From Oscillospiraceae bacterium (lineage in GTDB: Bacteria; Bacillota; Clostridia; Oscillospirales; CAG-272): a stretch of 64,000 nt of DNA. Position numbers and translations under genes: made by a program. The notes below the pieces were generated by a model. The model was not told the origin of the DNA. It did no database searches and was given only the letters and a program-made list of their open reading frames with translations. The stretch is from positions 9,918 to 73,917 of the forward strand of contig SVUK01000014.1 of assembly GCA_015063325.1 (NCBI GenBank), written 5' to 3'. Shown here one piece after another: positions 1-64,000 of the stretch (positions are counted from its first letter, which is position 1; each line of letters starts with the position of its first letter).

Positions 1-249
1 GGAGATCAAATCCTCGATTCCGACGCCGGTATTATCGAACCGTTTGGCAAGGAAGGCGACAAGCCGCAGGTTGTGCTCGATAAGCTTGATTTGCGCGTCC
101 TCATCGCCGATGCGGGCAACTAGCTCGTTTTCTTCCTCAGGAGAAAGGGGAGGCGGAAGTGCCTGCGGACCGTTGATGTAAAAAATACCGCGCGGACGGA
201 GCCGCCGCAAAAACCATGCGCGCAGGCGCGCAAACAGGCGAAAGATCAT
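1..249 (-). CDS. sigE: Sporulation sigma factor SigE (pro-sigma-E), first 83 codons; continues past the left window edge
   Basis: Minus-strand ATG at 249 with AGGAGG 5 nt upstream. Translation is MIFRLFARLRAWFLRRLRPRGIFYINGPQALPPPLSPEEENELVARIGDEDAQIKLIEHNLRLVAFLAKRFDNTGVGIEDLIS. It shows the pro-sequence plus the ALPPPLS..EE and NLRLV..F.NTG..IEDLIS region-2 signatures of SigE. The frame is open to position 1. It lies downstream of spoIIGA, as in spoIIG operons. Confidence 0.8.
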   Translation of the reverse strand, partial: MIFRLFARLRAWFLRRLRPRGIFYINGPQALPPPLSPEEENELVARIGDEDAQIKLIEHNLRLVAFLAKRFDNTGVGIEDLIS

Positions 250-254
250 GGGTT

Positions 255-480
255 CCTCCTTTTATAAAGAGTTTTTTGCCGAGCTTTTTGAAGTTTTTGA
301 TCCAACTTTTTTCAAAAAGTTGGTCAGGGGGTGGGGTGAAACCCCACGACCTTCCTTCGCGCCGCAGGCGCGAACAAAAAGCGCCGAAGGTTCGCGCGGA
401 GCGCGAAATAAGGTCGTGGAGCGTTGCTCCACACCTCACCCACTTTTTTGGAAAAAAGTGGGGCAAAAAACTTTGATACT
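255..480. repeat. Intergenic palindromic repeat cluster C1 (two three-hairpin LSR units in inverted orientation)
   Basis: 262-378 reads TTGATCCAACTTTTTTCAAAAAGTTGG / GTGGGGTGAAACCCCAC / TTCGCGCCGCAGGCGCGAA. 384-478 carries the same three hairpin types in reverse order. The modules recur at 10 other loci in the window. Confidence 0.85.
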
Positions 481-496
481 TGGGGAAGCGGTTGGG

Positions 497-1357
497 TCAT
501 GCGCCGATGAGTGCGTCAAAGCCGAGGGCGCGATCCTGGTTGGAGGCAAGGGCAATGAGGTGGTTGGTTTGCCGTTTGCCATCGTCGTCGGTGATCCAGA
601 TTTCGTCGGGCAGAACGGCGGTCAGAAGCTCGGTTCCCAAAACGCTTGCCGAGGGGATCAGGCGCACCCGTTTCGCCGTTTGGTGGTCGTTCTCCATTTG
701 CAAACGAACGGGATCTCCTGGCGGCAAAAAAAATCCGTGGGGCAAAACGCCGCGCAGCGTTTTTGGTTCAACAAGAATGACCGGTCGCCCCGAAATCGGC
801 TCGGTGAGCAGGTTCCCGGTATCCACCAGCGCCTGAAATTCAACTTTTTTTCCAAACAGCACGGCTTCCACCGCCACTGATTTTGCCTTATTCGCCCTTC
901 CGATGGCGGCGCCTCCTTTGCGCGTCAGAATTCCGCTGACCAACGCGAGTACGGCGAACAGCCAAACCGAAATGTGATCCTCGGTCAGCGCGTCAATCGG
1001 CAAATTCAGCCGGTTGAGCGCCCAAAACAGTGCCGTCATAACGCCGCCGAGAAGCACCGAAATCAACAAAAACACTCCCACCGTTCGAACCGCCCTGGAA
1101 AATCGACCTGCGCGCCGCGCAAAAACCGCCGCGCAAATGACGCAGGCGCCGAACCCATCCAAAAGCAGTTCCCAAACGCCGCCGATTCCCAAAAGCAGTA
1201 CGGCGATTGCATAAAGTCCGCCAAGCGCCGCGCCGAGAAGCAGGCGCCATGCCTTTGGTTTGCTATGTAAGAGCAGCGCCGTCAGATTCAGGCAGAGCAA
1301 ATCCATACTGGCATTGACGAAAAAATAGAGATCGACGTAAACTTCTCCTTGCGGCAT
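497..1357 (-). CDS. spoIIGA: Sigma-E processing peptidase SpoIIGA
   Basis: ORF 497..1462 trimmed to the ATG at 1357 (MPQGEVYVDLYFF), with AGGAGG upstream. It has multiple N-terminal TM segments followed by the aspartic-protease motif LVDTGN. It sits directly upstream of sigE. Confidence 0.85.
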   Translation of the reverse strand: MPQGEVYVDLYFFVNASMDLLCLNLTALLLHSKPKAWRLLLGAALGGLYAIAVLLLGIGGVWELLLDGFGACVICAAVFARRAGRFSRAVRTVGVFLLISVLLGGVMTALFWALNRLNLPIDALTEDHISVWLFAVLALVSGILTRKGGAAIGRANKAKSVAVEAVLFGKKVEFQALVDTGNLLTEPISGRPVILVEPKTLRGVLPHGFFLPPGDPVRLQMENDHQTAKRVRLIPSASVLGTELLTAVLPDEIWITDDDGKRQTNHLIALASNQDRALGFDALIGA

Positions 1358-1536
1358 CGGCTGTCCTCCTTTTTTTGTATTTCCTCTTTCAGCATAACAG
1401 AAGAACAGCGATAAAGCTGTCGAAACCGAGGAACAAAAAAATTTTTCTTTTGCCGCTACCAATTCGGTCGTTTGTATGGTATAATAAGGAAAAAGAATCT
1501 AACCCCCTTGGCGCATTTCGCCGGAAAGGAAACAAG

Positions 1537-2625
1537 ATGTCACTTGATCACATTCGCTCTTTACAACAAAAATTAACCGAAAACGAGGCGGAAGCCGCGC
1601 TTTTGACCGACAAACTTAACCAACGCTATCTTTCGGGTTTCGATTTTGACGACGGCTATGTTCTTGTCACGCAGAAAAACGCTTACCTCGTTACCGATTT
1701 CCGCTATATTGAGGCGGCAAAAGCCGCTTCCGCCGATTTTATGGAAGTCGTTGCCCCCGAGCGCGGCACACTGTTTGCCTTTCTTGTCGATTCGCTCAAA
1801 AAGGACGGCTGTAAAACGGTTTTGCTGGAGGAGGAAACCCTTGCTTATGCCGCGTTCGGCAGATTTGTCGAAAAGCTTTCCGATTTCACCGTCAAGGGCG
1901 GCGCCTCGGCAATTCTGAACGCTCTGCGTCTTTATAAGACAGATGAGGAACTTGCCGCCATGGCGCGCGCGCAAACCATTACCGACGCGGCGTTTGCTCA
2001 TATCGTTAAGACCATTCGCCCGGACGAAATGACCGAGATCGACGTTGCGCTGGAGATGGAATGTTTTATGCGCAGTCACGGCGCCTCGGGGCTTGCGTTT
2101 GATACCATTGTCGCCTCGGGCAGCGCTTCCTCTCGTCCGCACGCCGTTCCGCGCAACTGCAAACTGGAACGCGGATTTTTGACCTTGGATTTCGGCGCGA
2201 AAGCCGACGGCTACTGCTCGGATATGACGCGTACCATCGTCCTCGGCAAAGCCGACGCCGAAATGAAAAAACTCTACAACACCGTTCTGCGCGCGCAGAC
2301 CGAGGCAATCGCCGCCGCGCGCGAGGGAAGCTCCTGCTTTGGCTTGGATAAGATCGCGCGCGATATTATCAACGGTGCCGGTTATGAAGGCAGATTCGGG
2401 CATTCGCTTGGACATGGGGTCGGTCTTTTCATTCACGAAAAGCCGAATCTTGCCCCCGGCGTTTCCCCCGACCTGCTTTTGAAGCGCGGACACACCTTTA
2501 CCGTAGAACCCGGCATTTACATCGAGGGGCTTTACGGTTGCCGCATTGAGGATATGTGCTGTATCCGCCCGGACGGAACCATGCAGGACTTTACCCAAAG
2601 CCCCAAGGAACTGATCGAAATCTGA
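1537..2625 (+). CDS. M24 family Xaa-Pro aminopeptidase/dipeptidase
   Basis: ORF 1375..2625 trimmed to the ATG at 1537 (MSLDHIRSLQ). It has a creatinase-like N-domain and the pita-bread metal ligand pattern (DFG..ADGYCSDMTRT, HSLGHGVGL.IHE, TVEPGIY, RIED). Confidence 0.85.
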   Translation: MSLDHIRSLQQKLTENEAEAALLTDKLNQRYLSGFDFDDGYVLVTQKNAYLVTDFRYIEAAKAASADFMEVVAPERGTLFAFLVDSLKKDGCKTVLLEEETLAYAAFGRFVEKLSDFTVKGGASAILNALRLYKTDEELAAMARAQTITDAAFAHIVKTIRPDEMTEIDVALEMECFMRSHGASGLAFDTIVASGSASSRPHAVPRNCKLERGFLTLDFGAKADGYCSDMTRTIVLGKADAEMKKLYNTVLRAQTEAIAAAREGSSCFGLDKIARDIINGAGYEGRFGHSLGHGVGLFIHEKPNLAPGVSPDLLLKRGHTFTVEPGIYIEGLYGCRIEDMCCIRPDGTMQDFTQSPKELIEI

Positions 2626-2661
2626 TCCCGTTTGACCGGGGTTTTTCAAAGGAGGACCGAC

Positions 2662-3396
2662 ATGGGAGGATCCGTAAATGTCTGGAATCTCACGCAATAT
2701 CTTCTCGTCCGCTGGGATTTGACCCCCGGCACTTTTCCCTATGCCGCGTTGCTGGTCGGTGCCGTGCTGCTGGCGGCGATCGTCCCCTATCTCCTTGGCA
2801 GTATCAGCCCTGCCGTTCTCATTTCCAAAGGGATCTATAAAACCGACGTCCGCACACTGGGAAGCGGCAACGCCGGAACGACAAATATGCTTCGCGCTTT
2901 CGGAAAAAAAGCCGCCGCGGCAACCCTGATCCTCGATCTTCTCAAAGCCGCGCTTGCCTACTGGTTTGGGTTCTTCCTTTTCCTCGGCATGACCGGCGGC
3001 GCGATTGCCGGATTTTTCGTTGTCTTTGGGCATATCTTCCCCATCTTTGCCAAATTCCGCGGCGGAAAAGGCGTTGCCTGCCTTGCCGTGGTCGCGCTTT
3101 GCCAAAGCCCTTTGACCTTTGCCATTGTGCTGGGCGTTTGGCTGATCGTGGTGCTGGGCACGCGCTATGTCTCGCTCGGCTCGGTCATGGCGGCGCTCCT
3201 CTATCCCCTCATCCTGCGCGCTTTCGTTGGCGCGGCGGACGGCGGAAGCGTTGCCTTTGCCATTGCGGCGGTCTGCTTCGTCATCTTCCGTCACCGCGAA
3301 AATCTGAAACGCCTTTACGAGGGGAAGGAAAACAAACTGCAACTCTTTAAAAAGAAAAAAAAGGAGGATGAGAACAATGGAAACCGAACTGCTTGA
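2662..3396 (+). CDS. plsY: Glycerol-3-phosphate acyltransferase PlsY
   Basis: ATG at 2662 follows AAAGGAGG. Motifs seen: GSGN.GTTN, FKGGKGVA and HRENL.RL. The protein is polytopic membrane. Confidence 0.9.
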   Translation: MGGSVNVWNLTQYLLVRWDLTPGTFPYAALLVGAVLLAAIVPYLLGSISPAVLISKGIYKTDVRTLGSGNAGTTNMLRAFGKKAAAATLILDLLKAALAYWFGFFLFLGMTGGAIAGFFVVFGHIFPIFAKFRGGKGVACLAVVALCQSPLTFAIVLGVWLIVVLGTRYVSLGSVMAALLYPLILRAFVGAADGGSVAFAIAAVCFVIFRHRENLKRLYEGKENKLQLFKKKKKEDENNGNRTA

Positions 3397-4561
3397 TCTT
3401 CTTCTCCTCTCCTTTTCCAAACAGGCGCTTGTCAAAGCCATGCTCTCCAAGCCGGGCGACAAGCGCGAACTCAAAACGGTTATCACACCGCGCGCGATCG
3501 GCGGAAAACTGCTTTTGCAGGCAGAAACCTTTCTTGCCGACAACAAGGCGGTGCACGAAAATATTGATCCCGAAAACAACTCCCGTCTCGCCGCACGGAT
3601 CGGCGCGCACGGGCAGATCAACCTCATCACTTCGGCAGGCGAATGTGAACTGCGGCGTTCCAAAGCCGGAAAAGTCACCCTCATCGGCGGCGAAAAATTG
3701 CGCCGTGCTCTTGCCGGGGAGGTTTTGCCGCGCATTCCGGTTGCCAAAAACGACCGTCAGAAAGCGCGCATTCTCTCGGGGAGCGAGCCCTTCCTGCGCC
3801 TGTTGGGCGTGAGCAATGAAAACGGGCGCGTTTTTGATAAAAAACAGGCGAAGTTCCGGCAGATCAACCGGTTTTTGGAACTGATCCGCGATTGTTTGCC
3901 CTACCTGCCGAAAGAGGGTGCGCTCCGCATTTGCGACCTCTGCTGCGGCAAAAGTTATCTTTCCTTTGCCGCGTATCACTATTTTGCAAACGTCCTTGGG
4001 CGCACCGTCCGCATGACCGGTGTGGACCTCAAGCCCGACGTGATGGAATTCTGCGCCGACGCGGCGAAAAAGCTCGGTTTTACCGGGCTGGAATTCCGCT
4101 TTGGCGATGTTGCCGCCTACGATGCCGGTGAGCATGTTCATCTCGTCCTTTCGCTCCATGCCTGCGATATTGCCACCGACCTCGTTCTTTCGCGCGCGGT
4201 GGCTTTCGGAGCAGACGTCATTCTTTCCACGCCCTGCTGTCATCACGAGCTCAACCACGCGCTGGACTGTCCTGCGCTCGGTTTTCTTTCGCAATACTCA
4301 ATGTTGCGGCAAAAATTCTGCGACGCCGCCACCGACGCGCTCCGGCTGAAATATTTGGAGGCCTGCGGCTATACCACCTGCGCGCTGGAACTGATCGACC
4401 CCGAGGAAACGCCCAAAAATATTCTTTTGCGCGGCGTCAGGCGCAAGGATTTTGACCCGTCGGGCGCCGAAGCGAAAGCCCTTTGGCAAGCCTATGAATC
4501 GGCAAAAACGTTTTTGGTAGGAGGCGGCAATGTTCAAAAAGCTCTTTCACAAAAATCCTAA
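3377..4561 (+). CDS. Class I SAM-dependent methyltransferase (function unknown)
   Basis: ORF 3368..4561. The ATG at 3377 is better spaced from AAGGAGG. It has the motif I-like ICDLCCGKSYLS and an HACD segment typical of Methyltransf_32-like proteins. Confidence 0.7.
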   Translation: METELLDLLLLSFSKQALVKAMLSKPGDKRELKTVITPRAIGGKLLLQAETFLADNKAVHENIDPENNSRLAARIGAHGQINLITSAGECELRRSKAGKVTLIGGEKLRRALAGEVLPRIPVAKNDRQKARILSGSEPFLRLLGVSNENGRVFDKKQAKFRQINRFLELIRDCLPYLPKEGALRICDLCCGKSYLSFAAYHYFANVLGRTVRMTGVDLKPDVMEFCADAAKKLGFTGLEFRFGDVAAYDAGEHVHLVLSLHACDIATDLVLSRAVAFGADVILSTPCCHHELNHALDCPALGFLSQYSMLRQKFCDAATDALRLKYLEACGYTTCALELIDPEETPKNILLRGVRRKDFDPSGAEAKALWQAYESAKTFLVGGGNVQKALSQKS

Positions 4562-4859
4562 ACCGGGAAGCCGCGCCTACCGCCGCGAAATGGCGGAAAA
4601 AATTTGCGGTCATCACGTCCGCTACATCACCGAAAAGAAGGGCGAGACCGACGAGGTCATCGGGCGCGAGGGCTCGCTTGCCCGGCGGAACGGGGAACTT
4701 TTGGTGCATTCCTCGACCGGCACGCTCTTTCGTTGCAATATCGACGAGATGGACGCATGGGAACTGCTCTCCAAGGACGGCGTGACCATCACCGCCCCCG
4801 ACCTCGAACACGGCGGCACCGTCCGCACCATCGTGGTTTATTACGTTTATTATCGGTAA
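4530..4859 (+). CDS. Hypothetical protein (109 aa)
   Basis: ATG at 4530 follows TAGGAGG and overlaps the end of the methyltransferase gene by 32 nt. Codon usage looks like the neighbours. I recognise no motif. Confidence 0.5.
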   Translation: MFKKLFHKNPKPGSRAYRREMAEKICGHHVRYITEKKGETDEVIGREGSLARRNGELLVHSSTGTLFRCNIDEMDAWELLSKDGVTITAPDLEHGGTVRTIVVYYVYYR

Positions 4860-4861
4860 TT

Positions 4862-4995
4862 GATTCGCGCGGAGCGCGAAGGAAGATAGCAAAAACTTTT
4901 TTTGAAAGTTTTTGATCCAACTTTTTACAAAAAGTTGGTAGGGTTTGGGACAAAGTCCCAAGGGTTTCCTTTCGCGCTCCGCGCGAACTTTCCAT
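4862..4995. repeat. Intergenic palindromic repeat cluster C2 (extra RC hairpin plus an LSR unit)
   Basis: TTCGCGCGGAGCGCGAA (4864-4880), TTGATCCAACTTTTTACAAAAAGTTGG (4912-4938), GGGTTTGGGACAAAGTCCCAAGGG, TTTCGCGCTCCGCGCGAAC. Confidence 0.85.
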
Positions 4996-5013
4996 ACTTT
5001 TTGATAAAAGGAG

Positions 5014-5808
5014 GTGTTTTCCGTGTCATTGCTGATCGACGAGCTGGACTTTGACGCCCGGCGCGCGCGGTTTTGCCGCATTGCCGAAGAAACGGCGATC
5101 GGCGCACGCACGCAGGGAGAATTCGGCTTTGGCACCTTGCAGGAAAAGCGCCTGCACGCAACCGTCAAAAAGTTTCTTTGCGAAAACACCGACTGCCACG
5201 AGGCAGGCATTGAGGGCACGCGCTACCTTGCCGATATACGCCTGGGCAACGAAATTTACGAGGTGCAGACCGGCGGATTTGCCCCCCTCAAACCAAAGCT
5301 GAAGCACATTTTAGAAAACACGTCCTGCACCGTAACGGTGGTGCACCCCCTTGTCGTTCAACGATCGATCTCCTGGATCGATCCGCGCGACGGCGCAATC
5401 TCCCCGGCACGCAGAACTTCCGGAATCGAACGCCCGATCGACCTGCTTGCCGAGCTTTATCCGCTCCTCGGTCTCTTGCCAAACGAACGGTTCGCCTTCC
5501 GCCTGCTCTCTGTTTCGGTCTGCGATTTTCGGCTCCTCAACCCCAAAAACCGGCGCGATCCAAAACGCCGTTCCAGCCGCTACGAGCGCATTCCAATCGA
5601 TCTTTTAGGCGACGTTACCTTTTCTTCACCTGCTGATTTCTACGATCTTTTACCCGGTGATCTGCCGAACGAATTTACCGTTTCCACATTCTCCAAATTG
5701 ACCGGACTGCGAGGGATTTCCGCGTATTCCGCGGTCCGCGTCCTGGCAAAACTCGGCGTCCTGCGCCAAACCTCTACCAAAAGACCCATGACCTTTGCGG
5801 TGGTATAG
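5014..5808 (+). CDS. Hypothetical protein, possibly restriction-endonuclease-like fold with a C-terminal wHTH-like tail
   Basis: ORF 5014..5808. The start is GTG at 5014 or, with better RBS spacing, GTG at 5023. The segment YLADIRLGNEIYEVQTGG resembles a PD-(D/E)xK-type core (D74, E83-x-Q85). The function assignment is weak. Confidence 0.6.
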   Translation: MFSVSLLIDELDFDARRARFCRIAEETAIGARTQGEFGFGTLQEKRLHATVKKFLCENTDCHEAGIEGTRYLADIRLGNEIYEVQTGGFAPLKPKLKHILENTSCTVTVVHPLVVQRSISWIDPRDGAISPARRTSGIERPIDLLAELYPLLGLLPNERFAFRLLSVSVCDFRLLNPKNRRDPKRRSSRYERIPIDLLGDVTFSSPADFYDLLPGDLPNEFTVSTFSKLTGLRGISAYSAVRVLAKLGVLRQTSTKRPMTFAVV

Positions 5809-5811
5809 GGG

Positions 5812-6090
5812 GGAGGGAAGACCTTGAGGGGGAGGAAACTTTTTTGCAAAAAAGTTTCCTCCCCCTCAAACTATCCTGTTGCGGTGCCCGAAAATCGCTA
5901 CGGGCGCATACGCGCTAATCCTTGCGCTTTTCGACCGCCGCCTGTGGCGGAAGCAGGGAGCGCGAGGAGTGGCAGCGGTCAAAATTTTGAAGCGGCAACG
6001 CCGCGCCACAAAATTTTGGGTACCGCAACAGGAGAGCGCGAGAGGGGGAAGAACTTTTTGCAAAAAGTTCTTCCCCCTCTCGCGACCTTT
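5812..6090. repeat. Intergenic palindromic repeat cluster C3 (GE hairpin, PQ composite, GE-type hairpin)
   Basis: A 46-nt perfect hairpin at 5824-5869. A PQ element at 5875-6032, bounded by inverted CCTGTTGCGGTGCCCGAAAAT / AAATTTTGGGTACCGCAACAGG. A hairpin GCGAGAGGGGGAAGAAC..GTTCTTCCCCCTCTCGC at 6038-6083. Confidence 0.85.
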
Positions 6091-6093
6091 TCC

Positions 6094-7767
6094 TTAAAAC
6101 AGCCCAACAATCTTTCCGTCGTCGGTGACGTCGATGCGTTCGGCGGCAGGAGATTTTGGCAGACCGGGCATCGTCATGATATCGCCGGTCAGGGCAACGA
6201 GGAAGCCTGCGCCTGCGCTGATTTTAACGTTTCGCACGGTGACGGTAAAGTTTTCCGGTGCGCCGAGCTTTTGCGGATCGTCGGAAAAGCTATACTGCGT
6301 TTTGGCAACGCAAACGGGCAGTTTTCCAAAACCGAGCGCGGTGAGTTCTTCCATCTGTTTTTTTGCCGCAGGCAGAATGGTCACGCCGGCGCCGCCGTAA
6401 ACCTTGGTGACAATGGCGTGCAGTTTTTCCTCAATGGTGGTGTCTTCCTCGTAGCTGAAGCGGAAATGATTTTCCGCGTCGCACAGACGGACGACCTCCT
6501 CGGCGAGCTCGGTTCCGCCTTTTCCGCCGTCCGCCCAAACGGTGGAGAGCTTGACGTTCACGCCCAGCGCGCGGCACTTTTGAATGACGAGCTCAATTTC
6601 CCTGTCGGTGTCGGTTGGAAAACGGTTAACGGCGACCACGCAGGGAAGCCCATAGGTGTTTTTGATATTGGAAACATGGCGCAAGAGATTTGGAAGTCCT
6701 TTTTCCAGCGCGACAAGATTCTCGGTTCCCAAATCGGTTTTAGCAAGACCGCCGTGCATTTTCAGCGCGCGAACGGTAGCAACGATCACCACCGCGTCGG
6801 GACGAAGACCTGCCATGCGACATTTGATATCCAAAAACTTTTCGGCGCCCAGGTCGGCTCCGAATCCCGCCTCGGTGACGGCGTAGTCGCCCAGTTTCAT
6901 CGCCATGCGCGTGGCGATCACCGAGTTACAGCCGTGGGCGATATTGGCAAACGGACCACCGTGCACGAACGCAGGGGTGCCCTCCAGCGTTTGGACGAGG
7001 TTGGGGTTGAGCGCGTCCTTGAGGAGCGCCGCCATCGCGCCGACGGCGTTCAGGTCACCGGCGGTCACCGGCTTGCCGGCATAGGTATAGCCGACCACGA
7101 TCCGCGAAAGCCGCGCTTTGAGATCGGAAATCGACGACGAAAGGCAGAACACCGCCATAATTTCGGAAGCAACGGTAATATCGAATCCGTCCTCGCGCGG
7201 CGTGCCGTTGGCTTTTCCGCCCAAACCGTCCACCAAGAAGCGGAGCTGACGATCGTTCATATCCACACAGCGTTTCCAGGTAATGCGACGGGGATCAATT
7301 CCGAGCGCATTGCCCTGCTGAATGTGGTTATCCAACATAGCGGCAAGCAGGTTATTTGCCGCGCCGATAGCATGAAAATCTCCGGTAAAATGCAGGTTGA
7401 TGTCCTCCATAGGAACCACCTGCGCGTATCCGCCGCCTGCGGCACCGCCCTTCACGCCGAAAACGGGACCCAAAGACGGCTCGCGGAGCGCCACGACCGA
7501 CCGCTTGCCAATGCGGCGCAATCCGTCGGCAAGACCGATGGTGGTGGTCGTTTTCCCCTCGCCTGCCGGCGTCGGCGTAATGGCAGTAACAAGAATTAAC
7601 TTGCCGTTTTTGCGGTTGGATGAGTCGATCAGAGCGCGGTTGACCTTTGCTTTATATTTGCCGTAGGATTCCAGAAAATCGTCGGGGATTTCCACCTTCG
7701 CGGCAATTTCGGAAATCGGACGGAGCTTGCAAGCCTGTGCAATTTCAATATCGGTTAAGTATGCCAT
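6094..7767 (-). CDS. fhs: Formate--tetrahydrofolate ligase
   Basis: 557 aa. The N-terminus [11 protein letters not shown], the P-loop TPAGEGKTT and full-length similarity to FTHFS are recognised by eye. Confidence 0.95.
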
Positions 7768-7808
7768 CGTTTTTTACCTTTCTTATGGATGCAAAGAAAG
7801 CATTTCGT

Positions 7809-8153
7809 TCAAAAATTTTGTCCGTTCCAGCCCCAGGCGGTGCTGAAGGTATAGTTGACGTAAACGTGATCGGGAGCAATGCCGAGTTCCTGCTCAAACA
7901 GTTCGCAAATCCGCGCGGTTAAGGCTTCGCAGTCGGCAGGTGCGGCTTTTCCGAAGATCTCCACCTCCACCATTGCCATTGGCGTGTTGTTTTCCCCGGC
8001 AAACCAAAGGCGGCAGTTCTCCTGGAAATTCAGCATCAGCCAGCGCTCGCTCTTGCCGGGTAGCAGGGCGATCGCCTCGCCGAGTTTGGTTTTGAGCGCA
8101 AGCTCGCGCTCTTTCGAGATGGAAAAATTGAGTTTGGTGTCAATCAGCGGCAT
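7809..8153 (-). CDS. Tautomerase (4-OT/MIF) superfamily protein
   Basis: 114 aa starting MPLIDTKL (Pro-1 after Met removal). The size and beta-alpha-beta pattern fit PptA-like tautomerases. Confidence 0.65.
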   Translation of the reverse strand: MPLIDTKLNFSISKERELALKTKLGEAIALLPGKSERWLMLNFQENCRLWFAGENNTPMAMVEVEIFGKAAPADCEALTARICELFEQELGIAPDHVYVNYTFSTAWGWNGQNF

Positions 8154-8201
8154 GATTATTTTTCCTTTCGTTGATATTTAAATTTGATCGTGAATAACAA
8201 A

Positions 8202-8438
8202 TCAATAGCGGTCGTAGGGCGGACCTTTGCGGCGGTTTCTCCCGTGCCGGAAGAGCATGAAAGCGCCGCCGGCAACGCAGGCGCCGACAATGCCGATCAG
8301 CACTTTTGCGCCGTTGGAAAGCCCTTTGGATTGCGCCCCACCGTTCGAACCGTCCGCGGCGAACACCGCCGGGCAAAGGCAGGCGGCAACCAGCGCAAAC
8401 AGCAGGCAAAACGCAACAAATCGAATTGCTTGTTTCAT
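8202..8438 (-). CDS. Small membrane-anchored/secreted protein
   Basis: ORF 8202..8465 trimmed to MKQAIRFVAFCLLFALVAACLCPAVFA (signal peptide). It has a second TM segment and a basic tail. I recognise no homology. Confidence 0.4.
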   Translation of the reverse strand: MKQAIRFVAFCLLFALVAACLCPAVFAADGSNGGAQSKGLSNGAKVLIGIVGACVAGGAFMLFRHGRNRRKGPPYDRY

Positions 8439-8741
8439 ATATCGGTACTCCTTTTCACCAATCAAAAATCAGGATTTGTCGTTCCAATTTTCAACATAGA
8501 TTTGATTTATTCAACAATTTTTTGGTCGATCAATTCATTCATCTCGTTTTTCTCCGTTCGACTTTGTTATTTATTATATCATGAAATGAAAAAAAGTCAA
8601 TGCGGCATAACAAATAATTGATTTATTATTGACAATTTTCCGGCAGATATGATAGAATACAAACAGCTATGATTGAACACAGACAGAAATGACTGAATTG
8701 TAGAATAAAGGACCATCAAAAAAGAAGGAACCCAAAGGAGA

Positions 8742-10010
8742 ATGTTTATGGAATCGATTTTTCAATCTGCCGATATTCTACTGCCCGATTTTAAAAAGAC
8801 CGACGGCACGCGCTGGGCGGTCGTTGCCTGCGACCAGTACACAAGCGACGCCGGGTATTGGAAAACCGCCGAAAATTTTGTTGGCGACGCGCCCTCGACC
8901 CTGCGGCTGATGCTGCCCGAAATCTATCTTGGCAAAGACGACGCAACTCGCATTGAAAAAATTCACGCCGAAATGAAAACCGCTCTGCAAACGGTTTTGC
9001 AAAGGCATTCCGACTGCATGATCTATCTGGAAAGACGTTTGGAAGGCGGTAAAGTGCGCCGCGGTCTGATTGGAAAAATCGACCTTGAAACCTACGATTA
9101 CAATAAAGGGTCAACCTCGCTCATCCGCGCCACCGAGGGCACCGTCCTGGAGCGCATTCCGCCGCGCGTTGCCGTTCGCCGCGGCGCGCCGCTCGAAATG
9201 CCGCATGTGCTTTTGCTGATTGACGATCCTGAGAGAACGGTGATTGAGCCGCTTTCCGGAAAGACAGCCGAAAAGCTTTACGATTTTGACCTGATGGCAG
9301 GCGGCGGACACGTTTGCGGTTATGCGCTTTCCAAAGACGAACAGGAAAAAGCCGTTCGCGCGCTTGCCGCGCTGAGCACGCCAGAAGTTATGAAGAAAAA
9401 ATACGGAAGCGCCGATCTTGCGCCGCTCCTTTTTGCGGTGGGCGACGGCAACCACTCGCTCGCTTCGGCAAAGGCATATTATGAGGAAATCAAAGCAAAA
9501 CTCGGTGCCGCCGCGCTTTCGCACCCAGCAAGATACGCTCTTTGCGAGGTCAACAATTTGCACGACGACGATTTGGAATTTGAACCGATCTACCGCGTGG
9601 TGTTCGGCGCAGACCCCAAAGACTTAACCGATTCCTTCCGTGCCGCCGTATCCAAACTTACCGGAGCCGCAAAGCCGCAAAGCGTGACCGTTCTTTGCGG
9701 AAAAGAGGAGGAAACCATCCAAATCCCGTCCCCCGAAAAACAGCTTCCTGTCGGAACGGTGCAGGCTTTTCTGGACGAGTATCTTGCTTCTCATCCCGGC
9801 GTGCGCGTCGACTATATTCACGGGACGGACGCCGTTCGCCGCCTTGTTGCGGAAAACGATGGAAACGCCGGATTTTTGTTTGCCGGCATGGAGAAGGACC
9901 AACTTTTCCGCACCGTTATGTTTGACGGCGCTCTGCCGCGCAAAACCTTTTCCATGGGACGCGCGCAGGATAAACGTTTCTATTTGGAATGCCGCAAAAT
10001 TGAAGCATAA
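8742..10010 (+). CDS. DUF1015 family protein
   Basis: 422 aa. The N-terminus (..ILLPDF...WAVVACDQYTSD) and the GDGNHSLA segment are typical of DUF1015. The ATG at 8748 may be the true start. A TTGACA/TGATAGAAT promoter-like pair lies about 100 nt upstream. Confidence 0.8.
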   Translation: MFMESIFQSADILLPDFKKTDGTRWAVVACDQYTSDAGYWKTAENFVGDAPSTLRLMLPEIYLGKDDATRIEKIHAEMKTALQTVLQRHSDCMIYLERRLEGGKVRRGLIGKIDLETYDYNKGSTSLIRATEGTVLERIPPRVAVRRGAPLEMPHVLLLIDDPERTVIEPLSGKTAEKLYDFDLMAGGGHVCGYALSKDEQEKAVRALAALSTPEVMKKKYGSADLAPLLFAVGDGNHSLASAKAYYEEIKAKLGAAALSHPARYALCEVNNLHDDDLEFEPIYRVVFGADPKDLTDSFRAAVSKLTGAAKPQSVTVLCGKEEETIQIPSPEKQLPVGTVQAFLDEYLASHPGVRVDYIHGTDAVRRLVAENDGNAGFLFAGMEKDQLFRTVMFDGALPRKTFSMGRAQDKRFYLECRKIEA

Positions 10011-10087
10011 AATATAAAACCAAAAGACCGGAAAACTGCCGAGATCGACAGCTTTCCGGTCTTTCTTTCCGCTTTTCGGGCGATGGC

Positions 10088-10309
10088 TCAATCGTCGGTT
10101 GCGTGCGAATACGATTCGCGCGCACGGAAGATGAGAGAGATGCACCAAAGTCCGGCAAGCGCAACCACGGTGTAGATAATGCGCGAGAGAAGGGAGGAAG
10201 AACCGCCGCAAATACGCGCCACCAGGTCGAATTGGAACAAGCCGATGCTGCCCCAGTTCAGCGCGCCGATCACAACGAGGATCAACGCGATCCGATCCAT
10301 AATCATCAT
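10088..10309 (-). CDS. DUF378 domain membrane protein
   Basis: ORF 10088..10471 trimmed to the ATG at 10309, with an AAAGGAG RBS. The segment MMIMDRIALILVVIGALNWGSIGLFQFDLVA is the DUF378 signature. Confidence 0.75.
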   Translation of the reverse strand: MMIMDRIALILVVIGALNWGSIGLFQFDLVARICGGSSSLLSRIIYTVVALAGLWCISLIFRARESYSHATDD

Positions 10310-10583
10310 GGCAAAAAGGCTCCTTTCGGGAAAAAATACGAGGGGGAAATGCCAAAAACGGAGATCGTCCGTCCCCCATAGCGGCGCAAAATCCGTCGGG
10401 AGTAGTGTATCCGAAAAGATCGGAAAACATACGAAAAACAAAATCGGAAACGGTTGGAAAAACCATTTCAAAAAAAGGATTCAAAAAGCGAAAAACGCTT
10501 GCCGACTTGCGCGTTTTGTCTTGACAAGAGAAAGAAGTTTTGGTATAATCTTTTTGTATGAAATTTACCGTGGAGGGAAGAAA

Positions 10584-11411
10584 ATGGAAGCAAAAAAACT
10601 GCAATCGCTCCAAGAAATTGCAAATCGCGTCCGCATTGGTGTTATTGAAGGAACGCATGCCGCAAAATCGGGTCACCCGGGCGGCTCGCTCTCGGTTGCG
10701 GATATTCTGACCTACCTTTATTTTGAAGAAATGAAAATCGACCCCGAAAATCCCAAATGGGAGGATCGCGACCGCTTCGTGCTCTCCAAAGGGCATTGTG
10801 CGCCGGCGCTTTACGCCGCCCTTGCCGAGCGCGGATTTTTCCCGGTGGAAGAACTGCTCACCCTGCGCAAATTCCCCTCGCGCCTGCAGGGGCACCCCGA
10901 TATGAATTCCACCCCCGGCGTGGATATGTCGGCAGGCTCTTTGGGGCTTGGAATCAGCGCGGCGGCAGGAATGGCGCTCGCCGCAAAGATGGACCGAAAA
11001 TCTTACCGCGTTTATACCGTCGTCGGTGACGGCGAAAGCGAGGAGGGGCAGGTTTGGGAGGCATGTATGTTCGCCGCCCACTATAAACTGGACAACCTTT
11101 GCGTGGTGATTGACTGGAACGGACTGCAGATCGACGGTCCCGTTGCCGAGGTCATGAACCCCACGCCGCACGATAAAAAGCTGGAAGCATTCGGGTTCCA
11201 CGTCATCTCCATCGACGGCAACAATATGGCTGAAATCGCCGCCGCATTTGCCGAGGCGAAAACGGTGAAGGGCAAGCCCACCGCCATCGTTGCAAAAACG
11301 GTGAAGGGCAAGGGCGTTTCGTTTATGGAAAATCAGGTTAAATGGCACGGCAGCGCGCCGAACGACGAGCAGTACGCGCAAGCGATTGCAGAACTGAAAG
11401 GGGGCAACTGA
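10584..11411 (+). CDS. Transketolase, N-terminal (TPP-binding) subunit
   Basis: ORF trimmed to the ATG at 10584 after GGAGGGAAG. Motifs seen: GHPGGSLS, LSKGH and GDGE.EG. A TTGACA..TGGTATAAT promoter lies at about 10520-10549. Confidence 0.9.
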   Translation: MEAKKLQSLQEIANRVRIGVIEGTHAAKSGHPGGSLSVADILTYLYFEEMKIDPENPKWEDRDRFVLSKGHCAPALYAALAERGFFPVEELLTLRKFPSRLQGHPDMNSTPGVDMSAGSLGLGISAAAGMALAAKMDRKSYRVYTVVGDGESEEGQVWEACMFAAHYKLDNLCVVIDWNGLQIDGPVAEVMNPTPHDKKLEAFGFHVISIDGNNMAEIAAAFAEAKTVKGKPTAIVAKTVKGKGVSFMENQVKWHGSAPNDEQYAQAIAELKGGN

Positions 11412-11412
11412 T

Positions 11413-12354
11413 ATGGCGGAAAAACTTGCAACGCGCGAAGCTTACGGCAACGCGCTGGTCGAACTGGCTGAAAAATACGATTTTGTGGTTTTGGACGCCG
11501 ATCTTGCCGAGGCAACCAAAACGGTCAAATTCAAAAAGGCATACCCCGAACGGTTCTTTGACTGCGGCATTGCCGAGGGGAACATGATGAGCGTGGCGGC
11601 AGGAATCGCCTCCACCGGCAAACCGGTGTTTGCCTCCAGCTTTGCCATGTTTGCGGCAGGACGCGCCTTTGAACAAGTGCGAAACTCCATCGGGTATCCG
11701 CATCTCAACGTCAAAATCGGCGCCACGCACGCCGGCATCACCGTCGGCGAGGACGGAGCGACTCACCAGTGCAACGAGGATATCGCCCTCATGCGTACCA
11801 TTCCGGGCATGACCATCGTTAACCCTGCCGACGCGGTTGAAGCACGCGCGGCGGTCGAGGTCGCGCTGAAAACCGAAGGTCCCTTCTATCTGCGTTTCGG
11901 TCGCGCGGCAATGCCGATCTTCAACGATGAAAAGACCTACAAATTTGAACTTGGCAAAGGAGTGGAGCTTGCCAAAGGCAAGGATGTGACCATCATTGCC
12001 ACCGGCATTATGGTTTCCGCCGCATTGGAAGCAAAAGAATTGCTTGCCGCCGAAGGGATCGACGCAGGCGTTGTCAATATCCACACCATTAAACCGCTGG
12101 ATACCGATCTGATTGCAAAGGTCGCCAAAGCGAGCGGCGCCATTGTGACAGCCGAGGAGCATAACACCATTGGAGGACTGGGTTCGGCGGTTGCCGAAGC
12201 GCTTGCCGAGAATTGCCCCGTACCCATGGTGCGTGTGGGCGTAAAGGATACCTACGGGCATTCGGGACCGGTTCCCACGCTGCTGGAAGCCTACGGACTT
12301 ACCTCGGCAGACATTGTCAAAGCCGCCAAAGCCGCGGTTGCAAAAAAAGCATGA
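11413..12354 (+). CDS. Transketolase, C-terminal (pyrimidine-binding) subunit
   Basis: 313 aa, starting 1 nt after the stop of the N-terminal subunit gene. Motifs seen: FDCGIAE and GEDGATHQ. Confidence 0.9.
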   Translation: MAEKLATREAYGNALVELAEKYDFVVLDADLAEATKTVKFKKAYPERFFDCGIAEGNMMSVAAGIASTGKPVFASSFAMFAAGRAFEQVRNSIGYPHLNVKIGATHAGITVGEDGATHQCNEDIALMRTIPGMTIVNPADAVEARAAVEVALKTEGPFYLRFGRAAMPIFNDEKTYKFELGKGVELAKGKDVTIIATGIMVSAALEAKELLAAEGIDAGVVNIHTIKPLDTDLIAKVAKASGAIVTAEEHNTIGGLGSAVAEALAENCPVPMVRVGVKDTYGHSGPVPTLLEAYGLTSADIVKAAKAAVAKKA

Positions 12355-12980
12355 GAAAGATTATTCTCGCGTCGGCGTCCCCACGTCGGCGCGAGATTCT
12401 TCAAAAACTGGGGTTGGATTTTCGGGTGCTGGTCGCCGACGTGGACGAATCGTCCGACGAGCGCGACCCGGGGCTTCTTTGCGCTTCGCTTGCGCGCCGC
12501 AAGGGGGAAGCGGTTCTCGCCAAGCTGAAAGAAACCGGCGAATTAGACCCCGAAGCGGTGATCATTGCCTCGGATACGGTGGTTGCCGTAGAGACGGGCG
12601 ACGGCTGGGAGATCTTCGGTAAACCGAAAAACGAGGACGACGCGCGCCGAATGCTTTCCATACTTTCCGGCAGAAGCCATTTTGTCTATAGCGGCGTCTA
12701 TCTTTGGAGCGGCGGCAGGGGCGTTTCGTCCTTTGACCGCACCGAGGTTGTTTTCAAGGTGATGACCGAAGAACAAATCAACGGCTATATCGCCTCGGGC
12801 GAGCCGTTCGGCAAAGCAGGAAGCTATGCCATTCAGGGGCTTGCCGGAGCGTTTATCGAACGCACCTGCGGTGATTACTATACCGTTGTCGGTCTGCCGG
12901 TGAACGAAATGTGCCGCCTGTATTGCGAAAGCTTTCCCGAAGCGGAGCCGCTCGTTGAAACAATACCGAATGAATTTTGA
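12351..12980 (+). CDS. maf: Maf-like nucleoside triphosphate pyrophosphatase
   Basis: The ATG at 12351 overlaps the transketolase stop (ATGA). MRKIILASASPRRREIL and GKAGSYAIQG are Maf signatures. Confidence 0.85.
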   Translation: MRKIILASASPRRREILQKLGLDFRVLVADVDESSDERDPGLLCASLARRKGEAVLAKLKETGELDPEAVIIASDTVVAVETGDGWEIFGKPKNEDDARRMLSILSGRSHFVYSGVYLWSGGRGVSSFDRTEVVFKVMTEEQINGYIASGEPFGKAGSYAIQGLAGAFIERTCGDYYTVVGLPVNEMCRLYCESFPEAEPLVETIPNEF

Positions 12981-13025
12981 AAGAATCGCAAATCCTTTGA
13001 TTTGAAAAGAAGGAGAATTTTTGCT

Positions 13026-13964
13026 ATGCGTATTTTATTTATGGGAACGCCGGATTTTGCCGTTTTTTCACTGCGTGCGTTGGTGGAAGCCGGCATGGAC
13101 GTGGTTGCCGTCGTTACGCAACCGGACCAGCCCAAAGGGCGCGGCTATGTGCTGACGCCGCCGCCGGTCAAGATTTTCGCGCAGGAGCATGGCATTCCCG
13201 TTTATCAACCCGTACGGCTCAAAAACGGCGAATTTGATGAAACGCTGGCAGAGATTGACCCCGAACTGATCGTTGTCACGGCGTACGGAAAGATTTTGCC
13301 CAAATCGCTGTTGGATTATCCGAAATACGGCTGCGTGAATGTTCACGGATCGCTCCTGCCCGAATACCGCGGCGCGGCGCCCATGCAGCGCGCCATTTTG
13401 GAGGGAAAGAAAGAAACCGGAATTACCACCATGCTGATGGACGAGGGATTAGACACCGGAAAAATGCTGTTACAGGTTCGCGTTCCGATTGAAGAAAACG
13501 ACAATTTTGAAACGATTCACAACAAAATGGGAGAAGCCGGAGCTCCCCTGTTGGTAAAAACCATTCAAGGGATTGCCGAGGGGAGCATTGCGCCGGTGGC
13601 GCAGGACGATTCCAAATCCACCTATGCCGCAAAAATCGAGAAAGCCGACTGCAAGATCGACTTTTCCAAACCGGCGCGCGAGGTGCATAATCGGATTCGC
13701 GCGCTTTCACCGGTTCCGCTTGCCTTTACGCACTTACCGGACGGCAAACTCTTAAAAGTGGTGGTGAGTGAACTTTCCGCCGAAAAATGGGAGCCGGCTC
13801 CTGCCGGAACAGTGATTTCGGTTACGGGCGGAGCGATTACGGTTGCCTGCGGCGAGGGTACGATACGGCTTTTGGAGCTGATTCCCGAGGGCAAATCGCG
13901 CATGAGCGCCGCCGCCTTCATCAACGGTCGCAAAATCGCTGTTGGAGACCGGCTGGGAAACTAA
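13026..13964 (+). CDS. fmt: Methionyl-tRNA formyltransferase
   Basis: ATG at 13026 follows GAAGGAGAA. Motifs seen: MRILFMGTPDFAV, NVHGSLLPEYRGAAP and MDEGLDTG. Confidence 0.9.
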   Translation: MRILFMGTPDFAVFSLRALVEAGMDVVAVVTQPDQPKGRGYVLTPPPVKIFAQEHGIPVYQPVRLKNGEFDETLAEIDPELIVVTAYGKILPKSLLDYPKYGCVNVHGSLLPEYRGAAPMQRAILEGKKETGITTMLMDEGLDTGKMLLQVRVPIEENDNFETIHNKMGEAGAPLLVKTIQGIAEGSIAPVAQDDSKSTYAAKIEKADCKIDFSKPAREVHNRIRALSPVPLAFTHLPDGKLLKVVVSELSAEKWEPAPAGTVISVTGGAITVACGEGTIRLLELIPEGKSRMSAAAFINGRKIAVGDRLGN

Positions 13965-13965
13965 A

Positions 13966-14268
13966 AGTTTTTGATCCAACTTTTTTCAAAAAGTTGGCGG
14001 AGTTTGAGGGGACGAGCGCGACTACCGCCCGTGGCGGAAGCAGGGAGCGCGAGGAGTGGCAGCGGTCGAAATTTCTGCGAGCAGCTATGCGAGCAAAAAG
14101 AAATTTCGGGCACCGCAACAGGAACGGAGCCTCAAGGTCTTTTTTCGCGCTCCGCGCGAACAAAAAGCACCGAAGGTTCGCGCCTTTGGCGCGAAGAAAG
14201 GTCGTGGGACTTTGTCCCACACCCTACCAGCTTTTTTGCAAAAAAGCTGGGCAAAAAACTTTATTAAA
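13966..14268. repeat. Intergenic palindromic repeat cluster C4 (L hairpin, PQ composite, inverted LSR unit)
   Basis: TTGATCCAACTTTTTTCAAAAAGTTGG at 13971-13997. PQ copy at 14007-14122. TTTTCGCGCTCCGCGCGAAC, TTCGCGCCTTTGGCGCGAA, GGTCGTGGGACTTTGTCCCACACC and CCAGCTTTTTTGCAAAAAAGCTGG up to 14268. Confidence 0.85.
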
Positions 14269-14279
14269 GGAGGGTGCGT

Positions 14280-15548
14280 ATGGGTGTCAATGTCCGCAAA
14301 CTGGCTTGGGATACGCTTTGCCGGTGCGAAAAAGCCGGTCAGTACTCCAACCTTGCCACAGACGCTGTTTTAAAGAAAAACCAATTGCCGGACGTTGACC
14401 GCGCTCTTTTAACCGCCCTCGTCTACGGAACGATTGAACGACAGACAACGCTGGACTTTTGGATCGATTCGCTTTCCCAAAAGCCGCCCGAAGCCGAAAT
14501 CCGCGTGCTTTTGCGACTGGGGCTTTACCAGCTCGCCTTTCTCGACCGCGTACCCGATCACGCCGCCGTCAACGAAACGGTTGCGCTTGCGCCCCGGCGC
14601 GCGTCCGGATTTGTCAATGCAGTTCTGCGCTCCTTTTTACGCGCCGGTAAGCAAATTCCGCCGCCCGATCAAACCACCGATCCGGTCGGCTTCCTTTCGG
14701 TCACGGGCGCAGTCTGCCGTCCGCTCGCCGCAAAGATGATCGCCCTTTTCGGAATCGACCGTGCCGCCGCCATTCTGTCGGCAACCTTGCAAAAAAACGA
14801 TACCTGTTTGCGCTATAATCCGCTGAAAGTCGATTTTTTAACCTTTAAAAACGCCCTTTGCGCCGCCGGATACAATCCCGTTCCGATCGGGAAAACCGGT
14901 TTTCGCCTTTCGGGCGCCGCCCCCATCGGCAAACTGCCCGGCTTTTCGGAGGGGTGGTTTTTCGTGCAGGACGAAGCTTCCCAACGGTGCGTTTCGGCAT
15001 TGGAGGCAAAGCCCGGCATGACAATTTTGGACGTTTGCGCCTGCCCCGGCTCCAAATCCTTCGGCGCGGCAATCGATATGAAAAATCAGGGGCGCGTGCT
15101 GTCGTTTGACCTGCACGCCTCCAAACTTTCGCTGGTGGAAAACGGTGCCGCGCGATTGGGCATTTCCATTTTGTCGGTTGCCGAACGTGACGCGCGCAAG
15201 CCTTTGCCCGAGTTGGAAGACAAAGCCGACCGCGTGATTTGCGACGTACCCTGTTCAGGCTTCGGCGTTTTGGCGAAAAAACCAGATTTGCGCTTAAAAT
15301 CCCCGGAAACGAGCGTGGGTCTGCCGCAAATTCAAGCGGCAATCCTTGCGCGTTCGGCAACGTTTTTGCGCCCCGGCGGACGGCTGGTCTATTCCACCTG
15401 CACGATCTTCCCGGAGGAGAACGAGGGCGTGGTCGATCCGTTTTTGGCAGAGCACCCCGATTTTGTTTTGCTTGAAAAACAAACGCTTTATCCCGATACC
15501 AACGGGACCGACGGCTTTTTCTATGCCGTTATTGAACGAAAGACCTGA
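14280..15548 (+). CDS. rsmB: 16S rRNA (cytosine967-C5)-methyltransferase RsmB/Sun
   Basis: ATG at 14280 follows AAAGGAGGG. It has a NusB-like N-domain and the catalytic motifs DVCACPG.K, DVPCSG and YSTCT. Confidence 0.85.
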   Translation: MGVNVRKLAWDTLCRCEKAGQYSNLATDAVLKKNQLPDVDRALLTALVYGTIERQTTLDFWIDSLSQKPPEAEIRVLLRLGLYQLAFLDRVPDHAAVNETVALAPRRASGFVNAVLRSFLRAGKQIPPPDQTTDPVGFLSVTGAVCRPLAAKMIALFGIDRAAAILSATLQKNDTCLRYNPLKVDFLTFKNALCAAGYNPVPIGKTGFRLSGAAPIGKLPGFSEGWFFVQDEASQRCVSALEAKPGMTILDVCACPGSKSFGAAIDMKNQGRVLSFDLHASKLSLVENGAARLGISILSVAERDARKPLPELEDKADRVICDVPCSGFGVLAKKPDLRLKSPETSVGLPQIQAAILARSATFLRPGGRLVYSTCTIFPEENEGVVDPFLAEHPDFVLLEKQTLYPDTNGTDGFFYAVIERKT

Positions 15549-15563
15549 CGAAAGGAGACGGGT

Positions 15564-16628
15564 ATGGAACAACGGGAACTGCTTTCAATGACGCCGGAGG
15601 AACTCCGCGCGTTTTTGGTGGAACTGGGCGAGCCGGGCTATCGCGCCGATCAGATCTTTCCGCAAATGCACAAAGGGATCTCGCCCGACGAAATGACCAA
15701 TCTGCCGCTTGCTTTGCGCAAAAAGCTGGACGAAGTGGCGATTTGGAATCTGCCCGCCGTCTGCAAAAAACTTGTTTCCGCCATTGACGGAACGGTCAAA
15801 TATCTCTTTGCCCTTTCGGACGGCAACTGCGTGGAAAGCGTTGTCATGCAGTATGAACACGGCAACACCATTTGCATTTCCTCGCAGGTCGGCTGCCGCA
15901 TGGGATGCAAATTCTGCGCCTCCACCATCGGCGGCAAGGTGCGCGACCTCTCCGCCGGCGAACTGCTCGGTCAGGTCATTGCCGCCGGGAAAGATACCGG
16001 CGAACGCATTTCCAATATCGTTCTCATGGGAATCGGCGAGCCGCTGGATAATTACGCACAGGTGCTGCGCTTTTTGCGGCTGGTCAATCATCCGTTGGGG
16101 TTGAATATCGGCTACCGGCACATTTCGCTTTCCACCTGCGGACTGGTGGACGGCATTGAAAAATTGCAAAAGGAAGATTTACCCATCACGCTTTCCATCT
16201 CGCTCCACGCGCCCGACGACGAAACGCGCTCGGCAATCATGCCTGTCAACAAACGCTGGGGCGTGGACGCCCTGCTTTCGGCATGCCGCGCATATTTTCG
16301 CGCTACAGGGCGCAGAATTTCTTTTGAGTACACGCTTATTTCGGGCAAAAACGATTCGCCCAAAGACGCCGAAAAATTGGCGGCGGTACTCAATTCGCAT
16401 TTGCGCGACCGCAAAGAGAGTATGCCCATTCACGTCAATCTGATCCCGGTCAACGAAGTTGCCGAAACGGGATTTCACACCTCCGACCGTGCCGCCGTAC
16501 GTAAATTTGCGGCTATTTTGGAAGCAAAAGGAATCCGCGCAACGGTTCGCCGCACGCTGGGAGCCGATATCAACGCCTCCTGCGGACAGCTCCGCCGCGC
16601 CGCCGCCGGCAGTGCCGGAGCCGAATAA
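15564..16628 (+). CDS. rlmN: 23S rRNA/tRNA (adenine2503-C2)-methyltransferase RlmN (radical SAM)
   Basis: Shows the CRMGCKFCAS radical-SAM cluster, GIGEPLDN and a C-terminal CGQL. Confidence 0.9.
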   Translation: MEQRELLSMTPEELRAFLVELGEPGYRADQIFPQMHKGISPDEMTNLPLALRKKLDEVAIWNLPAVCKKLVSAIDGTVKYLFALSDGNCVESVVMQYEHGNTICISSQVGCRMGCKFCASTIGGKVRDLSAGELLGQVIAAGKDTGERISNIVLMGIGEPLDNYAQVLRFLRLVNHPLGLNIGYRHISLSTCGLVDGIEKLQKEDLPITLSISLHAPDDETRSAIMPVNKRWGVDALLSACRAYFRATGRRISFEYTLISGKNDSPKDAEKLAAVLNSHLRDRKESMPIHVNLIPVNEVAETGFHTSDRAAVRKFAAILEAKGIRATVRRTLGADINASCGQLRRAAAGSAGAE

Positions 16629-16785
16629 GAAGTTCCTTGAAAATACAACTTGAAAATATAAAAAAATATATAGGTAAAGTATATAAAATATTTTCGTTCT
16701 TGTAAAGGTTTCCATTCATGGCAGAAATGTGTGATCGGAAAGTCCGGTTTCCGTTTTACATCACTCAAAGAAACGGAGAAAAGCC

Positions 16786-17310
16786 ATGTGGAAAAAATTA
16801 TTGTTTTCAAGTTTACTGCTCATTGCCGTCTCGTTCGTGGTGCTGGACGCACTGTTCGGCATTGTTTTAAGGCGCGGTGAACGCGTAACCGTTCCCGATT
16901 TTTGCGGAGCGAACGAAACTTCGCTCGCCGCCGACGAGAGATTTTCCGTTACCGCCGAATATCGATACGACGAAAGCCCTGCCGGAACCATTCTTTCGCA
17001 GGAGCCGCCTGCCGGATCGGTACGAAAAATCGGCGAGGATCGGGAGCGCTGTCAGGTGCGCGTGGTGGTCAGTATGGGACCCGAAACGATCGCGCTGCCC
17101 GACCTGGCCGGGGAAAACGGTAAAGTTGCGGCAACCGAACTGCGCAATAGAGGTTTTTCAGTCGAACTGCTGACCGATCCTGCCGCGTCTCTTTCGGTCG
17201 CCGGAAAAGTGACGCGCATGGAGCCGCCGGCAGGAAGCCTTTTGGTCACCGGCAGTGCGGTACGATTATACGTTTCCTCCGGACTTTCCGAGGCGGAACC
17301 GGAAGAATAA
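16786..17310 (+). CDS. Membrane-anchored protein with two PASTA domains and no kinase domain
   Basis: 174 aa. An N-terminal TM segment (LLFSSLLLIAVSFVVL) is followed by two PASTA-like repeats (VTVPDFCG...VRVVVS and IALPDLAGENG...VRLYVS). It occupies the slot of prkC between rlmN and rsgA. Confidence 0.75.
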   Translation: MWKKLLFSSLLLIAVSFVVLDALFGIVLRRGERVTVPDFCGANETSLAADERFSVTAEYRYDESPAGTILSQEPPAGSVRKIGEDRERCQVRVVVSMGPETIALPDLAGENGKVAATELRNRGFSVELLTDPAASLSVAGKVTRMEPPAGSLLVTGSAVRLYVSSGLSEAEPEE

Positions 17311-17336
17311 AAGAATTAAGGAAAGGAGAAACCCGA

Positions 17337-18338
17337 ATGCCAAAGGGATATGGATATGTCATTTGGGGCGTTGGCGGACTTTATCGCGTGCAGCTGTTAC
17401 CGGCAAGTGCCAAAGCTGTTCCAAAGCCTTATGAAAATCAGCCGCTGGACGGCAAGACGGTCGTTGCGCGCGGCAGAGGAAATTTGCGGCGCGGCGAGGG
17501 GCTTCTCATCGGCGATTTTGTCGAAATTTCCTATGACGAAACCTCCTATGCGCTGAAAAACGGAATCGTTGACCCATCTCCGGACGGCACCGGAATCGTC
17601 ATTTCCGATATCCTGCCCCGTCGGTCGTCGCTTATCCGACCGCCCATGGCAAATTTGGATGTTCTGTTCGTCACCACCGCGGCGGCTTCCCCTGCCCCCG
17701 ACCTTGGTACGTTGGATAAACTGCTTTGTATTGCCGTTCACAATTATATTCTTCCCGTGGTCGTCATCAACAAATGTGATCTTGCCGCCGAAAAAGCAAA
17801 CGAGATGAAAAAAATTTACGAAACTGCCGGATTTTTGACCTTTTCCACCGTCGGCAACACAGGCGAAGGCGTGGACGCGCTGAAAGAATGGATCCAAACG
17901 AATCTAAACGGCAAACTTGCGGCGTTTGCAGGCGCTTCGGGAGTTGGAAAATCAACGCTTTTGGGCAACCTGTTTCCAGGAATTTCTTTTCAAACCGGTG
18001 ACATCAGCCGCCGCATTGCGCGCGGCAAAAACACCACGAGGCAAATCGAAATTCATCCGCTTTCGGAAAGTCCCGACTGCGGCTACATCGCCGATACGCC
18101 CGGCTTTACCATGCTGGATTTTGAGCAGTTCGACTTTTTTGATTTAGACGACCTGCCGCATACCTTTCCCGAATTTGCACCCTATCTGGGGAAATGTCGC
18201 TATACCGATTGCACCCACACAAAAGAGGAAGGATGCGGCATCGTGGAAGCGGTCCGGTCGGGAAAAATCGCACCATCACGCCATGAAACCTATCTTTCCC
18301 TCTACCAAATCCTCAAAAAGAAACCAAAATGGAAATAA
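17337..18338 (+). CDS. rsgA: Ribosome small-subunit-dependent GTPase A
   Basis: Circularly permuted GTPase motifs (NKCDL, GASGVGKSTL, DTPGF) and a C-terminal zinc knuckle C.Y.DC.H..E.GC. Confidence 0.9.
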   Translation: MPKGYGYVIWGVGGLYRVQLLPASAKAVPKPYENQPLDGKTVVARGRGNLRRGEGLLIGDFVEISYDETSYALKNGIVDPSPDGTGIVISDILPRRSSLIRPPMANLDVLFVTTAAASPAPDLGTLDKLLCIAVHNYILPVVVINKCDLAAEKANEMKKIYETAGFLTFSTVGNTGEGVDALKEWIQTNLNGKLAAFAGASGVGKSTLLGNLFPGISFQTGDISRRIARGKNTTRQIEIHPLSESPDCGYIADTPGFTMLDFEQFDFFDLDDLPHTFPEFAPYLGKCRYTDCTHTKEEGCGIVEAVRSGKIAPSRHETYLSLYQILKKKPKWK

Positions 18339-18344
18339 AAAAAG

Positions 18345-18778
18345 AGAGAGGAAGACCTTGAGGGGGAGGAAACTTTTTTGCAAAAAAGTTTCCTCCCCCT
18401 CAAACTCCTCCTCTTTCAAAAAACTCCAACCAAGAGGGGTTGGAGTTTTTTTGAAAGTGACTTTCTGCACCGCTCCGAATGAGGAATGACAGAGAGCAAT
18501 ACTTTTTCAGTTCGACTGTTTTGATCAAACCTCACTCGGAGCAGAAAACAAAATCGTTTTCAAAAACTCCAACCTTTATTGGTTGGAGTTTTTGAAAAGG
18601 GAGGGGACGGGCGCGACCGCCGCCGGTGGCGGAAGCAGGGAGCGCGAGGAGTGGCTGCGGTCGAAAAGCGCAAGGATTAGCGCGGATGCGCCCGTAGCGA
18701 TTTTCGGGCACCGCAACAGGATGGCTTGGGGGAGGGAGAAACTTTTTCCAAAAAGTTTCTCCCTCCCCCAAGGTCTCC
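18345..18778. repeat. Intergenic palindromic repeat cluster C5
   Basis: GE hairpin at 18358-18403, identical to the 5824 and 39149 copies. AAAAACTCCAACC..GGTTGGAGTTTTT hairpins at 18418-18452 and 18562-18593. PQ copy at 18601-18720. GE-type hairpin at 18726-18772. Confidence 0.85.
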
Positions 18779-18780
18779 CC

Positions 18781-20190
18781 CTACCTTTTCTCTTGCCTTC
18801 GCAGATAGAGCGCCGCGCAGGTAAAATGCACCAGTGCGGTCAGCGCCCAGGAGATGGGATAGGAGATGTAGATCATTTCCAGCGTTCCCGTTGACCGGAA
18901 AACGGTCATAATCCAAAGAACGCGGAAGACGCAGATTCCCACAAGCGAAACGGCGGTGGAAACAAAGGATCGTCCCAGTCCGCGCAAAACGCCCGAGCCG
19001 ACCTCCATTACGGCGAGCAGGAAATAAAGGGGCATCATGTAGATCGTTCGTACAAAGGCGGTGTGATAAGCCAGCTGTTCCAGCGAACCTTCTGCCGCCG
19101 GGTGGATGCCGTAAAGCGCGAGAAGCGGTTGGCGGAACAGGCAGAACGCGCCGCCGAACAAAAGCCCGATCAGCGTAGTAATCAAATAACAGCACCCCAT
19201 CACGCGCCAGACGCGGCGGTACTTTCCGGCGCCGGCGTTCTGCCCGGTAAAAGTGATGGCGGCTTGATAAACCGCGTTTGTGGCAGTGTAGGCAAACCCT
19301 TCCAAATTCCCAGCCGCCGCGTTTCCGCTGACGATGGGTTGAAAGGTTTCGTTTGCCGGGACCATGGCGTTGTTGACCTGTAAAATCGAGGATTGAATGG
19401 TCATATTGGAAATGGAGAAAAGCACGCCTTGCAGGCTTGCCGGAAAGCCGACCAGCGCCATATCGCGCAGTGCGCGCGGATCAAATCGCAAGCGGCGGAA
19501 AGAAAAGCGGCAGGAACCGCGGCATTTGGAGAGCCGCCAAAGCAAAAGAATTGCCGAAAGCAGGTTGGAGCCTGCCGTTGCCAGCGCAACGCCCTCTACC
19601 GAAAGTCCGACGGCAAGGACGAAAAAGAGATTGAACCCTACATTGAAAAGTCCCGAAAGGGTCAAAATCCGAAAAGGCGTTCGCGTGTCTCCCCTTGCGC
19701 GGAAAATAGAAATGAGAAAGTTGGTCAGCGAAATGAACGGCAGTCCGACAAAATAAATACTTGTATACAAAACGGCAAGATCCAAAAGATCGTTGCGCGC
19801 CCCCAAAAGCGAGAGGAGCGGACGGGCAACCGGAATTCCAACGCCAACGCCTAAAATACCAAGCACCAGTCCGGCAATCAGCGAGGTATGAACCGCGCGG
19901 GAAACGCCGCGGCTGTCGCCGGCACCGATCCGCCGGGCAACCACTACGTTTGCGCCGATGGAAAGCCCCATAAAAATATTAAGAACAAGGTTGATCATGG
20001 CTCCCGTTGTACCAATGGCGCCGACGGCATTTTCCTCATTGGAAAGGCTGACCACCATCATGTCCGCCGCGTTGTAAAAGGTTTGCAACAGGTTGGTCAG
20101 CATTACGGGCAACGTAAAAAGAAGGATCTTGACAAACAAAGGTCCCTCGGTCATATTAGGAGTTTTGAATTTGGATTTCACTCCGTTCAT
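18781..20190 (-). CDS. MATE family efflux transporter
   Basis: 469 aa with 12 predicted TM segments. The N-terminus ..GPLFVKILLFTLPVMLTNLLQ.FYNAADMMVV is typical of MATE/NorM-like proteins. Confidence 0.85.
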   Translation of the reverse strand: MNGVKSKFKTPNMTEGPLFVKILLFTLPVMLTNLLQTFYNAADMMVVSLSNEENAVGAIGTTGAMINLVLNIFMGLSIGANVVVARRIGAGDSRGVSRAVHTSLIAGLVLGILGVGVGIPVARPLLSLLGARNDLLDLAVLYTSIYFVGLPFISLTNFLISIFRARGDTRTPFRILTLSGLFNVGFNLFFVLAVGLSVEGVALATAGSNLLSAILLLWRLSKCRGSCRFSFRRLRFDPRALRDMALVGFPASLQGVLFSISNMTIQSSILQVNNAMVPANETFQPIVSGNAAAGNLEGFAYTATNAVYQAAITFTGQNAGAGKYRRVWRVMGCCYLITTLIGLLFGGAFCLFRQPLLALYGIHPAAEGSLEQLAYHTAFVRTIYMMPLYFLLAVMEVGSGVLRGLGRSFVSTAVSLVGICVFRVLWIMTVFRSTGTLEMIYISYPISWALTALVHFTCAALYLRRQEKR

Positions 20191-20341
20191 AAAGAATCCG
20201 CGCCGCCCCTTTCAAAAAAGCAATTTAAAAAAGAATGAAAATATGAATTCAAAAGGCAATAAAAAATTGTAAAGTCAATTCAAATATAAAAGACAGAAAA
20301 ACCGACCGCCCTCGCAAACGACTGCGAAAGCGGTCAGTATT

Positions 20342-20947
20342 TCAGTGCCGTTTGCGAACGGCGTAAATCACGCGCTCAATGCCGGGAGCAAGAATCACAT
20401 TAACGACAAGCTCCACCAAAAAGTTGACGCCGACAATTCCGAGCAGGGTGTAAACAATCAGGTTGGAGTAGGTTGTTCCGCCCATCCATAGGGTGGCAAC
20501 GTCGCGGTAGAAGGTCAACAGTCCGATGCAGAAAATTCCGGTATTGACCACAGGGCAGGCGATTGCCGCCACAAACAAACCGGGCAACGGATGATTGTGC
20601 TTGACAAACGCGCGGCAGATCAGCCCCGAAACCAGTCCGGCGGCAATGCCCTTGACCATGCAGAGCACCACGGTAAGCACCGGCAGTTTTTCAAACATCA
20701 TATAAGCGCCGACATCGGCACCGGTGACGGTTGCAATCGTTACAACCAATCCGAAAACGCCGCCCAAAAACGCCCCTGAAAGAGGTCCGTAGAGGATGGC
20801 GCCCAAAACGATGGGGACTAGCGAAAATGTAAAGGAAACGGGTCCGACTTTCACACCGGCGGCAAACACCTGAAAAACGACGACCAAAGCCGAGAGAACC
20901 GCAGTTCCCACCAATGTTTCAATTCTCTTTTTATTTTGCGTCACCAT
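20342..20947 (-). CDS. ECF transporter S component (substrate unknown)
   Basis: 201 aa with about 6 TM segments. The size and glycine-rich helices resemble ECF S-components. No riboswitch is recognisable upstream. Confidence 0.65.
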   Translation of the reverse strand: MVTQNKKRIETLVGTAVLSALVVVFQVFAAGVKVGPVSFTFSLVPIVLGAILYGPLSGAFLGGVFGLVVTIATVTGADVGAYMMFEKLPVLTVVLCMVKGIAAGLVSGLICRAFVKHNHPLPGLFVAAIACPVVNTGIFCIGLLTFYRDVATLWMGGTTYSNLIVYTLLGIVGVNFLVELVVNVILAPGIERVIYAVRKRH

Positions 20948-21039
20948 AAAAAGCCTCCTTTATGCCGACAAAGAAACAAGATGTTCCCATTATAACATCT
21001 TTTTCCCGTTTTTGCAAGACCTTTTGTGCCGATATTTTG

Positions 21040-21545
21040 CACAAAAAAGAAAATCGCAACCGGTGGGGGAGGTGGAAAGACCTTGAGTTGGGGTGGGAGG
21101 CTTTTCTTGAAAGAAAATGCCTCCCACCCCCCTCTTAAATTCTCTTCCACCCACCAAAAAATTTTTAAAAAAAAGGAGAAAGAAATCGTTTTTGATTTTG
21201 CTTTTTGCAGATTTTATCAAGGGTGCTAAAGAAAACCACATTCAAAAATTCCCCCAAAATCCCCTTTTTAAAGTTCTTTCAGGGGGTGGGGACGAGCGCG
21301 ACCGCCGCCTGTGGCGGAAACAGGGAGCGCGAGGAGTGCAAATATTCGCTTTCGCGTAGCGAAACGCCGGTGTTCAGCCGGCGAGAATATTGCGTAGTGA
21401 GCCGTTTGCGGCGAACGTTGGCAGCAGGTCGAAATTTCTGCGAGCAGCAATGCGAGCAATAGAAATTTCGGGCACCGCAACAGGGTGGTGCAGGGGGAGG
21501 GGGACATTTTCTTTCAAGAAAAGTCCCCCTCCCCCTGCAGATTCT
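21040..21545. repeat. Intergenic palindromic repeat cluster C6
   Basis: GGGGTGGGAGGC..GCCTCCCACCCC hairpin at 21090-21130. An A/T-rich linker related to 34800-34925. The longest PQ copy at 21287-21484, carrying the 82-bp insert at 21339-21420. TGCAGGGGGAGGGGGAC..GTCCCCCTCCCCCTGCA hairpin at 21489-21539. Confidence 0.85.
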
Positions 21546-21562
21546 TCCCACATGTCCGGAGG

Positions 21563-22357
21563 TTATTTTTCGGCGTCTGCGTCCTCATAGGCGGTGTCGG
21601 TGGAAATGGAGGCAATCGCCGCCGCAGGGAAATAATCCAAGGGATCGATCGTCTCGCCGTTCACCGTCATTTCCAGGTGCAGGTGCGGTTCTTCGGCAAT
21701 CTCCGCCATGGCGCTTTCTCCAACCGTTCCGATGCGCTGACCGCGCAAAACCTCCGCTCCTTCGGCAATCCCTTCGGGAAGCTCAAGCGCAAGGTTTTTA
21801 TAGATGGTTTGCGAGTTGGCGGCATGGGAAACGGCAATGCATTTTCCCATCATCGGGTCGTCCCAAATACGGGTGATTGTTCCGTCGGCGGCGGCAAGAA
21901 CCGGGGCACCCTCCTCGGTGGCAAGGTCAATGCCGCTGTGAACGCGGAAGTCCTGCATGGTGCGCGAAAAAACCTGAATCTCCATGCTGTGCGCCTGCAA
22001 AAGCGTTCCGTTGCTCACCGGCAGAGAAAGAGTGGGAACGGTGGGCTTGGGCGGTTCCGGTTCGGTTTTGGGATCGGGCTGCGTCTTTCCGGTATTGGTA
22101 TCGGTTTTTCCGGTCTCATCCTCTTTTCCGGTGTTGTCCGGCTGGTTCGTCTCGTCAATCGGGTTGAGGACGTCTTGCGCGTTCTGGCGACGAGCACGAT
22201 TGGTGATCGCGGTAATCATCAAAATGACCGAGAGCGTGACCAAAATGATGATAACAGTAAGAAAAACGGCGCGATTGACGCGGATGGAGCGCAGCTTTTG
22301 TGCAAATTTGGATTCCTGCGGCTCCTGATTCGAATTTTGTTGATTGGTTTTCGGCAT
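21563..22357 (-). CDS. M23 (LytM) family metallopeptidase with N-terminal TM anchor
   Basis: ORF trimmed to the ATG at 22357 (MPKTNQQNSNQ). It has a TM helix, a low-complexity linker, and the HSGIDL and HLHLE zinc motifs. Confidence 0.8.
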   Translation of the reverse strand: MPKTNQQNSNQEPQESKFAQKLRSIRVNRAVFLTVIIILVTLSVILMITAITNRARRQNAQDVLNPIDETNQPDNTGKEDETGKTDTNTGKTQPDPKTEPEPPKPTVPTLSLPVSNGTLLQAHSMEIQVFSRTMQDFRVHSGIDLATEEGAPVLAAADGTITRIWDDPMMGKCIAVSHAANSQTIYKNLALELPEGIAEGAEVLRGQRIGTVGESAMAEIAEEPHLHLEMTVNGETIDPLDYFPAAAIASISTDTAYEDADAEK

Positions 22358-22438
22358 AATAATTGCTCCTTTTCGGTATGAAAATTTCGGATAGCAAAGG
22401 ATTTTTGTCTCCGATCTCATTTTTTGCCGTTTGGCGCG

Positions 22439-22649
22439 GATTTATACAAAGGAGCCGTTTTTTTCGTAAAAAGGAGACAGCGCGGCTTTTTTTCCGGCAA
22501 ATTCACGCTATGTTCATATTTGCATGATATAATATGAATTTATAAAACACAGTATCGTTTGAAGTTTATAGAATACGGCATAATGTGAACCAATAGAGTG
22601 CGGCATAGCATGAATTTATAGAACATGGTATGGCATGAATTTATAAAAA
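22439..22649 (+). repeat. Dispersed copies of the A(A/T)TTTATA(A/G)AA motif upstream of the ABC operon
   Basis: GGATTTATACAAAGG at 22439, ATGAATTTATAAAAC at 22534, GAAGTTTATAGAATA at 22561, ATGAATTTATAGAAC at 22611 and ATGAATTTATAAAAA at 22635. Several copies are preceded by GGCAT. A TGATATAAT extended -10 lies at about 22524-22532. Confidence 0.7.
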
Positions 22650-22737
22650 TTGAAATTGTGTAATTTTCTTGGAAAAAACGAAAATCAGGCGCCGAAAACG
22701 GAAAAAATACCGAATGAGTGGGTTTTTGCCGCAGGCG

Positions 22738-22812
22738 GCAAATTTATAAAAGACAAATTTATAAAAAGCAAATTTATAAAAAGCAAATTTATAAAAGGCA
22801 AATTTATGAAAA
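22738..22812 (+). repeat. Five head-to-tail 15-bp repeats (G/A)CAAATTTAT(A/G)AAA(A/G) directly upstream of the ABC ATPase start
   Basis: Copies at 22738, 22753, 22768, 22783 and 22798. The array ends at the RBS AAAGGGAGGA. Confidence 0.9.
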
Positions 22813-22825
22813 AGGGAGGATCCAC

Positions 22826-23905
22826 ATGATCCGCATTGAACATTTGGTCAAAAATTACGGTTCCAACTGCGCGTTGGACGACGTCAGTTTTTCCGTTTCG
22901 CAAGGCGAAATCGTCGGGTTACTCGGTCCGAACGGCGCCGGAAAAAGCACGGCGATGAATATTCTCACCGGTTACCTTTCCTCCACCTCGGGAAAGGCGA
23001 TGATCGACGGTGTGGATATTTTAAGCGACCCTTTGCGCGCAAAGAAAATGATCGGATATCTGCCCGAACAGCCGCCCCTTTATCCGGATATGACCGTTTG
23101 GGAATACCTCTCTTTTTGCTATGATCTCAAGGGTTGCCGTGGGGATCGCGCTGCGCATTTGCGCGAAATTTGCGATACGGTGCGCCTCTCGGATGTTTCG
23201 GGACGGCTGATTCGCCATCTTTCCAAAGGCTACCGTCAGCGCGTGGGAATCGCGCAGGCAATGGTGGGCGACCCAAAAGTAATCATCTTTGACGAACCCA
23301 CCGTTGGACTGGATCCCAAACAGATCATTGAAGTGCGGAACCTGATCCGCGGACTGGGAAAAACGCATACCGTCATTCTTTCCACCCATCTTTTGTCCGA
23401 GGTACAGGCGGTTTGCGACCGCATCGTCATCATCAACAAAGGACGCATCGTCGCCGATGAAAAGACCGAGCGCATTGCAAACGCCGTTTCGGAAAGCCGA
23501 CGCTTTCGCGCCAAGATTTGCGGACCGCAGGAGCTGGTGCTGCAGGCGCTTTTGGAAATGCCCGGCGTTGCACGCGCCGAGCTTTTGCCCGAACGGGACG
23601 GCGACGCGAGCGTTTACGCGCTGGAAACCGAACAGGGGCTGGACATTCGCAAAAAGCTGTTCTATTTGCTCTCCGAACGCGGCTGGGCGCTGGTAGGATT
23701 GGAATCATCGGGCGTGAATTTGGAGGACATTTTCCTCTCGGTGGTAAACTCTTCCGATCAATCGGGCACCAAACGCGCGCCGCGAAGCGCGCGCAAAACG
23801 CGGCGCGGCAAAGCCACGGAGGAGGAAACGCTGGGCGAGGCGCTTTACGAGGACGCCGACCGCCGCCGCAAGGAATCCGCCGCACAAAAAAACGACGAAG
23901 ATTAA
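22826..23905 (+). CDS. ABC transporter ATP-binding protein (GldA-like) with a charged C-terminal tail
   Basis: ATG at 22826 lies 7 nt after GGGAGGA. Walker A GPNGAGKST, signature LSKGYRQR and Walker B IIFDEPT are present. The last 50 or so residues are low-complexity and basic/acidic. Confidence 0.9.
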   Translation: MIRIEHLVKNYGSNCALDDVSFSVSQGEIVGLLGPNGAGKSTAMNILTGYLSSTSGKAMIDGVDILSDPLRAKKMIGYLPEQPPLYPDMTVWEYLSFCYDLKGCRGDRAAHLREICDTVRLSDVSGRLIRHLSKGYRQRVGIAQAMVGDPKVIIFDEPTVGLDPKQIIEVRNLIRGLGKTHTVILSTHLLSEVQAVCDRIVIINKGRIVADEKTERIANAVSESRRFRAKICGPQELVLQALLEMPGVARAELLPERDGDASVYALETEQGLDIRKKLFYLLSERGWALVGLESSGVNLEDIFLSVVNSSDQSGTKRAPRSARKTRRGKATEEETLGEALYEDADRRRKESAAQKNDED

Positions 23906-23920
23906 GAAAGGAAGAGGACG

Positions 23921-24694
23921 ATGAGAGCCATTTACCGCAAGGAACTTCGTTCCTATTTTATCAACCCCATCGGGTATATCTATCTGGGCATATTCCTCGT
24001 TGCGTCTGCAATCCTGTTCTATTTTACCGTTCTTGCAAGCGCAACCTACAGCACGGCGGCGTATTTCACCGTTTTGGTGGGATCTCTTGTGGTGCTCGTT
24101 CCGCTTTTGACCATGCGGCTGTTTGCCGAGGAGAAAAAACAGCGCACCGAGCAGCTGCTCTTGACCGCCCCGGTTACCCTGACCGGTATGGTGCTGGGCA
24201 AATATTTCGCTGCGCTGACCGTTTACGGCGCCGGCGTGCTGGTCTCCTGCGTCAATTTTATTCCCCTTTCCTTCATTGCGGCGGCGGAACGTGCCGACGA
24301 GACCGAATCGCTTCGCTCGATTGTCGGACCCGTTGCCGGAGAGATTGTGGGCGGCGTAGTCGCGCTCCTTTTGGTCGGCGCGGCGCTGATCGCCGTCGGC
24401 ACCCTGATTTCTTCGCTTACCGAAAATCAGCTCTCGGCGGCAATCGTTTCCATCGGGGTCATCGGCGGAATGACGCTGATCGGACTGCTCAACCGGATTA
24501 CCGACGCCAACGGTCAGCCGTGGATCCGTTTTGCATGGATTCGGAGCGCTTTGGACTGGATTTCGGTACTGGGCAGATTTGCAAGCTTTACCAACGGCAT
24601 TTTTGATTTTGCCGCTATATTCTATTATCTTTCCATCGCCTTCGTTTTCCTGTTTTTAACAGTGCGCGTTTATGAAAAACGCCGCTGGGGTTAA
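23921..24694 (+). CDS. ABC-2 type permease (GldF-like)
   Basis: 257 aa with 6 TM segments. The start MRAIYRKELRSYF.NPIGY is typical of ABC-2 permeases of this operon type. Confidence 0.8.
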   Translation: MRAIYRKELRSYFINPIGYIYLGIFLVASAILFYFTVLASATYSTAAYFTVLVGSLVVLVPLLTMRLFAEEKKQRTEQLLLTAPVTLTGMVLGKYFAALTVYGAGVLVSCVNFIPLSFIAAAERADETESLRSIVGPVAGEIVGGVVALLLVGAALIAVGTLISSLTENQLSAAIVSIGVIGGMTLIGLLNRITDANGQPWIRFAWIRSALDWISVLGRFASFTNGIFDFAAIFYYLSIAFVFLFLTVRVYEKRRWG

Positions 24695-24713
24695 GAGAAA
24701 GGGAAACCAAAAT

Positions 24714-26249
24714 ATGAACAAGCAGTTTTTGAAAAACCGCAGGGCGAAGTACGGCGGCATTTCGGTGCTTTTGACCATTCTTTTGCTGATTTGTGTCCTG
24801 CTTGCAAACGCGCTCTTCGGAACGCTGGCGGCGCGCTACGGCTGGACGGTCGATCTGCACCCGGTTCAAACCTTCCCGGTGGGCGAAACATCGGCGGTGC
24901 TGATCAATGAGGCACTGCGCTTTGCCGAAAACAATGTGCAAATCCATTTTTGCGACAGTCCCGAAAATTTGGAGCAAGGTTCGCTCGTTTCCTATGTCTA
25001 CGAAACGGCGAAACAGTTTTCCGAACGGGATAATCGAATCGAAATCGTTTATCATGATATTCTGCTCGATCCCGAAAGCGTGGGCGAATATCTGACCTCA
25101 ACCGTCATTGACACGAAAACCGGTACCGAGACCACGCAAACGATCACGCTGCAAAAAACAAGCGTGATCGTTACCTCAGGAGAGAAACACCGGGTTTATT
25201 CGATTGGCGAGTTCTTCCAATACGAAAACGGCGACTCGGTGCCGACGGCGTATGCCGGCGAAAAGAAGCTGACCGCCGCCATTCTGCGCGCCACGGCACT
25301 CGGCGCACCGGTCGCCTGCCTGACCAACAACCACGGCGAGGCATATTACGACACTGAGCTTTTGTCCATTTTGGATGACGCCGGATACGATCTGCGCGGC
25401 ATTGACCTTACCCAATCGGAAATACCGTCGGACTGCGATTTGATTGTCTGCTTTAACCCCAACAAGGATCTTGCCGCCGAAAACGGGATTTCCGCCGTTT
25501 CCGAACGAAAAATTTTGGATGATTTTCTTGCGATTCCCGGGCACTCGCTGCTTGTGTTTTTGGAAAGCGGCACACCCCAACTTCCGGAATGGGACGCCTA
25601 TCTTTCGGAATGGGGTATTTCCCCCTGCTACGCAAAGGACAGCGAAACCGAATACCGTTACCGCGTTCGCGACGAGCTGGGTTCGCTGACATCGGACGGT
25701 TATACCGTTTTGGGAAAATACAGCGAGAACGAACTTGCCGAGGAACTGATGCAAAACATTTCCCAAACGCCGGTCTTCTCGGGCGCTACCGGTTTTCGTG
25801 TGGCTTCGGGCTTTGTTCCGTCGGCAAACGGCTCCTACCAAAAAGGGGATCGCCGCGTGGCTGTGTTTTATGAAAGCGGTTCGGGCGCCGTTTCCTATGC
25901 GAACGGCAAGGCGGTGGACGCCGACCCCGTGGGATTGATTGCATATGCCGATCAAACGGTTTTCGGCGGTACTTCTCGCATCGGGGTAATCTGTTCGGTC
26001 GACTTTGCCGCGGCGGAATGGCTCCAACCGAGCGCCTATGGAAACGCTGAAATTCTGTTTCGTATTTTTGAAACCACAAGCGGCGTTCGCAACGTTGGGC
26101 ATATCCCGGCTGTGCCGTTCCCCTCGTCGGTGATGCACGGATTGACGCGCGGCGCGCGCATTGGCTGGACGCTTTTGCTTGTTTTCGCGCCTGCCGTCAT
26201 TGTTGCGTCGGTTGCCGTACCGGTACTTTTGCGGCGAAAACATGATTGA
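24714..26249 (+). CDS. GldG-like ABC-transport auxiliary protein (paralogue 1)
   Basis: ORF 24672..26249 trimmed to the ATG at 24714 (MNKQFLKNRRAKYGG). It has N- and C-terminal TM anchors around a large extracytoplasmic domain, as in GldG. Confidence 0.75.
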   Translation: MNKQFLKNRRAKYGGISVLLTILLLICVLLANALFGTLAARYGWTVDLHPVQTFPVGETSAVLINEALRFAENNVQIHFCDSPENLEQGSLVSYVYETAKQFSERDNRIEIVYHDILLDPESVGEYLTSTVIDTKTGTETTQTITLQKTSVIVTSGEKHRVYSIGEFFQYENGDSVPTAYAGEKKLTAAILRATALGAPVACLTNNHGEAYYDTELLSILDDAGYDLRGIDLTQSEIPSDCDLIVCFNPNKDLAAENGISAVSERKILDDFLAIPGHSLLVFLESGTPQLPEWDAYLSEWGISPCYAKDSETEYRYRVRDELGSLTSDGYTVLGKYSENELAEELMQNISQTPVFSGATGFRVASGFVPSANGSYQKGDRRVAVFYESGSGAVSYANGKAVDADPVGLIAYADQTVFGGTSRIGVICSVDFAAAEWLQPSAYGNAEILFRIFETTSGVRNVGHIPAVPFPSSVMHGLTRGARIGWTLLLVFAPAVIVASVAVPVLLRRKHD

Positions 26250-26280
26250 AAACGAACCGAAGAAAGGAGGATCGCGGAAG

Positions 26281-27948
26281 ATGCGCGCTCCCAAACATTT
26301 TAAACGCGGCGCATTGGCTTTTGCAATCACCGCGGCGGTACTTGCCGCGGTCGTTCTGCTGAATATCGGCGCGTCGGCACTTTTCGGCAGTCGGCTTCTC
26401 TTTTGGGATCTGACCAACGAATCCATCTACCGGCTGAACGCCGAAACCGTTGAAATGATGAAGCAGACCGAAAGCGAAGCGGCGGCGCTCGCCCAAAGCG
26501 AGGGCGAAAGCCTCCAAAAGGTAAAAATTCTGTTTTGCACCGACCCTGACCTGCTGGTACGGGACGAACGAATGCGCTATGTTTACTACACCGCGCGTGC
26601 GCTTGCCAAGAAATTCCCCACCTTGATTGACCTGCAAACGGTGGACGTTTGGTCAAACCCCTCGTCGGTGGACGATTACCGCGTCAATTCCTATTCCTCC
26701 ATCTATCAAACCGACGTCATCGTTGCGAGCGGAAGCGAATTCCGCGTTCTCGGAGCGGAGAACTTTTACACCTATTCCGAGGGCGAGGACACCCCGTGGG
26801 CATACAACGGCGAGAAAACCTTTGTTAAGGCGATTCGCGCAATTACGCGCGTGGAAACGCCGGTTTGCTGTATTACCGTCAACCACGGCGAACCGCTCGC
26901 CGACCCAACCGCCTATTCCGCCCTTTTGGAAACGGTCAAAGGATCGGGATACCGCATTCGGTATCTGGATCTTGCCGCCGAGGAGATTCCCGAGGATTGC
27001 CGCATGATTCTTGTGTTCGATCCGCAAACCGATTTTACCTCGGGTAACGCGCTATCGGGCAACGCCGGAGAACTTGGCAAGCTGGACGCCTATTTGAGAA
27101 ACGCCAATTCGCTCTTCCTGTTTGCAAATCCGCAAACCCCCTATCTTTCCAATCTGGAAACCTTTTTAGAGGAATGGGGAATTCGCTTTGCGCGGTACCG
27201 GGAGGAGGAAACCGATTTTTCGGGCGCTTACCGCGTTGTCTCTCCCCTGGATTCGGTAGACGGCGAGCGAGGGACCTCGGTTGTTGCAAATTACGAGACC
27301 GCCGGTTCCGGTGCGTCGATCACCAAAAAAATGCGCTCGCACGGCGCTTCCCCGAAGGTGATTTTTCCAAATGCGCTGCCGATTGAGCTTTCCCCAACCT
27401 ACAATTTGGAAATCTCGCTTGCCACCGAAAGCACCGGGCGCTACGAATTCGGAAAATACGCCAAAAACGATGAATATCGCGCCGTTTATAAAATTTTCAG
27501 TTCGACCGGTGCCGATCGCAGAAGCTATGCCGAAGTCGTCGGTGCCGACGGAACGGTTCTGCCCGGCGTGACCGACGCGCGCGGAAACTATACTTTAGCA
27601 ACCATGACCTTTCGCTACGATTCGGAGAAGGAGGGCAATTACGGATTGACCGTGGACCGCAATTCGATGGTCTGTGTGTTCGGTTCCACCGATTTTGCCG
27701 ATGACGCCCTGCTCCGTTCAAGCGCTTACGGAAATAACGATCTGCTTTTGGAGATTATGCGCGGAATGTCGCATGATACCCATGCCGTCGGCTTTGCGCC
27801 CGAATGGTTGCACCGAACCGCAATGGGAAGCGATTATTACAGCGACGACGGAAACCGCACCATCGCCACGGTTTTGGCGCTGATTCCGGCGATTTTCGCC
27901 GTAGGGCTCGGCGTTTATGCGGCAATTCGCCGCCGCCGCGCAAAATAA
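26281..27948 (+). CDS. GldG-like ABC-transport auxiliary protein (paralogue 2)
   Basis: ORF 26161..27948. The ATG at 26281 follows AAAGGAGGA; the ATG at 26242 is an alternative. It has the same N-TM / large domain / C-TM architecture. Confidence 0.7.
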   Translation: MRAPKHFKRGALAFAITAAVLAAVVLLNIGASALFGSRLLFWDLTNESIYRLNAETVEMMKQTESEAAALAQSEGESLQKVKILFCTDPDLLVRDERMRYVYYTARALAKKFPTLIDLQTVDVWSNPSSVDDYRVNSYSSIYQTDVIVASGSEFRVLGAENFYTYSEGEDTPWAYNGEKTFVKAIRAITRVETPVCCITVNHGEPLADPTAYSALLETVKGSGYRIRYLDLAAEEIPEDCRMILVFDPQTDFTSGNALSGNAGELGKLDAYLRNANSLFLFANPQTPYLSNLETFLEEWGIRFARYREEETDFSGAYRVVSPLDSVDGERGTSVVANYETAGSGASITKKMRSHGASPKVIFPNALPIELSPTYNLEISLATESTGRYEFGKYAKNDEYRAVYKIFSSTGADRRSYAEVVGADGTVLPGVTDARGNYTLATMTFRYDSEKEGNYGLTVDRNSMVCVFGSTDFADDALLRSSAYGNNDLLLEIMRGMSHDTHAVGFAPEWLHRTAMGSDYYSDDGNRTIATVLALIPAIFAVGLGVYAAIRRRRAK

Positions 27949-27972
27949 AACGGGAAAGGAGGATCTTGCGTT

Positions 27973-30189
27973 TTGAAAAACGAAACTCAAAAAACGACAA
28001 ATGCAACGGACGCAGCGGACGCAGCGGACGCAGCGAAAAAAAAGCCGAAAACCGCTTTGCGCCGGCAAACGATTGCCGCAATCGTTCTTGCAGGGGTACT
28101 GGTCATTCTCATCGCGGCGCAAATCGTTGCTTCGGGATTGATCCGGATCTACACACTCAAAGATACCTTTCTCGATGAAAACGGCGTTTTACAAACGGTA
28201 AAATATACCGTCAAGCGCGATTCCGCAACCGGACTTTACGCATTGTATAACGAAAGGGGCGAAAAAATGACCTCCGCCCCCGACAACGGCTATAACAATT
28301 ATGAAGTCAACGGGCAGAAAATCGTCGTTTACGAAACCGAGGTCGGCGGCAACCAATACCGCGTCAATACCGCCACCGGCGAGTTCTCGCTTTATGCCTC
28401 GGTCGATCCCGAGGGCGACGAGGTGCGCGGCGGAACGGCAACCAATACCCGATTGCTGATGTTTGCGCGCGTGGACCAATCCGATATTCTCTCTTTGCAG
28501 GTGGAAAACGCGAGCGGAAAATATCGAACCGAAAACAAAAACGGCTCCACAGTGCTTTCGGTTTGGGACGGAGAGGATTGGCAGGAAAGCGCGATTCCGC
28601 CGGATCAGCAGGCGTATGCAAACCTTGCCGTCAACTGCGGTTATACGCTCACCATGCAGAAATTGGATCTTACCGCGCCGGGCGCTCCCCGGCTGGCGGA
28701 CGGCGAAATAAACTACGCCGCCTACGGACTGGACCCGAATGCCGATGAAAATCGCCCGGCAAGCTATATTCTGACCGTCTCGGGCGGAAAAAGCTATACC
28801 GTTCTTGTCGGAAACCTTGCGGTCACGGGCGAAGGATACTATATCAAACGCGCCGACCGGGACGCCGTCTACCTTGCCGATACCGGCGTGTCGGTTTTGC
28901 ATTTGCCGGTGGAAAAACTGGTCTCTCCCATGGCATTTTATCCATTGGGGGAAACGACCTATCCCATGGTGGAAAATTTCTTTCTTTGGAAGGTGGGGCA
29001 TTACGATTCCGAAAACGAGCAGGCGGATTCGCAAATCGTTACCGCGTTCGGTTATCGCGATCTTGCTCTGCGCGAGTACACCCTCTATCAAACAACGCCC
29101 TATGTCATTCCCGAACAGATTGAATTTTTAAACGGCTACTCCATCAACGATTGGGAAATTTCCGAGCTGCTCTCGCGGCTCTACTGCGTGCAATATCTCT
29201 CCTGCGAAAAATTCATGCCCGAGCTTGAAGATTTGGAAGCGGTCGGCTTGACCGAGAATTTTCACTATCTTATTTTTGATTTTCCCGTGGCAACCGATAC
29301 CGACGGCTCCAAGATCTACGTTCGCAACACCATTTTCATCAGCCAAAAGATCTACAGCGAAAAACTGGGACAAGAAGTTTGCTATCTCTATTCGCCTGCC
29401 CCTGCCGAAACGGACGATCCCTCGGTTTTCACATGGGGATATGATATGATCGTTGCCGTCGATCCCTACTATTTCTCCTTCATTGAATGGGAGCAAAGCC
29501 GCTGGTATAGTCCCTACTATTTCCAAACCGATCTTTCTTACCTGCGCGAATTGCACCTGACCTTTGGAGAAAAACAGTACGATTTCTATCTGGACAACAG
29601 CAAATCAAGCCAAAAGGATGGCATTTCCGCCGAAAATTTGGAGGTTATTTGTCCCCAATACCCAAGCTCCGACCACAAATTGGATTATCAGGAACAGCTG
29701 ATTGAAACCTCGGATACCGGCAAAACAACCGTGACCGATTATACCGGCGTGCGGAATTTCAAAAGGTTGATTTCCAAATTGTTTATGGGAACCATTGAAG
29801 GGGATGTCGACTGTGCACAGTTTGAGGAGCAAACCGGAAAAACGGTGGAGCAGTTCATTGCCGACGATGTTGACGACAACCTTTGCATTGCAAAAATCCG
29901 ATACCATCTGGAGGATTATGCCGACGAGTATAACAGCTATTGGCAGGGCAATAACCGGCGCGATATCGTTCTTCGCTTCTACGAGTACGAGCCGAGCGGC
30001 CGCAAATGCCTTTTGACTGTGGAAGTACTGGAGCGCGACGATGAGGGGAACCTTTTGACCGATGAAGACGGCGAGCCGCTGACCGATCCGACGCGTGCAA
30101 CCGGATTGTTCTATGTTAATTCCGCCTCGCTCGGCGTTTTCGCCGGCTATACCGAGGACCTTTTGAACAAAGTCCTGATTCCAAATTGA
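27973..30189 (+). CDS. DUF4340-like large membrane-anchored protein
   Basis: TTG start at 27973, 10 nt after AAAGGAGGA. It has a single N-terminal TM segment. Its position after GldG genes matches the usual DUF4340 partner. The family call is from context and by-eye similarity. Confidence 0.7.
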   Translation: MKNETQKTTNATDAADAADAAKKKPKTALRRQTIAAIVLAGVLVILIAAQIVASGLIRIYTLKDTFLDENGVLQTVKYTVKRDSATGLYALYNERGEKMTSAPDNGYNNYEVNGQKIVVYETEVGGNQYRVNTATGEFSLYASVDPEGDEVRGGTATNTRLLMFARVDQSDILSLQVENASGKYRTENKNGSTVLSVWDGEDWQESAIPPDQQAYANLAVNCGYTLTMQKLDLTAPGAPRLADGEINYAAYGLDPNADENRPASYILTVSGGKSYTVLVGNLAVTGEGYYIKRADRDAVYLADTGVSVLHLPVEKLVSPMAFYPLGETTYPMVENFFLWKVGHYDSENEQADSQIVTAFGYRDLALREYTLYQTTPYVIPEQIEFLNGYSINDWEISELLSRLYCVQYLSCEKFMPELEDLEAVGLTENFHYLIFDFPVATDTDGSKIYVRNTIFISQKIYSEKLGQEVCYLYSPAPAETDDPSVFTWGYDMIVAVDPYYFSFIEWEQSRWYSPYYFQTDLSYLRELHLTFGEKQYDFYLDNSKSSQKDGISAENLEVICPQYPSSDHKLDYQEQLIETSDTGKTTVTDYTGVRNFKRLISKLFMGTIEGDVDCAQFEEQTGKTVEQFIADDVDDNLCIAKIRYHLEDYADEYNSYWQGNNRRDIVLRFYEYEPSGRKCLLTVEVLERDDEGNLLTDEDGEPLTDPTRATGLFYVNSASLGVFAGYTEDLLNKVLIPN

Positions 30190-30229
30190 AAACAATTCAA
30201 ACGAAAAAAGCAAAATTAAAAAAGCATGG

Positions 30230-30260
30230 AAAAAGAGCGTCATTCGTGACGCTCTTTTTC
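30230..30260. terminator. Bidirectional intrinsic terminator
   Basis: AAAAAGAGCGTCA-TTCG-TGACGCTCTTTTT: a 9-bp stem flanked by an A-run and a T-run. Confidence 0.8.
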
Positions 30261-30548
30261 GTATATATCCTGCGTAAAATGCACGCCGGCAAGATAGCCT
30301 AAATGGAAAGCCTCAATCAAAGCGTCGGTGTTCTGCGCCGAAAGCGCCCCCAACTGTCGGTTTTTTTTCCCAATCTTCAAAGCGCATCTGAATCGCCCTC
30401 AATTTCCAGGGGTCAAGCGAATCAAATAACGGCGCCGTTTTTTTCGATCATACATTTTTGCCGGATCTTCCTCTCGCTCCCATTTTTCCGGCGTTTTTAA
30501 ATTTTTCAGCTCTTCATAGTCTTTTATCTTTTGATCCCACGCATCCAT
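30240..30548 (-). pseudogene. Small gene apparently broken by two frameshifts
   Basis: ATG at 30548 gives MDAWDQKIKDYEELKNLKTPEKWEREEDPAKMYDRKKRRRYLIRLTPGN* with the stop at 30399. Two other frames continue coherently: ..DPWKLRAIQMRFEDWEKK, then ..NRQLGALSAQNTDALIEAFHLGYLAGVHFTQDIYEKERHE* ending at 30240. The second shift coincides with an A8/T8 run at 30361-30368. Confidence 0.35.
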
Positions 30549-30656
30549 TATTTTCTACCTCTTCCTTTTTTTATTTTTCTCTATTATACACCAAACGGTG
30601 TACGATATCAACACCAAATGGTGTTATATGGGTAGAATAACTTCGAGGTGATAGAA

Positions 30657-30875
30657 ATGAAATACGGAAGAATTCGTGATTTACGCGAAGATCACGATTT
30701 ATCGCAAGCGAGAGCCGCGGAACTGATTGGATTATATAAAACGACCTATCAGCGGTATGAATCCGGGCAAAGAGAAATTCCGTTTGACATTGCTATTGCA
30801 ATTGCAAAGCTTTATAACGTATCGCTGGATTTTCTTGCCGGAAGAACAAATGATCCGCACGGAACGGCATATTGA
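30657..30875 (+). CDS. XRE family helix-turn-helix transcriptional regulator
   Basis: ATG at 30657 follows GAGGTG. The sequence MKYGRIRDLREDHDLSQARAAELIGLYKTTYQRYESGQREIP is a Cro/C1-type HTH. Confidence 0.8.
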   Translation: MKYGRIRDLREDHDLSQARAAELIGLYKTTYQRYESGQREIPFDIAIAIAKLYNVSLDFLAGRTNDPHGTAY

Positions 30876-31057
30876 GAAAACCACCGCAGAGCAACCGAAC
30901 CCGGCAGCTCTGCGGTTGCGTTACACTGCGCCTTTTGAAAAAAGGCTTTTTCTTTTTTGGTTTTTTTGGGGGTAAAATTTTCCGATAGACTTGTAAAATA
31001 ATAGGAAATATGATAGAATGAATTTGGTAAATTCCCGGGAAAAGGAGAACCCTTTTT

Positions 31058-32407
31058 ATGAAAATCGGATTTGTTTCGCTCGGTTGTCCCAAAAATCAGC
31101 TGGACACCGAGGTCATGCTGCACGAAGTCGTTTCGGCTGGCTACGAGGTCACGCCCGACGAAACCGAGGCGGACGTTGTCATCATCAACACCTGCGCCTT
31201 TATCGAAAGCGCCAAAAAAGAGGCGATCGACAATATTTTGGACGTTGCATGGCTGAAAAAACACCGCTCTCTGCAAGCCATTATCGTCACAGGTTGCCTT
31301 GCCGAGCGATACGGGCAGGAGATTTTTACCGAACTGCCCGAGGTGGACGCTGTACTCGGCGTTGGAAGCATTCATAAGATTGTGGAAGCGATCGAATCGG
31401 TAACCGCCAAAAAGAAACGAGGCGAACAGGTCAAAAAATTCTATGCCCACGACGACCGCAACGCCGTCACCCTGGGCGGCGACCGCGTTTTGACCACGCC
31501 CGACTACGCCGCCTACCTCAAAATCGCCGAGGGGTGCGATAACCGCTGCACCTACTGCGCCATCCCCAATATCCGGGGGCATTTCCGTTCCCGTTCCATG
31601 GAGGAGCTGATTGCCGAAGCGCAGGATTTAGAGAGGTTGGGCGTAAAGGAACTGACCTTGATTGCGCAGGACACCACTCGCTACGGGCAGGACTTGTACG
31701 GAAAATACGCGCTTGCCGAACTGATCCGCAAGATTACCGAGGCAACGACCATTCCGTGGATTCGCATTCTGTATTGCTATCCCGACAAGATCACCGACGA
31801 ACTGATTGCCGAACTGAAAAACAACCCCCGGCTGGTCAAGTATATTGACCTGCCGCTGCAACATATCAGCGACGATGTTCTGCGCCGCATGAACCGCCGC
31901 GGAGACAGCACCATGATTCGGGAGGTGCTCTCCAAGCTCCGCCGCGAGGTGCCCGGAATCGTCATTCGCACCACCTTCATCGTCGGGTTCCCCGGCGAGA
32001 CCGAGGCGGATTTTGAAGAACTCTGCGCCTTCCTCAAAGAGCAGAACTTTGATCACGCCGGCGCGTTTGCCTACTCGCGCGAGGAGGATACCCCGGCATA
32101 CGATTTCCCCGATCAGATCGACGAGCAAATCAAGCAGGACCGCCTTGATATTCTCATGCGCGCGCAGAGCGAGATCAATGAAAAGCTCAACGAGAGCAAG
32201 ATTGGAAACGTCATTCGCGTTTTGTGCGAGGATTACGATTCCGCCGCCGAGATCTATTACGGGCGCAGTGAAGCCGATGCGCCGGAGATCGACGGCAAGG
32301 TCTATTTCCGCTCCAAAGAGAAGATCGAACCCGGAACCTTTGTTTCGGTCAAAGTGACCGAGGCGCTGGACTACGATCTTTCGGGCGACGTTGTTTCCAT
32401 GGAATAA
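31058..32407 (+). CDS. rimO: Ribosomal protein S12 methylthiotransferase RimO
   Basis: MKIGFVSLGCPKN UPF0004 domain, CDNRCTYC radical-SAM cluster and a C-terminal TRAM domain. Confidence 0.9.
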   Translation: MKIGFVSLGCPKNQLDTEVMLHEVVSAGYEVTPDETEADVVIINTCAFIESAKKEAIDNILDVAWLKKHRSLQAIIVTGCLAERYGQEIFTELPEVDAVLGVGSIHKIVEAIESVTAKKKRGEQVKKFYAHDDRNAVTLGGDRVLTTPDYAAYLKIAEGCDNRCTYCAIPNIRGHFRSRSMEELIAEAQDLERLGVKELTLIAQDTTRYGQDLYGKYALAELIRKITEATTIPWIRILYCYPDKITDELIAELKNNPRLVKYIDLPLQHISDDVLRRMNRRGDSTMIREVLSKLRREVPGIVIRTTFIVGFPGETEADFEELCAFLKEQNFDHAGAFAYSREEDTPAYDFPDQIDEQIKQDRLDILMRAQSEINEKLNESKIGNVIRVLCEDYDSAAEIYYGRSEADAPEIDGKVYFRSKEKIEPGTFVSVKVTEALDYDLSGDVVSME

Positions 32408-32443
32408 TCAAACAATCAAAGATAAAAAAGAAAGGGGACTGCC

Positions 32444-33058
32444 ATGAAACTCAATCTTCCCAATAAGCTCACCGTTTTGCGCCTGTTGTTGGTGCCGGTC
32501 ATTTTGGTGTTCACCATTCTGCCCTATTCCATTTGGGCGAATCTTGCGGCGTTTGCGGTGTTTGCCATTGCCTCGCTGACCGACCTTTTGGACGGCAAAA
32601 TTGCACGCAAATACAACCTGATTACCGATTTCGGCAAATTTCTCGATCCGCTTGCCGATAAATTTATGGTCATTGCCGCCGTGTTCGGGCTGGTCTGCCG
32701 CGGATTCGTCCAGCAGGACGAGTGGCTTTTCTGGGTGTTTATGGTCATGCTGATCGTCACCATCTTCCGCGAGCTTGCCGTGGCGTCCATTCGTTTGGTA
32801 GCTTCCACCACCGGCGGCGTGGTCGTTCCTGCCAATCTGCTGGGCAAAATCAAAACGGTAACGCAGATGGCGTGCATCCTGTTCGGGCTTTTGGAGCCGG
32901 TCGTCCACGATCTTGTCGGTCGCGCCGTTCCGGACTTTTATTTCAATGGATTTTATTTCGTTACTTACGTCACAGCTGCGGTCGCCATTGTGTTTACGGT
33001 CATCTCCGGCGTCGTCTATCTCAAAGCTTATTGGAAATATCTCGACCCGCAAAAATAA
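32444..33058 (+). CDS. pgsA: CDP-diacylglycerol--glycerol-3-phosphate 3-phosphatidyltransferase
   Basis: NLPNKLT.LR and the CDP-alcohol phosphatidyltransferase motif DLLDGKIARKYN..TDFGKFLDPLADK. Confidence 0.9.
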   Translation: MKLNLPNKLTVLRLLLVPVILVFTILPYSIWANLAAFAVFAIASLTDLLDGKIARKYNLITDFGKFLDPLADKFMVIAAVFGLVCRGFVQQDEWLFWVFMVMLIVTIFRELAVASIRLVASTTGGVVVPANLLGKIKTVTQMACILFGLLEPVVHDLVGRAVPDFYFNGFYFVTYVTAAVAIVFTVISGVVYLKAYWKYLDPQK

Positions 33059-33062
33059 AAAA

Positions 33063-33360
33063 TCAAACAATCCCTCAGTCGCCTACGGCGCCAGCTCCCT
33101 TTACACAAGGGAGCCAAAGGCTTAAACCCCTTCAAAATCTGTTTTGATTTTGTCTGGTTTTTATCCAGCTTGGTTTTGTATCTTTTTAAGAAAAAAACGT
33201 TTAGAGTAGGATATATCCATTTTACTTTTCATATTAGGTAACCGTCTTTAAGAAAACCGTTTAGAAAAAGCATATTTATTTCATTTTTCGTATCAGACAA
33301 TTTGGCTGGCTCCCTTGTGTAAATGGAGCTGTCGAACTTGCTCGACTGAGGGATTGTCAG
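33063..33360. repeat. MITE-like unit of a second repeat family (about 50-bp inverted termini around an AT-rich core)
   Basis: Left arm CAATCCCTCAGTCGCCTACGGCGCCAGCTCCCTTTACACAAGGGAGCC (33068-33117). Right arm GGCTCCCTTGTGTAAATGGAGCTGTCGAACTTGCTCGACTGAGGGATTG (33305-33357). The 185-bp core contains two direct repeats of about 45 bp (TTTAAGAAAAA..CGTTTAGA..). Confidence 0.8.
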
Positions 33361-33505
33361 AAACGCAAGAGGAAAAAGAGGAAAATTTTCCCGTTTTTTT
33401 GAAAAAAAGAGAAAAAGATTGAAAAACCCCCTTGCAAAATGGGCAAAAATCGTGTAAAATAAAGTGAACAAATCCTGATTTTTATATTCATTCCGGAGGT
33501 ATACT

Positions 33506-34066
33506 ATGGTAGTAGCAGGCGATTTTAAAAACGGTATCACTTTTGACGACGGTCAGGGCAACGTCCTTCAGGTCGTCGAATTCCAGCATGTCAAACCCGG
33601 CAAGGGCGCAGCGTTCGTTCGCACCAAGCTGAAAAACGTCATTTCCGGCGCGGTCATTGAAAAAACGTTCAGCCCCACCGATAAATTTGAGAATGCGTAT
33701 ATCGAACGCAGAGATATGCAGTATTCCTATGACGACGGCGACCTTTACCACTTTATGGACACCGAAACTTGGGAAGAAACGCTCATCGCGCATGACAAAG
33801 TGGGCGAAAACTTCCGCTTCGTCAAAGAGGAAATGATGTGCAAGATCATCTCCTATAAGGGCAACGTTTTCGGCGTTGAGCCTCCCACATTCGTGGAGCT
33901 TACCGTTACGCATACCGATCCCGGTTTTGCAGGCAACACCGCAACCAACACCCTCAAACCGGCAACGCTGGAAACCGGCGCAGAAATCCGCGTTCCGCTC
34001 TTCATCAACGAGGGCGACGTCCTGAAGATTGACACCAGAACGGGAGAATATCTCTCTCGCGCATAA
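33506..34066 (+). CDS. efp: Elongation factor P
   Basis: [19 protein letters not shown] and full-length EF-P similarity. Confidence 0.95.
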
Positions 34067-34149
34067 GTCTATAACGAAAACGGGGAAGCATAACTTCCCC
34101 GTTCCTTATAACGGGGGTTCCCCCATGAAATAAGAAAGGAAGAAAAAAG

Positions 34150-34644
34150 ATGAAACTGACCGAAAAAGCGTCCTATATCAAAGGACTTGTGGAAGGCATG
34201 GAACTGGACACCACCACCAAAGAGGGAAAGGTGATTGCCGCGCTTCTCGACCTGACCGACGAACTGGCACAGGCGGTGACCGATATTCAGGAAGATATTG
34301 AGGAGATTGACAGCGACCTCCAGGAGCTCCAGGACTACGCCGAAGAATTGGACGACGACCTTGCCGACGTAGAGGATTACCTCTCGGGCGACGACGAAGA
34401 CGAAGAAGAGGACGACGAAGCGGAAGATTGGGACGACGGCGAGGACTGCGACGGCGACTGCGAAAATTGCAGCGGCTGCGACGATACCGACTACTACGAA
34501 ATCGTTTGCCCCTCCTGCGGCGAGACGGTTTGCTTTGACGAATCGCTCGATCCCGAAAATTTGACCTGCCCGGCTTGCGGCGAAAAATTCGGCTGCATTG
34601 TTGACGAGTCCGATTTCAAAAAGATCAGCAAAGACGAAGAATAA
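34150..34644 (+). CDS. Highly acidic protein with C-terminal CxxC..CxxC zinc ribbon
   Basis: 164 aa. It has a helical N-domain, a D/E-rich linker, and CPSCGETVCF...CPACGEKF. It resembles the CD1247 N-terminal domain family. Confidence 0.7.
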   Translation: MKLTEKASYIKGLVEGMELDTTTKEGKVIAALLDLTDELAQAVTDIQEDIEEIDSDLQELQDYAEELDDDLADVEDYLSGDDEDEEEDDEAEDWDDGEDCDGDCENCSGCDDTDYYEIVCPSCGETVCFDESLDPENLTCPACGEKFGCIVDESDFKKISKDEE

Positions 34645-34649
34645 AAAAA

Positions 34650-35065
34650 GATAGCAAGAGGGGAGAAACCTTTTTGAAAAAAGGGTTTCTCCCCTCGCGC
34701 ACTCTCCCCGCTTCTAATAATTTTCAGGGAGAAGGATATGCCGGGGGAGGTGGGCTTTTCCGAAAAGAAAATGCCCACCTCCCCCGGTATTCCCTCCGCC
34801 CAAAAGAAATCAAAAAAAGGTAAAAGGAACGCTTTTTTACGTCTGTTTTTTGTAAATTTCATCAAGGACGCTGAAGAAAAAACACTTTCAAAAACTTTAA
34901 AAAGGGGACTTTTTAAAGTTTTTGGAAAACGGTTTTCCGCACAGCTCCGGATAGGTTTTATTTTCAGCCTCTATTTATAAAGTTTTGATCCAACTTTTTC
35001 AAAAGTTGGTAGGGTGTGGGACAAAGTCCCACGACCTTATTTCGCGCCTTTGGCGCAAACCTTCC
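34650..35065. repeat. Intergenic palindromic repeat cluster C7 (GE, GE variant, linker, M2, LSR)
   Basis: Hairpins at 34658-34696 and 34741-34786. M2 module at about 34885-34975. LSR unit at 34970-35065. Confidence 0.85.
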
Positions 35066-35119
35066 TTGCTTTTTTTGCCGAACTGGAAGGGAATATTCTG
35101 TCACTTTCCACAAAATAAA

Positions 35120-35234
35120 GTTAGCAATTGCTAACCAATTTTGTGAAAAAAGACAAAATGTGAAAAAATAATGCAAAACAGTTGACAAAATGCAATTTGG
35201 GGCGTATAATTTGTTGTGGTTAGCAAAGGCTAAC
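35120..35234 (+). promoter_or_regulatory. feo promoter with two GTTAGC-N4-GCTAAC palindromes
   Basis: TTGACA at 35182-35187, a 17-nt spacer, and TATAAT at 35205-35210. Palindromes GTTAGCAATTGCTAAC (35120-35135) and GTTAGCAAAGGCTAAC (35219-35234) bracket it. Confidence 0.6.
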
Positions 35235-35372
35235 TCAAAAAAGCGGAATGATCTGCAAAAAATGGGATAATCTGAGCAAAAATCGGAAAGATCCGTGTAG
35301 AAAACAGAGAAATCCGTGCAGTAAAAGCCGGAGAAATCCGAGCCATTCCCGATACCGGAGGAACAAATACCC

Positions 35373-35585
35373 ATGATGCCTTTGATTCTCGCTCCCGAAG
35401 GGGAGGAACTGATTGTAAAGAAGATCGGCGGAAGTCCCGACGTGCGCCAGCATTTGGCGGACATTGGCTTTCATGTTGGAAGCGTCGTTACCGTTGTGAC
35501 CACGCTTGCCGGCAATCTGATCGTTAAAATTATGGATTCGCGCATTGCCATCAGTCGGGAAATGGCGCAAAAAATTATGGTTTGA
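35373..35585 (+). CDS. feoA: FeoA family protein
   Basis: 70 aa. SH3-like FeoA pattern (G..L.V..I.G......L...G...G..V.V). Confidence 0.85.
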   Translation: MMPLILAPEGEELIVKKIGGSPDVRQHLADIGFHVGSVVTVVTTLAGNLIVKIMDSRIAISREMAQKIMV

Positions 35586-35639
35586 TTCTTTTTTTGCAGA
35601 ATTTTGCAATAAAAAATAGGTAGAAAGAGGGAAACGAAA

Positions 35640-35861
35640 ATGAAAACGCTCAAAGACGCAAAAATCGGAGAGACCGTTCGCGTTGCAAAACTGAACGGAG
35701 AAGGCGCGGTCAAGCGCAGAATTATGGACATGGGCATTACCAAAGGAGTGGAGATTTTTGTCCGCAAAGTCGCGCCGCTGGGAGACCCCATTGAGATCAC
35801 CGTTCGCGGTTACGAGCTTTCTCTCCGCAAAGCCGACGCCGAAATGATCGAACTGATCTGA
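35640..35861 (+). CDS. feoA: FeoA family protein (second copy)
   Basis: 73 aa: LKDAKIGETVRVAKLNGEGAVKRRIMDMGITKGVEI.V. Confidence 0.85.
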   Translation: MKTLKDAKIGETVRVAKLNGEGAVKRRIMDMGITKGVEIFVRKVAPLGDPIEITVRGYELSLRKADAEMIELI

Positions 35862-35905
35862 AATCCAAAATTGAATTTTCGGAAGAAAAGGAGATTGAAA
35901 ATTTT

Positions 35906-38383
35906 ATGGAAAAACAAATTCGTATCGCTCTTGCCGGCAACCCCAACTGCGGCAAGACCACACTGTTCAACGCGCTGACCGGTTCCAACCAGTTTGTGGG
36001 CAACTGGCCGGGCGTTACCGTTGAGAAAAAGGAAGGCAAGCTCAAAAAGCAGGAGGGAGTTATCATCACCGACCTGCCGGGTATCTATTCGCTTTCCCCC
36101 TACACGCTGGAGGAAGTTGTTGCCCGTGAATATCTGATCGGCGAGCGGCCGGACGCCATCCTTAACATTGTGGACGGCACCAACCTGGAGCGCAACCTCT
36201 ACCTGACCACCCAGCTCACCGAGCTTGGAATTCCGGTGGTGGTCGCCGTCAACATGATGGACGTGGTCAAAAAGAACGGCGACGTCATCAATGTCGAGCA
36301 GCTTTCCCGTGCGCTCGGTTGCAAGGTGGTTGAAATTTCGGCGCTCAAGGGTACCGGCATCACCGAGGCGGCAAACGAGGCGATCAAGGCGGCAAAGCAC
36401 ACCAAAACCGTTCCGATGCACACTTTCGGCGGCGAGGTCGAGCACGCGCTGGCGCACATCGAGGAGGTCACCGTTCACGACCTGCCCGAGGAACAGCAGC
36501 GCTGGTATGCCATCAAGCTGTTCGAGCGCGACGAAAAGGTGATCAAGGCATTGAACCTTCCCAAAGAAACGCTGGGCCACATCGAGCAGGATATTGCACG
36601 CGTGGAGAAAGAGATGGACGACGACGCGGAGTCCATCATCACCAACGAGCGCTATGTTTACATCGGCTCCATCATCAAGGGCTGTTATAAGAAAAAGAGT
36701 GTCAAAAAGATGACCGTTTCGGATAAGATCGACCGGGTGGTCACCAACCGCTGGGCGGCGCTTCCCATTTTTGCCGCCATTATGTTCCTGGTTTATTTTA
36801 TCGCCGTTACATCGGTGGGAACGCTGATGACCGACTTTATGAACGACGGTGTGTTCGGCGACGGATTCCACCTGTTTAGCATTGGCAAAGCGCAGTACGA
36901 AGCCGATATGGAAACCTATTTTGACAATTCGCTCCAATCTGCCGAAGGAATTGCGGCAAAAGCCGACGTTGGCGCGGCGGTTGCTGCCGACGTGATTGGT
37001 GCCGGCGACATTGCCGACGCGATGGAAGCCAAAGACTTTGAAGCCTTTGACGAAGCCTACGGAAGCTACGGCGACGCGATTGCACAATGGGTTGAGGAAA
37101 CCAAGGGCGAGGAAGCGCCCAATTTGCTGGAAGAATTCTATGAAACATATTTCGGCGAGGAAGCCGAGGGCGTTCCCGACACCACTACCTACGGCGTTTG
37201 GGTACCGGGTATTCCGGTACTGGTTGAGCGCGGATTGCAGGCGATTCACACGCCCGAATGGCTGGAAAGCCTGATTGTGACCGGTATTATCGGCGGTGTT
37301 GGCGCAGTGCTTGGATTCGTTCCGCAAATTTTGGTGCTGTTTATCCTGCTGGCTTTTTTGGAGGCTTGCGGTTATATGGCGCGCGTTGCCTTTGTTCTGG
37401 ACCGCATTTTCCGCCGGTTTGGACTTTCGGGCAAATCCTTTATCCCCATGCTCATCGGCTCGGGGTGCGGTGTTCCCGGAATTATGGCGTCGCGGACGAT
37501 TGAAAACGAGCGCGACCGCCGTATGACCATTATGACCACCACCTTTATCCCGTGCGGCGCAAAACTGCCCATTATTGCTCTGATTGCAACGGCGCTCTTC
37601 CACGGCGCTTGGTGGGTGGCTCCTACCGCCTACTTCATCGGTATTGCGGCAATCATTGTCTCGGGCATTATGCTCAAGAAGACCAAAATGTTTGCCGGCG
37701 ATCCGGCGCCCTTCGTTATGGAGCTTCCGGCTTACCACTGGCCGACTTTCGGCAACGTGATGCGTTCCATGTGGGAGCGCGGCTGGTCGTTCATTAAGAA
37801 AGCCGGAACCATCATTCTGTTGGCGTCCATCGTTATCTGGCTGGGATCTACGCTTGGCTGGCAGGAAGGCGTTTTCACTTGGAATTCCGAAATGGAACTT
37901 GCCGACAGCATTCTTGGCAAGATCGGCTACGGGCTCAAATGGATCTTCTATCCGCTCGGCTTCGGCTCGGGGGATACGGGCATTGCGGCAACCATCGCCA
38001 CCATCATGGGTCTGGTTGCCAAAGAGGAAGTCGTCGGCGTGTTCGGCGTGCTGGATTTCGTTGGCATCGGCCGGCTGGCAGGCTTCTCCTTCCTGGTGTT
38101 CAACCTGCTTTGCGCGCCTTGCTTTGCGGCAATCGGCGCCATCCGCCGCGAAATGAACAACGCCAAATGGACCTGGTTCGCCATCGGCTATCAATGCGCG
38201 CTGGCTTATGCCGTCTCGTTGATGATCTACCAGTTTGGCGTGCTCTTCTCGGGCGGATTTACGCCTTGGAACATCCCCTGGTTCATCGCCGCGCTGGCGC
38301 TCCTTGGCGGTATGATCTATATGCTGTTCATTAAGAAATATCACGAATCCAACAAACTGACGCTTGACGTCAAAACGAAATAA
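35906..38383 (+). CDS. feoB: Ferrous iron transporter FeoB
   Basis: N-terminal G-domain GNPNCGKTTLFN and DLPG.YSL, followed by a polytopic membrane domain. 825 aa. Confidence 0.95.
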   Translation: MEKQIRIALAGNPNCGKTTLFNALTGSNQFVGNWPGVTVEKKEGKLKKQEGVIITDLPGIYSLSPYTLEEVVAREYLIGERPDAILNIVDGTNLERNLYLTTQLTELGIPVVVAVNMMDVVKKNGDVINVEQLSRALGCKVVEISALKGTGITEAANEAIKAAKHTKTVPMHTFGGEVEHALAHIEEVTVHDLPEEQQRWYAIKLFERDEKVIKALNLPKETLGHIEQDIARVEKEMDDDAESIITNERYVYIGSIIKGCYKKKSVKKMTVSDKIDRVVTNRWAALPIFAAIMFLVYFIAVTSVGTLMTDFMNDGVFGDGFHLFSIGKAQYEADMETYFDNSLQSAEGIAAKADVGAAVAADVIGAGDIADAMEAKDFEAFDEAYGSYGDAIAQWVEETKGEEAPNLLEEFYETYFGEEAEGVPDTTTYGVWVPGIPVLVERGLQAIHTPEWLESLIVTGIIGGVGAVLGFVPQILVLFILLAFLEACGYMARVAFVLDRIFRRFGLSGKSFIPMLIGSGCGVPGIMASRTIENERDRRMTIMTTTFIPCGAKLPIIALIATALFHGAWWVAPTAYFIGIAAIIVSGIMLKKTKMFAGDPAPFVMELPAYHWPTFGNVMRSMWERGWSFIKKAGTIILLASIVIWLGSTLGWQEGVFTWNSEMELADSILGKIGYGLKWIFYPLGFGSGDTGIAATIATIMGLVAKEEVVGVFGVLDFVGIGRLAGFSFLVFNLLCAPCFAAIGAIRREMNNAKWTWFAIGYQCALAYAVSLMIYQFGVLFSGGFTPWNIPWFIAALALLGGMIYMLFIKKYHESNKLTLDVKTK

Positions 38384-38406
38384 AAAAGCGAAGGAGGGAT
38401 TTTTCC

Positions 38407-38583
38407 ATGTGGTCGTGGCTCGGTCAGAACATCGGTTGGCTTTTGGTGCTTGCCGGACTCATTGCGGTCGTTGCCGTGCTGGTCGTTCGCCTGATCCGCG
38501 AACGGAAGACGGGAAAATCCTGCGGCTGCGCCGGTTGCGCCGGCTGCGCCTATGCAAAAAACTGCCCTTCGAATAGGAAGTAG
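38407..38583 (+). CDS. FeoB-associated Cys-rich small membrane protein (58 aa, below the ORF-track cutoff)
   Basis: ATG at 38407 follows GAAGGAGGG. The product is MWSWLGQNIGWLLVLAGLIAVVAVLVVRLIRERKTGKSCGCAGCAGCAYAKNCPSNRK: one TM helix followed by CGCAGCAGC. Confidence 0.7.
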   Translation: MWSWLGQNIGWLLVLAGLIAVVAVLVVRLIRERKTGKSCGCAGCAGCAYAKNCPSNRK

Positions 38584-38587
38584 GAAG

Positions 38588-38640
38588 GCCGCGAGGGGGA
38601 GGAACCCTTTTTGAAAAAAGGGTTCCTCCCCCTCGCGCTC
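38588..38640. repeat. GE-type hairpin (cluster C8)
   Basis: GCGAGGGGGAGGAACCC-TTTTTGAAAAAA-GGGTTCCTCCCCCTCGC at 38591-38637. Confidence 0.85.
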
Positions 38641-38677
38641 CCTCTCTTCCAAAAAACTTTCAGAAAAGGAGATTTTT

Positions 38678-38941
38678 ATGGTTCAGACAACGGTAGGAAT
38701 TGACGGAATGATGTGCGGGATGTGCGAAGCGCACGTCAACGATTGTATTCGCGCCAATTTCGATATCAAAAGCGTAACATCATCGCATAAAAAGGGAGAG
38801 GCGGTTCTGCTTTCGGACAAGGCGCCGGAGGTCAGCCGCTTGCGCGAGGTACTGGGCAATCTCGGCTACACGGTGACCTCGGTGCACAGCGAGGAAGCAA
38901 AAGAGAAGAAAGGCTTTTTCGCCCGTCTGATGGGGAAATAA
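38678..38941 (+). CDS. Heavy-metal-associated (HMA) domain protein
   Basis: VGIDGMMCGMCEAHV carries the GMxCxxC motif. 87 aa. Confidence 0.8.
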   Translation: MVQTTVGIDGMMCGMCEAHVNDCIRANFDIKSVTSSHKKGEAVLLSDKAPEVSRLREVLGNLGYTVTSVHSEEAKEKKGFFARLMGK

Positions 38942-38944
38942 GCG

Positions 38945-39197
38945 CCTGTAAAATGCATGGAAGGTTCGCGCGAAGCGCGAAAAAAGACCTCGGGGTTTCA
39001 CCCCGAACCCGGACAACCTTTTTGAAAAAGGTTGATCAAAAACTTTATAAATAAGGGCTGAAAATAAACCCTATCCGAAGCAGTGCGGAAAGCCGCTTTT
39101 AAAAAAACTCCAACCTCTTTTGGTTGGAGTTTTTTGAAAGAGGGGGAGTTTGAGGGGGAGGAAACTTTTTTGCAAAAAAGTTTCCTCCCCCTCAAGG
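38945..39197. repeat. Intergenic palindromic repeat cluster C9 (inverted LSR, inverted M2, GE)
   Basis: GGTTCGCGCGAAGCGCGAA, CTCGGGGTTTCACCCCGA and GGACAACCTTTTTGAAAAAGGTTGATC. M2 inverted at about 39045-39140. GE hairpin at 39149-39195, identical to the 5824 and 18358 copies. Confidence 0.85.
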
Positions 39198-39199
39198 TC

Positions 39200-39553
39200 T
39201 TACCCTCTCTCTGCTGTCACGATCACATCTGCGCCGGTGTCCCGGAAGTTGGGGATAACGACGTCGCCGATATGGGTGGGCAGGGTAACGGTTGCGGCGT
39301 TGATCTCTTTCATGCAGTCGAAGATCAGCTCTTTTGGGATGGTTTTGCTGGTCTTGACCGGAACGGGATCGCCATTGGTGGCGCGCACGGTCGAAGTGAC
39401 GGTGCGCATGGGGTGGGTGCATTCATCGATGGCATATTGCTTGCCGCGTGGGCAGGCAAAGCCTTCAACGCTTTCAATTTTCCCGTCGGCGGTGAGTTCC
39501 GCTTTGAGCGAACAACCGCGCGGACAAACGATACAAGTCAATTCTCTCGTCAT
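39200..39553 (-). CDS. DUF1667 domain protein (third subunit of the glpA-like cluster)
   Basis: ORF trimmed to the ATG at 39553 (MTRELTCIVCPRGC). It has the Cys-rich N-terminus typical of DUF1667. Confidence 0.8.
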   Translation of the reverse strand: MTRELTCIVCPRGCSLKAELTADGKIESVEGFACPRGKQYAIDECTHPMRTVTSTVRATNGDPVPVKTSKTIPKELIFDCMKEINAATVTLPTHIGDVVIPNFRDTGADVIVTAERG

Positions 39554-39554
39554 A

Positions 39555-40799
39555 TCAATTTTCCTCCAATGCAAACCGGAGTTCGCGAACGCCGGCAAAC
39601 GATTCGGATTTGAGCGTAACGCTTTCCATTTCGCCCGGGGCAACCTTTATCTTTTTGCGCGCATAGATGACGTTTCCTTTTTCATCGGTCACCCTCACGG
39701 TCACGTTGCGGTAAACGTCGGCAACGCGGAAGAAAACGGTCACGTCCTTTTGCCGGGTAATGCGCTGCGGCACGGTGTAGCGCACCTTGCCGTCGGTATG
39801 GAGCGCAACGTTTACGGCGGCGGCATTCTCTCCGGCGATATATGCGGCGGCGGACTTTCCGGCAATCTCTGCTTCCTCGGAAACAAAATCGACAAGGTCA
39901 TGTACGTGCAAAACATTGCCGCAGGCGTAAATACCGGGAATTTCGGTTTGGCGGTCCTGATCGACCACCGCGCCGTTGGTCACGCGGTCAAGCGTTACCG
40001 AAGCGGTTTTGGAAAGCTCGTTTTCGGGAATCAGACCAACCGAGAGCAGAAGCGTATCGCAGGGAATATACTCGCGCGTTTCGGGAATGGGGCGGCGGTT
40101 TTCGTCCACTTTGGCAATGGTCACGCCGGTCAGACGTTCCCGACCGTGAATTTCCACAACGGTATGCGAGAGCTTGAGCGGAATGCCGAAATCGTGCAGG
40201 CATTGCTCAATGTTGCGCGCCAAACCGCCGGAATAGGGCATCAGCTCGCAAACGGCATGGACCTTTGCGCCCTCCAACGTCATGCGGCGCGCCATAATCA
40301 ATCCGATATCGCCCGAGCCGAGAATGACCACCTCTTTGCCGGGGAGATATCCTTTCATATTGACGTATTTTTGCGCCGTACCGGCGCTGTAAATGCCTGC
40401 CGGACGTGTTCCTGCAATGTTGAGGGCGCCTTTGGCGCGCTCGCGGCAACCCATGCAAAGAATGATTGCCTTGGCTTGCAGCCGGAACACGCCTTGCTCC
40501 GCGTTGGTTGCGGTAATGATTTTATCGGGGGTGATATCCAGCACCATGGTGTTGAGAAGGGATGGGATTTTCCGCTCCTCCGCCATTTTTTCGTAGCGTG
40601 CGGCGTATTCGGGACCGGTCAGCTCCTCGCCGAAGCGGTGGAGGCCGAAGCCGTTGTGAATGCACTGCTGAAGAATGCCGCCCAGGTGGCTGTCGCGCTC
40701 CAGAATGAGCAGATTGCGAACGCCTGCGTCGTAGGCAGCGACCGCGGCGCTCATGCCGGCAGGACCGCCGCCGATGATAACAAGATCAATGCTTTTCAT
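39555..40799 (-). CDS. NAD(P)/FAD-dependent pyridine nucleotide-disulfide family oxidoreductase
   Basis: DLVIIGGGPAGMSAA and a second dinucleotide fold VVILGSGDIGL. Confidence 0.85.
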   Translation of the reverse strand: MKSIDLVIIGGGPAGMSAAVAAYDAGVRNLLILERDSHLGGILQQCIHNGFGLHRFGEELTGPEYAARYEKMAEERKIPSLLNTMVLDITPDKIITATNAEQGVFRLQAKAIILCMGCRERAKGALNIAGTRPAGIYSAGTAQKYVNMKGYLPGKEVVILGSGDIGLIMARRMTLEGAKVHAVCELMPYSGGLARNIEQCLHDFGIPLKLSHTVVEIHGRERLTGVTIAKVDENRRPIPETREYIPCDTLLLSVGLIPENELSKTASVTLDRVTNGAVVDQDRQTEIPGIYACGNVLHVHDLVDFVSEEAEIAGKSAAAYIAGENAAAVNVALHTDGKVRYTVPQRITRQKDVTVFFRVADVYRNVTVRVTDEKGNVIYARKKIKVAPGEMESVTLKSESFAGVRELRFALEEN

Positions 40800-40800
40800 A

Positions 40801-42234
40801 TCAGCGCGCTCCTTTCGTTTTTTCCAGATTGACGAGCGATTTTCCGCCCGATTTGGTTACCGCCTCATAGGGAATGCCCAGCTCTCGTGAAAGCAGTTCC
40901 ACAATATAGGGGGAGCAGAACCCCCCTTGACAACGTCCCATTTGGGCACGGGTGCGGCGCTTAATGCCGTCGAGGTCGTGAGGTTTCGGCTCGGTACGGA
41001 TGGCGGCGAGGATCTCTCCCTCGGTCACCGTTTCACAGCGGCAGATTACGCGCCCATAGGAGGGATCCTTTGCAATGACCGCGTTCTTTTCCTCCATCGT
41101 CATTTCGCGGAACGCGTGCAAAGCCGGACGAATCGGGTTGTAGCTTGCTTTTTCCGCCGTTTGCATGCCGTCTTTTTGCAAAAGGTCGAGCACGTATTCG
41201 GCAATGGCAGGAGCCGAGGAAAGTCCGGGCGATTCAATGCCGGCAACGTTGATAAATCCGTGGCGCGGATTGTTGATAATAAAATCTCCGGTACTTCCCA
41301 CCGCGCGCAAACCGCAGAAAGAGGTAATGGAGGCGCCGAAACGAATGCCGGTCACGCTCTCGCCGGCGCCCTTCATCACGCGTGCAAGACCTTCGGGGGT
41401 CGTGGATTTGTCGTCTTTGTCCTCCATGTCCTCGGAGGTCGGACCGGTGAGCAGGTTGCCGTCCACCGTCGGGCTGACGAGAATACCCTTGCCCATTTTG
41501 GTAGGGGTGCGGAAGATCGTATGCGAAACGAGCGCCCCGAGCTCTTTATCCAAAAGAATATATTCGCCGCGCCGGGGGTGAACGGTAAAGGAATCATCCC
41601 CGATCATTTTTGCAATCGCGTCGGAATACACGCCGGCGGCGTTGATCACGTACTTTGCCTCTACGGTTTTGCCGCCTGCCGTAATGACGTAGCCGTTTTC
41701 GGTTGCTTGAACGGCGGTCACTTCGTTGTTCAGCAGGAGTTCGGCTCCGTTGTCCATGGCATTCCCGATGGCGGCAAAAGTAAGCTCATAGGGGCAAACG
41801 ATCGCACCCGTGGGCGCGTGAAGCGCGCAGGTGGCATTTTGGGAAACGTTCGGCTCCAGCGCGTGGAGCTCTTCCGCGTTCAGAAGTTTCAAGTTCTTCA
41901 CGCCGTTGGCAACGCCGCGCTGATAGAGCAATTCGAGGTGCGCTTTGTCCTCGTCGTTAAACCCAATGACGAGCGAACCATTGTTTTTGTACTTCACACC
42001 CAGCTCGCGGCAGACATCTGCCATCATCTCCGAGCCGCGAACATTGAGTTTGGCTTTCAGCGAACCTTCTTTGGCGTCAAATCCTGCGTGGACGATGGCG
42101 GAGTTTGCCGCAGTCGCGCCGGTGGCAACGTCGTTCCCTTTTTCCAAAATGACGATTTTGAGCTGGTAGCGCGCAAGCGTCCGGGCGATCATTCCGCCCA
42201 CAACGCCGGCGCCGATAATGGCAACGTCAAACAT
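40801..42234 (-). CDS. FAD-dependent oxidoreductase, glycerol-3-phosphate dehydrogenase (GlpA)-like, with a BFD-like [2Fe-2S] domain
   Basis: MFDVAIIGAGVVGG, with C-terminal ICRCE.VTEGEI and CQGGFC. Confidence 0.85.
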   Translation of the reverse strand: MFDVAIIGAGVVGGMIARTLARYQLKIVILEKGNDVATGATAANSAIVHAGFDAKEGSLKAKLNVRGSEMMADVCRELGVKYKNNGSLVIGFNDEDKAHLELLYQRGVANGVKNLKLLNAEELHALEPNVSQNATCALHAPTGAIVCPYELTFAAIGNAMDNGAELLLNNEVTAVQATENGYVITAGGKTVEAKYVINAAGVYSDAIAKMIGDDSFTVHPRRGEYILLDKELGALVSHTIFRTPTKMGKGILVSPTVDGNLLTGPTSEDMEDKDDKSTTPEGLARVMKGAGESVTGIRFGASITSFCGLRAVGSTGDFIINNPRHGFINVAGIESPGLSSAPAIAEYVLDLLQKDGMQTAEKASYNPIRPALHAFREMTMEEKNAVIAKDPSYGRVICRCETVTEGEILAAIRTEPKPHDLDGIKRRTRAQMGRCQGGFCSPYIVELLSRELGIPYEAVTKSGGKSLVNLEKTKGAR

Positions 42235-42296
42235 TGTGTTTCTCCTTTTTACTCATTTTTGTTCAAATACTGTTTCCAAAGGATTGTTTACCTTAT

Positions 42297-42325
42297 ATTA
42301 TAATAAAATTCTCTGCTCCCGTCAA
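42297..42325 (-). promoter_or_regulatory. Candidate sigma-A promoter of the glpA-like operon
   Basis: On the minus strand: TTGACG (42325-42320), a 17-nt spacer, and TATAAT (42302-42297). The palindrome GCGCAAAATTTTGCG lies about 35 nt further upstream. Confidence 0.5.
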
Positions 42326-42399
42326 GTGCGGCGAAAAAGTTGAAAAACGCGCAAAATTTTGCGAAAAACGCGCAAGAATAAGCAACTTGGAACGGGGAA

Positions 42400-42845
42400 A
42401 GACATTGGGGGAGGGAGAAACTTTTTTCAAAAAGTTCTCCCCTCACCCAACCCCCCAACCCTGTTGCGGTACCCGGAAATCGCTGCGGGCGCATTCGCGC
42501 TGATCCGTGCGCTTTTCGACCTGCTGCCAACGTTCGCCGCAAACGGCTCACTACGCAATATTCTCGCCGGCTGAACACCGGCGTTTCGCTACGCGAAAGC
42601 GAATATTTGCACTCCTCGCGCTCCCTGCTTCCGCCGCAGGCGGCGGTCGCGCTCGTCCCCTTTTTAAAAAACTTCAAAAAGGGAACTTTTTGGAGTTTTT
42701 AAAATAGGCTTTCTGAACTGCTCCGAATCGGGTTTATTTTCAGTCTTTATTTATAAAGTTTTGATCCAACTTTTTCAAAAGTTGGTAGGGTGTGGGACAA
42801 AGTCCCGCGATCTTCTTTCGCGCCTTTGGCGCGAACTTTCCTTGC
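42400..42845. repeat. Intergenic palindromic repeat cluster C10 (GE variant, inverted PQ with insert, M2, LSR)
   Basis: Imperfect GE hairpin at 42406-42446. PQ at 42460-42660 on the minus strand, carrying the same 82-bp insert as the 21.3 kb copy. M2 at 42662-42755. LSR at 42750-42842. Confidence 0.85.
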
Positions 42846-42950
42846 TTCCTTTCACGCTTTTCTCATTTTATTTTTCATTTAAAGTAAAATTTATTCAAAT
42901 TATTCAAAGTAAAATCCGCTCGTTATTTTCAAAAAATTTCTCCAACCCTC

Positions 42951-43004
42951 TTGACAAATCAATTCCTGCGGAATATAATAACAGTTGAACAAGTGTTCAA
43001 CTGT
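42951..43004 (+). promoter_or_regulatory. arsR-family promoter plus 12-bp-arm inverted-repeat operator
   Basis: TTGACA at 42951-42956, a 17-nt spacer, and TATAAT at 42974-42979. It is followed immediately by ACAGTTGAACAAGTGTTCAACTGT (42981-43004), which resembles SmtB/CzrA-type operators. Confidence 0.65.
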
Positions 43005-43100
43005 TTAAGAAGAAAAATTAAATGATTCAAAAAGATTAATTGATTCCAAAAAGCTTCGTTTATTCAAGAAAATAATTGAATCAGAACAGGAGAGTTGAGT

Positions 43101-43454
43101 ATGAAAGATCCCTACTGTTGTGAGGTTAATGAAACGCATCCCGAAAAAATTGCGCAAGCCAAACGTCGTTTGCCCGACGACGACACTCTTTTTGCGCTCG
43201 CCGACCTCTATAAGCTTTTCGGCGACAGTACCCGTTTGCGCATTCTTTATGTGCTGTTTGACGCCGAACTTTGCGTTTGCGATATTGCCGAACTGCTGGG
43301 CATGACCGTTTCGGCAATTTCCCACCAGTTGCGCCTCTTGAAACAGGCGGCGCTGGTCAAATTCCGCAAGAGCGGCAAAAGCGTGCTTTATTCGCTTGCC
43401 GACAGTCATGTTCAAACCATTTTGGCGCAGGGCATGGAGCATATTACCGAATAA
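43101..43454 (+). CDS. ArsR/SmtB family metalloregulator
   Basis: ATG at 43101 follows AGGAGAG. The sequence LFGDSTRLRILYVL...ELCVCDIAELLGMTVSAISHQLRLLK carries the CVC metal site and a wHTH. Confidence 0.85.
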   Translation: MKDPYCCEVNETHPEKIAQAKRRLPDDDTLFALADLYKLFGDSTRLRILYVLFDAELCVCDIAELLGMTVSAISHQLRLLKQAALVKFRKSGKSVLYSLADSHVQTILAQGMEHITE

Positions 43455-43514
43455 AAATTTGAATGATTTTGGATTTATAACTTTTCTGCTTTTTCACAAA
43501 AAAACGGAGTTCTC

Positions 43515-43710
43515 GTTTGGCTCCCTTGTGCAACATTTGCCCTCGGCAGACTTGCCTTATTGCCGCAGATATTGCCCATATTTGGCTCCCTTGTGCGCAA
43601 AGGGAGCTGGCGAGCTTGCTCGACTGAGGGATTGTTTTTCTAAATCATTTTTTTAACAACCCCTCACCCGCTATGCGGGAGCTCCCCTTACACAGGGGAG
43701 CCGCTCAAAA
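43515..43710. repeat. Second-family repeats (three units) between arsR and the HMA/ATPase genes
   Basis: GGCTCCCTTGTGCAACA.. (43519), GGCTCCCTTGTGCGCAAAGGGAGCTGGCGAGCTTGCTCGACTGAGGGATTG (43583-43637), and CAACCCCTCACCCGCTATGCGGGAGCTCCCCTTACACAGGGGAGCC (43657-43706). Confidence 0.8.
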
Positions 43711-43777
43711 AATCCCACAAGAACAACAAAAACTGATTTGCTGATAGACAAAAATTCACTTTTCAAGGAGACATGGT

Positions 43778-43996
43778 ATGAAAAAAACGTTTGCTTTGAT
43801 CGATCTGGACTGTGCGAACTGCGCCGCAAAAATGGAGCGCGCCATTGCAAAAATCGACGGCGTGAACGAGGTAACGGTCAGCTTCCTCGCCCAAAAGCTG
43901 GTGCTGGATGCCGACGACGCTCGTTTTGACGAGATTTTAGACGAAGTAATCGCAACGATCCGCAAAGTGGAACCCGACTGCCGTTTGAAAAAATGA
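43778..43996 (+). CDS. HMA domain protein (stand-alone N-terminal metal-binding domain)
   Basis: 72 aa. LDCANCAAKME carries the CxxC motif. Its stop overlaps the ATPase ATG as ATGA. Confidence 0.8.
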   Translation: MKKTFALIDLDCANCAAKMERAIAKIDGVNEVTVSFLAQKLVLDADDARFDEILDEVIATIRKVEPDCRLKK

Positions 43997-45879
43997 AACC
44001 GAAAAACCGTTTGACGCGTCGGCAAAAGAAAAATCTTTTTCGCATTCTGCTTGCCGGGGGACTGCTTGCCGTTTTGGAAATTCTGTGCCTGACGCATACC
44101 TTGCCAGACGTTTGGTATTGGCGGCTCCCCTTCTTCCTCATTCCCTATTTAGCGGTTGGTTTTGACGTGTTGCGCAAGTCGGTTTTGGGAATTGCGCATG
44201 GGCAGCTGCTGGATGAGAACTTTTTAATGTCGATTGCCACCATCGGGGCGCTCGCCATCGGCGAATATCCCGAGGCAGTTTTCGTCATGCTTTTCTATCA
44301 GGTTGGCGAACTTTTCCAAAACATTGCCGTGGGACGTTCGCGCAATTCGATTACCGAATTGATGGAGATTTGCCCCGAAACGGCGCGCGTGGAGCGCAAC
44401 GGCGAGGAGCAGGAGATCGATCCCGGCGAGGTTGCCGTCGGCGAGATCATCGTCATCCGTCCGGGTGAAAAAATTCCGCTGGACGGCGTGATTGTGGAGG
44501 GAAATTCCGCCCTAGACACCCGTTCGCTGACCGGCGAATCGCTCCCACGGGATGTTGCCCCCGGCGACGAAGTGATCAGCGGTTGCCTCAACGGCGAAGG
44601 ACTTTTGCGCGTGCGCGTGACAAAGCCGTTTGCCGATTCAACGGTATCGAAAATATTGGAATTGGTGGAGAATTCGACTGCGGCAAAATCGCGTGCCGAG
44701 GGAATGGTGACAAAATTCGCGCGCGTCTATACGCCTGTTGTCGTTGGGCTTGCCGCGCTCATCGCGCTCGTTCCTGCAATTGTCCATTGGATCAGTCCGG
44801 CAACATTGCCCGATGCAATGGGAATGGTCAAAACCGCGCTCATCTTTTTGGTGGTTTCCTGCCCCTGCGCGCTTGTCATTTCGGTGCCGCTTTCCTACTT
44901 TGCCGGAATTGGGAGCGCATCCAAACGCGGCATTTTGATCAAAGGGGCAAACGATTTGGAATCTCTTGCCAAGGTGGATACGATTGCTTTTGACAAAACC
45001 GGAACGCTGACCGAGGGGAGCTTTCAAGTCAGCGGAGTTTACCCGGTCGGAATGTCGGAGGATCAACTGCTTTTGCTTGCCGCGGCGGCGGAACAGCATT
45101 CCAATCATCCGGTTGCGCGTTCGATCGTTGCCGCCGCGCCGAAAAACGGGCTGATCGTCGTCGAAAATTTGGAGGAAATTCCGGGTCACGGAATGCGCGC
45201 AATGACCGAAGGGAAGGTCCTGCTCGTCGGCAATGCCCGACTGCTGATCCGCGAGGGCGTTTCGCTTCCAAACGACCAGTCAAAGACAATGGGAACGGTC
45301 GTTTTCCTCGCTTTGGACGGCATTTTCTGCGGTACGATTGTTGTTTCGGACGTCTGCAAACCAGAAGCCGCCGGATCGATCCGCGATCTGCGCGCGCTCG
45401 GTGTTCGACGGACCGTCATGCTTTCGGGCGACCGCGAACCAACGGCAAAAGCGGTTTGCGAGGCGCTTGGGCTGGACGAATACCGCGCCGACCTGCTCCC
45501 CGGCGATAAAGTTGCCGCCGCAGAAGCTCTGCTTGCCGAAAAGCAGGGAACCTTTGTTTACGTTGGCGACGGAACGAATGACGCGCCCGTTTTGGCGCGC
45601 GCCGACGTTGGCGTTGCTATGGGAGCTTTCGGCTCGGACGCCGCCATTGAAGCCGCCGACGTGGTCTTGATGGACGATTCGCTTGCCCGATTGCCGATCC
45701 TTTTGAAACTCGCCCGTAAAACCAGACGAATCGTTGTGCAAAACATTGTTTTTGCCATTTCCGTTAAAATTGCATTTCTTGTTTTCAATCTCTTTTTTCC
45801 AAACCTTTGGCTGGCAACGTTTGCCGATGTCGGCGTCGCTGTCCTCGCCATTCTCAACGCCTCAAGGGCAGGGAGATAG
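43993..45879 (+). CDS. Heavy-metal translocating P1B-type ATPase (Cd/Zn/Co-type)
   Basis: CPC in SCPCALVIS, the phosphorylation site DKTGTLT, HP in SNHPV, and GDGTNDAP. Confidence 0.9.
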   Translation: MKPKNRLTRRQKKNLFRILLAGGLLAVLEILCLTHTLPDVWYWRLPFFLIPYLAVGFDVLRKSVLGIAHGQLLDENFLMSIATIGALAIGEYPEAVFVMLFYQVGELFQNIAVGRSRNSITELMEICPETARVERNGEEQEIDPGEVAVGEIIVIRPGEKIPLDGVIVEGNSALDTRSLTGESLPRDVAPGDEVISGCLNGEGLLRVRVTKPFADSTVSKILELVENSTAAKSRAEGMVTKFARVYTPVVVGLAALIALVPAIVHWISPATLPDAMGMVKTALIFLVVSCPCALVISVPLSYFAGIGSASKRGILIKGANDLESLAKVDTIAFDKTGTLTEGSFQVSGVYPVGMSEDQLLLLAAAAEQHSNHPVARSIVAAAPKNGLIVVENLEEIPGHGMRAMTEGKVLLVGNARLLIREGVSLPNDQSKTMGTVVFLALDGIFCGTIVVSDVCKPEAAGSIRDLRALGVRRTVMLSGDREPTAKAVCEALGLDEYRADLLPGDKVAAAEALLAEKQGTFVYVGDGTNDAPVLARADVGVAMGAFGSDAAIEAADVVLMDDSLARLPILLKLARKTRRIVVQNIVFAISVKIAFLVFNLFFPNLWLATFADVGVAVLAILNASRAGR

Positions 45880-45884
45880 AGGAG

Positions 45885-46162
45885 AGGGGAAGGTTAGGCC
45901 GCGAGAGGGGAGGAACCTTTTTAGAAAAAAGGTTCCTCCCCTCTCGCGCTCTCCCCTCTTCCAAAAACTTTAAAAAGGGGACTTTTTCAAGTTTTTGAAA
46001 GCGGATTTCCGCACTGCTCCGGATAAGGTTTATTTTCAGCCCTTATTTATAAAGTTTTTTTGTCCAGCTTTTTTGCAACGCAAAAAGTTTCTTTTTTTCA
46101 AAAAAGAGGATAGGGTTCGGGGTGAAACCCCGAGGTCTTATTTCGCGCTTTGCGCGAATCTT
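45885..46162. repeat. Intergenic palindromic repeat cluster C11 (GE, M2, LSR variant)
   Basis: GCGAGAGGGGAGGAACC..GGTTCCTCCCCTCTCGC at 45901-45947. M2 at 45958-46045. An LSR variant ending in TTCGCGCTTTGCGCGAA at 46142-46158. Confidence 0.85.
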
Positions 46163-46164
46163 CC

Positions 46165-46362
46165 TTACTTCTCCTTATAGTACAAGCCGCAGTGGCAGAG
46201 CCCCTCAAAATCGGGATCGGCAATTTGTTTGCGGAATTCCTCGCACATACATTTGAATTCCGGGCGTTTGCCCACACGGCAAGGGCAGTAGCCGTCCTTG
46301 GCTTTCAGTCCCTCCTGAATCATCTTGACAATTTCTTGGTCGTCGTTGAGTCTGATTTTCAT
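46165..46362 (-). CDS. Ferredoxin-thioredoxin reductase catalytic-subunit-like small protein
   Basis: 65 aa with the CPCR....C.C and C.C cysteine pattern (GYCPCRVGKRPEFKCMCEEF...GLCHCGLY). Confidence 0.65.
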   Translation of the reverse strand: MKIRLNDDQEIVKMIQEGLKAKDGYCPCRVGKRPEFKCMCEEFRKQIADPDFEGLCHCGLYYKEK

Positions 46363-46456
46363 ACGTACGCTCCCGTTTCATTTTTTCGATCAATTTTATT
46401 TTATCAAACGCACGCAGAAATGTCAAGAGGCACTCCGGCGCGTTTTTTTATTCGTC

Positions 46457-46939
46457 TCAGGCTCCGCTTTCTCCGGCAAGATTTCGAATTTTGCGCCCCT
46501 GCATTTTTGCATATCGGATTGCTTGAAAAGTGCCGCCGTGTTCGTTTCTCAACCAACAGACCACCAAATTTGAGCGATCGATCATTTTTCGATTGCGCGC
46601 GCCGATGGCGTCTTTGTAAAATCTTTTTGCGGATTCCTCAAAGATTTCAACCTCGTCATAATAATTCAAAAGCTCGCTTTCGTTCTTTCGCCATTCGGCG
46701 GTTGGATATGGCAACACCAAAACGAGCGTTGCGCGCTCGCCGCCAAACGCTCGGATCAATCGTTTGACGACCGACGCCGCAAGCAAATCAAAATCTCCGT
46801 TTCTGCCAACCAAAAATTCCAAGCACCCATACTCAGGCGCCGAAAAAAGCTCCCGTAAAAATGCGAACAGGCGTTCTTCCGCTTCTTTCGGCGAATCTAA
46901 AATTCGATGGCCGAACAAACTGACCGTATAGAAATTCAT
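46457..46939 (-). CDS. DUF1273/YpsA-like SLOG family protein
   Basis: 160 aa. The start ..VSLFGHR, FLVGRNGDFD and the C-terminal ..GGT...IRYA are compatible with the SLOG Rossmann fold. The family call is by eye. Confidence 0.6.
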   Translation of the reverse strand: MNFYTVSLFGHRILDSPKEAEERLFAFLRELFSAPEYGCLEFLVGRNGDFDLLAASVVKRLIRAFGGERATLVLVLPYPTAEWRKNESELLNYYDEVEIFEESAKRFYKDAIGARNRKMIDRSNLVVCWLRNEHGGTFQAIRYAKMQGRKIRNLAGESGA

Positions 46940-47043
46940 TTTTTCTTCCTTCTTTGAAATACTATATACATAGTAACATTAAAAATGTATATTGTCAAGA
47001 AGTAACTTTGAAGATAGAATAAAGGCAGAAGGAGGGTGACAAA

Positions 47044-47289
47044 ATGAGCGAATTTAAATCGGTTTATACGATGAAGGAACACGGGAAAATCAACGTTCGG
47101 TTAAAAGAGATCATGGACGACAGAAAAATTACCCGAAACTACCTTGCCAGAGCCACCTATACCCGGTTTGAGGTGATTGACAAATGGTACCGGAACGAAG
47201 TGGAAAAGATGGATTTGGATATTCTTGCCCGAATTTGCTATGTTTTGGAATGCACTCCTGCGGATTTGATTTGGTATGAACACCCCTAA
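47044..47289 (+). CDS. XRE-type helix-turn-helix protein
   Basis: 81 aa: INVRLKEIMDDRKITRNYLARATYTRFEVIDKWYRN...DILARICYVLECTPADL. It is divergent from the SLOG gene. The ATATACAT..ATGTATAT inverted repeat lies in the shared promoter region. Confidence 0.7.
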   Translation: MSEFKSVYTMKEHGKINVRLKEIMDDRKITRNYLARATYTRFEVIDKWYRNEVEKMDLDILARICYVLECTPADLIWYEHP

Positions 47290-47458
47290 AGCGTTTTCAT
47301 TTTTTGAATGAGAGCGCTTTTTTGCGTTGCGGCTTTTTTAATATCTATTTCATAAAAAAGTTTTTCCGAAAAAACGGCAAAAGCTATTTACAATTCTTTC
47401 CAAGTTGTGTATAATAGATAAATAGAATACCCTAAAATGTAATTTTAAGGAGTTTGAA

Positions 47459-48367
47459 ATGACGCTTTTGATACTTGCCGCCGGACTCGGCTCGCGTTAC
47501 GGTGGTTTGAAACAACTGGACCCTATGACCGATTCGGGAAATTTCATTATTGATTTCTCGATTTATGACGCCATTCGTGCCGGTTTTGACCGCGTGGTAT
47601 TCCTGATCAAACGGGAAAACGAAACCGCCTTCCGCGAAACCATCGGCAGTCGCGTGGAAAAGAAAATTCGCGTGGAGTACGCGTTTCAGGACCTTGACCA
47701 CCTTCCCGAAGGGTTGACTCCTCCCGAAGGGCGCGTCAAGCCATGGGGCACCGGACACGCCGTTTATTGTGCCGCTGATGTCATTGGAAACGATCCCTTT
47801 GCCGTGATTAACGCCGACGATTTTTACGGCGCCGACACCTTCCGCCATCTTGCCGCGCATCTTTCCGATCCGGCAATCCTTGCAACCCCGGCGCGCCACT
47901 GCATGGTCGGTTTTCAACTGGGCAATACGCTGACCGAAAACGGTACCGTTTCTCGCGGAGAATGCGAGGTTGCCGACGGAATGCTCGTCAAAGTGACCGA
48001 GCGCACCAAAATTGAAAAACGCGAAACGACCGCCGCCTATCTGACCGAGCAGGGCGACTGGAAAGAGATTCCGTTCTCCACCATTGTTTCCATGAACTGC
48101 TGGGGGTTCACCCCGGCGCTGTTCGAAAAGCTGGAATCCGGCTTTCGTGCGTTTTGGCAGGCAAACGCCGCCAATCTTTCCAAATGCGAATACTACTTGC
48201 CCGCCGCCGTTCAGGAGCAAAAGGACGAGGGACTTTGCGACGTTCGCGTTTATCCCACCGCATCCAAATGGCTGGGTGTGACCTATCCGGACGACAAACC
48301 GAGCGTGAAAGCGGCGATTGCCGAGCTGATTGCGCAGGGCGAATATCCGAAAGATCTTTGGGCTTGA
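47459..48367 (+). CDS. Sugar-1-phosphate nucleotidylyltransferase family protein
   Basis: MTLLILAAGLGSRYGGLKQ is a G-x-G-x-R NTP-transferase loop. PWGTGHAV and NADDFYG are also present. Confidence 0.8.
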   Translation: MTLLILAAGLGSRYGGLKQLDPMTDSGNFIIDFSIYDAIRAGFDRVVFLIKRENETAFRETIGSRVEKKIRVEYAFQDLDHLPEGLTPPEGRVKPWGTGHAVYCAADVIGNDPFAVINADDFYGADTFRHLAAHLSDPAILATPARHCMVGFQLGNTLTENGTVSRGECEVADGMLVKVTERTKIEKRETTAAYLTEQGDWKEIPFSTIVSMNCWGFTPALFEKLESGFRAFWQANAANLSKCEYYLPAAVQEQKDEGLCDVRVYPTASKWLGVTYPDDKPSVKAAIAELIAQGEYPKDLWA

Positions 48368-48412
48368 TTCGTTTTTTGTATTAAAAATCTGAGTTGAAAG
48401 AGGTGCTTTCCC

Positions 48413-49429
48413 ATGTCCATTCTCATCACCGGCGGCGCCGGCTATATCGGTTCGCATACCGCGGTTGAATTTTTGAATGCCGGCTACGATATTGTTGTTG
48501 CCGATAATTTCTGCAATTCTTCGCCCAAGGCGCTCGACCGCATTCGCGAGATTACCGGAAAAGATTTTCCGGCTTATCGTGTGGACCTTTGCGACAAGGA
48601 CGCTTTCCGCAAGGTGTTTGCCGAGAATCCCGACCTCGATTCGGTCATTCATTTTGCCGGGCTCAAAGCCGTTGGCGAATCGGTGGCGCAGCCCGAACGC
48701 TACTATCGCAACAATCTGCTCAGCACCCTCAATCTCATTGCGCTGATGAGCGAATACTATGTCAAGCGCATCGTGTTCTCCTCCTCCGCCACCGTTTACG
48801 GCAATCCTGCCTCGGTGCCGATCCGCGAGGACTTTCCGCTTTCGACTACCAACCCCTACGGCGAGACGAAGCTGATGATCGAACGTATTCTCAAGGACGT
48901 TTGGAATTCGGACAAAACCTGGAGTGTTTCCATTCTGCGCTATTTCAACCCCATTGGCGCGCATAAAAGCGGTTTGATCGGTGAAAATCCGCGAGGCATT
49001 CCCAACAATCTGCTCCCCTATATTGCAAAGGTTGGCGCAGGGCAGCTCCCCTATCTTTCGGTGTTCGGCAACGATTACAACACCCCCGACGGCACCGGCG
49101 TACGCGACTACATTCATGTGGTCGATCTTGCCAAGGCGCACCTCAAAGCGCTGGAGCGCGCCAAAAAGGTGACCGGAACCGAATACTACAACATCGGCAC
49201 CGGCGTTGGCTACTCGGTACTGGACATCATTCGCGCTTATGAAAAAGCGTCGGGACTGAAAATCAACTATCAGATCGTGGATCGTCGTCCCGGCGATATT
49301 GACGCCTGCTACGCCGATCCTTCCAAAGCCGCCGAGTTCCTCGGCTGGCACGCGGAGAACAATTTGGACGATATGTGCCGCGACCTTGCCAACTGGCAAA
49401 AGAAAAACCCAAACGGTTACGGCGATTGA
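48413..49429 (+). CDS. galE: UDP-glucose 4-epimerase
   Basis: ILITGGAGYIGSH, YGETK (the YxxxK motif), and full-length GalE similarity. Confidence 0.9.
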   Translation: MSILITGGAGYIGSHTAVEFLNAGYDIVVADNFCNSSPKALDRIREITGKDFPAYRVDLCDKDAFRKVFAENPDLDSVIHFAGLKAVGESVAQPERYYRNNLLSTLNLIALMSEYYVKRIVFSSSATVYGNPASVPIREDFPLSTTNPYGETKLMIERILKDVWNSDKTWSVSILRYFNPIGAHKSGLIGENPRGIPNNLLPYIAKVGAGQLPYLSVFGNDYNTPDGTGVRDYIHVVDLAKAHLKALERAKKVTGTEYYNIGTGVGYSVLDIIRAYEKASGLKINYQIVDRRPGDIDACYADPSKAAEFLGWHAENNLDDMCRDLANWQKKNPNGYGD

Positions 49430-49471
49430 TTTTATCATTTGACAATTTGCAAACAGAAAGGATAACCCAAC

Positions 49472-50536
49472 ATGATTACCAAACAGGAGTTCGGCGTTCT
49501 GGAAACCACCGGTCAAAGAATTGACAACTACACCTTGAAAAATCGCAATGGCATGACCGTTACCATTTCCGAGTTCGGCGGCGCGGTTGTTTCCATCCGC
49601 GTTCCCGATAAATTCGGCCGCTTTTCGGACGTTGCCGCCGGCTATGATTCGCTGCGCGACTACGTTCTTGCCGACGGATACCTCGGCGCTTTGGTGGGCA
49701 GAACCGCCAACCGCATTGCCAACGGAAAATTCACGCTGGACGGCAAAGAATATTCGCTTTACTGCAACAACGGCAAAAACTCGCTCCACGGCGGCAAGGT
49801 CGGGTATTCTTACCGCATTTGGAACGTGCGCCCGGTGGACGGCGATGAGCCCAAGCTGATTTTAACGCTCCATTCGCCGGACGGCGAAGAGGGCTACCCC
49901 GGCAACCTGGACGTGACCGTGACTTACACCCTGCTTTCCAACAACGCGCTCTCCATTCATTACGAGGCGGTTACCGACAAGCGCACCCCCGTATGTTTGA
50001 CCAACCATACCTACTTTAACCTGGGCGGCTATGCCTCCGGTTTGATTCACGATCACGTGCTGCAAATCAATGCCGACACCTATCTGCCCACCGATGAAAC
50101 GCAAATCCCCACCGGCGAAATTCGCCCGGTGGACGGCACAGTCTTTGATTTCCGCGAGCCGAAGCGCATTGGTCAGGATATTGACGCGGACGACCCCGAC
50201 CTGAAACTTGCCGGCGGATATGACCATTGCTTCTGCTTTGCCGGCGGTGCTACCAAAGCGCCCGAACGCCGCATCATGGTCTATGAGCCCAACACCGGCC
50301 GCGCAATGACCGTTTATACCGATCAACCCGCCGTGCAGTTCTATTCCGGCAACTATATGGGTTGCCCCGAATTCCCGCAAAAAGGCGGTTTCCCGCGCGC
50401 CAAGCAAACGGCGTTCTGCCTGGAAACGCAGTCGCTGCCGGATAGCGTCAACCGCCCCGAGTTCGGCGACATTACCCTCAACCCCGGCGAAACCTACACG
50501 CACAACACGATCTATCAGTTCTCGATCATGCAATAA
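49472..50536 (+). CDS. galM: Aldose 1-epimerase (galactose mutarotase)
   Basis: NSLHGG, LTNHTYFNL and CLETQ are mutarotase signatures. Confidence 0.85.
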   Translation: MITKQEFGVLETTGQRIDNYTLKNRNGMTVTISEFGGAVVSIRVPDKFGRFSDVAAGYDSLRDYVLADGYLGALVGRTANRIANGKFTLDGKEYSLYCNNGKNSLHGGKVGYSYRIWNVRPVDGDEPKLILTLHSPDGEEGYPGNLDVTVTYTLLSNNALSIHYEAVTDKRTPVCLTNHTYFNLGGYASGLIHDHVLQINADTYLPTDETQIPTGEIRPVDGTVFDFREPKRIGQDIDADDPDLKLAGGYDHCFCFAGGATKAPERRIMVYEPNTGRAMTVYTDQPAVQFYSGNYMGCPEFPQKGGFPRAKQTAFCLETQSLPDSVNRPEFGDITLNPGETYTHNTIYQFSIMQ

Positions 50537-50549
50537 TACCGGAAAAATA

Positions 50550-50579
50550 AAAAAAGTCCTTGCCAAAAGGACTTTTTTT
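50550..50579 (+). terminator. Intrinsic terminator after galM
   Basis: AAAAAAGTCCTT-GCCA-AAGGACTTTTTTT. Confidence 0.8.
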
Positions 50580-50665
50580 CGTTATAATAATGTTAATAAT
50601 GAATAAAAAGAAGTTTTTATCTTTTTTGATCCTTGCCCCTTGGGCAGAAAGGCAGGTTTCCAACC

Positions 50666-52486
50666 TTGGAGCTTTCCCCTCGTCAATCCCATATTCGTAA
50701 TTTTTCCATTATTGCCCACATTGACCACGGCAAGTCCACCCTTGCCGACCGCATTCTGGAGCTGACCCAAACGGTCCAGAAACGCGATATGGAAGATCAG
50801 CTTTTGGACAACATGGACCTGGAGCGCGAACGCGGTATTACCATCAAGGCGCGCGCCGTCCGCCTGAACTACACCGCCAAAAACGGCGAAGTTTACGTTT
50901 TCAACCTGATTGACACCCCCGGTCACGTGGACTTTAACTATGAAGTTTCGCGCTCCCTCAACGCCTGCGAGGGTGCGCTTCTCGTTGTGGACGCCACCCA
51001 GGGAATCGAAGCGCAAACGCTTGCCAACGCTTATCTTGCCGTGGACGCGAATTTGGAGATTGTTCCGGTCATTAACAAAATCGACCTTCCCAGCGCCGAC
51101 ATTGCTCGTTGCCGCGAGGAGATTGAGGATATTATCGGTATTCCTGCCGAGGATTGCCCGGCTGTTTCCGCTAAAACGGGATTGAACGTAGAGGACGTGC
51201 TCGAAGCTGTAGTGCGCGACATTCCGGCGCCCAAAGGCGACGAAACCGCGCCGCTCAAAGCGTTGATTTTTGATTCCTATTACGATAGTTATCTCGGCGT
51301 GGTGGTCAACATTCGCGTGGTGGACGGAACGCTCCGCGCCGGCGACCGCATTCGTCTTTGGAGTACGGGAACCGAGTTTGATGTTGTGGAAGTTGGCACC
51401 ATGGAGCCCTTCGGGCTTTCCAAATGCGCTTCTCTTTCCGCCGGGGAAGTCGGCTATCTGACTGCATCAATCAAAAGTGTGGGTGACACGCGCGTGGGTG
51501 ATACGGTTACGCTTGCCGCCGCTCCCTGTGACGCTCCGCTTCCCGGGTTTAAAGCCGTTCAACCTATGGTGTATGCCGGCATCTATCCTGCCGACGGTGC
51601 CCGGTACGGCGATTTGCGCGACGCTTTGGAAAAGTTGCGCCTGAACGACGCTTCTCTGATTTTTGAGCCGGAAACCTCGATTGCGCTTGGTTTTGGCTTC
51701 CGTTGCGGTTTTCTTGGACTTTTGCACATGGAGATCATTGAGGAGCGTTTGGAGCGCGAGTTTAACCTTGACCTGATCACCACCGCGCCCAGCGTTATCT
51801 ATGAAGTCAAGATCAAGGGCGGCGAAACGATCCGGATCGACAACCCCTCCAATTTCCCGGCGCCTGACTTAATTGACACCGCCTACGAGCCGGTGGTTAA
51901 GGCAAATATCATCACCCCCACCGAATACGTTGGCGGATTAATGGATCTTTGTCAAGATCGCCGCGGCGTGTTTATCGACATGAAATATCTTGACCCCACC
52001 CGTGTGGAATTGCACTATGATCTGCCGCTCAACGAGATCATCTACGATTTTTTTGACGCTCTCAAAAGTCGTTCTCGCGGATATGCCTCGCTGGATTACG
52101 AGTTGAAGGGCTATCTGCCCGGAAAGCTGGTCAAGCTGGACTTTTTACTCAACGGCGAGCAGGTGGACGCGCTCTCCTTCATCGTTCATGAGGACAAAGC
52201 GTACGGTCGTGCCCGTAAAATTGCCGAAAAACTGAAAGAGAACATTCCGCGCCAGCTCTTTGAAATTCCCATTCAAGCCGCCATCGGCTCGCGCATCATC
52301 GCGCGCGAAACGGTCAAAGCCATGCGCAAGGACGTTCTTGCCAAGTGCTACGGCGGTGACATTACGCGCAAGAAGAAACTCTTGGAAAAGCAGAAAGAGG
52401 GAAAAAAGAAGATGCGCCAGCTCGGCTCTGTGCAGGTCTCTCCCGAAGCCTTCATGGCGGTTCTGCGACTGGACTCTGAGGAGTAG
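50666..52486 (+). CDS. lepA: Translation elongation factor 4 (LepA)
   Basis: [33 protein letters not shown], and the C-terminal LepA domain. The start is uncertain: TTG at 50666, or TTG at 50633 as in the ORF track. Confidence 0.95.
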
Positions 52487-52490
52487 TTTT

Positions 52491-53105
52491 ATGATTCGCA
52501 ACCTTATTTTTGATTTTGGGCAGGTATTGGTTCGGTTTGTACCGGACGAGATTGCCGCGCCGGATATCCCCGATCCTGCCGACCGTGCGCTTGCCGTTCC
52601 GGTTCTGTTTGATCGTGCAATTTGGAATCCGATGGACAAGGGGGATCTTGACGAGGAAGCTGCCGTTGCTTTGGCGCTCCCCCATTTGCCCGAGCGGTTG
52701 CACGCCGCAGGGGCAAACGTTTTGCGCCACTGGTTTGAGCGGTTGCCGCCTGTTCCCGGAATGTGGGATTTGGCACGCCGTGTTAAAACGACGTACGGTG
52801 TGCGTACCTTTCTTCTTTCCAATATCAGCCGTGCATTCACCGATCATTTGAATTTATATCCAATCCTTTCCGAGCTGGATGGGTGCGTTTTTTCGGGAAA
52901 AATCGGGATCACCAAACCCTCGCCCGAGATTTTTGCCTACCTGTGTAATACCTACGGGTTGGATCCTGTCGAATCCATTTTTATCGACGATCAGCCGCGC
53001 AACATTGCCGGCGCCGAAGCTTTCGGAATGCAGACCTATCTTTTTGATGGCGATGCCGAAAAACTTTCCGGCGTTTTAGACAATCTTCTTCAATATCCGA
53101 AATAG
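52491..53105 (+). CDS. HAD superfamily hydrolase
   Basis: ATG at 52491. LIFDFGQVL carries the DxD-type motif I. LSN, K.......IDD and ..GDAE are also present. Confidence 0.8.
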   Translation: MIRNLIFDFGQVLVRFVPDEIAAPDIPDPADRALAVPVLFDRAIWNPMDKGDLDEEAAVALALPHLPERLHAAGANVLRHWFERLPPVPGMWDLARRVKTTYGVRTFLLSNISRAFTDHLNLYPILSELDGCVFSGKIGITKPSPEIFAYLCNTYGLDPVESIFIDDQPRNIAGAEAFGMQTYLFDGDAEKLSGVLDNLLQYPK

Positions 53106-53112
53106 GTCAAAT

Positions 53113-53676
53113 TCAATACCCGAAATAGGTCAGAATTCCGTTATAAATCCCCCTTGCAAACAGCTCGGGGTTGTTGTTCATCAGCGCCGCGTCATTCGGG
53201 TTGGTAATGAATCCAAGCTCCAACAGTACCGCCGGCATGGAAGTTCGGCGCAGAACGTAAAGTCCCGGGCGTACCTTCATTCCGCGGTTGCGCAGTCCGG
53301 TAGCGTTGGTCAGTCCGACGAGAATATCCGAGCCGAGCCGGTAAGCGCGCGTGCCCGAAGCGTAGGAAAACGCCTCGCTGCCGGTTGCGGCAGGGCTTGC
53401 CGCCGAATTGGTATGAATGCTCAAAAAATAATCGGCTCCCCAGGCGTTTGCGTCGCGTACGCGCGCCTGCAAGCTTGTGGTATTGGTCGTACCCAAACTG
53501 GTGGTTGGTGTGGGGCGCGATTCGCGTACTTCAAATCGTCCGTCGGCGCGCAAAAGATTGCCCAGTGCTTTGCCAACGCGGTAGGTAATATCCTGCTCGC
53601 GCAGTCCGTTGCCCTCGGCGCCGGCGTTCGGATTTTCGGGGTTATGCCCCTGATCAATGTAAAATTTAATTGCCAT
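53113..53676 (-). CDS. N-acetylmuramoyl-L-alanine amidase (Amidase_3 family)
   Basis: IDQGHN, FLSIHTNS and VLLELGFI.N are the zinc ligands/motifs of the CwlD/AmiC-type fold. Confidence 0.85.
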   Translation of the reverse strand: MAIKFYIDQGHNPENPNAGAEGNGLREQDITYRVGKALGNLLRADGRFEVRESRPTPTTSLGTTNTTSLQARVRDANAWGADYFLSIHTNSAASPAATGSEAFSYASGTRAYRLGSDILVGLTNATGLRNRGMKVRPGLYVLRRTSMPAVLLELGFITNPNDAALMNNNPELFARGIYNGILTYFGY

Positions 53677-53822
53677 ATCCTGTTCTCCTCCTTTTTTCGT
53701 TGCTAACAGGATATGCGATTTTTTCGTTTTTGCTTTTGCTGTTGCCTTTTTTGTATTTCGATTTTTGTCTTTTTGATTTTGGTTTTTTGATACTTGGATT
53801 TTGTTTTTTTGGGAGGTGTCTT

Positions 53823-54695
53823 ATGCCCCAATTTGAAAAAAACCGCGTTCTGCCCGGAACGCTCTATCTGGTATCCACACCCATCGGCAACCTTGCCGAC
53901 CTTTCCGAGCGCGCGGTCAAAGTGCTTTCGGAGGTGGATTTTGTTGCCGCCGAGGATACGCGGAATTCGGGTCTGCTCCTCTCCCGTTTGGGGATCAGCC
54001 GACCCATGATCTCCTATTTTGAGCACAACAAGCGCGAGCGAGGCGAGGAGATTGTTGCCCGATTGCAAAACGGCGAATCCTGCGCCCTTGTCACCGACGC
54101 CGGTACCCCTGCCGTCAGCGACCCGGGGGAGGATCTTGTTGCCTTGTGCGCTTCGCGCGGCATTCGCGTCAGCGCCGTACCGGGGCCTGTCGCTTCGATC
54201 ACTGCGCTCACCCTTTCGGGGCTTCCCACCGGGCGTTTTTGTTTTGAGGGCTTTTTGCCGCCTGTCAAAGCCAAGCGCCTTGCCCGTCTTTCGGCACTTG
54301 CCAAAGAGGAGCGCACCCTTCTCTTTCATGAGGCGCCGCACAAGCTCACGCGGACGTTGGAAGACCTTGCCGCTGTGTTTGGCGGCGACCGCAAAATTGC
54401 AGTTTGCCGCGAGTTGACAAAGCTCAACGAGGAAATTTTCCGCACCACCCTTGCGCAAGCCGCCGCCTATTACAAGGCGAACGAGCCGCGCGGTGAATTC
54501 GTGCTGGTGGTTTCCGGTGCGCCGGAAAGGGAAACGCTTTCCGAAAATGACGTTTTGCCGCTTGCCGAGCAGGTTTTTGAATATGAAAAAGAGGGACTTT
54601 CGCGCAAGGACGCCATCAAACGGGTGGCGCACGAGCGGTCGCTCCCCAAAAACGAAGTCTATCAGGCTGTATTGTCGAAGGAGGATTCGGAATGA
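53823..54695 (+). CDS. rsmI: 16S rRNA (cytidine1402-2'-O)-methyltransferase RsmI
   Basis: ORF trimmed to the ATG at 53823 after GGGAGGTG. GTLYLV.TPIGNL.D.S.RA...L..VD..AAEDTR and DAGTPAVSDPG are present. Confidence 0.9.
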   Translation: MPQFEKNRVLPGTLYLVSTPIGNLADLSERAVKVLSEVDFVAAEDTRNSGLLLSRLGISRPMISYFEHNKRERGEEIVARLQNGESCALVTDAGTPAVSDPGEDLVALCASRGIRVSAVPGPVASITALTLSGLPTGRFCFEGFLPPVKAKRLARLSALAKEERTLLFHEAPHKLTRTLEDLAAVFGGDRKIAVCRELTKLNEEIFRTTLAQAAAYYKANEPRGEFVLVVSGAPERETLSENDVLPLAEQVFEYEKEGLSRKDAIKRVAHERSLPKNEVYQAVLSKEDSE

Positions 54696-55804
54696 CGGTT
54701 CAAATACGAAACGCGCGCGTCCTTTTGCCGGACGGCAGTTGGAAAGAAAATTGCCCCGTTACGCTCGAAAACGGAAAAATCCGCGCCGTTGGCGAAGAGA
54801 TTGCCGTCGACGAGACGCTGGATTTTTCAGGACTTTATCTCTTGCCCGGACTTGTGGATATGCACACCCACGGGCGCGCCGGATTTGATTTTACCTCGGC
54901 GACCGCGGAGGAAATGCGCCGCATGAAGGCGGATTATGCGCGCCACGGCGTGACGGCGGTATTTCCTACGCTCGCCTCGGCGACCAAAGAAGAATGGTTG
55001 AGCGCCATCGACCGCATCCAATCGGTCGGGTTTGACGGCATTCATTTTGAGGGGCGCTATCTCAATCCTGCGCGCCGCGGCGCGCACGCGCCCGAACTGC
55101 TCTGTCCGCTTGACGCCGACGATTTAGCGGTCTTTTTGAAAAAATGTAAGCTCCCCGTTCATCTGACCGCCGCCTTTGAGCTGGATCAAAACGGGGAATT
55201 TGCCGCGCTTGCCAAACAAAGCGGCGCAACCCTTTCGCTCGGGCATACCGACGCGACCTTTGCCGAGGCAATGCAAGCGATCGAGCGCGGCGTGACCTCG
55301 TTCACCCATCTGTTCAACGCCATGCCGCCCCTGCACCACCGTGCCGGCGGAGCGGTTGCCGCGGCGCTGACGAGCGATTGCTTTACCGAGCTGATCGTGG
55401 ACGGAATGCACGTCTCTCCCGAGATGGTCAAGCTTGTTTATCAGATCAAAGGCGCCGAAAAGTTGATTCTGATCACCGATTCGATGTCGGCAACCGGATG
55501 CGCAGACGGTAATTATGCCATTGCCGGACAACCGGTCGTGGTGAAGAATGGGCGCGCCGAAACGCCGGACGGCAAGCTTGCCGGAAGCACCTTGAATCTT
55601 TGGGACGCGGTGAAAAATCTGACGGTTTTCGCAGGAGCGTCGCTTTCCGACGCGGTTCTTTGCGCCACACGTAACCCGGCGAGGGCGCTCGGAATTTCCG
55701 AGCGCGTTGGCGCGATCGCGCCCGGTCGGCGAGCCGACCTCCTCGCCGTAACGCCGGACCTGACCATCCGCGCAGTCTACGCGGAAGGGAAAAACGTCGA
55801 TTGA
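54692..55804 (+). CDS. nagA: N-acetylglucosamine-6-phosphate deacetylase
   Basis: PGLVDMHTHG, LGHTDAT and THLFNAM. The start overlaps the rsmI stop (ATGA). Confidence 0.9.
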   Translation: MTVQIRNARVLLPDGSWKENCPVTLENGKIRAVGEEIAVDETLDFSGLYLLPGLVDMHTHGRAGFDFTSATAEEMRRMKADYARHGVTAVFPTLASATKEEWLSAIDRIQSVGFDGIHFEGRYLNPARRGAHAPELLCPLDADDLAVFLKKCKLPVHLTAAFELDQNGEFAALAKQSGATLSLGHTDATFAEAMQAIERGVTSFTHLFNAMPPLHHRAGGAVAAALTSDCFTELIVDGMHVSPEMVKLVYQIKGAEKLILITDSMSATGCADGNYAIAGQPVVVKNGRAETPDGKLAGSTLNLWDAVKNLTVFAGASLSDAVLCATRNPARALGISERVGAIAPGRRADLLAVTPDLTIRAVYAEGKNVD

Positions 55805-55821
55805 CCAGATGAAAATTTATA

Positions 55822-55857
55822 CGGGAGAGAAGATAATTCTTCTCTCCCGCTTATTTT
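55822..55857 (+). terminator. Intrinsic terminator after nagA
   Basis: CGGGAGAGAAG-ATAATT-CTTCTCTCCCG followed by CTTATTTT. Confidence 0.8.
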
Positions 55858-55884
55858 AAAGACGATTTTATTTATTTTAATTTT

Positions 55885-55917
55885 ACAAAAAGCGAGGCAC
55901 CGAATTTTCGGTGCCTC
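55885..55917 (-). terminator. Intrinsic terminator of the VWA lipoprotein gene
   Basis: Stem GAGGCACCGAA-TT-TTCGGTGCCTC (55894-55917). On the minus strand it is followed by GCTTTTTGT. Confidence 0.8.
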
Positions 55918-55950
55918 AGGTTGTGTTATTTTGCTGTTTTTAGTCAATTT

Positions 55951-58209
55951 TTAGGGATGCGAGTTCGGATCGGTCGGGTCGGAAATCAGCTCTGCGGTAA
56001 TCATAATGGTTTGTGGATTCAAAACGTCATCGTACAAATAAACCATTTTAATCTCTTCGCCGTCACATGCGCCGTCGTTATCGCTATCCTTTTTGTTTTT
56101 GCTGAGCGAATACTGTTTTTTGAAATTAAAACCAGCAAAAAGCGTTTCGTAATTGTCTTCATAGTAGTCAACAATTCCGTCGCCGTCGGTATCGGTTGCC
56201 AGGTCAATCTGATTGCCGATGTTATCAAATACATCCCAAAGATTATCGGCTATCTTCGCAAACTGATATGATCCTCCAGTTCGTTCAGCCAACGGTTTCA
56301 AATAATTTGTAAAATAGCTCGAGGAGGCAGAAGTTCCAAGTCCAACGGTAAATGTCGTAATGTCTTTATTGTTCAATTGCGAAATAACGGTATTCAGCAT
56401 TGAAGTGTCCGTTGTATCACCATCTGACAAAACAATCATAATTTTGAGTGCAGACGAGTCGCTGGAAAACAGCGAAAGGGCGTTCTGAACTGCGGTAAAC
56501 ATTTTTGTTCCACCGCTGGAACGGAAATATGTGGTTGTAAACAGATTTTTAACAGTATCTTTATTTGTTGTTAAAGTGCTTGTTAAATTGGATGAAGAGC
56601 TTTCAAATCTGACAACTCCGAATTTGATATTGGTTCCATCACCAAGTCTGTCAACAATATTCCGGGCAACCTGAAGTCGGATGTTAGAAGAGTCGTTCCA
56701 GTCCATACTGCCTGAGTCATCAATTACAAATACAATTTCGGCGGTTTTATAGGAAACGGTTCCTTTGCGCCAAACATCCTGAAATTTGTTTTTGGCTTTG
56801 AATTCTCTGTGGTCAATCAAAATATAGGTAGAGAAGTGCTCGACTTCGGCACTGGCAACGTTGCCGCTGATGGTGGTGTTCAGCTCGTAAATGTGTTTTG
56901 CACCATTCTCTTCTTTTACATAGGCAACAACGGGTTCAAAATCAGGATTGTTCAGCAGGCTGGCATCAAATTCAAAGCCGATGGTTGCGCTGGTAAAGCT
57001 TCCGGACACGCTGAAATCGTAAGCATTTCCAAGCGTTCCGTCCATTTGATCCAGTGCCGCATCCGTTACAGGTTGAATGCTCAAGCTTTCCGCCTGCTCG
57101 CCGGTCAAACCGTCAATTTGTACAGCCGGTTTTACAGTGTCGCCGGTATCAATTTGAATGTTTACATTGAACGAAGTGTTTGCATAGCGCGGATCAAATC
57201 CATTCGCAACCTCCCAACCGTCGCTTGCACCATCGCCGTCGGTGTCCGGGTCAAGCGGATCAGTCCAATAGGTATTGACTTCTGCGCCGTCTTTGAGTCC
57301 GTCACCATCGGTATCCGGCTTTGTGGGATCGGTCAAATTGACAATTTCAGTAGCGTTGTTTAAACCGTCGTTGTCATAATCTTCTTTTCCATCGGGAATC
57401 CCGTCGCGGTCTGTGTCGGAATTCTGATAATTCAATCCAAGCAAACCTTCGTAGTAATCCGGAACTCCGTCTCCATCGGTATCGGTGCTATAATCGATTT
57501 GATAGATACCAAGAACGGTAATATCGGCATGAACACTTTGGAAAGGTGCGTTCCATGTCAGGAATTTGAAGCCGGGCATAAAGCGCTCGCTTGCAGTGGG
57601 CTCGGGAGAAGCATCTCCGTCATAAACGGTATAAGATTTGATCAGTTGGTTGTTGCCGTTCAGGAAGGTAACCGTCCAGGTTTTCTGGTAAATACCGTGA
57701 ACGACAGTGTCTTTTTGAATGTTATCAAACGACTTATCCCAGCCGATCCATTCGTATCCGGGAACATATCTTTCTGCCGGAGTGGGTTCAACGGCGGCGT
57801 TGCCGCTTCTTACCTGTTGCTCGGAAATAAGATGTGTGCTATCTTCGGCAATAGAATAGAACAATACATTATAGAAAGGATAATCCTGAACATTCAGAAT
57901 GAATTCTAAAATTTGTCCGTTAAATAAAAAGCCAATTTTGCTTTTGCCGGGGGAGTTTACCAAAGCCTTTTGATCTGTGTCCAGCATATCATAAGTCAAT
58001 GGAATTGTGTCGGTTGTTTTGTCAGAATATGTAATTAAAATTTTAATATTTGCCTGATCAAATTCTCCGACATAGATTACTTTTGGAACATTGATAACTT
58101 CAATTTTTTCAATTTCTTTGCTTGGTAAGCCGGCAAAGTTACATGCCGCGAAAGCAAATACCATTAAAATAATGAGTGAGATGAGTAGTAGGGCTTTTGT
58201 TTTTTTCAT
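55951..58209 (-). CDS. Large surface lipoprotein: two InlB-B/Flg_new-type repeats, thrombospondin type-3 Ca-binding repeats, VWA domain
   Basis: Signal peptide plus lipobox-like FAFAAC. Repeats ending ..HGIYQ and ..LGIYQ. Many DTDGDG.PD / DSDNDG motifs. VWA MIDAS motif VIDDSGSMD with LSDGDT. Confidence 0.85.
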   Translation of the reverse strand: MKKTKALLLISLIILMVFAFAACNFAGLPSKEIEKIEVINVPKVIYVGEFDQANIKILITYSDKTTDTIPLTYDMLDTDQKALVNSPGKSKIGFLFNGQILEFILNVQDYPFYNVLFYSIAEDSTHLISEQQVRSGNAAVEPTPAERYVPGYEWIGWDKSFDNIQKDTVVHGIYQKTWTVTFLNGNNQLIKSYTVYDGDASPEPTASERFMPGFKFLTWNAPFQSVHADITVLGIYQIDYSTDTDGDGVPDYYEGLLGLNYQNSDTDRDGIPDGKEDYDNDGLNNATEIVNLTDPTKPDTDGDGLKDGAEVNTYWTDPLDPDTDGDGASDGWEVANGFDPRYANTSFNVNIQIDTGDTVKPAVQIDGLTGEQAESLSIQPVTDAALDQMDGTLGNAYDFSVSGSFTSATIGFEFDASLLNNPDFEPVVAYVKEENGAKHIYELNTTISGNVASAEVEHFSTYILIDHREFKAKNKFQDVWRKGTVSYKTAEIVFVIDDSGSMDWNDSSNIRLQVARNIVDRLGDGTNIKFGVVRFESSSSNLTSTLTTNKDTVKNLFTTTYFRSSGGTKMFTAVQNALSLFSSDSSALKIMIVLSDGDTTDTSMLNTVISQLNNKDITTFTVGLGTSASSSYFTNYLKPLAERTGGSYQFAKIADNLWDVFDNIGNQIDLATDTDGDGIVDYYEDNYETLFAGFNFKKQYSLSKNKKDSDNDGACDGEEIKMVYLYDDVLNPQTIMITAELISDPTDPNSHP

Positions 58210-58235
58210 TTTTTTCTCCTTTATGCGTTGTTTTT

Positions 58236-58321
58236 ATAATTCCGTTTTGGAATTATTTATATTATAATTCTGTTTTAGAATTTTGTCAAGGGGTTTTGGA
58301 TATATAATTCTAAAAAAGAAT
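58236..58321. promoter_or_regulatory. Three AATTC-N7-GAATT type palindromes between the VWA gene and the XRE gene
   Basis: ATAATTCCGTTTTGGAATTAT (58236-58256), ATAATTCTGTTTTAGAATT (58264-58282) and ATAATTCTAAAAAAGAAT (58304-58321). Confidence 0.6.
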
Positions 58322-58338
58322 AAAAAAGGGAATCTCTT

Positions 58339-58587
58339 ATGAAAATTCGCAAGCAGGAATACGGAACCGCCAATTTGATTGGTAGAAACGTGGAGCGGCT
58401 TCGCAAAAAACAGGGGATTAAACAAAAGGATTTTATTGCAAAAATGCAGGTTTTCGGTTGTGATATTAACCCCACCAGCTATTCCAAATTGGAAGGGCAG
58501 GTTCGGAGTGCGACTGACAGGGAAATTTATGTGATTGCAAAGATTTTGAAAGTCTCCATGGAATCGCTTTTTGAAGATTTTAATTGA
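58339..58587 (+). CDS. XRE family transcriptional regulator
   Basis: 82 aa. IGRNVERLRKKQGIKQKDFIAKMQ...SYSKLEG is a Cro/C1 HTH. Confidence 0.8.
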   Translation: MKIRKQEYGTANLIGRNVERLRKKQGIKQKDFIAKMQVFGCDINPTSYSKLEGQVRSATDREIYVIAKILKVSMESLFEDFN

Positions 58588-58637
58588 TTTTTCTTATTAA
58601 GCCTCCGCCGCGCCAACCCACCGAATGGTGGGTTTAG

Positions 58638-58677
58638 AAAAAACGGGCGCCGCACAAAATGTGCGGCGCCCGTTTTT
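58638..58677. terminator. Bidirectional intrinsic terminator
   Basis: AAAAAA-CGGGCGCCGCAC-AAAAT-GTGCGGCGCCCG-TTTTT. Confidence 0.85.
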
Positions 58678-58724
58678 GTGCTGTGACATTTTGTCACAGC
58701 CGGCGCGGCGGAGATATTTGTTTT

Positions 58725-59291
58725 TTATTTTGAAAACTTCAGCAGCAGGGCGTTAACGCTCTCATCCAGGAGCATACAGTACTTGGAAAAGCTCTCGCCG
58801 GAGGATTGCGGCATACCCGATTCCAGCCAGCGGAAAAAGAGCGCCGCGGCGCTGTAGGCGTAAAAGGAGATGAGAATGTCGGCGTCCTCTTTCGAAACCA
58901 AATTGTAGTTCTCGTAGGATTCGATCTTGCGGCGCAGGAGCGGTTCGGAAGCGTCGCGAAAGGCAATCTCGTAGCGAATGCGATTAGCGGCGTTGTAGGC
59001 GTGGCGCACGAGCTTGCTGTGCTCCTGGCAATAACCGAACAGGGAATATAGGTAATCGCTCATGTTTTTGGGAATGATCTTTTCGGCGTGGTAGTAGGCG
59101 GTAATGTCTTTTTGCACCATCCAGAAAAGAAGATCGTAAATATCTTGAAAATGGTAGTAAAATGTTTGACGGTTCAATCCGCAGTCGGCACAAACATCCT
59201 TGACGGAAATTTGCACAATGGAGCGATCCTGCAGGAGCTTTGCAAGTGACGCGGCAATTGCCTGTTTGGTAAGATCGTTCATAAAAGTCAT
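58725..59291 (-). CDS. TetR/AcrR family transcriptional regulator (DhaS-like C-terminal domain)
   Basis: ISVKDVCADCGLNRQTFYYHFQDIYDL is the TetR HTH. Confidence 0.85.
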   Translation of the reverse strand: MTFMNDLTKQAIAASLAKLLQDRSIVQISVKDVCADCGLNRQTFYYHFQDIYDLLFWMVQKDITAYYHAEKIIPKNMSDYLYSLFGYCQEHSKLVRHAYNAANRIRYEIAFRDASEPLLRRKIESYENYNLVSKEDADILISFYAYSAAALFFRWLESGMPQSSGESFSKYCMLLDESVNALLLKFSK

Positions 59292-59355
59292 ACCATCCTT
59301 TTGAAAACTTCATTTTCAGTATAACGAATCCAAATGATTTTGTCAAGTATTATTT

Positions 59356-59370
59356 TTTGTCACTGACAAA
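59356..59370. promoter_or_regulatory. Candidate TetR operator
   Basis: Palindrome TTTGTCACTGACAAA between the divergent TetR and flavodoxin genes. Extra TTTGTCA / TGACAAA half-sites lie nearby. Confidence 0.5.
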
Positions 59371-59464
59371 AAGAAAGACAATGACAAAAAAGCGAAAAAA
59401 CACTTTACAGAACGCGCGGAATGTGGTAAACTATTCTTATCCGAGAGGGAAGGGGGGGCTCCAA

Positions 59465-59998
59465 ATGGCAAGAATTGTGATACTGTACGAGAGCGCAAAC
59501 GGTTTTACGAAAAGCTGCGTGGAGCGGCTCGCGCGCGAGATGAACTATACCGAATGTACGATTTGTGATTTGGGAAAAGAGGAACCGCAGCTGCAGCAGG
59601 GCGACGTTCTCATTGTCGGATCCCCGGTGCGCCGGGGAAAACTGATGAAAAAAACGGCGGCGTTTTTAAAGACGATTGAAAACAGGAACGCATACTCTGT
59701 CGGCGTTTTTCTATGCTGCGGATTTGCCGATCGGTTTGAGGAATATCGCGACCGACTGATTTCGAAAGCGATTCGGGAAAGGGCATTTTGTATTATCAAT
59801 TTTGGGGGGACGCTGAACCCGAAGGGCAAACCGTTTTGGGACAAACTTTGGCTGTTCCATGCAAGATCGCAGGTAGTGGAAAGCGAGATTGAGGACGGCG
59901 AATTTACACCGGTTTTGCCGGGCATGATTCCGGAAAATATCGGACAAATGGCAACCTTTGCAAAAAAGGAACTGCTTGCTCGAAGCGAAAGCAGATAG
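59465..59998 (+). CDS. Flavodoxin-like domain protein
   Basis: ORF trimmed to the ATG at 59465 (MARIVILYESANGFTK). The pattern is typical of flavodoxin-domain proteins. Confidence 0.7.
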   Translation: MARIVILYESANGFTKSCVERLAREMNYTECTICDLGKEEPQLQQGDVLIVGSPVRRGKLMKKTAAFLKTIENRNAYSVGVFLCCGFADRFEEYRDRLISKAIRERAFCIINFGGTLNPKGKPFWDKLWLFHARSQVVESEIEDGEFTPVLPGMIPENIGQMATFAKKELLARSESR

Positions 59999-60066
59999 GT
60001 GCAAAATGCACAAAAGAAAGGAAAAACAGCTCGTTCCATTCTGCTATTTTGACGAAAACGGAAATC

Positions 60067-60095
60067 TTGACAAATGAAGGGAATTGTGATATAAT
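60067..60095 (+). promoter_or_regulatory. Promoter of tRNA-Lys
   Basis: TTGACA at 60067-60072, a 17-nt spacer containing TG, and TATAAT at 60090-60095. Confidence 0.7.
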
Positions 60096-60117
60096 ATTTA
60101 GGCGTTCAAAAAAGGAC

Positions 60118-60193
60118 GACCCATTAGCTCAGTAGGTAGAGCACATGACTTTTAATCATGGTGTCCGGAGTTCGACTCTCCGATGGGTCACCA
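60118..60193 (+). tRNA. tRNA-Lys (anticodon UUU), CCA encoded
   Basis: GACCCAT-TA-GCTC-AGTAGGTA-GAGC-A-CATGA-CTTTTAA-TCATG-GTGTC-CGGAG-TTCGACT-CTCCG-ATGGGTC-A-CCA folds as a cloverleaf with a 7-bp acceptor stem and a TTCGA T-loop. Confidence 0.9.
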
Positions 60194-61749
60194 ATCTTTA
60201 ACAAATCCGAACACTCCTGTTCGGGTTTGTTTTTTTGTGCTTCAAATTCCTTCGCAACGCCTGATTTCTCAATGTCTTCAAGCGAAATCTCCTCGCTCCC
60301 GTCCTTGTAATTGCAGGTGACGACAGCATAGCCGTCGTAGAGGAATACCTTGTGCAAAAATCCGTCGATGAGCGCCCGTCTTCCTTGTGGGGTATCGAAG
60401 TTGAGACCGCGGTATTTCCTCAGTCCGTATAGGATTTGCTCTTCTGTCAGAACCGGACTTTTGAGCTCTGCTTCGGACAGTTCCAGCGTCAGGCGATCCT
60501 GCTCTTGTTCGAGTTTTTCCAGTCGGCTTTTCGTCGTTTTCAGAATGATTCCGCTTTCAATGGCAACAAGAATCTGCTCGATCTTTTCTTCCACGTCGGA
60601 AAGCTGTTGCTTCAATGCTGGAATGATCCGGTCTTCCTGTAATTGCAGTTCATACAACTCTTTTGAAGGCCGCTTCATTTGCCTGTCATTCATCACCTTT
60701 TCGATGAGTGCTTTGACAATGGCGTTCTCAATCAGATCTTTCCCGATTGCCTTCTTGTCGCATTTGCGCCCGTGCTTCGCCCTGGCGCATTTGTAATAGT
60801 GATAGACCTTCCCGGTTTTGCTCGCTCCGCTCTCTCCGATCATCATGGCGCCGCATTTGCCGCAAAACAGTTTGGTTGTCAGCAGATATTCCTCCTCTGC
60901 CTTGTGCGCGGCAGGGGCTTTTTTGTTAATATCCAATCGCTTTTGCACTCTGTCAAACAGCTCCTTTTCAATGATTTGCGGAATCGCGCCTTCCACGATG
61001 TGCCCATTGAAACGATATTCGCCGAGATATTTGCGATTGACCAGCATATGCCGGAGCGAATTGTAAGTCAGCGGCACTTCCTTCGGCTTCGACCGTCCGC
61101 GCTTTCCTTTGATCGCAATTCCGACGCCGCATGCGTTCATATCACTCAGGATTGTTTTCATCGGCTCGCCGTCGGCAAAACGCTGAAAGATCTCCTTGAC
61201 AAAGGGCGCTTTCTTCTCGTCGAGTTGCAGATGCTGTTCCTCGTCAACGTAGTAACCGATCGGCGTAACTGAACCGTTGCTCATGCATTTTTTCGCATTA
61301 TCTTCCATTCCACGATTGACCTTTTCGGCAAGTTCTACCGAGTAGTATTCGGCGTACCCTTCCAGAAGCGATTCCAACAAAATTCCGTCCGATCCTTCCG
61401 AGATCGTCTCTTTTGCCGAAATCACCTTGACGCCGTTTTTCTTCAAAAGACCTTTGTAATGAGCGGAATCGTAACGGTTCCGCGCAAAGCGGTCGAGTTT
61501 CCAGACGATGATCAGATTGAAAACGCCTTTTGCGCTGTCGTTGATCATCTTCAGGAACGCGGGGCGATTGTCGGTTTTGGCGGATAATGCACGATCTATG
61601 TAAGTGCCGATGATGGTGATATCGTGAAATTCGGCATATTCCGAACACTCGCGAATTTGCCCTTCGATCGACTCTTCCCGCTGGTTGTCCGAACTGTATC
61701 TGGCGTAGATAACTGCTTTCAGTTGCTTCTTTTCTTCTGTCTTTCCCAT
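60124..61749 (-). CDS. Large serine recombinase (resolvase/invertase N-domain, recombinase domain, zinc ribbon, coiled coil)
   Basis: ATG at 61749 follows AAGGAGAA. AVIYARYSSDNQ carries the catalytic Ser. DRFARN, CGKCG...YYKC (zinc ribbon) and a long coiled coil are present. The first in-frame stop is at 60124, inside the tRNA-Lys gene. Confidence 0.9.
   Translation of the reverse strand: MGKTEEKKQLKAVIYARYSSDNQREESIEGQIRECSEYAEFHDITIIGTYIDRALSAKTDNRPAFLKMINDSAKGVFNLIIVWKLDRFARNRYDSAHYKGLLKKNGVKVISAKETISEGSDGILLESLLEGYAEYYSVELAEKVNRGMEDNAKKCMSNGSVTPIGYYVDEEQHLQLDEKKAPFVKEIFQRFADGEPMKTILSDMNACGVGIAIKGKRGRSKPKEVPLTYNSLRHMLVNRKYLGEYRFNGHIVEGAIPQIIEKELFDRVQKRLDINKKAPAAHKAEEEYLLTTKLFCGKCGAMMIGESGASKTGKVYHYYKCARAKHGRKCDKKAIGKDLIENAIVKALIEKVMNDRQMKRPSKELYELQLQEDRIIPALKQQLSDVEEKIEQILVAIESGIILKTTKSRLEKLEQEQDRLTLELSEAELKSPVLTEEQILYGLRKYRGLNFDTPQGRRALIDGFLHKVFLYDGYAVVTCNYKDGSEEISLEDIEKSGVAKEFEAQKNKPEQECSDLLKIGDPSESRTPDTMIKSHVLYLLS
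60207..60236 (+). terminator. Terminator of tRNA-Lys
   Basis: CCGAACA-CTCC-TGTTCGG followed by GTTTGTTTTTTT. Confidence 0.75.
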
Positions 61750-61835
61750 TTGTTCTCCTTTTTTCAGAAATGCCGTTTTTTCGGTTGGGGAAAACGGCAA
61801 AACCCGATCCGCCTGCGGCGGTTGCCTCAATGCGC

Positions 61836-62015
61836 TCATTGAGGTTTCTTTTTATGTTCTTTGTTATTTGATTGCGATCTCTGCCATTCTTCAAAATCTT
61901 GCCGAATTTCTTCGCGCTCAAACATTGCTTGAATGGTTGGCAGAATGGCTCGTGCTAAAGATTGGATTTCAAAATCCGGTATTTCGTCTGGTTTTTGCTT
62001 TGGTTTTCTCGGCAT
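61836..62015 (-). CDS. Possible small ORF (59 aa, below the ORF-track cutoff)
   Basis: MPRKPKQKPDEIPDFEIQSLARAILPTIQAMFEREEIRQDFEEWQRSQSNNKEHKKKPQ. The RBS-like AAGGAGAG is rather far (about 18 nt) from the ATG. Confidence 0.3.
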   Translation of the reverse strand: MPRKPKQKPDEIPDFEIQSLARAILPTIQAMFEREEIRQDFEEWQRSQSNNKEHKKKPQ

Positions 62016-62098
62016 TCAGTCCTATAAAAATCTCTCCTTTCCTTTGGGACGGCGGGGAACCCCGTATTCTTTCCCGTTCCCACAAGGAAACCGTAGCG

Positions 62099-62395
62099 TC
62101 AGGTCTGATCCTCTTTCTTTTTCTTGAACGCTTCGAGTTCGTCGTAGAAGAAATCATCATACTTGTCCATAATCTTTGCCAACGACAGATCCTTCTGTGC
62201 GGCTTCATCCAGCAGGGCTTCATACCCGGCTTTGATGAGCTGGACTTTGGTATAACCGCTTTTTTTGAGGAACTCGTTGATCTCTTCTCCGAGCGGTCGC
62301 TCGATACTCGTTCCCCAGATCATACACTTCGCTTTTCGTTCTTCCTTGTGTCTATCCTCATATCTCTTGTCCTTCGACACTTTTTTCTCCGGCAT
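62099..62395 (-). CDS. Small basic/acidic protein, possible relaxosome accessory or DNA-binding protein
   Basis: ORF trimmed to the ATG at 62395 after GAAGGAGGA (MPEKKVSKDKRYEDRHKEERKAK...). It lies between the relaxase and the recombinase. I recognise no motif. Confidence 0.55.
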   Translation of the reverse strand: MPEKKVSKDKRYEDRHKEERKAKCMIWGTSIERPLGEEINEFLKKSGYTKVQLIKAGYEALLDEAAQKDLSLAKIMDKYDDFFYDELEAFKKKKEDQT

Positions 62396-62420
62396 TGTTA
62401 AGTCCTCCTTCGGTACAATA

Positions 62421-62471
62421 GTCGTATATATACGACACCTGTATTTTACCATGATCAAGGCGATTTGTCAA
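62421..62471 (-). promoter_or_regulatory. Promoter with an overlapping 16-bp palindrome inside the element
   Basis: On the minus strand: TTGACA (62471-62466), a 17-nt spacer, and TAAAAT. The perfect palindrome GTCGTATATATACGAC (62421-62436) lies at the predicted transcript start. Confidence 0.55.
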
Positions 62472-62602
62472 GCTTGATTTGAAAAAAGTTAAGATATGCG
62501 ACTAAAATTCATAAATGATATAGCGACTTGGCTCGCTGGGCCTTTTGCTTCTGTTCTGTTTCGGGCGTGAACAGATTGCAACTGCAGAAAGACGCCTTGG
62601 TG

Positions 62603-64000
62603 TTATTTGCTCCAACTATATTTGGCGCGTCGGATTGCCTCTTGACGGATCCGTTCTTCTTCCGCTTGCTTTTCCTTTGCCTCTTCCTGCTTCCTTTCAT
62701 ATTCAATCTCTTTCTCAATTTCTTGTAAGCGGTTGTGGCAGGTGGAAATGTGCGGCGTGAAGAGTTCTCCGAGAGATGCAAAGAATCCTTCATTCAAACG
62801 TTGGATCTTCCGCGCGGAGATCGTCAGATTCCGTTTTAAGGCTTTGTCGTTGACCTTGTAGGGACGATATTTCGGCTTGTATTGCTCGTCTTGAATCTTC
62901 CGAACCTGCCGGAGGACGATGTTTCCAAGTCTCCGTTTGTAATCCCATTCGATGGCTTCGATGGTGTAAAGACGTTTCATCCCATCACCAAGCTCGGTGT
63001 ATCCTTCCATGTTCTCAACGATATGTAATTCTTTGTTTACTCGCTCCCGATACCATGCTCCCATTTTGTCTTGCAGACGAATCTTCTTTTGCCGAAGTTC
63101 TTTCTGGAAGGCTTGATCTGCATCCAAGGCTTCGGGATTGGAAGAGAGTAACCATCGAGCGGCGTAATCAATATCGCTCCTGTATGGCGCCATCTCTTTG
63201 CTTGCATACCAAAGCGGCTTGTCCCGTGGCAGTTTGTCGGCAAGGTCTTTGAGCATACGGCGAGCGATGTCATTCATCACGGCTGTCGAATAGGCAGAGC
63301 TCTTCCTTAATAGAGCGTCATGTACCGCCAATCTCTTCTCCTCAAGATCGTCATTCAGAGTAAAAGCGTTTAATCGCTCGGTCATCTTTTCGATTGCCTC
63401 GAAGGAGATCTTGCCCTTCTTCCGATAGAGAAATCCTTTCGCGCGTTTGTTCTTGATTTTGGGTTCCTTCTCGAAGAACAGGTAGTGAATGTGCAGGTGC
63501 TCGGGTCGATCGAGATGGAGCGCGCAGAGAAGATCCATATTGTCCGGATTAAAACCGGCATCTCGGAAGAATTGATTAAAAGTTTTCTTGACGAGATCAA
63601 TGCACTTTTCAGGTGTGTCAATGAGTTTGGAGTCCTCCTCGTTGAAAGAGATAAACCCGTGCCAAAGATTCTTTTCTCCTGTCCGTGCGCGCTTCTTGAT
63701 TTCCTTGACCTGTTCCTTTGAGAGTAGCCCTTCTTGATTGAAAACGCCGGTGCTCTTTTGCAGGTATTGGAGCATGGTAAACCTTTCGGCTTCCTTGCCG
63801 TAGACCTTGCCTTCGGTTGTCATATACTTATAGAGATTGTTCTCGCCTGAGAGATCGAAGAAGGCGCGGTTCTTTCTGTGGGTTTCAATTTCTTTTTGCG
63901 TCGCGTTCTTCGGCAGTTTGTAGGGCGTGTAGGCAATATCAAAGATGACGGGTGTGCTTTGTTTTTCGATCTGTTTTCTCCTTTCTTTTGTGGACGAAAA
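62603..64000 (-). CDS. MOBV/MobL-like relaxase, 5' end not resolved (frame open to the window edge)
   Basis: ALHLDRPEHLHIHYLF matches the H-x-D-x(3,4)-H-x-H relaxase histidine motif. The frame upstream of the track's first Met (63823) stays open to 64000 (FSSTKERRKQIEKQSTPVIFDIAYTPYKLPKNATQKEIETHRKNRAFFDLSGENNLYKY). No ATG/GTG/TTG follows the AAAGGAGAAAA at 63979-63989. Confidence 0.75.
   Translation of the reverse strand, partial: FSSTKERRKQIEKQSTPVIFDIAYTPYKLPKNATQKEIETHRKNRAFFDLSGENNLYKYMTTEGKVYGKEAERFTMLQYLQKSTGVFNQEGLLSKEQVKEIKKRARTGEKNLWHGFISFNEEDSKLIDTPEKCIDLVKKTFNQFFRDAGFNPDNMDLLCALHLDRPEHLHIHYLFFEKEPKIKNKRAKGFLYRKKGKISFEAIEKMTERLNAFTLNDDLEEKRLAVHDALLRKSSAYSTAVMNDIARRMLKDLADKLPRDKPLWYASKEMAPYRSDIDYAARWLLSSNPEALDADQAFQKELRQKKIRLQDKMGAWYRERVNKELHIVENMEGYTELGDGMKRLYTIEAIEWDYKRRLGNIVLRQVRKIQDEQYKPKYRPYKVNDKALKRNLTISARKIQRLNEGFFASLGELFTPHISTCHNRLQEIEKEIEYERKQEEAKEKQAEEERIRQEAIRRAKYSWSK

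Follow-up and report, generated by a model that had tools for sequence, protein, structure and literature searches.

In this study, we describe an uncatalogued repeat family, comparable to REP/BIME of E. coli, in the genome of an uncultured spore-forming Clostridia. Within the window (the whole 64,000-nt stretch analysed), it forms 11 clusters in 1-46.2 kb, all in spacers between genes (261-497, 4864-5003, 5805-6093, 13964-14285, 18343-18781, 21071-21576, 34649-35159, 38573-38693, 38935-39276, 42368-42864 and 45824-46171). The clusters are assembled from four module types, GE, M2, LSR and PQ, which are multi-copy DNA elements at gene 3′ ends and in intra-operon spacers, can sit inside each other, vary among related species in both presence and content, and have stems that stay palindromic as the stem sequence changes. 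On balance, we favor an expansion, specific to this lineage, of mosaic palindromic repeats that are non-autonomous and resemble REP/BIME; located at gene 3′ ends and in operons, they probably act as transcript-end and intercistronic hairpins and probably spread via a process supplied in trans.

The original prediction, a mosaic of reused hairpin modules in 11 clusters, was recovered by window self-BLAST and repeat finding, and shuffled sequences gave none. The 38-nt GE core and the L core each occur in three identical copies and the R hairpin in six, with no match to any of them in 100 shuffles; a hairpin pattern of stem, T-run, short loop, A-run and stem turns up 15 times, always below 46 kb, against zero in shuffles. 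Every GE, LSR and M2 copy initially listed is present, in place or within a few bases. The modules had been estimated at roughly 3.3 kb and said to make up most of the non-coding DNA; we found approximately 3.6 kb, or 47% of the intergenic total (7.6 kb) up to 46 kb, hence half rather than most. Joining of modules in varied orders and orientations was likewise borne out, with composites and inverted doublets recovered. A few fixed orders are reused: GE-M2-LSR (45.9 kb, 34.65-35.06 kb and, inverted, 39.2-38.95 kb), GE-PQ-M2-LSR (42.4 kb), GE-...-PQ-...-GE, and LSR/RSL doublets. Self-BLAST and a hairpin-pattern search found no modules in 46.2-64 kb, as expected. Nor are the repeats confined to the window, a possibility raised beforehand: beyond its left edge the contig holds further copies, and relatives also carry LSR, GE, M2 and PQ. 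That they belong to no named family fits our searches, in which Rfam gave no match at the gathering threshold (below it, only non-specific miRNA-hairpin matches) and the literature, searched by sequence and keyword, yielded no description.

LSR comprises three short hairpins (L, S and R). Its copies are as follows.
285-382, plus strand: LSR copy 1a; L hairpin 302-323, then S, then R hairpin TTCGCGCCGCAGGCGCGAA
381-480, minus strand: LSR copy 1b, inverted; doublet with 1a around spacer CAAAAAGCGCCGAAGG
4864-4880, plus strand: isolated R hairpin TTCGCGCGGAGCGCGAA
4900-4992, plus strand: LSR copy 2, between two same-direction genes
13964-14160, plus strand: LSR copy 4a, start overlapping the fmt stop codon; L 13964-13997, R 14144-14160
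14168-14270, minus strand: LSR copy 4b, inverted; L end abuts the rsmB ribosome-binding site
34974-35064, plus strand: LSR copy 7
38958-39050, minus strand: LSR copy 9, inverted; sense to the minus-strand DUF1667 operon
42750-42840, plus strand: LSR copy 10
46035-46165, plus strand: LSR copy 11; L hairpin diverged and duplicated

Two LSR doublets lie within operons, spoIIGA-sigE and fmt-rsmB, and in each the outer L directly adjoins the ribosome-binding site of the gene that follows. At the former, copy 1a is antisense to the operon, its L end 33 nt from the sigE start codon, and copy 1b is sense to spoIIGA and begins 13 nt past its stop codon. At the latter, the S stem of copy 4a (GGAGTTTGAGG / CCTCAAGGTC) is split by a PQ insertion at 14006-14125. 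These two clearest intra-operon spacers contain LSR and, at fmt-rsmB, the PQ insert; M2 is absent from both. Across 34 aligned LSRs, 97.7% of cells pair, falling to 29-55% when partner columns are slid, and the stems hold 108 double-sided changes compared with 29 in shuffles (0 of 500 shuffles attained the observed value). The S and R stems co-vary strongly and are nearly pure Watson-Crick; because sequences were chosen for having an R hairpin, the R helix result is inflated, while S was unselected. G-T pairs and A-C mismatches are similarly rare (G-U approximately 2% of pairs), which fits palindromy maintained in DNA.

GE is a near-perfect palindrome of 46-80 nt with a T-run/A-run apex. Its copies, with strand omitted here and below where none is assigned, are as follows.
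5815-5876, plus strand: GE, 38-nt core identical to those at 18362 and 39154; 7 nt past the DUF8091 stop
6033-6088: GE with 28-nt arms, directly past the stop of fhs (minus strand)
18343-18418, plus strand: GE, beginning 5 nt past the rsgA stop; extended hairpin RNA fold -52 kcal/mol
18725-18772: GE adjoining the stop of the MatE gene (minus strand)
21071-21140: GE, core 21090-21131
21489-21540: GE just past the M23 peptidase gene stop (minus strand), where relative L130 has an ordinary terminator
34654-34700: GE, 10 nt past the stop of the gene at 34150-34644
34730-34800: second GE in its cluster, core 34744-34785
38582-38650: GE past a small Cys-rich ORF (38408-38575) located 3′ of feoB
39141-39210, minus strand: GE directly past the DUF1667 stop (minus strand)
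42405-42450: GE, imperfect copy
45885-45960: GE, 6 nt past the P-type ATPase gene stop; -62 kcal/mol

Two convergent gene pairs are separated by GE with no other element, and a lone GE sits in the short spacer upstream of an HMA gene. GE occupies sites where relatives have terminators; it has no U-tract of the classical terminator kind, and neither has LSR. M2, by comparison, begins at its 5′ end with a terminator-like hairpin of A-run, stem and U-run.
18414-18600: M2 variant; terminator-like hairpins 18418-18451 and 18555-18600 (each A-run, stem CTCCAACC, U-run) face each other and flank a central inverted repeat
34880-34975, plus strand: M2; terminator-like 5′ hairpin 34886-34927, then two small hairpins
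39045-39146, minus strand: M2, inverted, including terminator-like hairpin 39098-39139
42656-42755, plus strand: M2
45952-46045, plus strand: M2

PQ and a spacer module, X, complete the set.
5875-6032: PQ-type composite with terminal inverted repeats of approximately 20 nt (CCTGTTGCGGTGCCCGAAAAT ... ATTTTGGGTACCGCAACAGG)
18601-18722, minus strand: PQ
21286-21487, plus strand: PQ, long version
42455-42665, minus strand: PQ, long version, inverted
21140-21285, plus strand: spacer module X, with further occurrences at 34800-34885 and, beyond the left edge of the window, on the same contig

PQ is nested within the S loop of the window LSR at 13964-14160 and also in the D-loop of partial tRNA-Ser copies in L118 (L numbers designate loci from other genomes). 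Another element with inverted ends, distinct from these, occupies 33065-33357.

In 1-46 kb, repeats occupy 11 of approximately 21 spacers longer than 75 nt. Four of the five divergent spacers are empty (1463-1602, 8439-8747, 10310-10583 and 22421-22717), the sole repeat-bearing one being 42235-43094. The claim that clusters begin after stop codons is mostly correct, failing for 42368-42864 between divergent genes, and no cluster interrupts a Pfam-supported gene, in line with the original view that credible ORFs are spared. For approximately 120 LSR copies in other genomes, where our gene calls are crude (approximately 85% correct when tried on the window), the gene neighboring the L end runs in the same direction in 58 and the opposite direction in 21, such that orientation is loosely biased (21 of 79 copies antisense); the context is divergent at one of 39 fully resolved loci.

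Comparison with relatives points to turnover. In L129/L130, whose RsmB is 83% identical to that of the window host and whose gene order is the same, the fmt-rsmB gap is 36 nt, plain terminators stand at rsgA/MatE and M23, and no T-run/A-run hairpin is found in 21 kb. L126, with RsmB also 83% identical, has a doublet at fmt-rsmB that lacks PQ and whose L stems show compensatory changes; L127 (90%) has a different GE 3′ of rsgA, its contig breaking within repeats; and the L099 doublet is 90% identical to window 286-430, yet at another locus. Spacers of 15-160 nt in a relative correspond to window clusters of up to 500 nt. The repeats therefore come and go: where this genome has clusters, a related species of matching gene order shows either an empty site or an ordinary terminator. 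Filled and empty sites, when compared, showed no clean insertion boundaries and no target duplications, so the case for mobility is made from presence and absence.

Among species-representative genomes, at least 119 stretches carry the exact 27-nt L hairpin; most belong to Oscillospiraceae or other Clostridia, and others include Oligoflexales, Desulfatibacillum and tRNA introns of Micrarchaeota. The core L hairpin is thus shared by several phyla and by Bacteria and Archaea. Such constancy exceeds what simple hairpin function requires, which counts against our preferred reading and points to sequence-specific recognition.

Position and folding suggest RNA-level roles for all modules. If transcribed, they would punctuate messages: the first M2 hairpin would serve as an ordinary two-way intrinsic terminator, and GE, a predicted very stable hairpin of 25-35 bp where relatives have a two-way terminator, may block 3′ exonucleases or end transcripts non-canonically. 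LSR triplets and doublets would let transcription read through within operons, leaving the upstream message to end (3′), and the downstream one to start (5′), in stable hairpins. Spread and homogenisation would occur at the DNA level by a process that depends on hairpins, probably works on single strands and is provided in trans. In approximately 120 LSR neighborhoods (2.5 kb on each side) the recurrent gene families are all housekeeping, and the ten checked in Pfam include no transposase or recombinase. The window had been said to lack a transposase; Pfam indeed detected none in 1-56 kb, and the island at 56-64 kb holds a serine recombinase and a MobL relaxase. The 3.9 kb beyond the window contains no parent element or transposase.

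The proposed likeness to BIME and BOX is upheld for architecture only; family membership is unsupported. Like the RAYT-associated REP/BIME/REPIN elements of Enterobacteria and Pseudomonas, these are short, high-copy, extragenic, non-autonomous palindromes that favor gene 3′ ends and operons, are rare in divergent promoter regions, occur as singles, inverted doublets and mosaics with linker motifs, vary in content between related species, and have a short motif at the hairpin foot. Unlike them, they show no sequence similarity and no GTAG motif, reside in Clostridia plus other phyla, fall into four or more unrelated types of module (46-80 nt near-perfect palindromes and a three-hairpin unit among them), form doublets with non-complementary halves, and come with no RAYT gene that we found; REP sequences are also species-specific, whereas here one hairpin is identical across phyla and domains. 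With pneumococcal BOX (boxA-boxB-boxC), RUP and SPRITE they share a Firmicute host, a modular make-up with fixed module order and strongly folding, intergenic, non-coding sequence with no transposase of its own, but our modules are palindromic singly, can invert and nest, and extend well beyond one genus; we noted no sequence relationship and would expect none. Intrinsic (rho-independent) bidirectional terminators resemble the first M2 hairpin (A-run, 8-10 bp stem, U-run), and GE and M2 sit where relatives have plain ones. However, GE has its T/A runs inside the hairpin, at the apex, and its tails are rich in pyrimidines, not in U; LSR is without a U-tract; and the elements are repeated families, not unique hairpins. 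Similar to PATEs (IS200/IS605-derived) and MITEs (Correia, ERIC, bcr1), they are small, non-coding and hairpin-rich, insert into other repeats, and occur in Bacteria and Archaea, but they have no parent insertion sequence, defined ends, or demonstrated target or duplication.

A narrower version of the mobilisation step, which could hold alongside our preferred reading and which we regard as possible but tentative, is that a Y1 HUH transposase acting on single-strand DNA, of RAYT or IS200 TnpA type, mobilises REPIN- or PATE-like elements, recognising the L hairpin together with its 5′ flank, with the LSR/RSL doublet as the mobile unit. Consistent with this are the inverted doublets in the window, L126, L099 and L092, the conserved AAAG-T5-GATC motif 5′ of the L hairpin foot (like GTAG in REP), symmetric, DNA-level palindromy, biased LSR orientation, and PQ insertion after ...GG with no obvious target duplication. 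The L hairpin is present in Bacteria and Archaea, and within the Y1 transposase family, reports from both domains exist for the IS200-type subclass alone (PMC6006769). Nevertheless, the window yielded no Y1 protein, and the families recurring beside LSRs no Y1 gene; tblastn of approximately 0.9 Mb of loci also found none, a weak test with two Y1 query sequences. Further, the doublet halves differ in sequence, so a long REPIN hairpin cannot form, and the five single LSR copies in the window follow local gene direction on both strands, not one replication direction.

The strong S and R covariation, the sense bias downstream of genes, and LSRs at equivalent sites in distant relatives (fmt-rsmB in L063; past the P-type ATPase gene in L020 and L048) would also suit cis-regulatory or small RNA elements selected for RNA folding rather than mobile DNA. 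We consider this unlikely, given the absence of an Rfam match, hundreds of copies beside unrelated housekeeping genes, both orientations and inverted doublets, G-U pairs no commoner than A-C mismatches, empty sites in a relative with 83% identical RsmB, and near-identical copies at non-orthologous loci.

Classical MITEs, deletion derivatives of DDE-transposase insertion sequences with terminal inverted repeats and target-site duplications, seem more doubtful still. The terminal repeats of the 5875-6032 composite, the nesting of PQ in other modules and tRNA-Ser copies, and the 33065-33357 element would fit, but LSR, GE and M2 have no terminal inverted repeats beyond their own hairpins, mosaic order varies, filled and empty sites reveal no target duplication, and a parent element or transposase is missing from the window, the 3.9 kb beyond, and LSR-neighbor families elsewhere. 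Equally hard to credit are terminators or spacer hairpins evolved in place and made alike by gene conversion, with no transposition. Intra-strand template switching can keep palindromes perfect without selection (quasipalindrome correction), and GE and M2 do stand at terminator positions; against this, the 38-nt GE core is found in three identical copies and the GE-M2-LSR composite in four, all at unrelated loci; the 27-nt L hairpin recurs letter for letter in several phyla; clusters far outgrow the corresponding spacers of a relative (up to 500 nt vs 15-160 nt); and PQ is nested within other modules. Finally, contigs of relatives break at repeats, so repeats do disturb assembly, but an artefact or chimera is scarcely conceivable in this case, as five independent assemblies (JGI, Logan, ENA) match the window at 99.97-100% over cluster-bearing stretches of up to 17.8 kb.

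The intergenic repeats are best supported as a mosaic of REP/BIME-like, non-autonomous palindromes that has expanded in this lineage. Self-BLAST and a repeat finder resolved 11 clusters between 261 and 46171, in line with the original prediction of many clusters of recurring modules, and all the GE, LSR and M2 copies which it listed are present. The cores of GE and L and the hairpin of R gave 3–6 matches each, against none in 100 shuffles. All 15 occurrences of the hallmark hairpin (stem, T-run, short loop, A-run, stem) lie before 46 kb, and shuffled sequence contains none. Clusters occupy 11 of the approximately 21 spacers longer than 75 nt. On the curated gene map of 1–46.2 kb, they account for 3.57 of 7.64 kb of intergenic DNA (47%), so that the claim that they form most of the non-coding DNA was somewhat too generous. 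They had also been said to follow stop codons; most do lie at 3′ ends, and of the window's five divergent spacers four carry none, but the cluster at 42368–42864 sits between divergent genes. The modules are not confined to the window: three more spacers are occupied in the 3.9 kb of the same contig past its left edge, and GE-like, M2 and PQ modules were found in related genomes (stretches L018, L063, L099, L118, L126, L127 and L131).

Structurally, GE is a near-perfect palindrome of 46–56 nt, with G-rich and C-rich arms and an apex of T5-6 and A5-6; together with its purine-rich and pyrimidine-rich flanks it gives hairpins of 25–35 bp, for which the predicted energies as RNA are −48 to −62 kcal/mol. 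The outer flanks of GE differ on the two sides (GACCTTGAGG ... CCTCAAACTCC), and the GACC side is turned toward the upstream gene in the three identical copies. M2 starts with an A-run, a stem of 8–10 bp and a U-run, followed by two smaller hairpins. Its first hairpin has the form of a two-way intrinsic terminator and looks like a real one: a GC-containing hairpin with a U-tract directly after it was found here only, and GE and LSR, examined for the same form, lack it. PQ is 120–210 nt long and carries 20-nt inverted ends in one composite copy (5875–6032). LSR consists of three hairpins, with AAAG-T(4-6)-GATC as the 5′ flank of L; read in the inverted sense, this flank (GATCAAAAACTTT) has a tentative likeness to WATCAANNNNTTR, the core of the IHF site. 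An outer motif is common to the S hairpin and GE, GAGTTTGAGG ... CCTCAAGGTCTT (13998–14139 compared with L126:9800–9830, L054 and L111), and S therefore resembles a short GE without the T-run/A-run apex. The S unit alone is duplicated in a viral contig (L125).

Modules are joined in recurrent arrangements. The order GE-M2-LSR occurs four times and in each case runs the same way as the upstream gene; GE ... PQ ... GE is found between gene ends. LSR is also joined to its inverted form, RSL, in doublets at 285–480 and 13964–14270, with further ones in L126, L099 and L092. Both window doublets lie inside operons (spoIIGA-sigE and fmt-rsmB) and are without M2, and their outer L hairpin abuts the ribosome-binding site of the next gene. 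In other genomes, the gene adjoining the L end runs in the same direction in 58 cases and in the opposite direction in 21, and one of 39 fully resolved contexts was divergent; these counts are approximate because they rest on crude composition-based gene calling, which was about 85% right on the window. The distance from the L end to the stop codon is 5–140 nt. Where the copy is antisense, the L end tends to sit just upstream of the ribosome-binding site of the next gene, with sigE and rsmB as the window examples, and trpB (L065) and an Oligoflexales gene (L045) as examples elsewhere. Gene families recurring beside LSRs are housekeeping families, with no recurrent mobility gene among them. Two further ideas fared poorly. 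LSR does follow an intrinsic terminator in L020, L048 and CAKQPE01, but this applies to only 9 of 83 copies, the same as in controls. For a promoter reading outward from L, the pattern TTGAAA, 17 nt, TATAAA matches some of the window copies, but the corresponding flank is unconserved elsewhere, and its predicted transcription start would lie within the ribosome-binding site.

Pfam assignments identify the host as a spore-forming member of the Firmicutes with approximately 53% G+C, the window encoding SpoIIGA followed by a sigma factor, FTHFS, Fmt-RsmB-RlmN-RsgA, FeoB and a P-type ATPase, among others; among named relatives, the nearest are MAGs of uncultured Clostridia or Eubacteriales. Five independent assemblies (JGI, Logan, ENA) agree with the window at 99.97–100% over up to 17.8 kb, four clusters included, and the sequence is thus no assembly artefact. 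Metagenome contigs of close relatives begin or end in LSR or GE (L127:1–71 and 4090–4130; L126:1–360 and 13968–14165), and those with the closest RsmB homologues are mostly only 1.6–14 kb long. It appears that short-read assemblies in this clade are fragmented by the repeats.

Comparison of relatives shows gain, loss, replacement and nesting of modules. In L129/L130, where RsmB is 83% identical and gene order is the same, the fmt-rsmB gap is 36 nt, the 15-nt rsgA/MatE gap is filled by a plain two-way terminator, another plain terminator follows M23, and 21 kb contain no hallmark hairpin. Between these empty sites and the filled ones of the window, spacer sequence is replaced, and no clean target duplication was found. 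L126, also an 83% relative, has the fmt-rsmB doublet without PQ, with compensatory changes in the stems of L (CCAAC/GTTGG to CAAAC/GTTTG; CCAGC/GCTGG to CTCGC/GCGAG). The spacer at the doublet centre, CAAAAAGCRCCGAAGG (377–390, 14161–14176), is inverted in this orthologous doublet (L126:9857–9872), which suggests inversion of the DNA between the palindromic R hairpins on either side. In L127, a 90% relative whose contig stops within repeats, rsgA is followed by a different GE. The doublet of L099 is 90% identical to window positions 286–430 at a non-orthologous locus. As for nesting, PQ lies within the S loop at 14006–14125. In L118 (6533–7009), two tandem partial 5′ copies of tRNA-Ser(TGA) each hold a PQ in the D-loop; the intact gene follows at 6921–7009, and a strong consensus promoter lies upstream of all three at approximately 6480–6508.

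In genomes other than this one, two more hairpins come after L: first S, which has a triloop and a G-rich stem, and then R, of the form TCG-N5-CGCA-N5′-CGA. In 34 LSR sequences, 97.7% of cells pair, and pairing falls to 29–55% when partner columns are slid. Double-sided changes were found at 13 pairs and in 108 cells, as opposed to 29 in shuffles, with none of 500 shuffles reaching the observed value; covariation of the R helix is biased, as possession of an R hairpin was the criterion by which sequences were chosen, while S was unselected. Unlike in typical structured RNAs, G-T pairs are scarce: they make up only some 2% of pairs, and A-C mismatches are about equally rare. Such near-pure Watson-Crick stems fit palindromy maintained in DNA, or very young copies. 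Since the stems co-vary and yet remain near-pure Watson-Crick, they offer a useful case for how DNA palindromes persist.

In Proteobacteria and pneumococci, mosaics of REP/BIME type are textbook knowledge. The original prediction had proposed a BIME/BOX-like mosaic, and both the architecture and the genomic niche match REP/BIME and BOX. Like REP elements, the window repeats are short imperfect palindromes present in many copies, extragenic and mostly at 3′ ends, and the LSR-spacer-RSL doublets provide inverted pairs with a defined linker. The conserved GTAG found 5′ of the REP hairpin is absent, its place being taken by the AAAG-T(4-6)-GATC flank of L. A cognate Y1 HUH (RAYT) gene was found neither in the window nor among the gene families recurring by LSRs; a tblastn with two Y1 sequences, which is a weak test, gave nothing significant in approximately 0.9 Mb of loci. 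With no GTAG, no RAYT gene found and no sequence relationship, membership of REP/BIME itself is not supported. The likeness to BOX (boxA-boxB(n)-boxC) is one of architecture only, through the fixed module order. MITE-type terminal inverted repeats occur in the PQ composite and are absent from LSR, GE and M2, and a full-length, transposase-encoding parent was found neither in the window, nor in the 3.9 kb beyond, nor among families recurring near LSRs. The claim that the repeats belong to no named family was borne out: in Rfam 15 only tRNA-Lys passed the gathering threshold, with no repeat family by E-value either, the sub-threshold matches of GE were to miRNA-hairpin models only and non-specific, and literature searches by sequence and keyword found no description of these repeats. 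A CRISPR array is contradicted by irregular spacing over kilobases and by copies in separate intergenic spacers, and integron attC sites, DnaA boxes, dif sites and the 16S rRNA 3′ end, compared by eye, fit over a few bases at most.

The L hairpin extends well beyond this clade. At least 119 stretches of GTDB species representatives contain its exact 27-nt form, TTTTGATCCAACTTTTT(N)CAAAA(N)GTTGG. Among the matches listed, most carriers are MAGs of Oscillospiraceae, Eubacteriales or Clostridia, in which each genome has many copies; the isolates Hominenteromicrobium mulieris CLA-AA-H250 and Acutalibacter caecimuris carry it too. Further carriers are two complete Oligoflexales chromosomes, OZ244057 and OZ245333, Desulfatibacillum alkenivorans DSM 16219 (an isolate), one Cloacimonadota MAG, one Anaerolineaceae MAG and four Micrarchaeota MAGs. 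The archaeal copies (L097, L121, L080 and L009) are found in tRNA genes, within long introns that sit at the anticodon loop, one example being a tRNA-Val(GAC)-like gene in L097; ARAGORN in bacterial mode left these Micrarchaeota intron-bearing genes uncalled. In L097 and L121, the same intron holds a second hairpin of L type with the flank CCAAAAAC. Carriage by phages is ruled out, as viral contigs gave one match to L and none to PQ, and LSR had no BLAST match among annotated plasmids and phages. The M2-LSR junction and the doublet centre had no match among metagenome contigs, a collection evidently without this organism. L has the stem, T-run, short loop, A-run and stem of the hallmark hairpin, with the flank GATCAAAAAC, and its bacterial copies form a multi-copy intergenic repeat. 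A tentative and rather doubtful reading is that L is a hairpin element common to Bacteria and Archaea, on which S, R, GE, M2 and PQ travel as lineage-specific passengers. If true, this would imply an undescribed hairpin-specific mobilising activity in both domains, or a binding site for a common factor. The identity of L across phyla and its place in archaeal tRNA introns lend this reading some support, and the sharing of L can be tested in cultured carriers.

For the REP/BIME-like mosaic, position points to a role at the transcript level. GE takes the place of two-way terminators that relatives have and is the sole element between two convergent gene pairs, and LSR doublets sit where transcription must read through. 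Together with the terminator-like form of M2, this suggests that the modules may punctuate transcripts, with termination, 3′-end protection and intercistronic hairpins as putative functions. AT-rich apexes would favour cruciform extrusion, as cruciform kinetics indicate. Combined with near-pure Watson-Crick stems, inverted doublets and the conserved L flank, they argue for spread that may have proceeded by a single-strand DNA mechanism, for which a Y1 HUH enzyme would be the obvious candidate mobiliser. The IS200-type is the only Y1 transposase subclass reported in both Bacteria and Archaea (PMC6006769). Oscillospiraceae and related Clostridia dominate gut, rumen and digester communities, and no comparable system in them was found described in Rfam or the literature searched. 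In practical terms, the repeats account for roughly half of what lies between genes here, cause visible breaks in metagenome assemblies of relatives and, as they replace ordinary terminators at some sites, bear on transcript ends in these organisms.

From 46.2 to 64 kb nothing comparable was found, as originally claimed; spacers there are short with ordinary terminators, or belong to a lower-GC island in the last 8 kb, which is probably an integrated mobilisable element.

Features of the lower-GC island
56000–64000: island, 44–47% G+C, without palindromic modules
60118–60193: tRNA-Lys, in the island
60124–61839, minus strand: large serine recombinase ORF, its 3′ end overlapping tRNA-Lys
62603–63823: MobL-type relaxase, in the island

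A separate repeat family with inverted ends of approximately 50 nt (CAATCCCTCAGTCG...GGGAGCC) around an AT-rich core of approximately 200 nt (33065–33357) resembles a MITE; a solo end lies at 43581–43637, and L038 has a 30-nt match. Five tandem copies of the 15-nt unit GCAAATTTATAAAAG (22738–22812) lie between a divergent M23 peptidase gene and an ABC transporter operon, at or just within the longest-ORF start of the ABC gene. Two operator-like palindromes adjoin metal-transport genes: AAAGTTAGCAATTGCTAACCAATTT upstream of feoA/feoB (35105–35135), and AACAGTTGAACAAGTGTTCAACTGTT (42950–43006) just 3′ of a consensus promoter (TTGACA, 17 nt, TATAAT) with the P-type ATPase operon downstream.

Follow-up and report, generated by a model that had tools for sequence, protein, structure and literature searches.

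BOX elements of Streptococcus pneumoniae and S. suis follow the scheme boxA-boxB(n)-boxC, with boxE/F and boxD as further modules, and carry terminal inverted repeats and target-site duplications (PMC3049150). Correia and ERIC elements form length classes through an optional internal block and subtypes through recombined ends, and they are co-transcribed with their neighbours (PMC3184786). REPs measure 20-40 nt and are tagged by GTAG or CGTC (PMC3733652). Here we compare these systems with PQ, a composite repeat that an earlier note had described from a 64,000-nt stretch of DNA (the window; GCA_015063325.1, SVUK01000014.1:9918-73917). PQ and BOX are both modular intergenic repeats with conserved ends and optional or swappable internal modules, both are lineage-restricted and present in dozens of copies, and in both the optional module is predicted to leave the rest of the fold undisturbed (PMC3049150). 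PQ is set apart from BOX by having neither terminal inverted repeats nor target-site duplications; it has no apparent sequence similarity to BOX, and unlike BOX it has phage relatives with strong covariation. We find that the five PQ repeats of the window are the chromosomal branch of a larger, phage-associated family; the observation holds up, and its interest exceeds that of a repeat confined to one species.

The window belongs to the housekeeping part of the chromosome of an uncultured Clostridia species that forms spores and lives in the ruminant gut; its genes include SpoIIGA, FTHFS, transketolase, fmt, rsmB, rlmN, rsgA, FeoB and LepA. A 359-kb JGI contig is identical to the window sequence, and the species has been seen solely in ruminant gut and faecal metagenomes. 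A core search and a profile built from all copies recovered the five PQ copies where the note had placed them, each between genes, and located no further copy in the window; 7.3 kb to its left contain none, and plasmids gave no match. Four matches to the 51-nt core have three mismatches or fewer (shuffled sequences lead one to expect 0); three of them start at 14008, 18603 and 21288 on the plus strand, and the fourth spans 42610-42660 on the minus strand. That all copies share it, as had been claimed, is slightly too strong, since the copy at 5.9 kb holds just the 3' 34-41 nt. The copies and their parts are as follows.

21288-21486, plus strand: focal copy, consisting of domain 1, the 82-nt insert and domain 2 with cap A (core match, profile)

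21305-21327, plus strand: P2 hairpin CCGCC-TGT-GGCGG and then the near-invariant loop AAACAGGGAG, together the family signature (37 sequences, 88 viral loci)

21339-21420, plus strand: optional 82-nt interdomain insert, predicted to form a closed stem with two hairpins and a small third hairpin (fold, identity)

21421-21484, plus strand: domain 2 of the focal copy (alignments A2 and A3 with pair counts)

21492-21537, strand not assigned: G-rich perfect palindrome, 3-15 nt past the element (sequence)

14008-14124, plus strand: insert-free copy with cap A, between fmt and rsmB (core match, covariance model)

18557-18598, strand not assigned: T hairpin resembling a terminator, immediately 5' of the 18-kb copy (sequence)

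18603-18722, plus strand: insert-free copy with cap B, between rsgA and a MatE gene (core match, covariance model)

42458-42660, minus strand: copy with cap B that includes the 82-nt insert (42528-42609) (core match, repeat alignment)

5875-6033, plus strand: recombinant copy (core alignment, profile, covariance model)

The profile matches the focal copy at 21289-21338 and 21419-21485, and in sequencing run X1 the repeat edges are sharp at 21284-21288 and 21484/5. Its domain 2 comprises P3 (GCAGG/ACCGC), a 3-nt bulge GGC, P4 (CGAAA/TTTCG), the cap A apex and a tail AACAGG. The 5.9-kb copy begins with an inverted domain-2 arm carrying cap B (5875-5942, minus strand), followed by a core without its first ~17 nt and a domain 2 with cap C; arm and core join at a 7-nt microhomology, CGACCGC, and judging from this layout the copy is a chimera. 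The surroundings of the copies also recur: the T hairpin arrangement of the 18-kb copy is found again at the 42-kb copy and at loci L002 and L065 in other genomes, and G-rich palindromes likewise lie at 18726-18771, 42405-42450 and 5824-5869 / 6038-6083. At 14 kb the site corresponds to the loop of CTTGAGG/CCTCAAG, and at L003 the element forms the centre of a palindrome with 18-bp arms.

Exact-pattern scans gave three loci in rumen MAGs and none in JGI metagenomes. The 18-mer CAGGGAGCGCGAGGAGTG gave 49 loci in JGI metagenomes, all of them chance or coding matches, and 0 matches in viral contigs, which it missed since GGGAGG/GGGAGC.. reads differently in phages. A search with the core translated in six frames and concatenated into a "protein" returned three foreign ORFs only. 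When the focal copy was compared with GenBank phages by blastn at low stringency, six virome scaffolds came up, each through the core hairpin part only; read onward, they have the same architecture with other letters in the helices. The pattern GACCGCCGCCNGNGGCGGAAACAGGGAG finds 88 loci in IMG/VR (~100 instances in 80 distinct contexts), and several of these contigs have two copies. The core signature GACCGCCGCC-NGN-GGCGGAAACAGGGAG is common to the 88 IMG/VR phage loci and the 6 GenBank virome scaffolds, and is found in all five window copies with 0-2 changes (AAG or AAA before CAGGGAG, and CTACC in the 14-kb copy). The neighbours of the phage elements are true phage genes, among them those for large terminase, major head protein and internal virion protein.

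PQ and phage copies align end to end over 107-120 nt and have the same two-domain layout (alignment A3). A covariance model (R1) made from 26 IMG/VR and GenBank phage copies, with no window sequence, matches every window copy. The insert-free and 5.9-kb copies score 55-66.5 bits (E 7e-12 to 2e-9), with matches at 14011-14123 (55 bits, E 2e-9), 18609-18721 (60.8 bits, E 1e-10) and 5923-6033 (66.5 bits), and the inverted arm of the 5.9-kb copy is matched at 5874-5955 on the minus strand with 20 bits. In the insert-bearing copies R1 matches domain 1 only (37 and 33 bits), at 21296-21330 in the focal copy (E 1e-5) and at 42618-42652 in the 42-kb copy. R1 returned nothing from the syntenic loci of sister species. 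An Rfam scan had been proposed, and no Rfam 15 family fits the element: at the gathering threshold the window gave tRNA only, and in 12 phage loci the sole match was a PreQ1-III riboswitch, unrelated to the element. With the limit relaxed to E 10, nothing matched the element within 13990-14140 and 21200-21560, and within 18540-18730 scattered matches that fall far short of gathering scores touch it, the stronger ones lying on neighbouring hairpins. Group II domain V and fragments of SRP RNA, RNase P RNA or tmRNA were rejected as identities on the lack of an Rfam match. A full-text literature search for the signature sequence returned nothing, and the ~110-nt element is apparently undescribed.

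In domain 1, helix P1 surrounds a near-invariant hairpin and loop, GACCGCCGCC-NGN-GGCGGAA(A/G)CAGGGAG. In domain 2, the 5-bp helix P3 is followed by P4, with 2-3 nt bulging out between the two on the 3' side; the apex varies freely, and a CGCAAC tail completes the domain. Covariation had been suggested as a check on the stems, and it supports them: in the phage copies alone, 92% of cells are paired, 14 of the 29 pairs show compensatory changes on both sides, and the observed covariation score was reached by 0/500 shuffles, while sliding the partner columns by 1-3 lowers pairing to 24-55%. With PQ included (37 sequences), P3 is 100% and P4 92% paired and 6 of their 9 pairs covary, both helices doing so between the phage and rumen branches. 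Compensatory forms include GCGGT/ACCGC, GCGGC/GCCGC, GCGCT/AGCGC and GCGTT/AACGC in the outer helix, and CGAAA/TTTCG, CTGCA/TGCAG and CAGCA/TGCTG in the inner one. P1 is the most variable helix (CAACGAUUUC/GAAAUUGUUG, CAACGGCAAC/GUUGCCGUUG, CAGCGGAGGC/GCCGAGGCUG and AAAAUUGC/GCAAUUUU), and the columns of P2 and its loop are invariant across the 37 sequences. Of the phage helix P1 (7-10 bp), the 11 rumen copies have lost the pairing at most positions, and a 3-bp GCG/CGC remnant is predicted there.

The fold has a strand bias. Read on the strand that matches the genes, the phage rows contain 20 G·U and 7 A·C cells, one P1 position has G·U as its most frequent pair, and tandem G·A pairs cap P1 in many copies. 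The G·U excess and the tandem G·A pairs point to the strand shown here as the folding strand, which in annotated phage contexts is also the sense strand of the neighbouring genes. An orientation call from ORF lengths in the G+C-rich phage loci was dropped, shadow ORFs being unreliable. We infer that the folded strand is RNA; the covariation as such fits hairpins in single-stranded DNA equally well.

The two-domain layout explains the modules of PQ, with the 82-nt insert seated in the interdomain linker and the caps as the free apex of domain 2. The insert, identical-looking in the note, proves 100% identical at 21339-21420 and 42528-42609, and the copies that carry it, at 21 and 42 kb, are 99% complementary over 147 nt, that is, identical in inverted orientation. 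The folds that had been drawn, among them the closed stem with two hairpins for the insert, coincide with the minimum-free-energy folds. The base of the terminal stem, GCAGCGGTCGAAA...TTTCGGGCACCGCAACAGG, is conserved in every copy as described, and the predicted fold adds a 3-nt bulge on the 3' side. The caps had been called three unrelated versions. Their assignment to copies is right (cap A at 14 and 21 kb; cap B at 18 and 42 kb and in the inverted arm at 5.9 kb; cap C at 6.0 kb), but A and C can be aligned (GAGCRGC..GCGMG), and cap B differs more from them than they do from each other. Further versions occur in other genomes, D at L003 and E in run X27. The stem-loops fold better than shuffles, those with caps A, C and D with z of -3.8 to -7.4 and the one with cap B with z of -1.5; z is -0.95 for the core by itself and -1.3 and -2.0 for the insert, neither of which folds better than shuffles, and folding energies of single sequences (z -0.6 to -2.4 on both strands) are uninformative.

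One core plus insert is seen with cap A in one copy and with cap B in another, and this implies recombination between modules, as the earlier note had proposed; the 5.9-kb chimera agrees with it, and chimeras (L139) and deletion forms (L141) exist among the phages too. If the two domains fold independently, an 82-nt module could be accommodated between them, and the domain-2 apex could diverge or be swapped between copies at short homologies, which would give the appearance of interchangeable caps. Nested MITEs and a structured RNA family with variable peripheral stems had both been offered as readings. The latter is borne out as far as a structured family with covarying helices and a free apex is concerned. 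Nested, independent MITEs we rejected, as caps and insert never occur alone and there are neither terminal inverted repeats nor short duplications. In ~170 kb of sequence searched with the profile, no cap or insert lies outside an element. Target-site duplications, which had been suggested for the edges of element, cap and insert, were sought and no short ones were found; the five window copies lack flanking direct repeats of at least 14 nt. Unlike MITE termini, the ends GGGGACGAGCG.. and ..CCGCAACAGG show no complementarity, inverted ends occurring in the recombinant 5.9-kb copy only, and PQ, with a G+C content of 59-71% in a window of 51.8%, does not show the AT-richness of MITEs relative to their genome.

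Filled and empty forms of the same site are found in phages at the start of the phrog_12105 gene. L166, L168 and L170 are empty and read ..GGAGGTCTTTTA TGACAGTAGGAAAGGCAATCGAAAC GGC.., and their close relatives L075, L164, L165, L169 and L171 have 164 nt more, made up of 139 new nucleotides (the element and a 30-nt tail) and a second copy of the 25-nt target. The duplication rebuilds the interrupted gene start. In the filled class-1 site an upstream ATG ORF crosses the element and ends with TAA 4 nt before a GTG that restarts the gene and is preceded by an RBS-like GAAAGGA. P1 takes its outer pairs from the final letters of the upstream copy of the target. In most filled phages GAAAC has become GCAAC, and a C-G pair replaces an A·G mismatch. 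Two further phage classes have the element between imperfect direct repeats of 16-27 nt, in one ahead of a MLQLFAEGE.. gene that adjoins the major head gene, in the other around a terminator-like hairpin before a gene that adjoins the large terminase gene. This last gene has no PHROG match and is possibly the small subunit. Class 4 offers filled sites only, with no empty allele, and the number of phage sites with a known empty allele is one.

Direct repeats around the element at gene starts in three phage classes might also belong to an intron-like or bypassed sequence, the element and the second repeat being removed from the mRNA or skipped by ribosomes so that the gene is restored. Removal between equivalent points of the repeats does restore the frame (MMDLQLFA|EGE..), and P1 pairs target-derived letters with an internal strand in the manner of an internal guide. 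We nevertheless regard this as very improbable: nothing needs to be removed, the downstream repeat supplying a start codon and RBS of its own, ~110 nt is far below known self-splicing introns, chromosomal copies are mostly intergenic, and no Rfam intron or ribozyme matches the element (window copies tested to E 10, phage loci at gathering thresholds).

The phage contexts also bear on a regulatory RNA acting in cis on late or structural operons (as a leader or as a signal for processing, translation re-start or antitermination) that is not itself mobile and of which PQ would be decayed leftovers spread by recombination. Such an RNA would account for an element that is co-oriented with the genes in annotated phage contexts, that lies 60-270 nt ahead of large terminase, of major head, of phrog_12105 and internal virion protein and of a ~3000-aa ORF, and whose helices show strong covariation and a G·U bias; the class-1 upstream ORF that ends just before its RBS-like sequence and GTG, and the intrinsic terminator that follows the element in one class, would likewise suit it. 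Yet the downstream genes are unrelated to one another, a terminator follows in 11 of 65 copies, nearly all from one class, and related phages lack the element at the same site. A 25-nt target duplication marks an insertion event, not a leader, and bacterial genomes carry 30-40 copies, in either orientation and after terminators. We consider this explanation unlikely.

In chromosomes, too, sites with and without the element can be compared. Sister species with the same gene order (Fmt 85-87% identical in amino acids, fmt 82% in nucleotides) have short, element-free spacers at three window sites: 42 nt instead of 310 nt between fmt and rsmB, 44 nt (a plain terminator) instead of 442 nt between rsgA and MatE, and 161 nt instead of 615 nt between ECF and M23. 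One of them, ruminal_MAG_200, has the element at a different locus (L002). The 14-kb site is element-less in L058 and in run X27 contigs, where TTGAGG|CGGAG is uninterrupted; relative to these the window has 115 nt more (GGAC...CAACAGGAA), placed exactly at this point within a small hairpin's loop, and no letters are duplicated. Junctions are imprecise by 1-4 nt in the two reliable chromosomal comparisons of filled and empty sites (14 kb and L062). Chromosomal copies next to tRNA-Ser (L062 and L001b) are bracketed by repeats of 23 to 30+ nt.

By read depth, the source-like run X1 (single-copy depth 430x) contains ~32 core copies and ~17-21 of cap A, and for the insert ~5 copies of the 5' half and ~10 of the 3' half; repeat edges are sharp at both ends, with many different flanks. 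The single-organism-like run X35 has ~41 core copies, and its class-1 site is empty. Core identity is 89-95% between genomes and 92-97% within them, with no clustering by genome; across genomes PQ copies group by cap type.

At least five other families of hairpin modules make up a mosaic in the intergenic DNA of the window, with PQ beside or inside them. This setting would suit selfish or structural DNA alone, a mosaic module of BOX/BIME/NIME type that is moved by recombination or by an HUH-type enzyme (IS200/IS605, RAYT), its hairpins forming in single-stranded DNA with no role as RNA. Two or three window copies are antisense to their flanking genes, and several lie just past terminator-like hairpins with no promoter match; selfish DNA fits this placement better than a working RNA does. 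The positions beside or inside palindromes (14-kb site, L003), the lack of terminal inverted repeats and of a short target duplication, the microhomology chimeras (5.9 kb, L139, L141), and hairpins set back from the ends like those of IS200/IS605 (~17 nt at the 5' end, 7 nt at the 3' end) point the same way. Against it, the two end hairpins are dissimilar, no tetranucleotide is constant in the flank, and no Y1/HUH gene is found in the window ORFs (~50) or among the Pfam domains listed for neighbouring loci. Phage copies are oriented like the genes, HUH transposases are not expected to leave a 25-nt target duplication, and the excess of G·U over A·C with tandem G·A pairs is more typical of RNA. 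A DNA-only element seems unlikely to us.

In one bovine gut metatranscriptome (X26), strand-less contigs cover the element at a background depth of 2-3, equal to that of mRNA fragments, and DNA carry-over is possible; one of these contigs, of 178 nt, equals 21311-21484 at a depth of 2.9. Unitigs end at repeat edges whatever the cause.

On balance we favor the view that PQ belongs to a structured element with two domains and no ORF that is mobile in gut Clostridia and in their phages, and of which the window species probably holds a decayed and amplified branch. The element strand would fold into two independent domains, and the element would spread by insertion into DNA, in phages landing a few codons inside genes or just ahead of them. 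Insertion would duplicate ~25 nt of target and rebuild the gene start downstream, and the final target letters would become the outer pairs of P1. In the window species some 30 copies would have come to lie in hairpin-rich intergenic DNA, with P1 decayed. No transposase or recombinase domain, nor any other candidate for a mobilising protein, was found among the ~50 window ORFs; we likewise infer mobilization in trans, by a putative enzyme. A more specific version, which we put forward tentatively, is a hitherto unrecognized class of mobile structured RNAs in gut Clostridia and phages, ~110 nt long, with two domains and no ORF, that insert where protein or tRNA-Ser genes begin, with a target duplication of ~23-27 nt, pairing between the P1 strand and the last target letters, and signals, carried or created, that restart the interrupted gene, and that are mobilized in trans in a SINE-like or RNA-guided way.

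If the fold is that of an RNA, it is a covariation-supported motif absent from Rfam 15 and present in ~100 gut phage contigs, and with 30-40 copies in at least two bacterial genomes it ranks among the more abundant unassigned structured elements of gut Clostridia. The insertion signature is unusual in that the ends are not inverted, a 25-nt duplication rebuilds the gene start, and target letters enter the element's own helix; we know of no bacterial mobile-element class that it matches, and it points to a mobilization mechanism worth finding. The element also breaks short-read assemblies, with unitigs stopping at its edges, creates spurious ORFs (P0121-P0124) and alters gene ends, and for these reasons annotation of metagenome-assembled rumen and gut genomes can be misled. 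The organism of run X35, with its many core copies and empty class-1 site, may give an experimental handle.

Compared with described systems, PQ shares with REP/BIME elements a hairpin-based structure, the lack of terminal inverted repeats and short duplications, and a place in intergenic palindrome mosaics. It differs from them in being ~115 nt long and asymmetric with no constant tag or target, no RAYT is found among the ~50 window ORFs, and the 25-nt duplication at phage sites is unlike REP/BIME and RAYT systems. The four letters before GGAC vary (GAGG, GTGG, AAGG, AGAG, GGGG, CAAG, AGTG), and no common flank exists among 12 copies. IS200/IS605-derived elements have a constant target and similar end hairpins, and PQ has neither, its hairpin H1 being unlike H2. 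Correia and ERIC elements resemble PQ in their optional internal block and the recombination of ends, but possess terminal inverted repeats and TA duplications, both of which PQ lacks. Integron attC sites were considered and rejected, as CCGCAAC / GCAGCGG misfit the R''/R' cores RYYYAAC / GTTRRRY and the flanks are syntenic housekeeping genes. Group I and II phage introns, like the element, lie within phage structural genes and have a helix that pairs flanking "exon" letters with an internal strand; they differ in their length of at least 250-400 nt, their defined catalytic cores and the absence of a target duplication.

The put RNAs of phage HK022 are cis-acting antitermination elements with two stems; they head operons, and a phage carries more than one of them. 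Two stems, multiple copies per phage and a position at operon heads are features that the element would have in common with put, by analogy; to our knowledge put has no multi-copy spread in chromosomes and no sequence relation to PQ, and put-like antitermination was set aside on the distribution of downstream terminators given above. A reverse transcriptase partner, an A-tail and an internal promoter distinguish SINEs, the non-autonomous retroposons of eukaryotes, from the PQ family as described here, and the likeness between the two is an analogy: SINEs are ORF-less, structured, RNA-based elements of ~100-300 nt, multicopy and free of terminal repeats, with long target duplications of variable length.

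The intergenic DNA of the window carries, besides PQ (the ~110-nt, ORF-less element with a two-domain fold), at least five families of hairpin modules arranged as a mosaic, at the following positions:

283-480, 4896-5000, 5810-5872, 6038-6085, 13964-14006, 14126-14262: mosaic hairpin modules
18343-18600, 18726-18771, 21060-21131, 21492-21537: mosaic hairpin modules
34654-35076, 38577-38650, 38959-39210, 42395-42453, 42662-42852, 45887-46160: mosaic hairpin modules

The families are defined by these sequences:

Module W: CCAACTTTTTTCAAAAAGTTGG
Module V: GGTCGTGGGAC-TTT-GTCCCACACC
Module R: TTCGCGC-n-GCGCGAA
Module T: AAAAACTCCAACC..GGTTGGAGTTTTT
Module G, a palindrome: G5AGGAAAC-T6GCA6-GTTTCCTC5

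The module arms covary from copy to copy in the W, V, R, T and G families, and read depth suggests that the G palindrome is present in at least 30 copies per genome. The corresponding spacers of the sister species, relatives with the same gene order, are free of all five modules.

Comparison of window positions 13940-13975 with a chromosomal locus of a sister species (L059, 3504-3545) revealed that mosaic insertion has changed the end of fmt. The sister-species stop codon lies within the loop of the hairpin AAGCTTTTTTGAAAAAAAGCTT, one arm of which is missing from the window gene, and the encoded C terminus reads ..RLGN in the window versus ..DKLF in the sister species.

Several modules also recur together in a composite repeat of ~190 nt, which runs R-V-W, continues with GGCTGAAAATAAACCCTATCCGRAGCAG.. 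and ends in a T hairpin:

34880-35076 (-): composite repeat
38959-39145 (+): composite repeat
42662-42852 (-): composite repeat
45952-46160 (-): composite repeat

Its W module contains a promoter-like TTGAAA-N17/18-TATAAA, for which a promoter scanner returned no call, and a terminator-like hairpin follows ~45 nt further on. The composite could represent a small, multi-copy transcription unit.

PQ itself is denser in the window than expected from an even spread: four of an estimated ~30 genomic copies fall within 16 kb (5.9-21.5 kb), and five within 37 kb. This clustering could reflect selection bias in the scan. Elsewhere, a chromosomal copy (L062, 3932-4330) is located within a partial duplicate of the tRNA-Ser(TGA) 5' half, with the intact tRNA-Ser(TGA) ~150 nt away and genes for a phage-type integrase, an excisionase and an FRG-domain protein adjoining.

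Among phage copies, two are truncated (L128 and L137), one has lost domain 2 through a deletion between two GGGAGCCG octamers (L141, oriented position 10105), and one has a chimeric P1 helix drawn from two source classes, both found in that phage (L139, oriented position 10185). Another element-bearing phage contig harbors, at a separate site, a PreQ1-III riboswitch (L081, 6903-7004 (-), 122.8 bits). On two virome scaffolds labeled 'Bacteriophage sp.' (L070, 6800-6915; L073, 1743-1858), the element lies immediately 3' of an ORF ending in ..FVQKYFEKGFMAGAVKG, which looks like a sugar ABC-transporter permease, and upstream of a 552-aa ORF without a PHROG match. Both scaffolds may be of bacterial instead of phage origin.

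Other repeats in the window are the following:

22534-22645: tandem array, 25 nt x 4.4 copies
22738-22814: tandem array, GCAAATTTATAAAAA x 5.1 copies
56157-57486: degenerate 40-nt motif, four repeats, within a 752-aa ORF (55951-58209 (-))

The two arrays, immediately ahead of an ABC-transporter ATPase gene or at its start, may be operator-like repeats, and the 40-nt motif probably encodes a repeated Asp-rich peptide motif of the calcium-binding type.

Follow-up and report, generated by a model that had tools for sequence, protein, structure and literature searches.

A mobilizable element encoding a large serine recombinase (LSR) and a MobL relaxase has very probably inserted site-specifically at the 3′ end of a tRNA-Lys(UUU) gene in an Oscillospiraceae bacterium, with its attachment site (attP) inside the recombinase gene itself and with a composite island as the present arrangement. 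The window, which is the whole stretch of DNA analysed (64,000 nt), comprises positions 9,918 to 73,917 of the forward strand of SVUK01000014.1 (GCA_015063325.1). Its relevant features, in window positions, are as follows.

60067-60095, plus strand: host sigma-70 promoter of tRNA-Lys (TTGACA-17-TATAAT, 12/12 matches, TG extension)
60118-60193, plus strand: tRNA-Lys(UUU) (ARAGORN)
60124-61749, minus strand: LSR, 541 aa as integrated (Pfam Resolvase, Recombinase, Zn_ribbon_recom)
60124-60189, minus strand: host-supplied end of the LSR ORF, antisense to the tRNA (...D-PSESRTPDTMIKSHVLYLLS*; by translation)
60170-60175, plus strand: T-loop GTTCGA, proposed outer (zinc-ribbon-domain) half-site motif of attB
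60188-60189, no strand: probable crossover dinucleotide at positions 71 and 72 of the tRNA (TC, which the recombinase strand reads as GA), from the site geometry
60188-60194, no strand: direct repeat TCACCAA, copy 1 (attL); copy 2 at G000:C10:2398-2404
60190-60212, plus strand: P′ arm of 23 nt (ACCA + ATCTTTAAC + AAATCCGAAC), with constant spacing across tRNA targets
60200-60239, plus strand: apparently element-borne hairpin (hairpin A; 14-bp stem at 60200-60231), then a T-run
61836-62015, minus strand: 59-aa ORF, no family (Pfam, ORF list)
62099-62458, minus strand: 119-aa charged ORF, no family (Pfam)
62603-64000, minus strand: MobL/MobA-VirD2-type relaxase (Pfam MobL, 1e-14)

The full LSR reading frame spans 60124-61839 on the minus strand, and its likely start, M31 at 61749, yields a 541-aa product matching database protein P0001. 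The resolvase domain was recognized by PF00239 (6.5e-28), with R17, S19, S20, D21, Q23 and R24 of the catalytic domain invariant among 39 homologues, and PF07508 and PF13408 were also present, together with long helices at residues 337-448 in the AlphaFold model. The protein has the catalytic domain, Recombinase domain, zinc ribbon and long helical insert of a large serine recombinase. Its nearest NCBIfam models, CcrB and XisF, both scored below the cut-off, and its best PDB match was the TP901-1 catalytic domain. As stated in the original prediction, all of whose sequence details were correct, the gene (60124-61749) has no stop of its own: it reads through the hairpin, of which KPEQECSD is the antisense translation, and ends inside tRNA-Lys, with the final 23 codon positions overlapping the tRNA (60124-60193). 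The protein terminates as ...EFEAQKNKPEQECSDLLKIGDPSESRTPDTMIKSHVLYLLS*, with the TAA stop at 60124-60126. Residues 494-541 had pLDDT values below 50, the last folded element ending at about residue 495.

The tails of the 120 closest homologue clusters (58-80% identity, among at least 8000 hits; lengths 487-614 aa) were compared purely as protein sequences. The homologues aligned through ...KNKPEQECSDLxxxG and then diverged. In 94 of the 120 clusters, the diverging tail was at least 60% identical to the translation of an antisense tRNA, in a frame set by the CCA end, indicating that the read-through is not a matter of chance. The codons of the hairpin stem (KPE, SDL) were conserved and those of the loop varied, and the codon after the conserved Gly was GAN (D or E) in most homologues. 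Near-identical recombinases bore tails that follow the antisense of different tRNAs; the target therefore contributes the tRNA part, and everything up to the Gly is element sequence. About 15-20 of the 120 tails were not tRNA-like, and may represent free or tandem forms. Together, these protein alignments show that the tRNA-antisense tail is the rule in a large family rather than an accident of the present copy.

At the left end, hairpin A folds at -17.8 kcal/mol (z -6.0). Relatives shared one layout, in which CCA is followed by 9 nt, AAATCCGAAC-loop-GTTCGG(G/A)TTTG-T-run and then the antisense recombinase gene, at tRNA-Lys (G012, G023, a rumen MAG), tRNA-Met (G023:C59) and tRNA-Arg (the human-gut contig L055). 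The spacing from CCA to AAATCCGAAC was exactly 9 nt at the tRNA-Lys, tRNA-Met and tRNA-Arg insertions, and a 27-nt stretch of the hairpin was identical in L055, whose recombinase, located at tRNA-Arg, is 62% identical. The tRNA-Lys loci of other species of the genus are regarded as orthologous because the flavodoxin gene lies upstream. In five of the seven such loci without a type-A element, unrelated terminators directly followed the CCA. The tRNA-Lys terminator of L005 held a near-variant of the hairpin motif, and in L006 a hairpin followed tRNA-Lys at the 18-nt spacing of the sister-clade attL described below, so that this site is probably occupied (probably by a type-B element). Since the hairpin and its spacer travel with the recombinase and are missing at five of the seven loci, the hairpin appears to be element DNA and the boundary appears to lie at the tRNA 3′ end, most probably within the last six tRNA bases, TCACCA (60188-60193). 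Positions 1-72 of tRNA-Lys would then be host DNA, with the last four bases, ACCA (60190-60193), re-supplied by the element, and the stretch after the CCA of an occupied site, starting ATCTTTAACAAATCCGAAC, would be element-derived. Hairpin A would both replace the native tRNA terminator and carry the half-site motif AAATCCGAAC.

A metagenome-contig search with an alignment query yielded 80 loci, nearly all from a sister clade of about 50% identity; the same type of search with the single recombinase protein as query yielded no loci, and a genome-contig search yielded just two close loci, each truncated at the end of its contig. Sister-clade elements were inserted the other way round: no tRNA lay beside the recombinase 3′ end, and a same-strand tRNA was found 4-12 kb upstream in the 11 loci with enough flank. 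There, an element hairpin directly followed the CCA, and CCGAAC ended 18 nt beyond the CCA. The recombinase end ...GSDL....AP corresponded to GTTCGGATTTG-N-xxACCA (e.g. GCACCA), after which came a native terminator of unrelated sequence. Both ends carried the final 6-8 nt of the tRNA as a repeat, one copy lying under the last codons of the recombinase. Of 86 scanned loci, 72 had a CCA that ended exactly 29 nt from GTTCGGAT, and loci without a tRNA-encoded CCA diverged just after the discriminator base.

The reconstructed attP was a 47-bp inverted repeat in both clades (29 + 18 in the sister clade, 28 + 19 here), with outer motifs GTTCGR and YCGAAC, and lay within the last recombinase codons. 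We infer a crossover at T71-C72, since this is the only position that gives a 23 + 2 + 22 layout in both orientation types, comprising a recombinase-proximal arm of 23 nt, a 2-nt core and a distal arm of 22 nt. Every direct repeat of 6-8 nt begins, on its left, with these two positions. Given a 71-72 core, the clades would differ in core orientation only, and GA on the recombinase strand would account for the D or E after the conserved Gly in most of the clade. The T-loop GTTCGA precedes the core by 18 nt, and GTTCGR in the attP arms precedes it by 22-23 nt, so the motif is 4-5 bp closer in attB. The same inward shift of the outer motif in attB relative to attP has been described for LI integrase (Rutherford et al., PMC3783163). 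In addition, both arms of the divergent L052 carried a changed motif (GTTTACC / GGCAAAC) at unchanged spacing, and this joint change supports the motifs as putative protein-binding half-sites.

The search beyond the window for the other end, which had been proposed together with the original prediction, found the second TCACCAA copy. Contig C11 ends 6.5 kb past the window; its last 133 nt are the start of contig C10 at 100% identity, and a 1225-codon frame remains open over the join, and the two were therefore treated as adjacent. C10:2375-2440 has the sequence GTTCGACCTATTATTTTTCGTT-TC-ACCA-AAAAGAGCCGTATCGC-TTTT-GCGATACGGCTCTTTTT, which we read as the P arm, the last six tRNA-Lys bases and a terminator of the kind present at the empty sites of the genus. 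Beyond this distal terminator come two core genes, SpoIIE and RecG. In a test of downstream synteny in four genus relatives, tRNA-Lys had neither SpoIIE nor RecG within 7 kb, so the evidence for the distal boundary consists of the repeat, the kind of terminator and the genes present. The island between the TCACCAA copies is 12,611 bp long (12.6 kb: 7.65 kb + 4.95 kb). A first boundary model, in which CCAA was the shared core, a second hairpin (hairpin B) the native terminator and ...GDR* the end of the free form, was dropped because of the C11-C10 adjacency and the canonical TCACCA end.

The 7.65-kb half contains the recombinase, the two small ORFs, the MobL relaxase, a DUF6291 protein, an AAA_14 ATPase and a 197-bp module. 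The 119-aa ORF is a possible relaxase accessory or directionality factor, and the full relaxase gene (482 aa) reaches window-equivalent 64051. The module (L001 8565-8761) is 99% identical to C10:2201-2397. After its first copy lies a 47-bp attP-like inner junction, GTTCGACCTATTATTTTTCGTT-TT-ATCGATCCCCAACAAATCCGAAC, with TT + ATCG instead of the expected TC + ACCA (TC-ACCAATCTTTAAC...); these six transitions within 11 nt count against our preferred reading. The 4.95-kb half begins with hairpin B, encodes a 1225-aa protein and a 336-aa zinc-ribbon protein, neither with an assigned function, and ends with the second 197-bp module; its ORFs include no recombinase. The arrangement resembles accretion with a cis-mobilizable partner, as in the Dehalococcoides ssrA islands, and the 4.95-kb half may be such a CIME-like partner: it starts with a P′-type hairpin and ends with a 99%-identical P-arm module, although its inner core TT + ATCG is non-canonical. 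In L055, a comparable tandem carries the canonical TC-GCCA as its inner core.

No VirB4 or coupling protein was found among the ORFs of the island. With an LSR and MobL, TCACCAA repeats and no mating-pore genes, the element has the make-up of an integrative mobilizable element, and it may still be mobile today. The Logan contigs of four sequencing runs contained no same-species empty site or circular joint and provided no evidence on excision; loose ends at the tRNA in these contigs were tRNA-Lys genes of other organisms. The G023, G012 and L017 contigs stop short of the far ends of the elements that they carry. Three further members of the family occur in the genome that contains the island: an element at tRNA-Glu(CUC), arranged as in the sister clade, another at tRNA-Ser(GCU), whose 39%-identical recombinase reads antisense into the tRNA, and a third on C10.

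On the recombinase strand, the module consists of 23 codons (ETKNNRSNLIWAIKGFLAFGVDI), a stop, a hairpin of -24 kcal/mol and a U-run. The hairpin was found by folding; a simple terminator scan missed it because its loop exceeds 8 nt. In the mechanism we propose, the recombinase would pair attP with the tRNA, using the T-loop GTTCGA as the outer attB half-site motif, and would cut at tRNA positions 71-72 (TC). At the left end, the tRNA body would gain the recombinase-proximal arm, made up of ACCA, spacer, AAATCCGAAC hairpin and T-run, which would restore the tRNA 3′ end and provide a new terminator; the recombinase frame would then continue antisense into the tRNA and stop there. The far end would keep the gene's last 23 codons, stop and terminator in the 197-bp module, adjoined by the displaced TCACCA and the native tRNA terminator. 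The pre-insertion site would have read tRNA-Lys ...GGGTCACCA followed by the C10:2404-2440 terminator, and the composite would join an autonomous element of 7.65 kb to a partner of 4.95 kb that has no recombinase and ends in the second 197-bp module. On the circle, the module's 23 codons would come after ...SDLLKIG; integration would swap them for 21 codons (DPSESRTPDTMIKSHVLYLLS) and take away the terminator of the gene. As originally predicted, the excised form must have a different C-terminus. That prediction also had the target supply the stop, as we found, and the last 35-40 codons, of which only about 21 actually come from it.

The tail swap may well have no role at all, a reading to which we give slightly less than an even chance: the site would simply chance to have no stop in that frame and the tail would be a tolerated disordered extension, with the real control exerted elsewhere. 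The predicted disorder of the tail (AlphaFold) and the free variation of tails with the target fit this reading, which is compatible with the tRNA-end anatomy, and McMurdie et al. suggested the same trivial explanation for dsiB (PMC3146451). Against it, the same arrangement occurs in both orientation types, in the 39%-identical paralogue at tRNA-Ser and in DsiB (PMC3146451), and integration separates the recombinase gene from its own terminator. We tentatively raise the possibility that the in-gene attachment site acts as a state sensor, with the free or inserted state setting recombinase output, the enzyme using the universal tRNA T-loop as an attB half-site and the 2-bp core at positions 71-72 mainly deciding both the tRNA and the orientation. 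The free circle would give the gene its own 23-codon tail, stop and strong terminator, and all three would be lost upon insertion. The transcript of the inserted gene would then have two possible fates: termination at the internal bidirectional hairpin ahead of any stop codon, producing a non-stop message subject to tmRNA tagging, or a head-on encounter with the strongly transcribed tRNA gene; either route would lower recombinase output after integration with no dedicated repressor.

The position of the boundary could be explained in other ways. If the crossover lay in the hairpin, a palindromic tRNA terminator would be attB, hairpins A (60200-60231) and B (L001 8773-8812) would be attL and attR, and the element would be 7.65 kb long. 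Hairpins A and B do share 85% identity across 40 nt, the sites of serine recombinases are inverted repeats and L006 has a similar hairpin after tRNA-Lys. We nevertheless consider this improbable: a complete P arm at attP spacing precedes hairpin B, making that junction attP-like rather than attR-like, and 4.95 kb beyond it there is a canonical TCACCA next to a native-type terminator. Moreover, in the sister clade the hairpin bears no relation to the native terminators that follow the repeat, and the spacing in L006 points to an occupied site.

Still less credible is the view of the original prediction, in which the tRNA, promoter and hairpin are all host DNA, the element starts to the right of about 60236 and the target gives 35-40 codons. 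Although the hairpin resembles an ordinary tRNA terminator and a similar hairpin lies 7.6 kb downstream, this view is already contradicted by the hairpin and 9-nt spacer that accompany recombinase relatives to tRNA-Met and tRNA-Arg as well as tRNA-Lys. It also conflicts with the lack of the hairpin at five of the seven element-free tRNA-Lys sites in the genus, and with the family-wide conservation of the hairpin codons (KNKPE...SDL) next to a variable tRNA part. The boundary was instead placed at 60188-60193, with the displaced TCACCA and a native-type terminator at the distal end. The comparison with empty sites in genus relatives thus upheld the host origin of the tRNA gene but assigned the hairpin to the element. 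That the tRNA-Lys gene is itself cargo, as its direct abutment on the recombinase and its own strong promoter might suggest, can be dismissed, since at least seven species of the genus that lack this type-A element have kept the flavodoxin-tRNA-Lys order and near-identical elements occur at other tRNAs.

Our preferred reading, insertion at the tRNA end through an in-gene attP, has precedents. In the Dehalococcoides ssrA islands, the dsiB gene always overlaps attL and has its stop only outside the island (McMurdie et al. 2011, PMC3146451), and the present integrase gene likewise overlaps attL with its stop outside the island. As far as the descriptions allow comparison, both systems have a CcrB-like LSR at the attL end facing outward, target and restore the 3′ part of a tRNA or tRNA-like gene, and form tandem islands, some without an integration module. 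Unlike DsiB, which targets tmRNA with insertion in the T-loop and a 20-bp repeat, the present family targets several kinds of true tRNA genes, with a probable acceptor-stem crossover at 71-72 and a repeat of 6-8 nt. It also lacks a second small serine recombinase (DsiA), the small ORFs beside the LSR matching no Pfam family; its host here belongs to the gut Clostridia, and a MobL relaxase is among the genes of the element. In Mx8 IntP/IntX (Tojo 1996, Magrini 1999), attP lies in the integrase coding sequence and integration creates a new 3′ end (PMC6070905), as proposed here; that enzyme, however, is a tyrosine recombinase, so its chemistry and site architecture are unrelated. Tyrosine-integrase islands at tRNA genes (Islander/TIGER, PMC4383910) similarly have a split tDNA restored by the element and a displaced fragment marking the far end, although the enzyme family differs and the restored fragment is 15-60 nt there compared with only 4 nt (ACCA) plus a terminator here.

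Phage serine integrases (LI/A118, phiC31, Bxb1 and TP901-1) share the domain set of the present LSR, and also inverted-repeat sites of about 47-50 bp with a central dinucleotide and an attB motif closer to the centre (PMC3783163). Their attP lies outside the gene, their targets are protein-coding or intergenic and both of their attB arms are recognisable, whereas the B′ arm here, the native terminator, is not conserved. TnpX and TndX of Tn4451 and Tn5397 use a GA 2-bp core with low target specificity and are not tRNA-directed. That core can be compared, by description only, with the GA suggested here by codon GAN; the present elements differ in their specificity for tRNA ends. We know of no in-gene attP described for TnpX/TndX elements. 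Like the present one, those are Clostridia mobile elements with a single LSR at one end (PMC5704250).

Reviews of genomic islands and integrative mobilizable elements describe tRNA genes as targets of tyrosine integrases and serine integrases as inserting within genes and disrupting them (PMC4383910, PMC5704250, PMC5357655); serine integrases were not known to target tDNAs in the Islander study of 2014 (PMC4383910), and reviews of such elements in Firmicutes list only intragenic targets for these enzymes (PMC5704250, PMC5357655). By this literature, the tRNA-targeting serine recombinase is unusual, as originally predicted, but the trait is widespread and DsiB is a precedent (PMC3146451). The family is large and little described, and the locus is one of its ordinary members; an integration-dependent recombinase 3′ end has already been published for DsiB (PMC3146451) and Mx8 IntP/IntX (PMC6070905). 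What emerges is a large serine-recombinase family of gut and rumen Clostridia (at least 8000 hits) that targets tRNA 3′ ends in either orientation and restores the tRNA with just four bases and a dual-purpose terminator. Serine integrases are major tools of genome engineering, and if our reading of the T-loop is true, many bacteria would offer natural landing sites to an enzyme that docks on the conserved tRNA T-loop and has its target set by a 2-bp core. The in-gene attP may in turn offer a simple, testable model of how an element could sense whether it is free or integrated.

Sequences belonging to or resembling the tRNA-Lys(UUU)-inserted element were detected beyond the window in the same genome (G000) and in other bacteria, as follows.
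G000:C18:148883-161470, second family element with the sister-clade layout (L052)
G000:C18:174060-175670, paralogue recombinase, 39% identical (L053)
G000:C10:7414-8961, fourth recombinase, 55% identity, with a junction region at 7483-7530 (L054)
G000:C12:31096-34099, copy of the studied element's relaxase/DUF6291 region, 87% identity over 2.8 kb
G000:C14:5022-5501, shorter match to the same region
L001 8739-8785 (window-equivalent 67821-67867, outside the window), attP-like 47-bp junction between the halves of the composite island
OZAB01000151, about 230-340, tandem junction in a human-gut contig (L055)

The L053 paralogue ran through a hairpin and ended inside antisense tRNA-Ser(GCU), whose T-loop supplied the stop TGA; it represents the same read-into-tRNA design at a far larger sequence distance. 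The L052 element carried tRNA-Glu(CUC) at one end and its recombinase at the opposite end, where the frame read into the TCACCA repeat and a native terminator, and the half-site motif was altered in both of its arms (GGCAAAC/GTTTACC). The relaxase/DUF6291 matches on C12 and C14 were accompanied by no recombinase match on either contig at E ≤ 1e-100.

The human-gut junction is a tandem: a tRNA-Arg element adjoined, at its far end, the hairpin arm belonging to a second element (P arm, then TC, then GCCA and AAGAGGTATAATCCGAAT...), and the displaced fragment had discriminator G. The L054 recombinase may be another tandem: its tail crossed an attP-like junction (GTTCAACC...GGTGCGCCA...ATATCCGAAC), and contig C10 yielded no tRNA. 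This contig and C11 are neighbours, since G000:C11:80325-80457 and G000:C10:1-133 overlapped by 133 nt with 100% identity and a 1225-codon minus-strand frame, to which no Pfam family was assigned, stayed open across the join. At the inner junction of the island, six substitutions relative to the canonical site, all of them transitions, fell within the central 11 nt, unlike the flanks, which were 99% conserved.

At the apparently empty tRNA-Lys site of a genus relative (L006, G009:C13), the downstream sequence showed CCA with 18 nt up to the end of AAATCCGAAC, and then GTTCGGATTTG after a loop of 20 nt. Sister-clade elements carry this pattern at attL, so the site is probably occupied.

Among the best 120 homologue clusters, taken from at least 8000 matches, about 15–20 (for example P0042, P0057, P0062 and P0099; P0011, P0056, P0094 and P0101) had tails that were not tRNA-like and were conserved within subgroups (..FEVKGELFSSSKVTV..; ..MWRYF..); P0094 represents 489 member sequences. 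Because GAAC-type codons lay 7–9 residues past the Gly, these tails would fit recombinases reading into the P arm, that is, free or tandem forms of the element.
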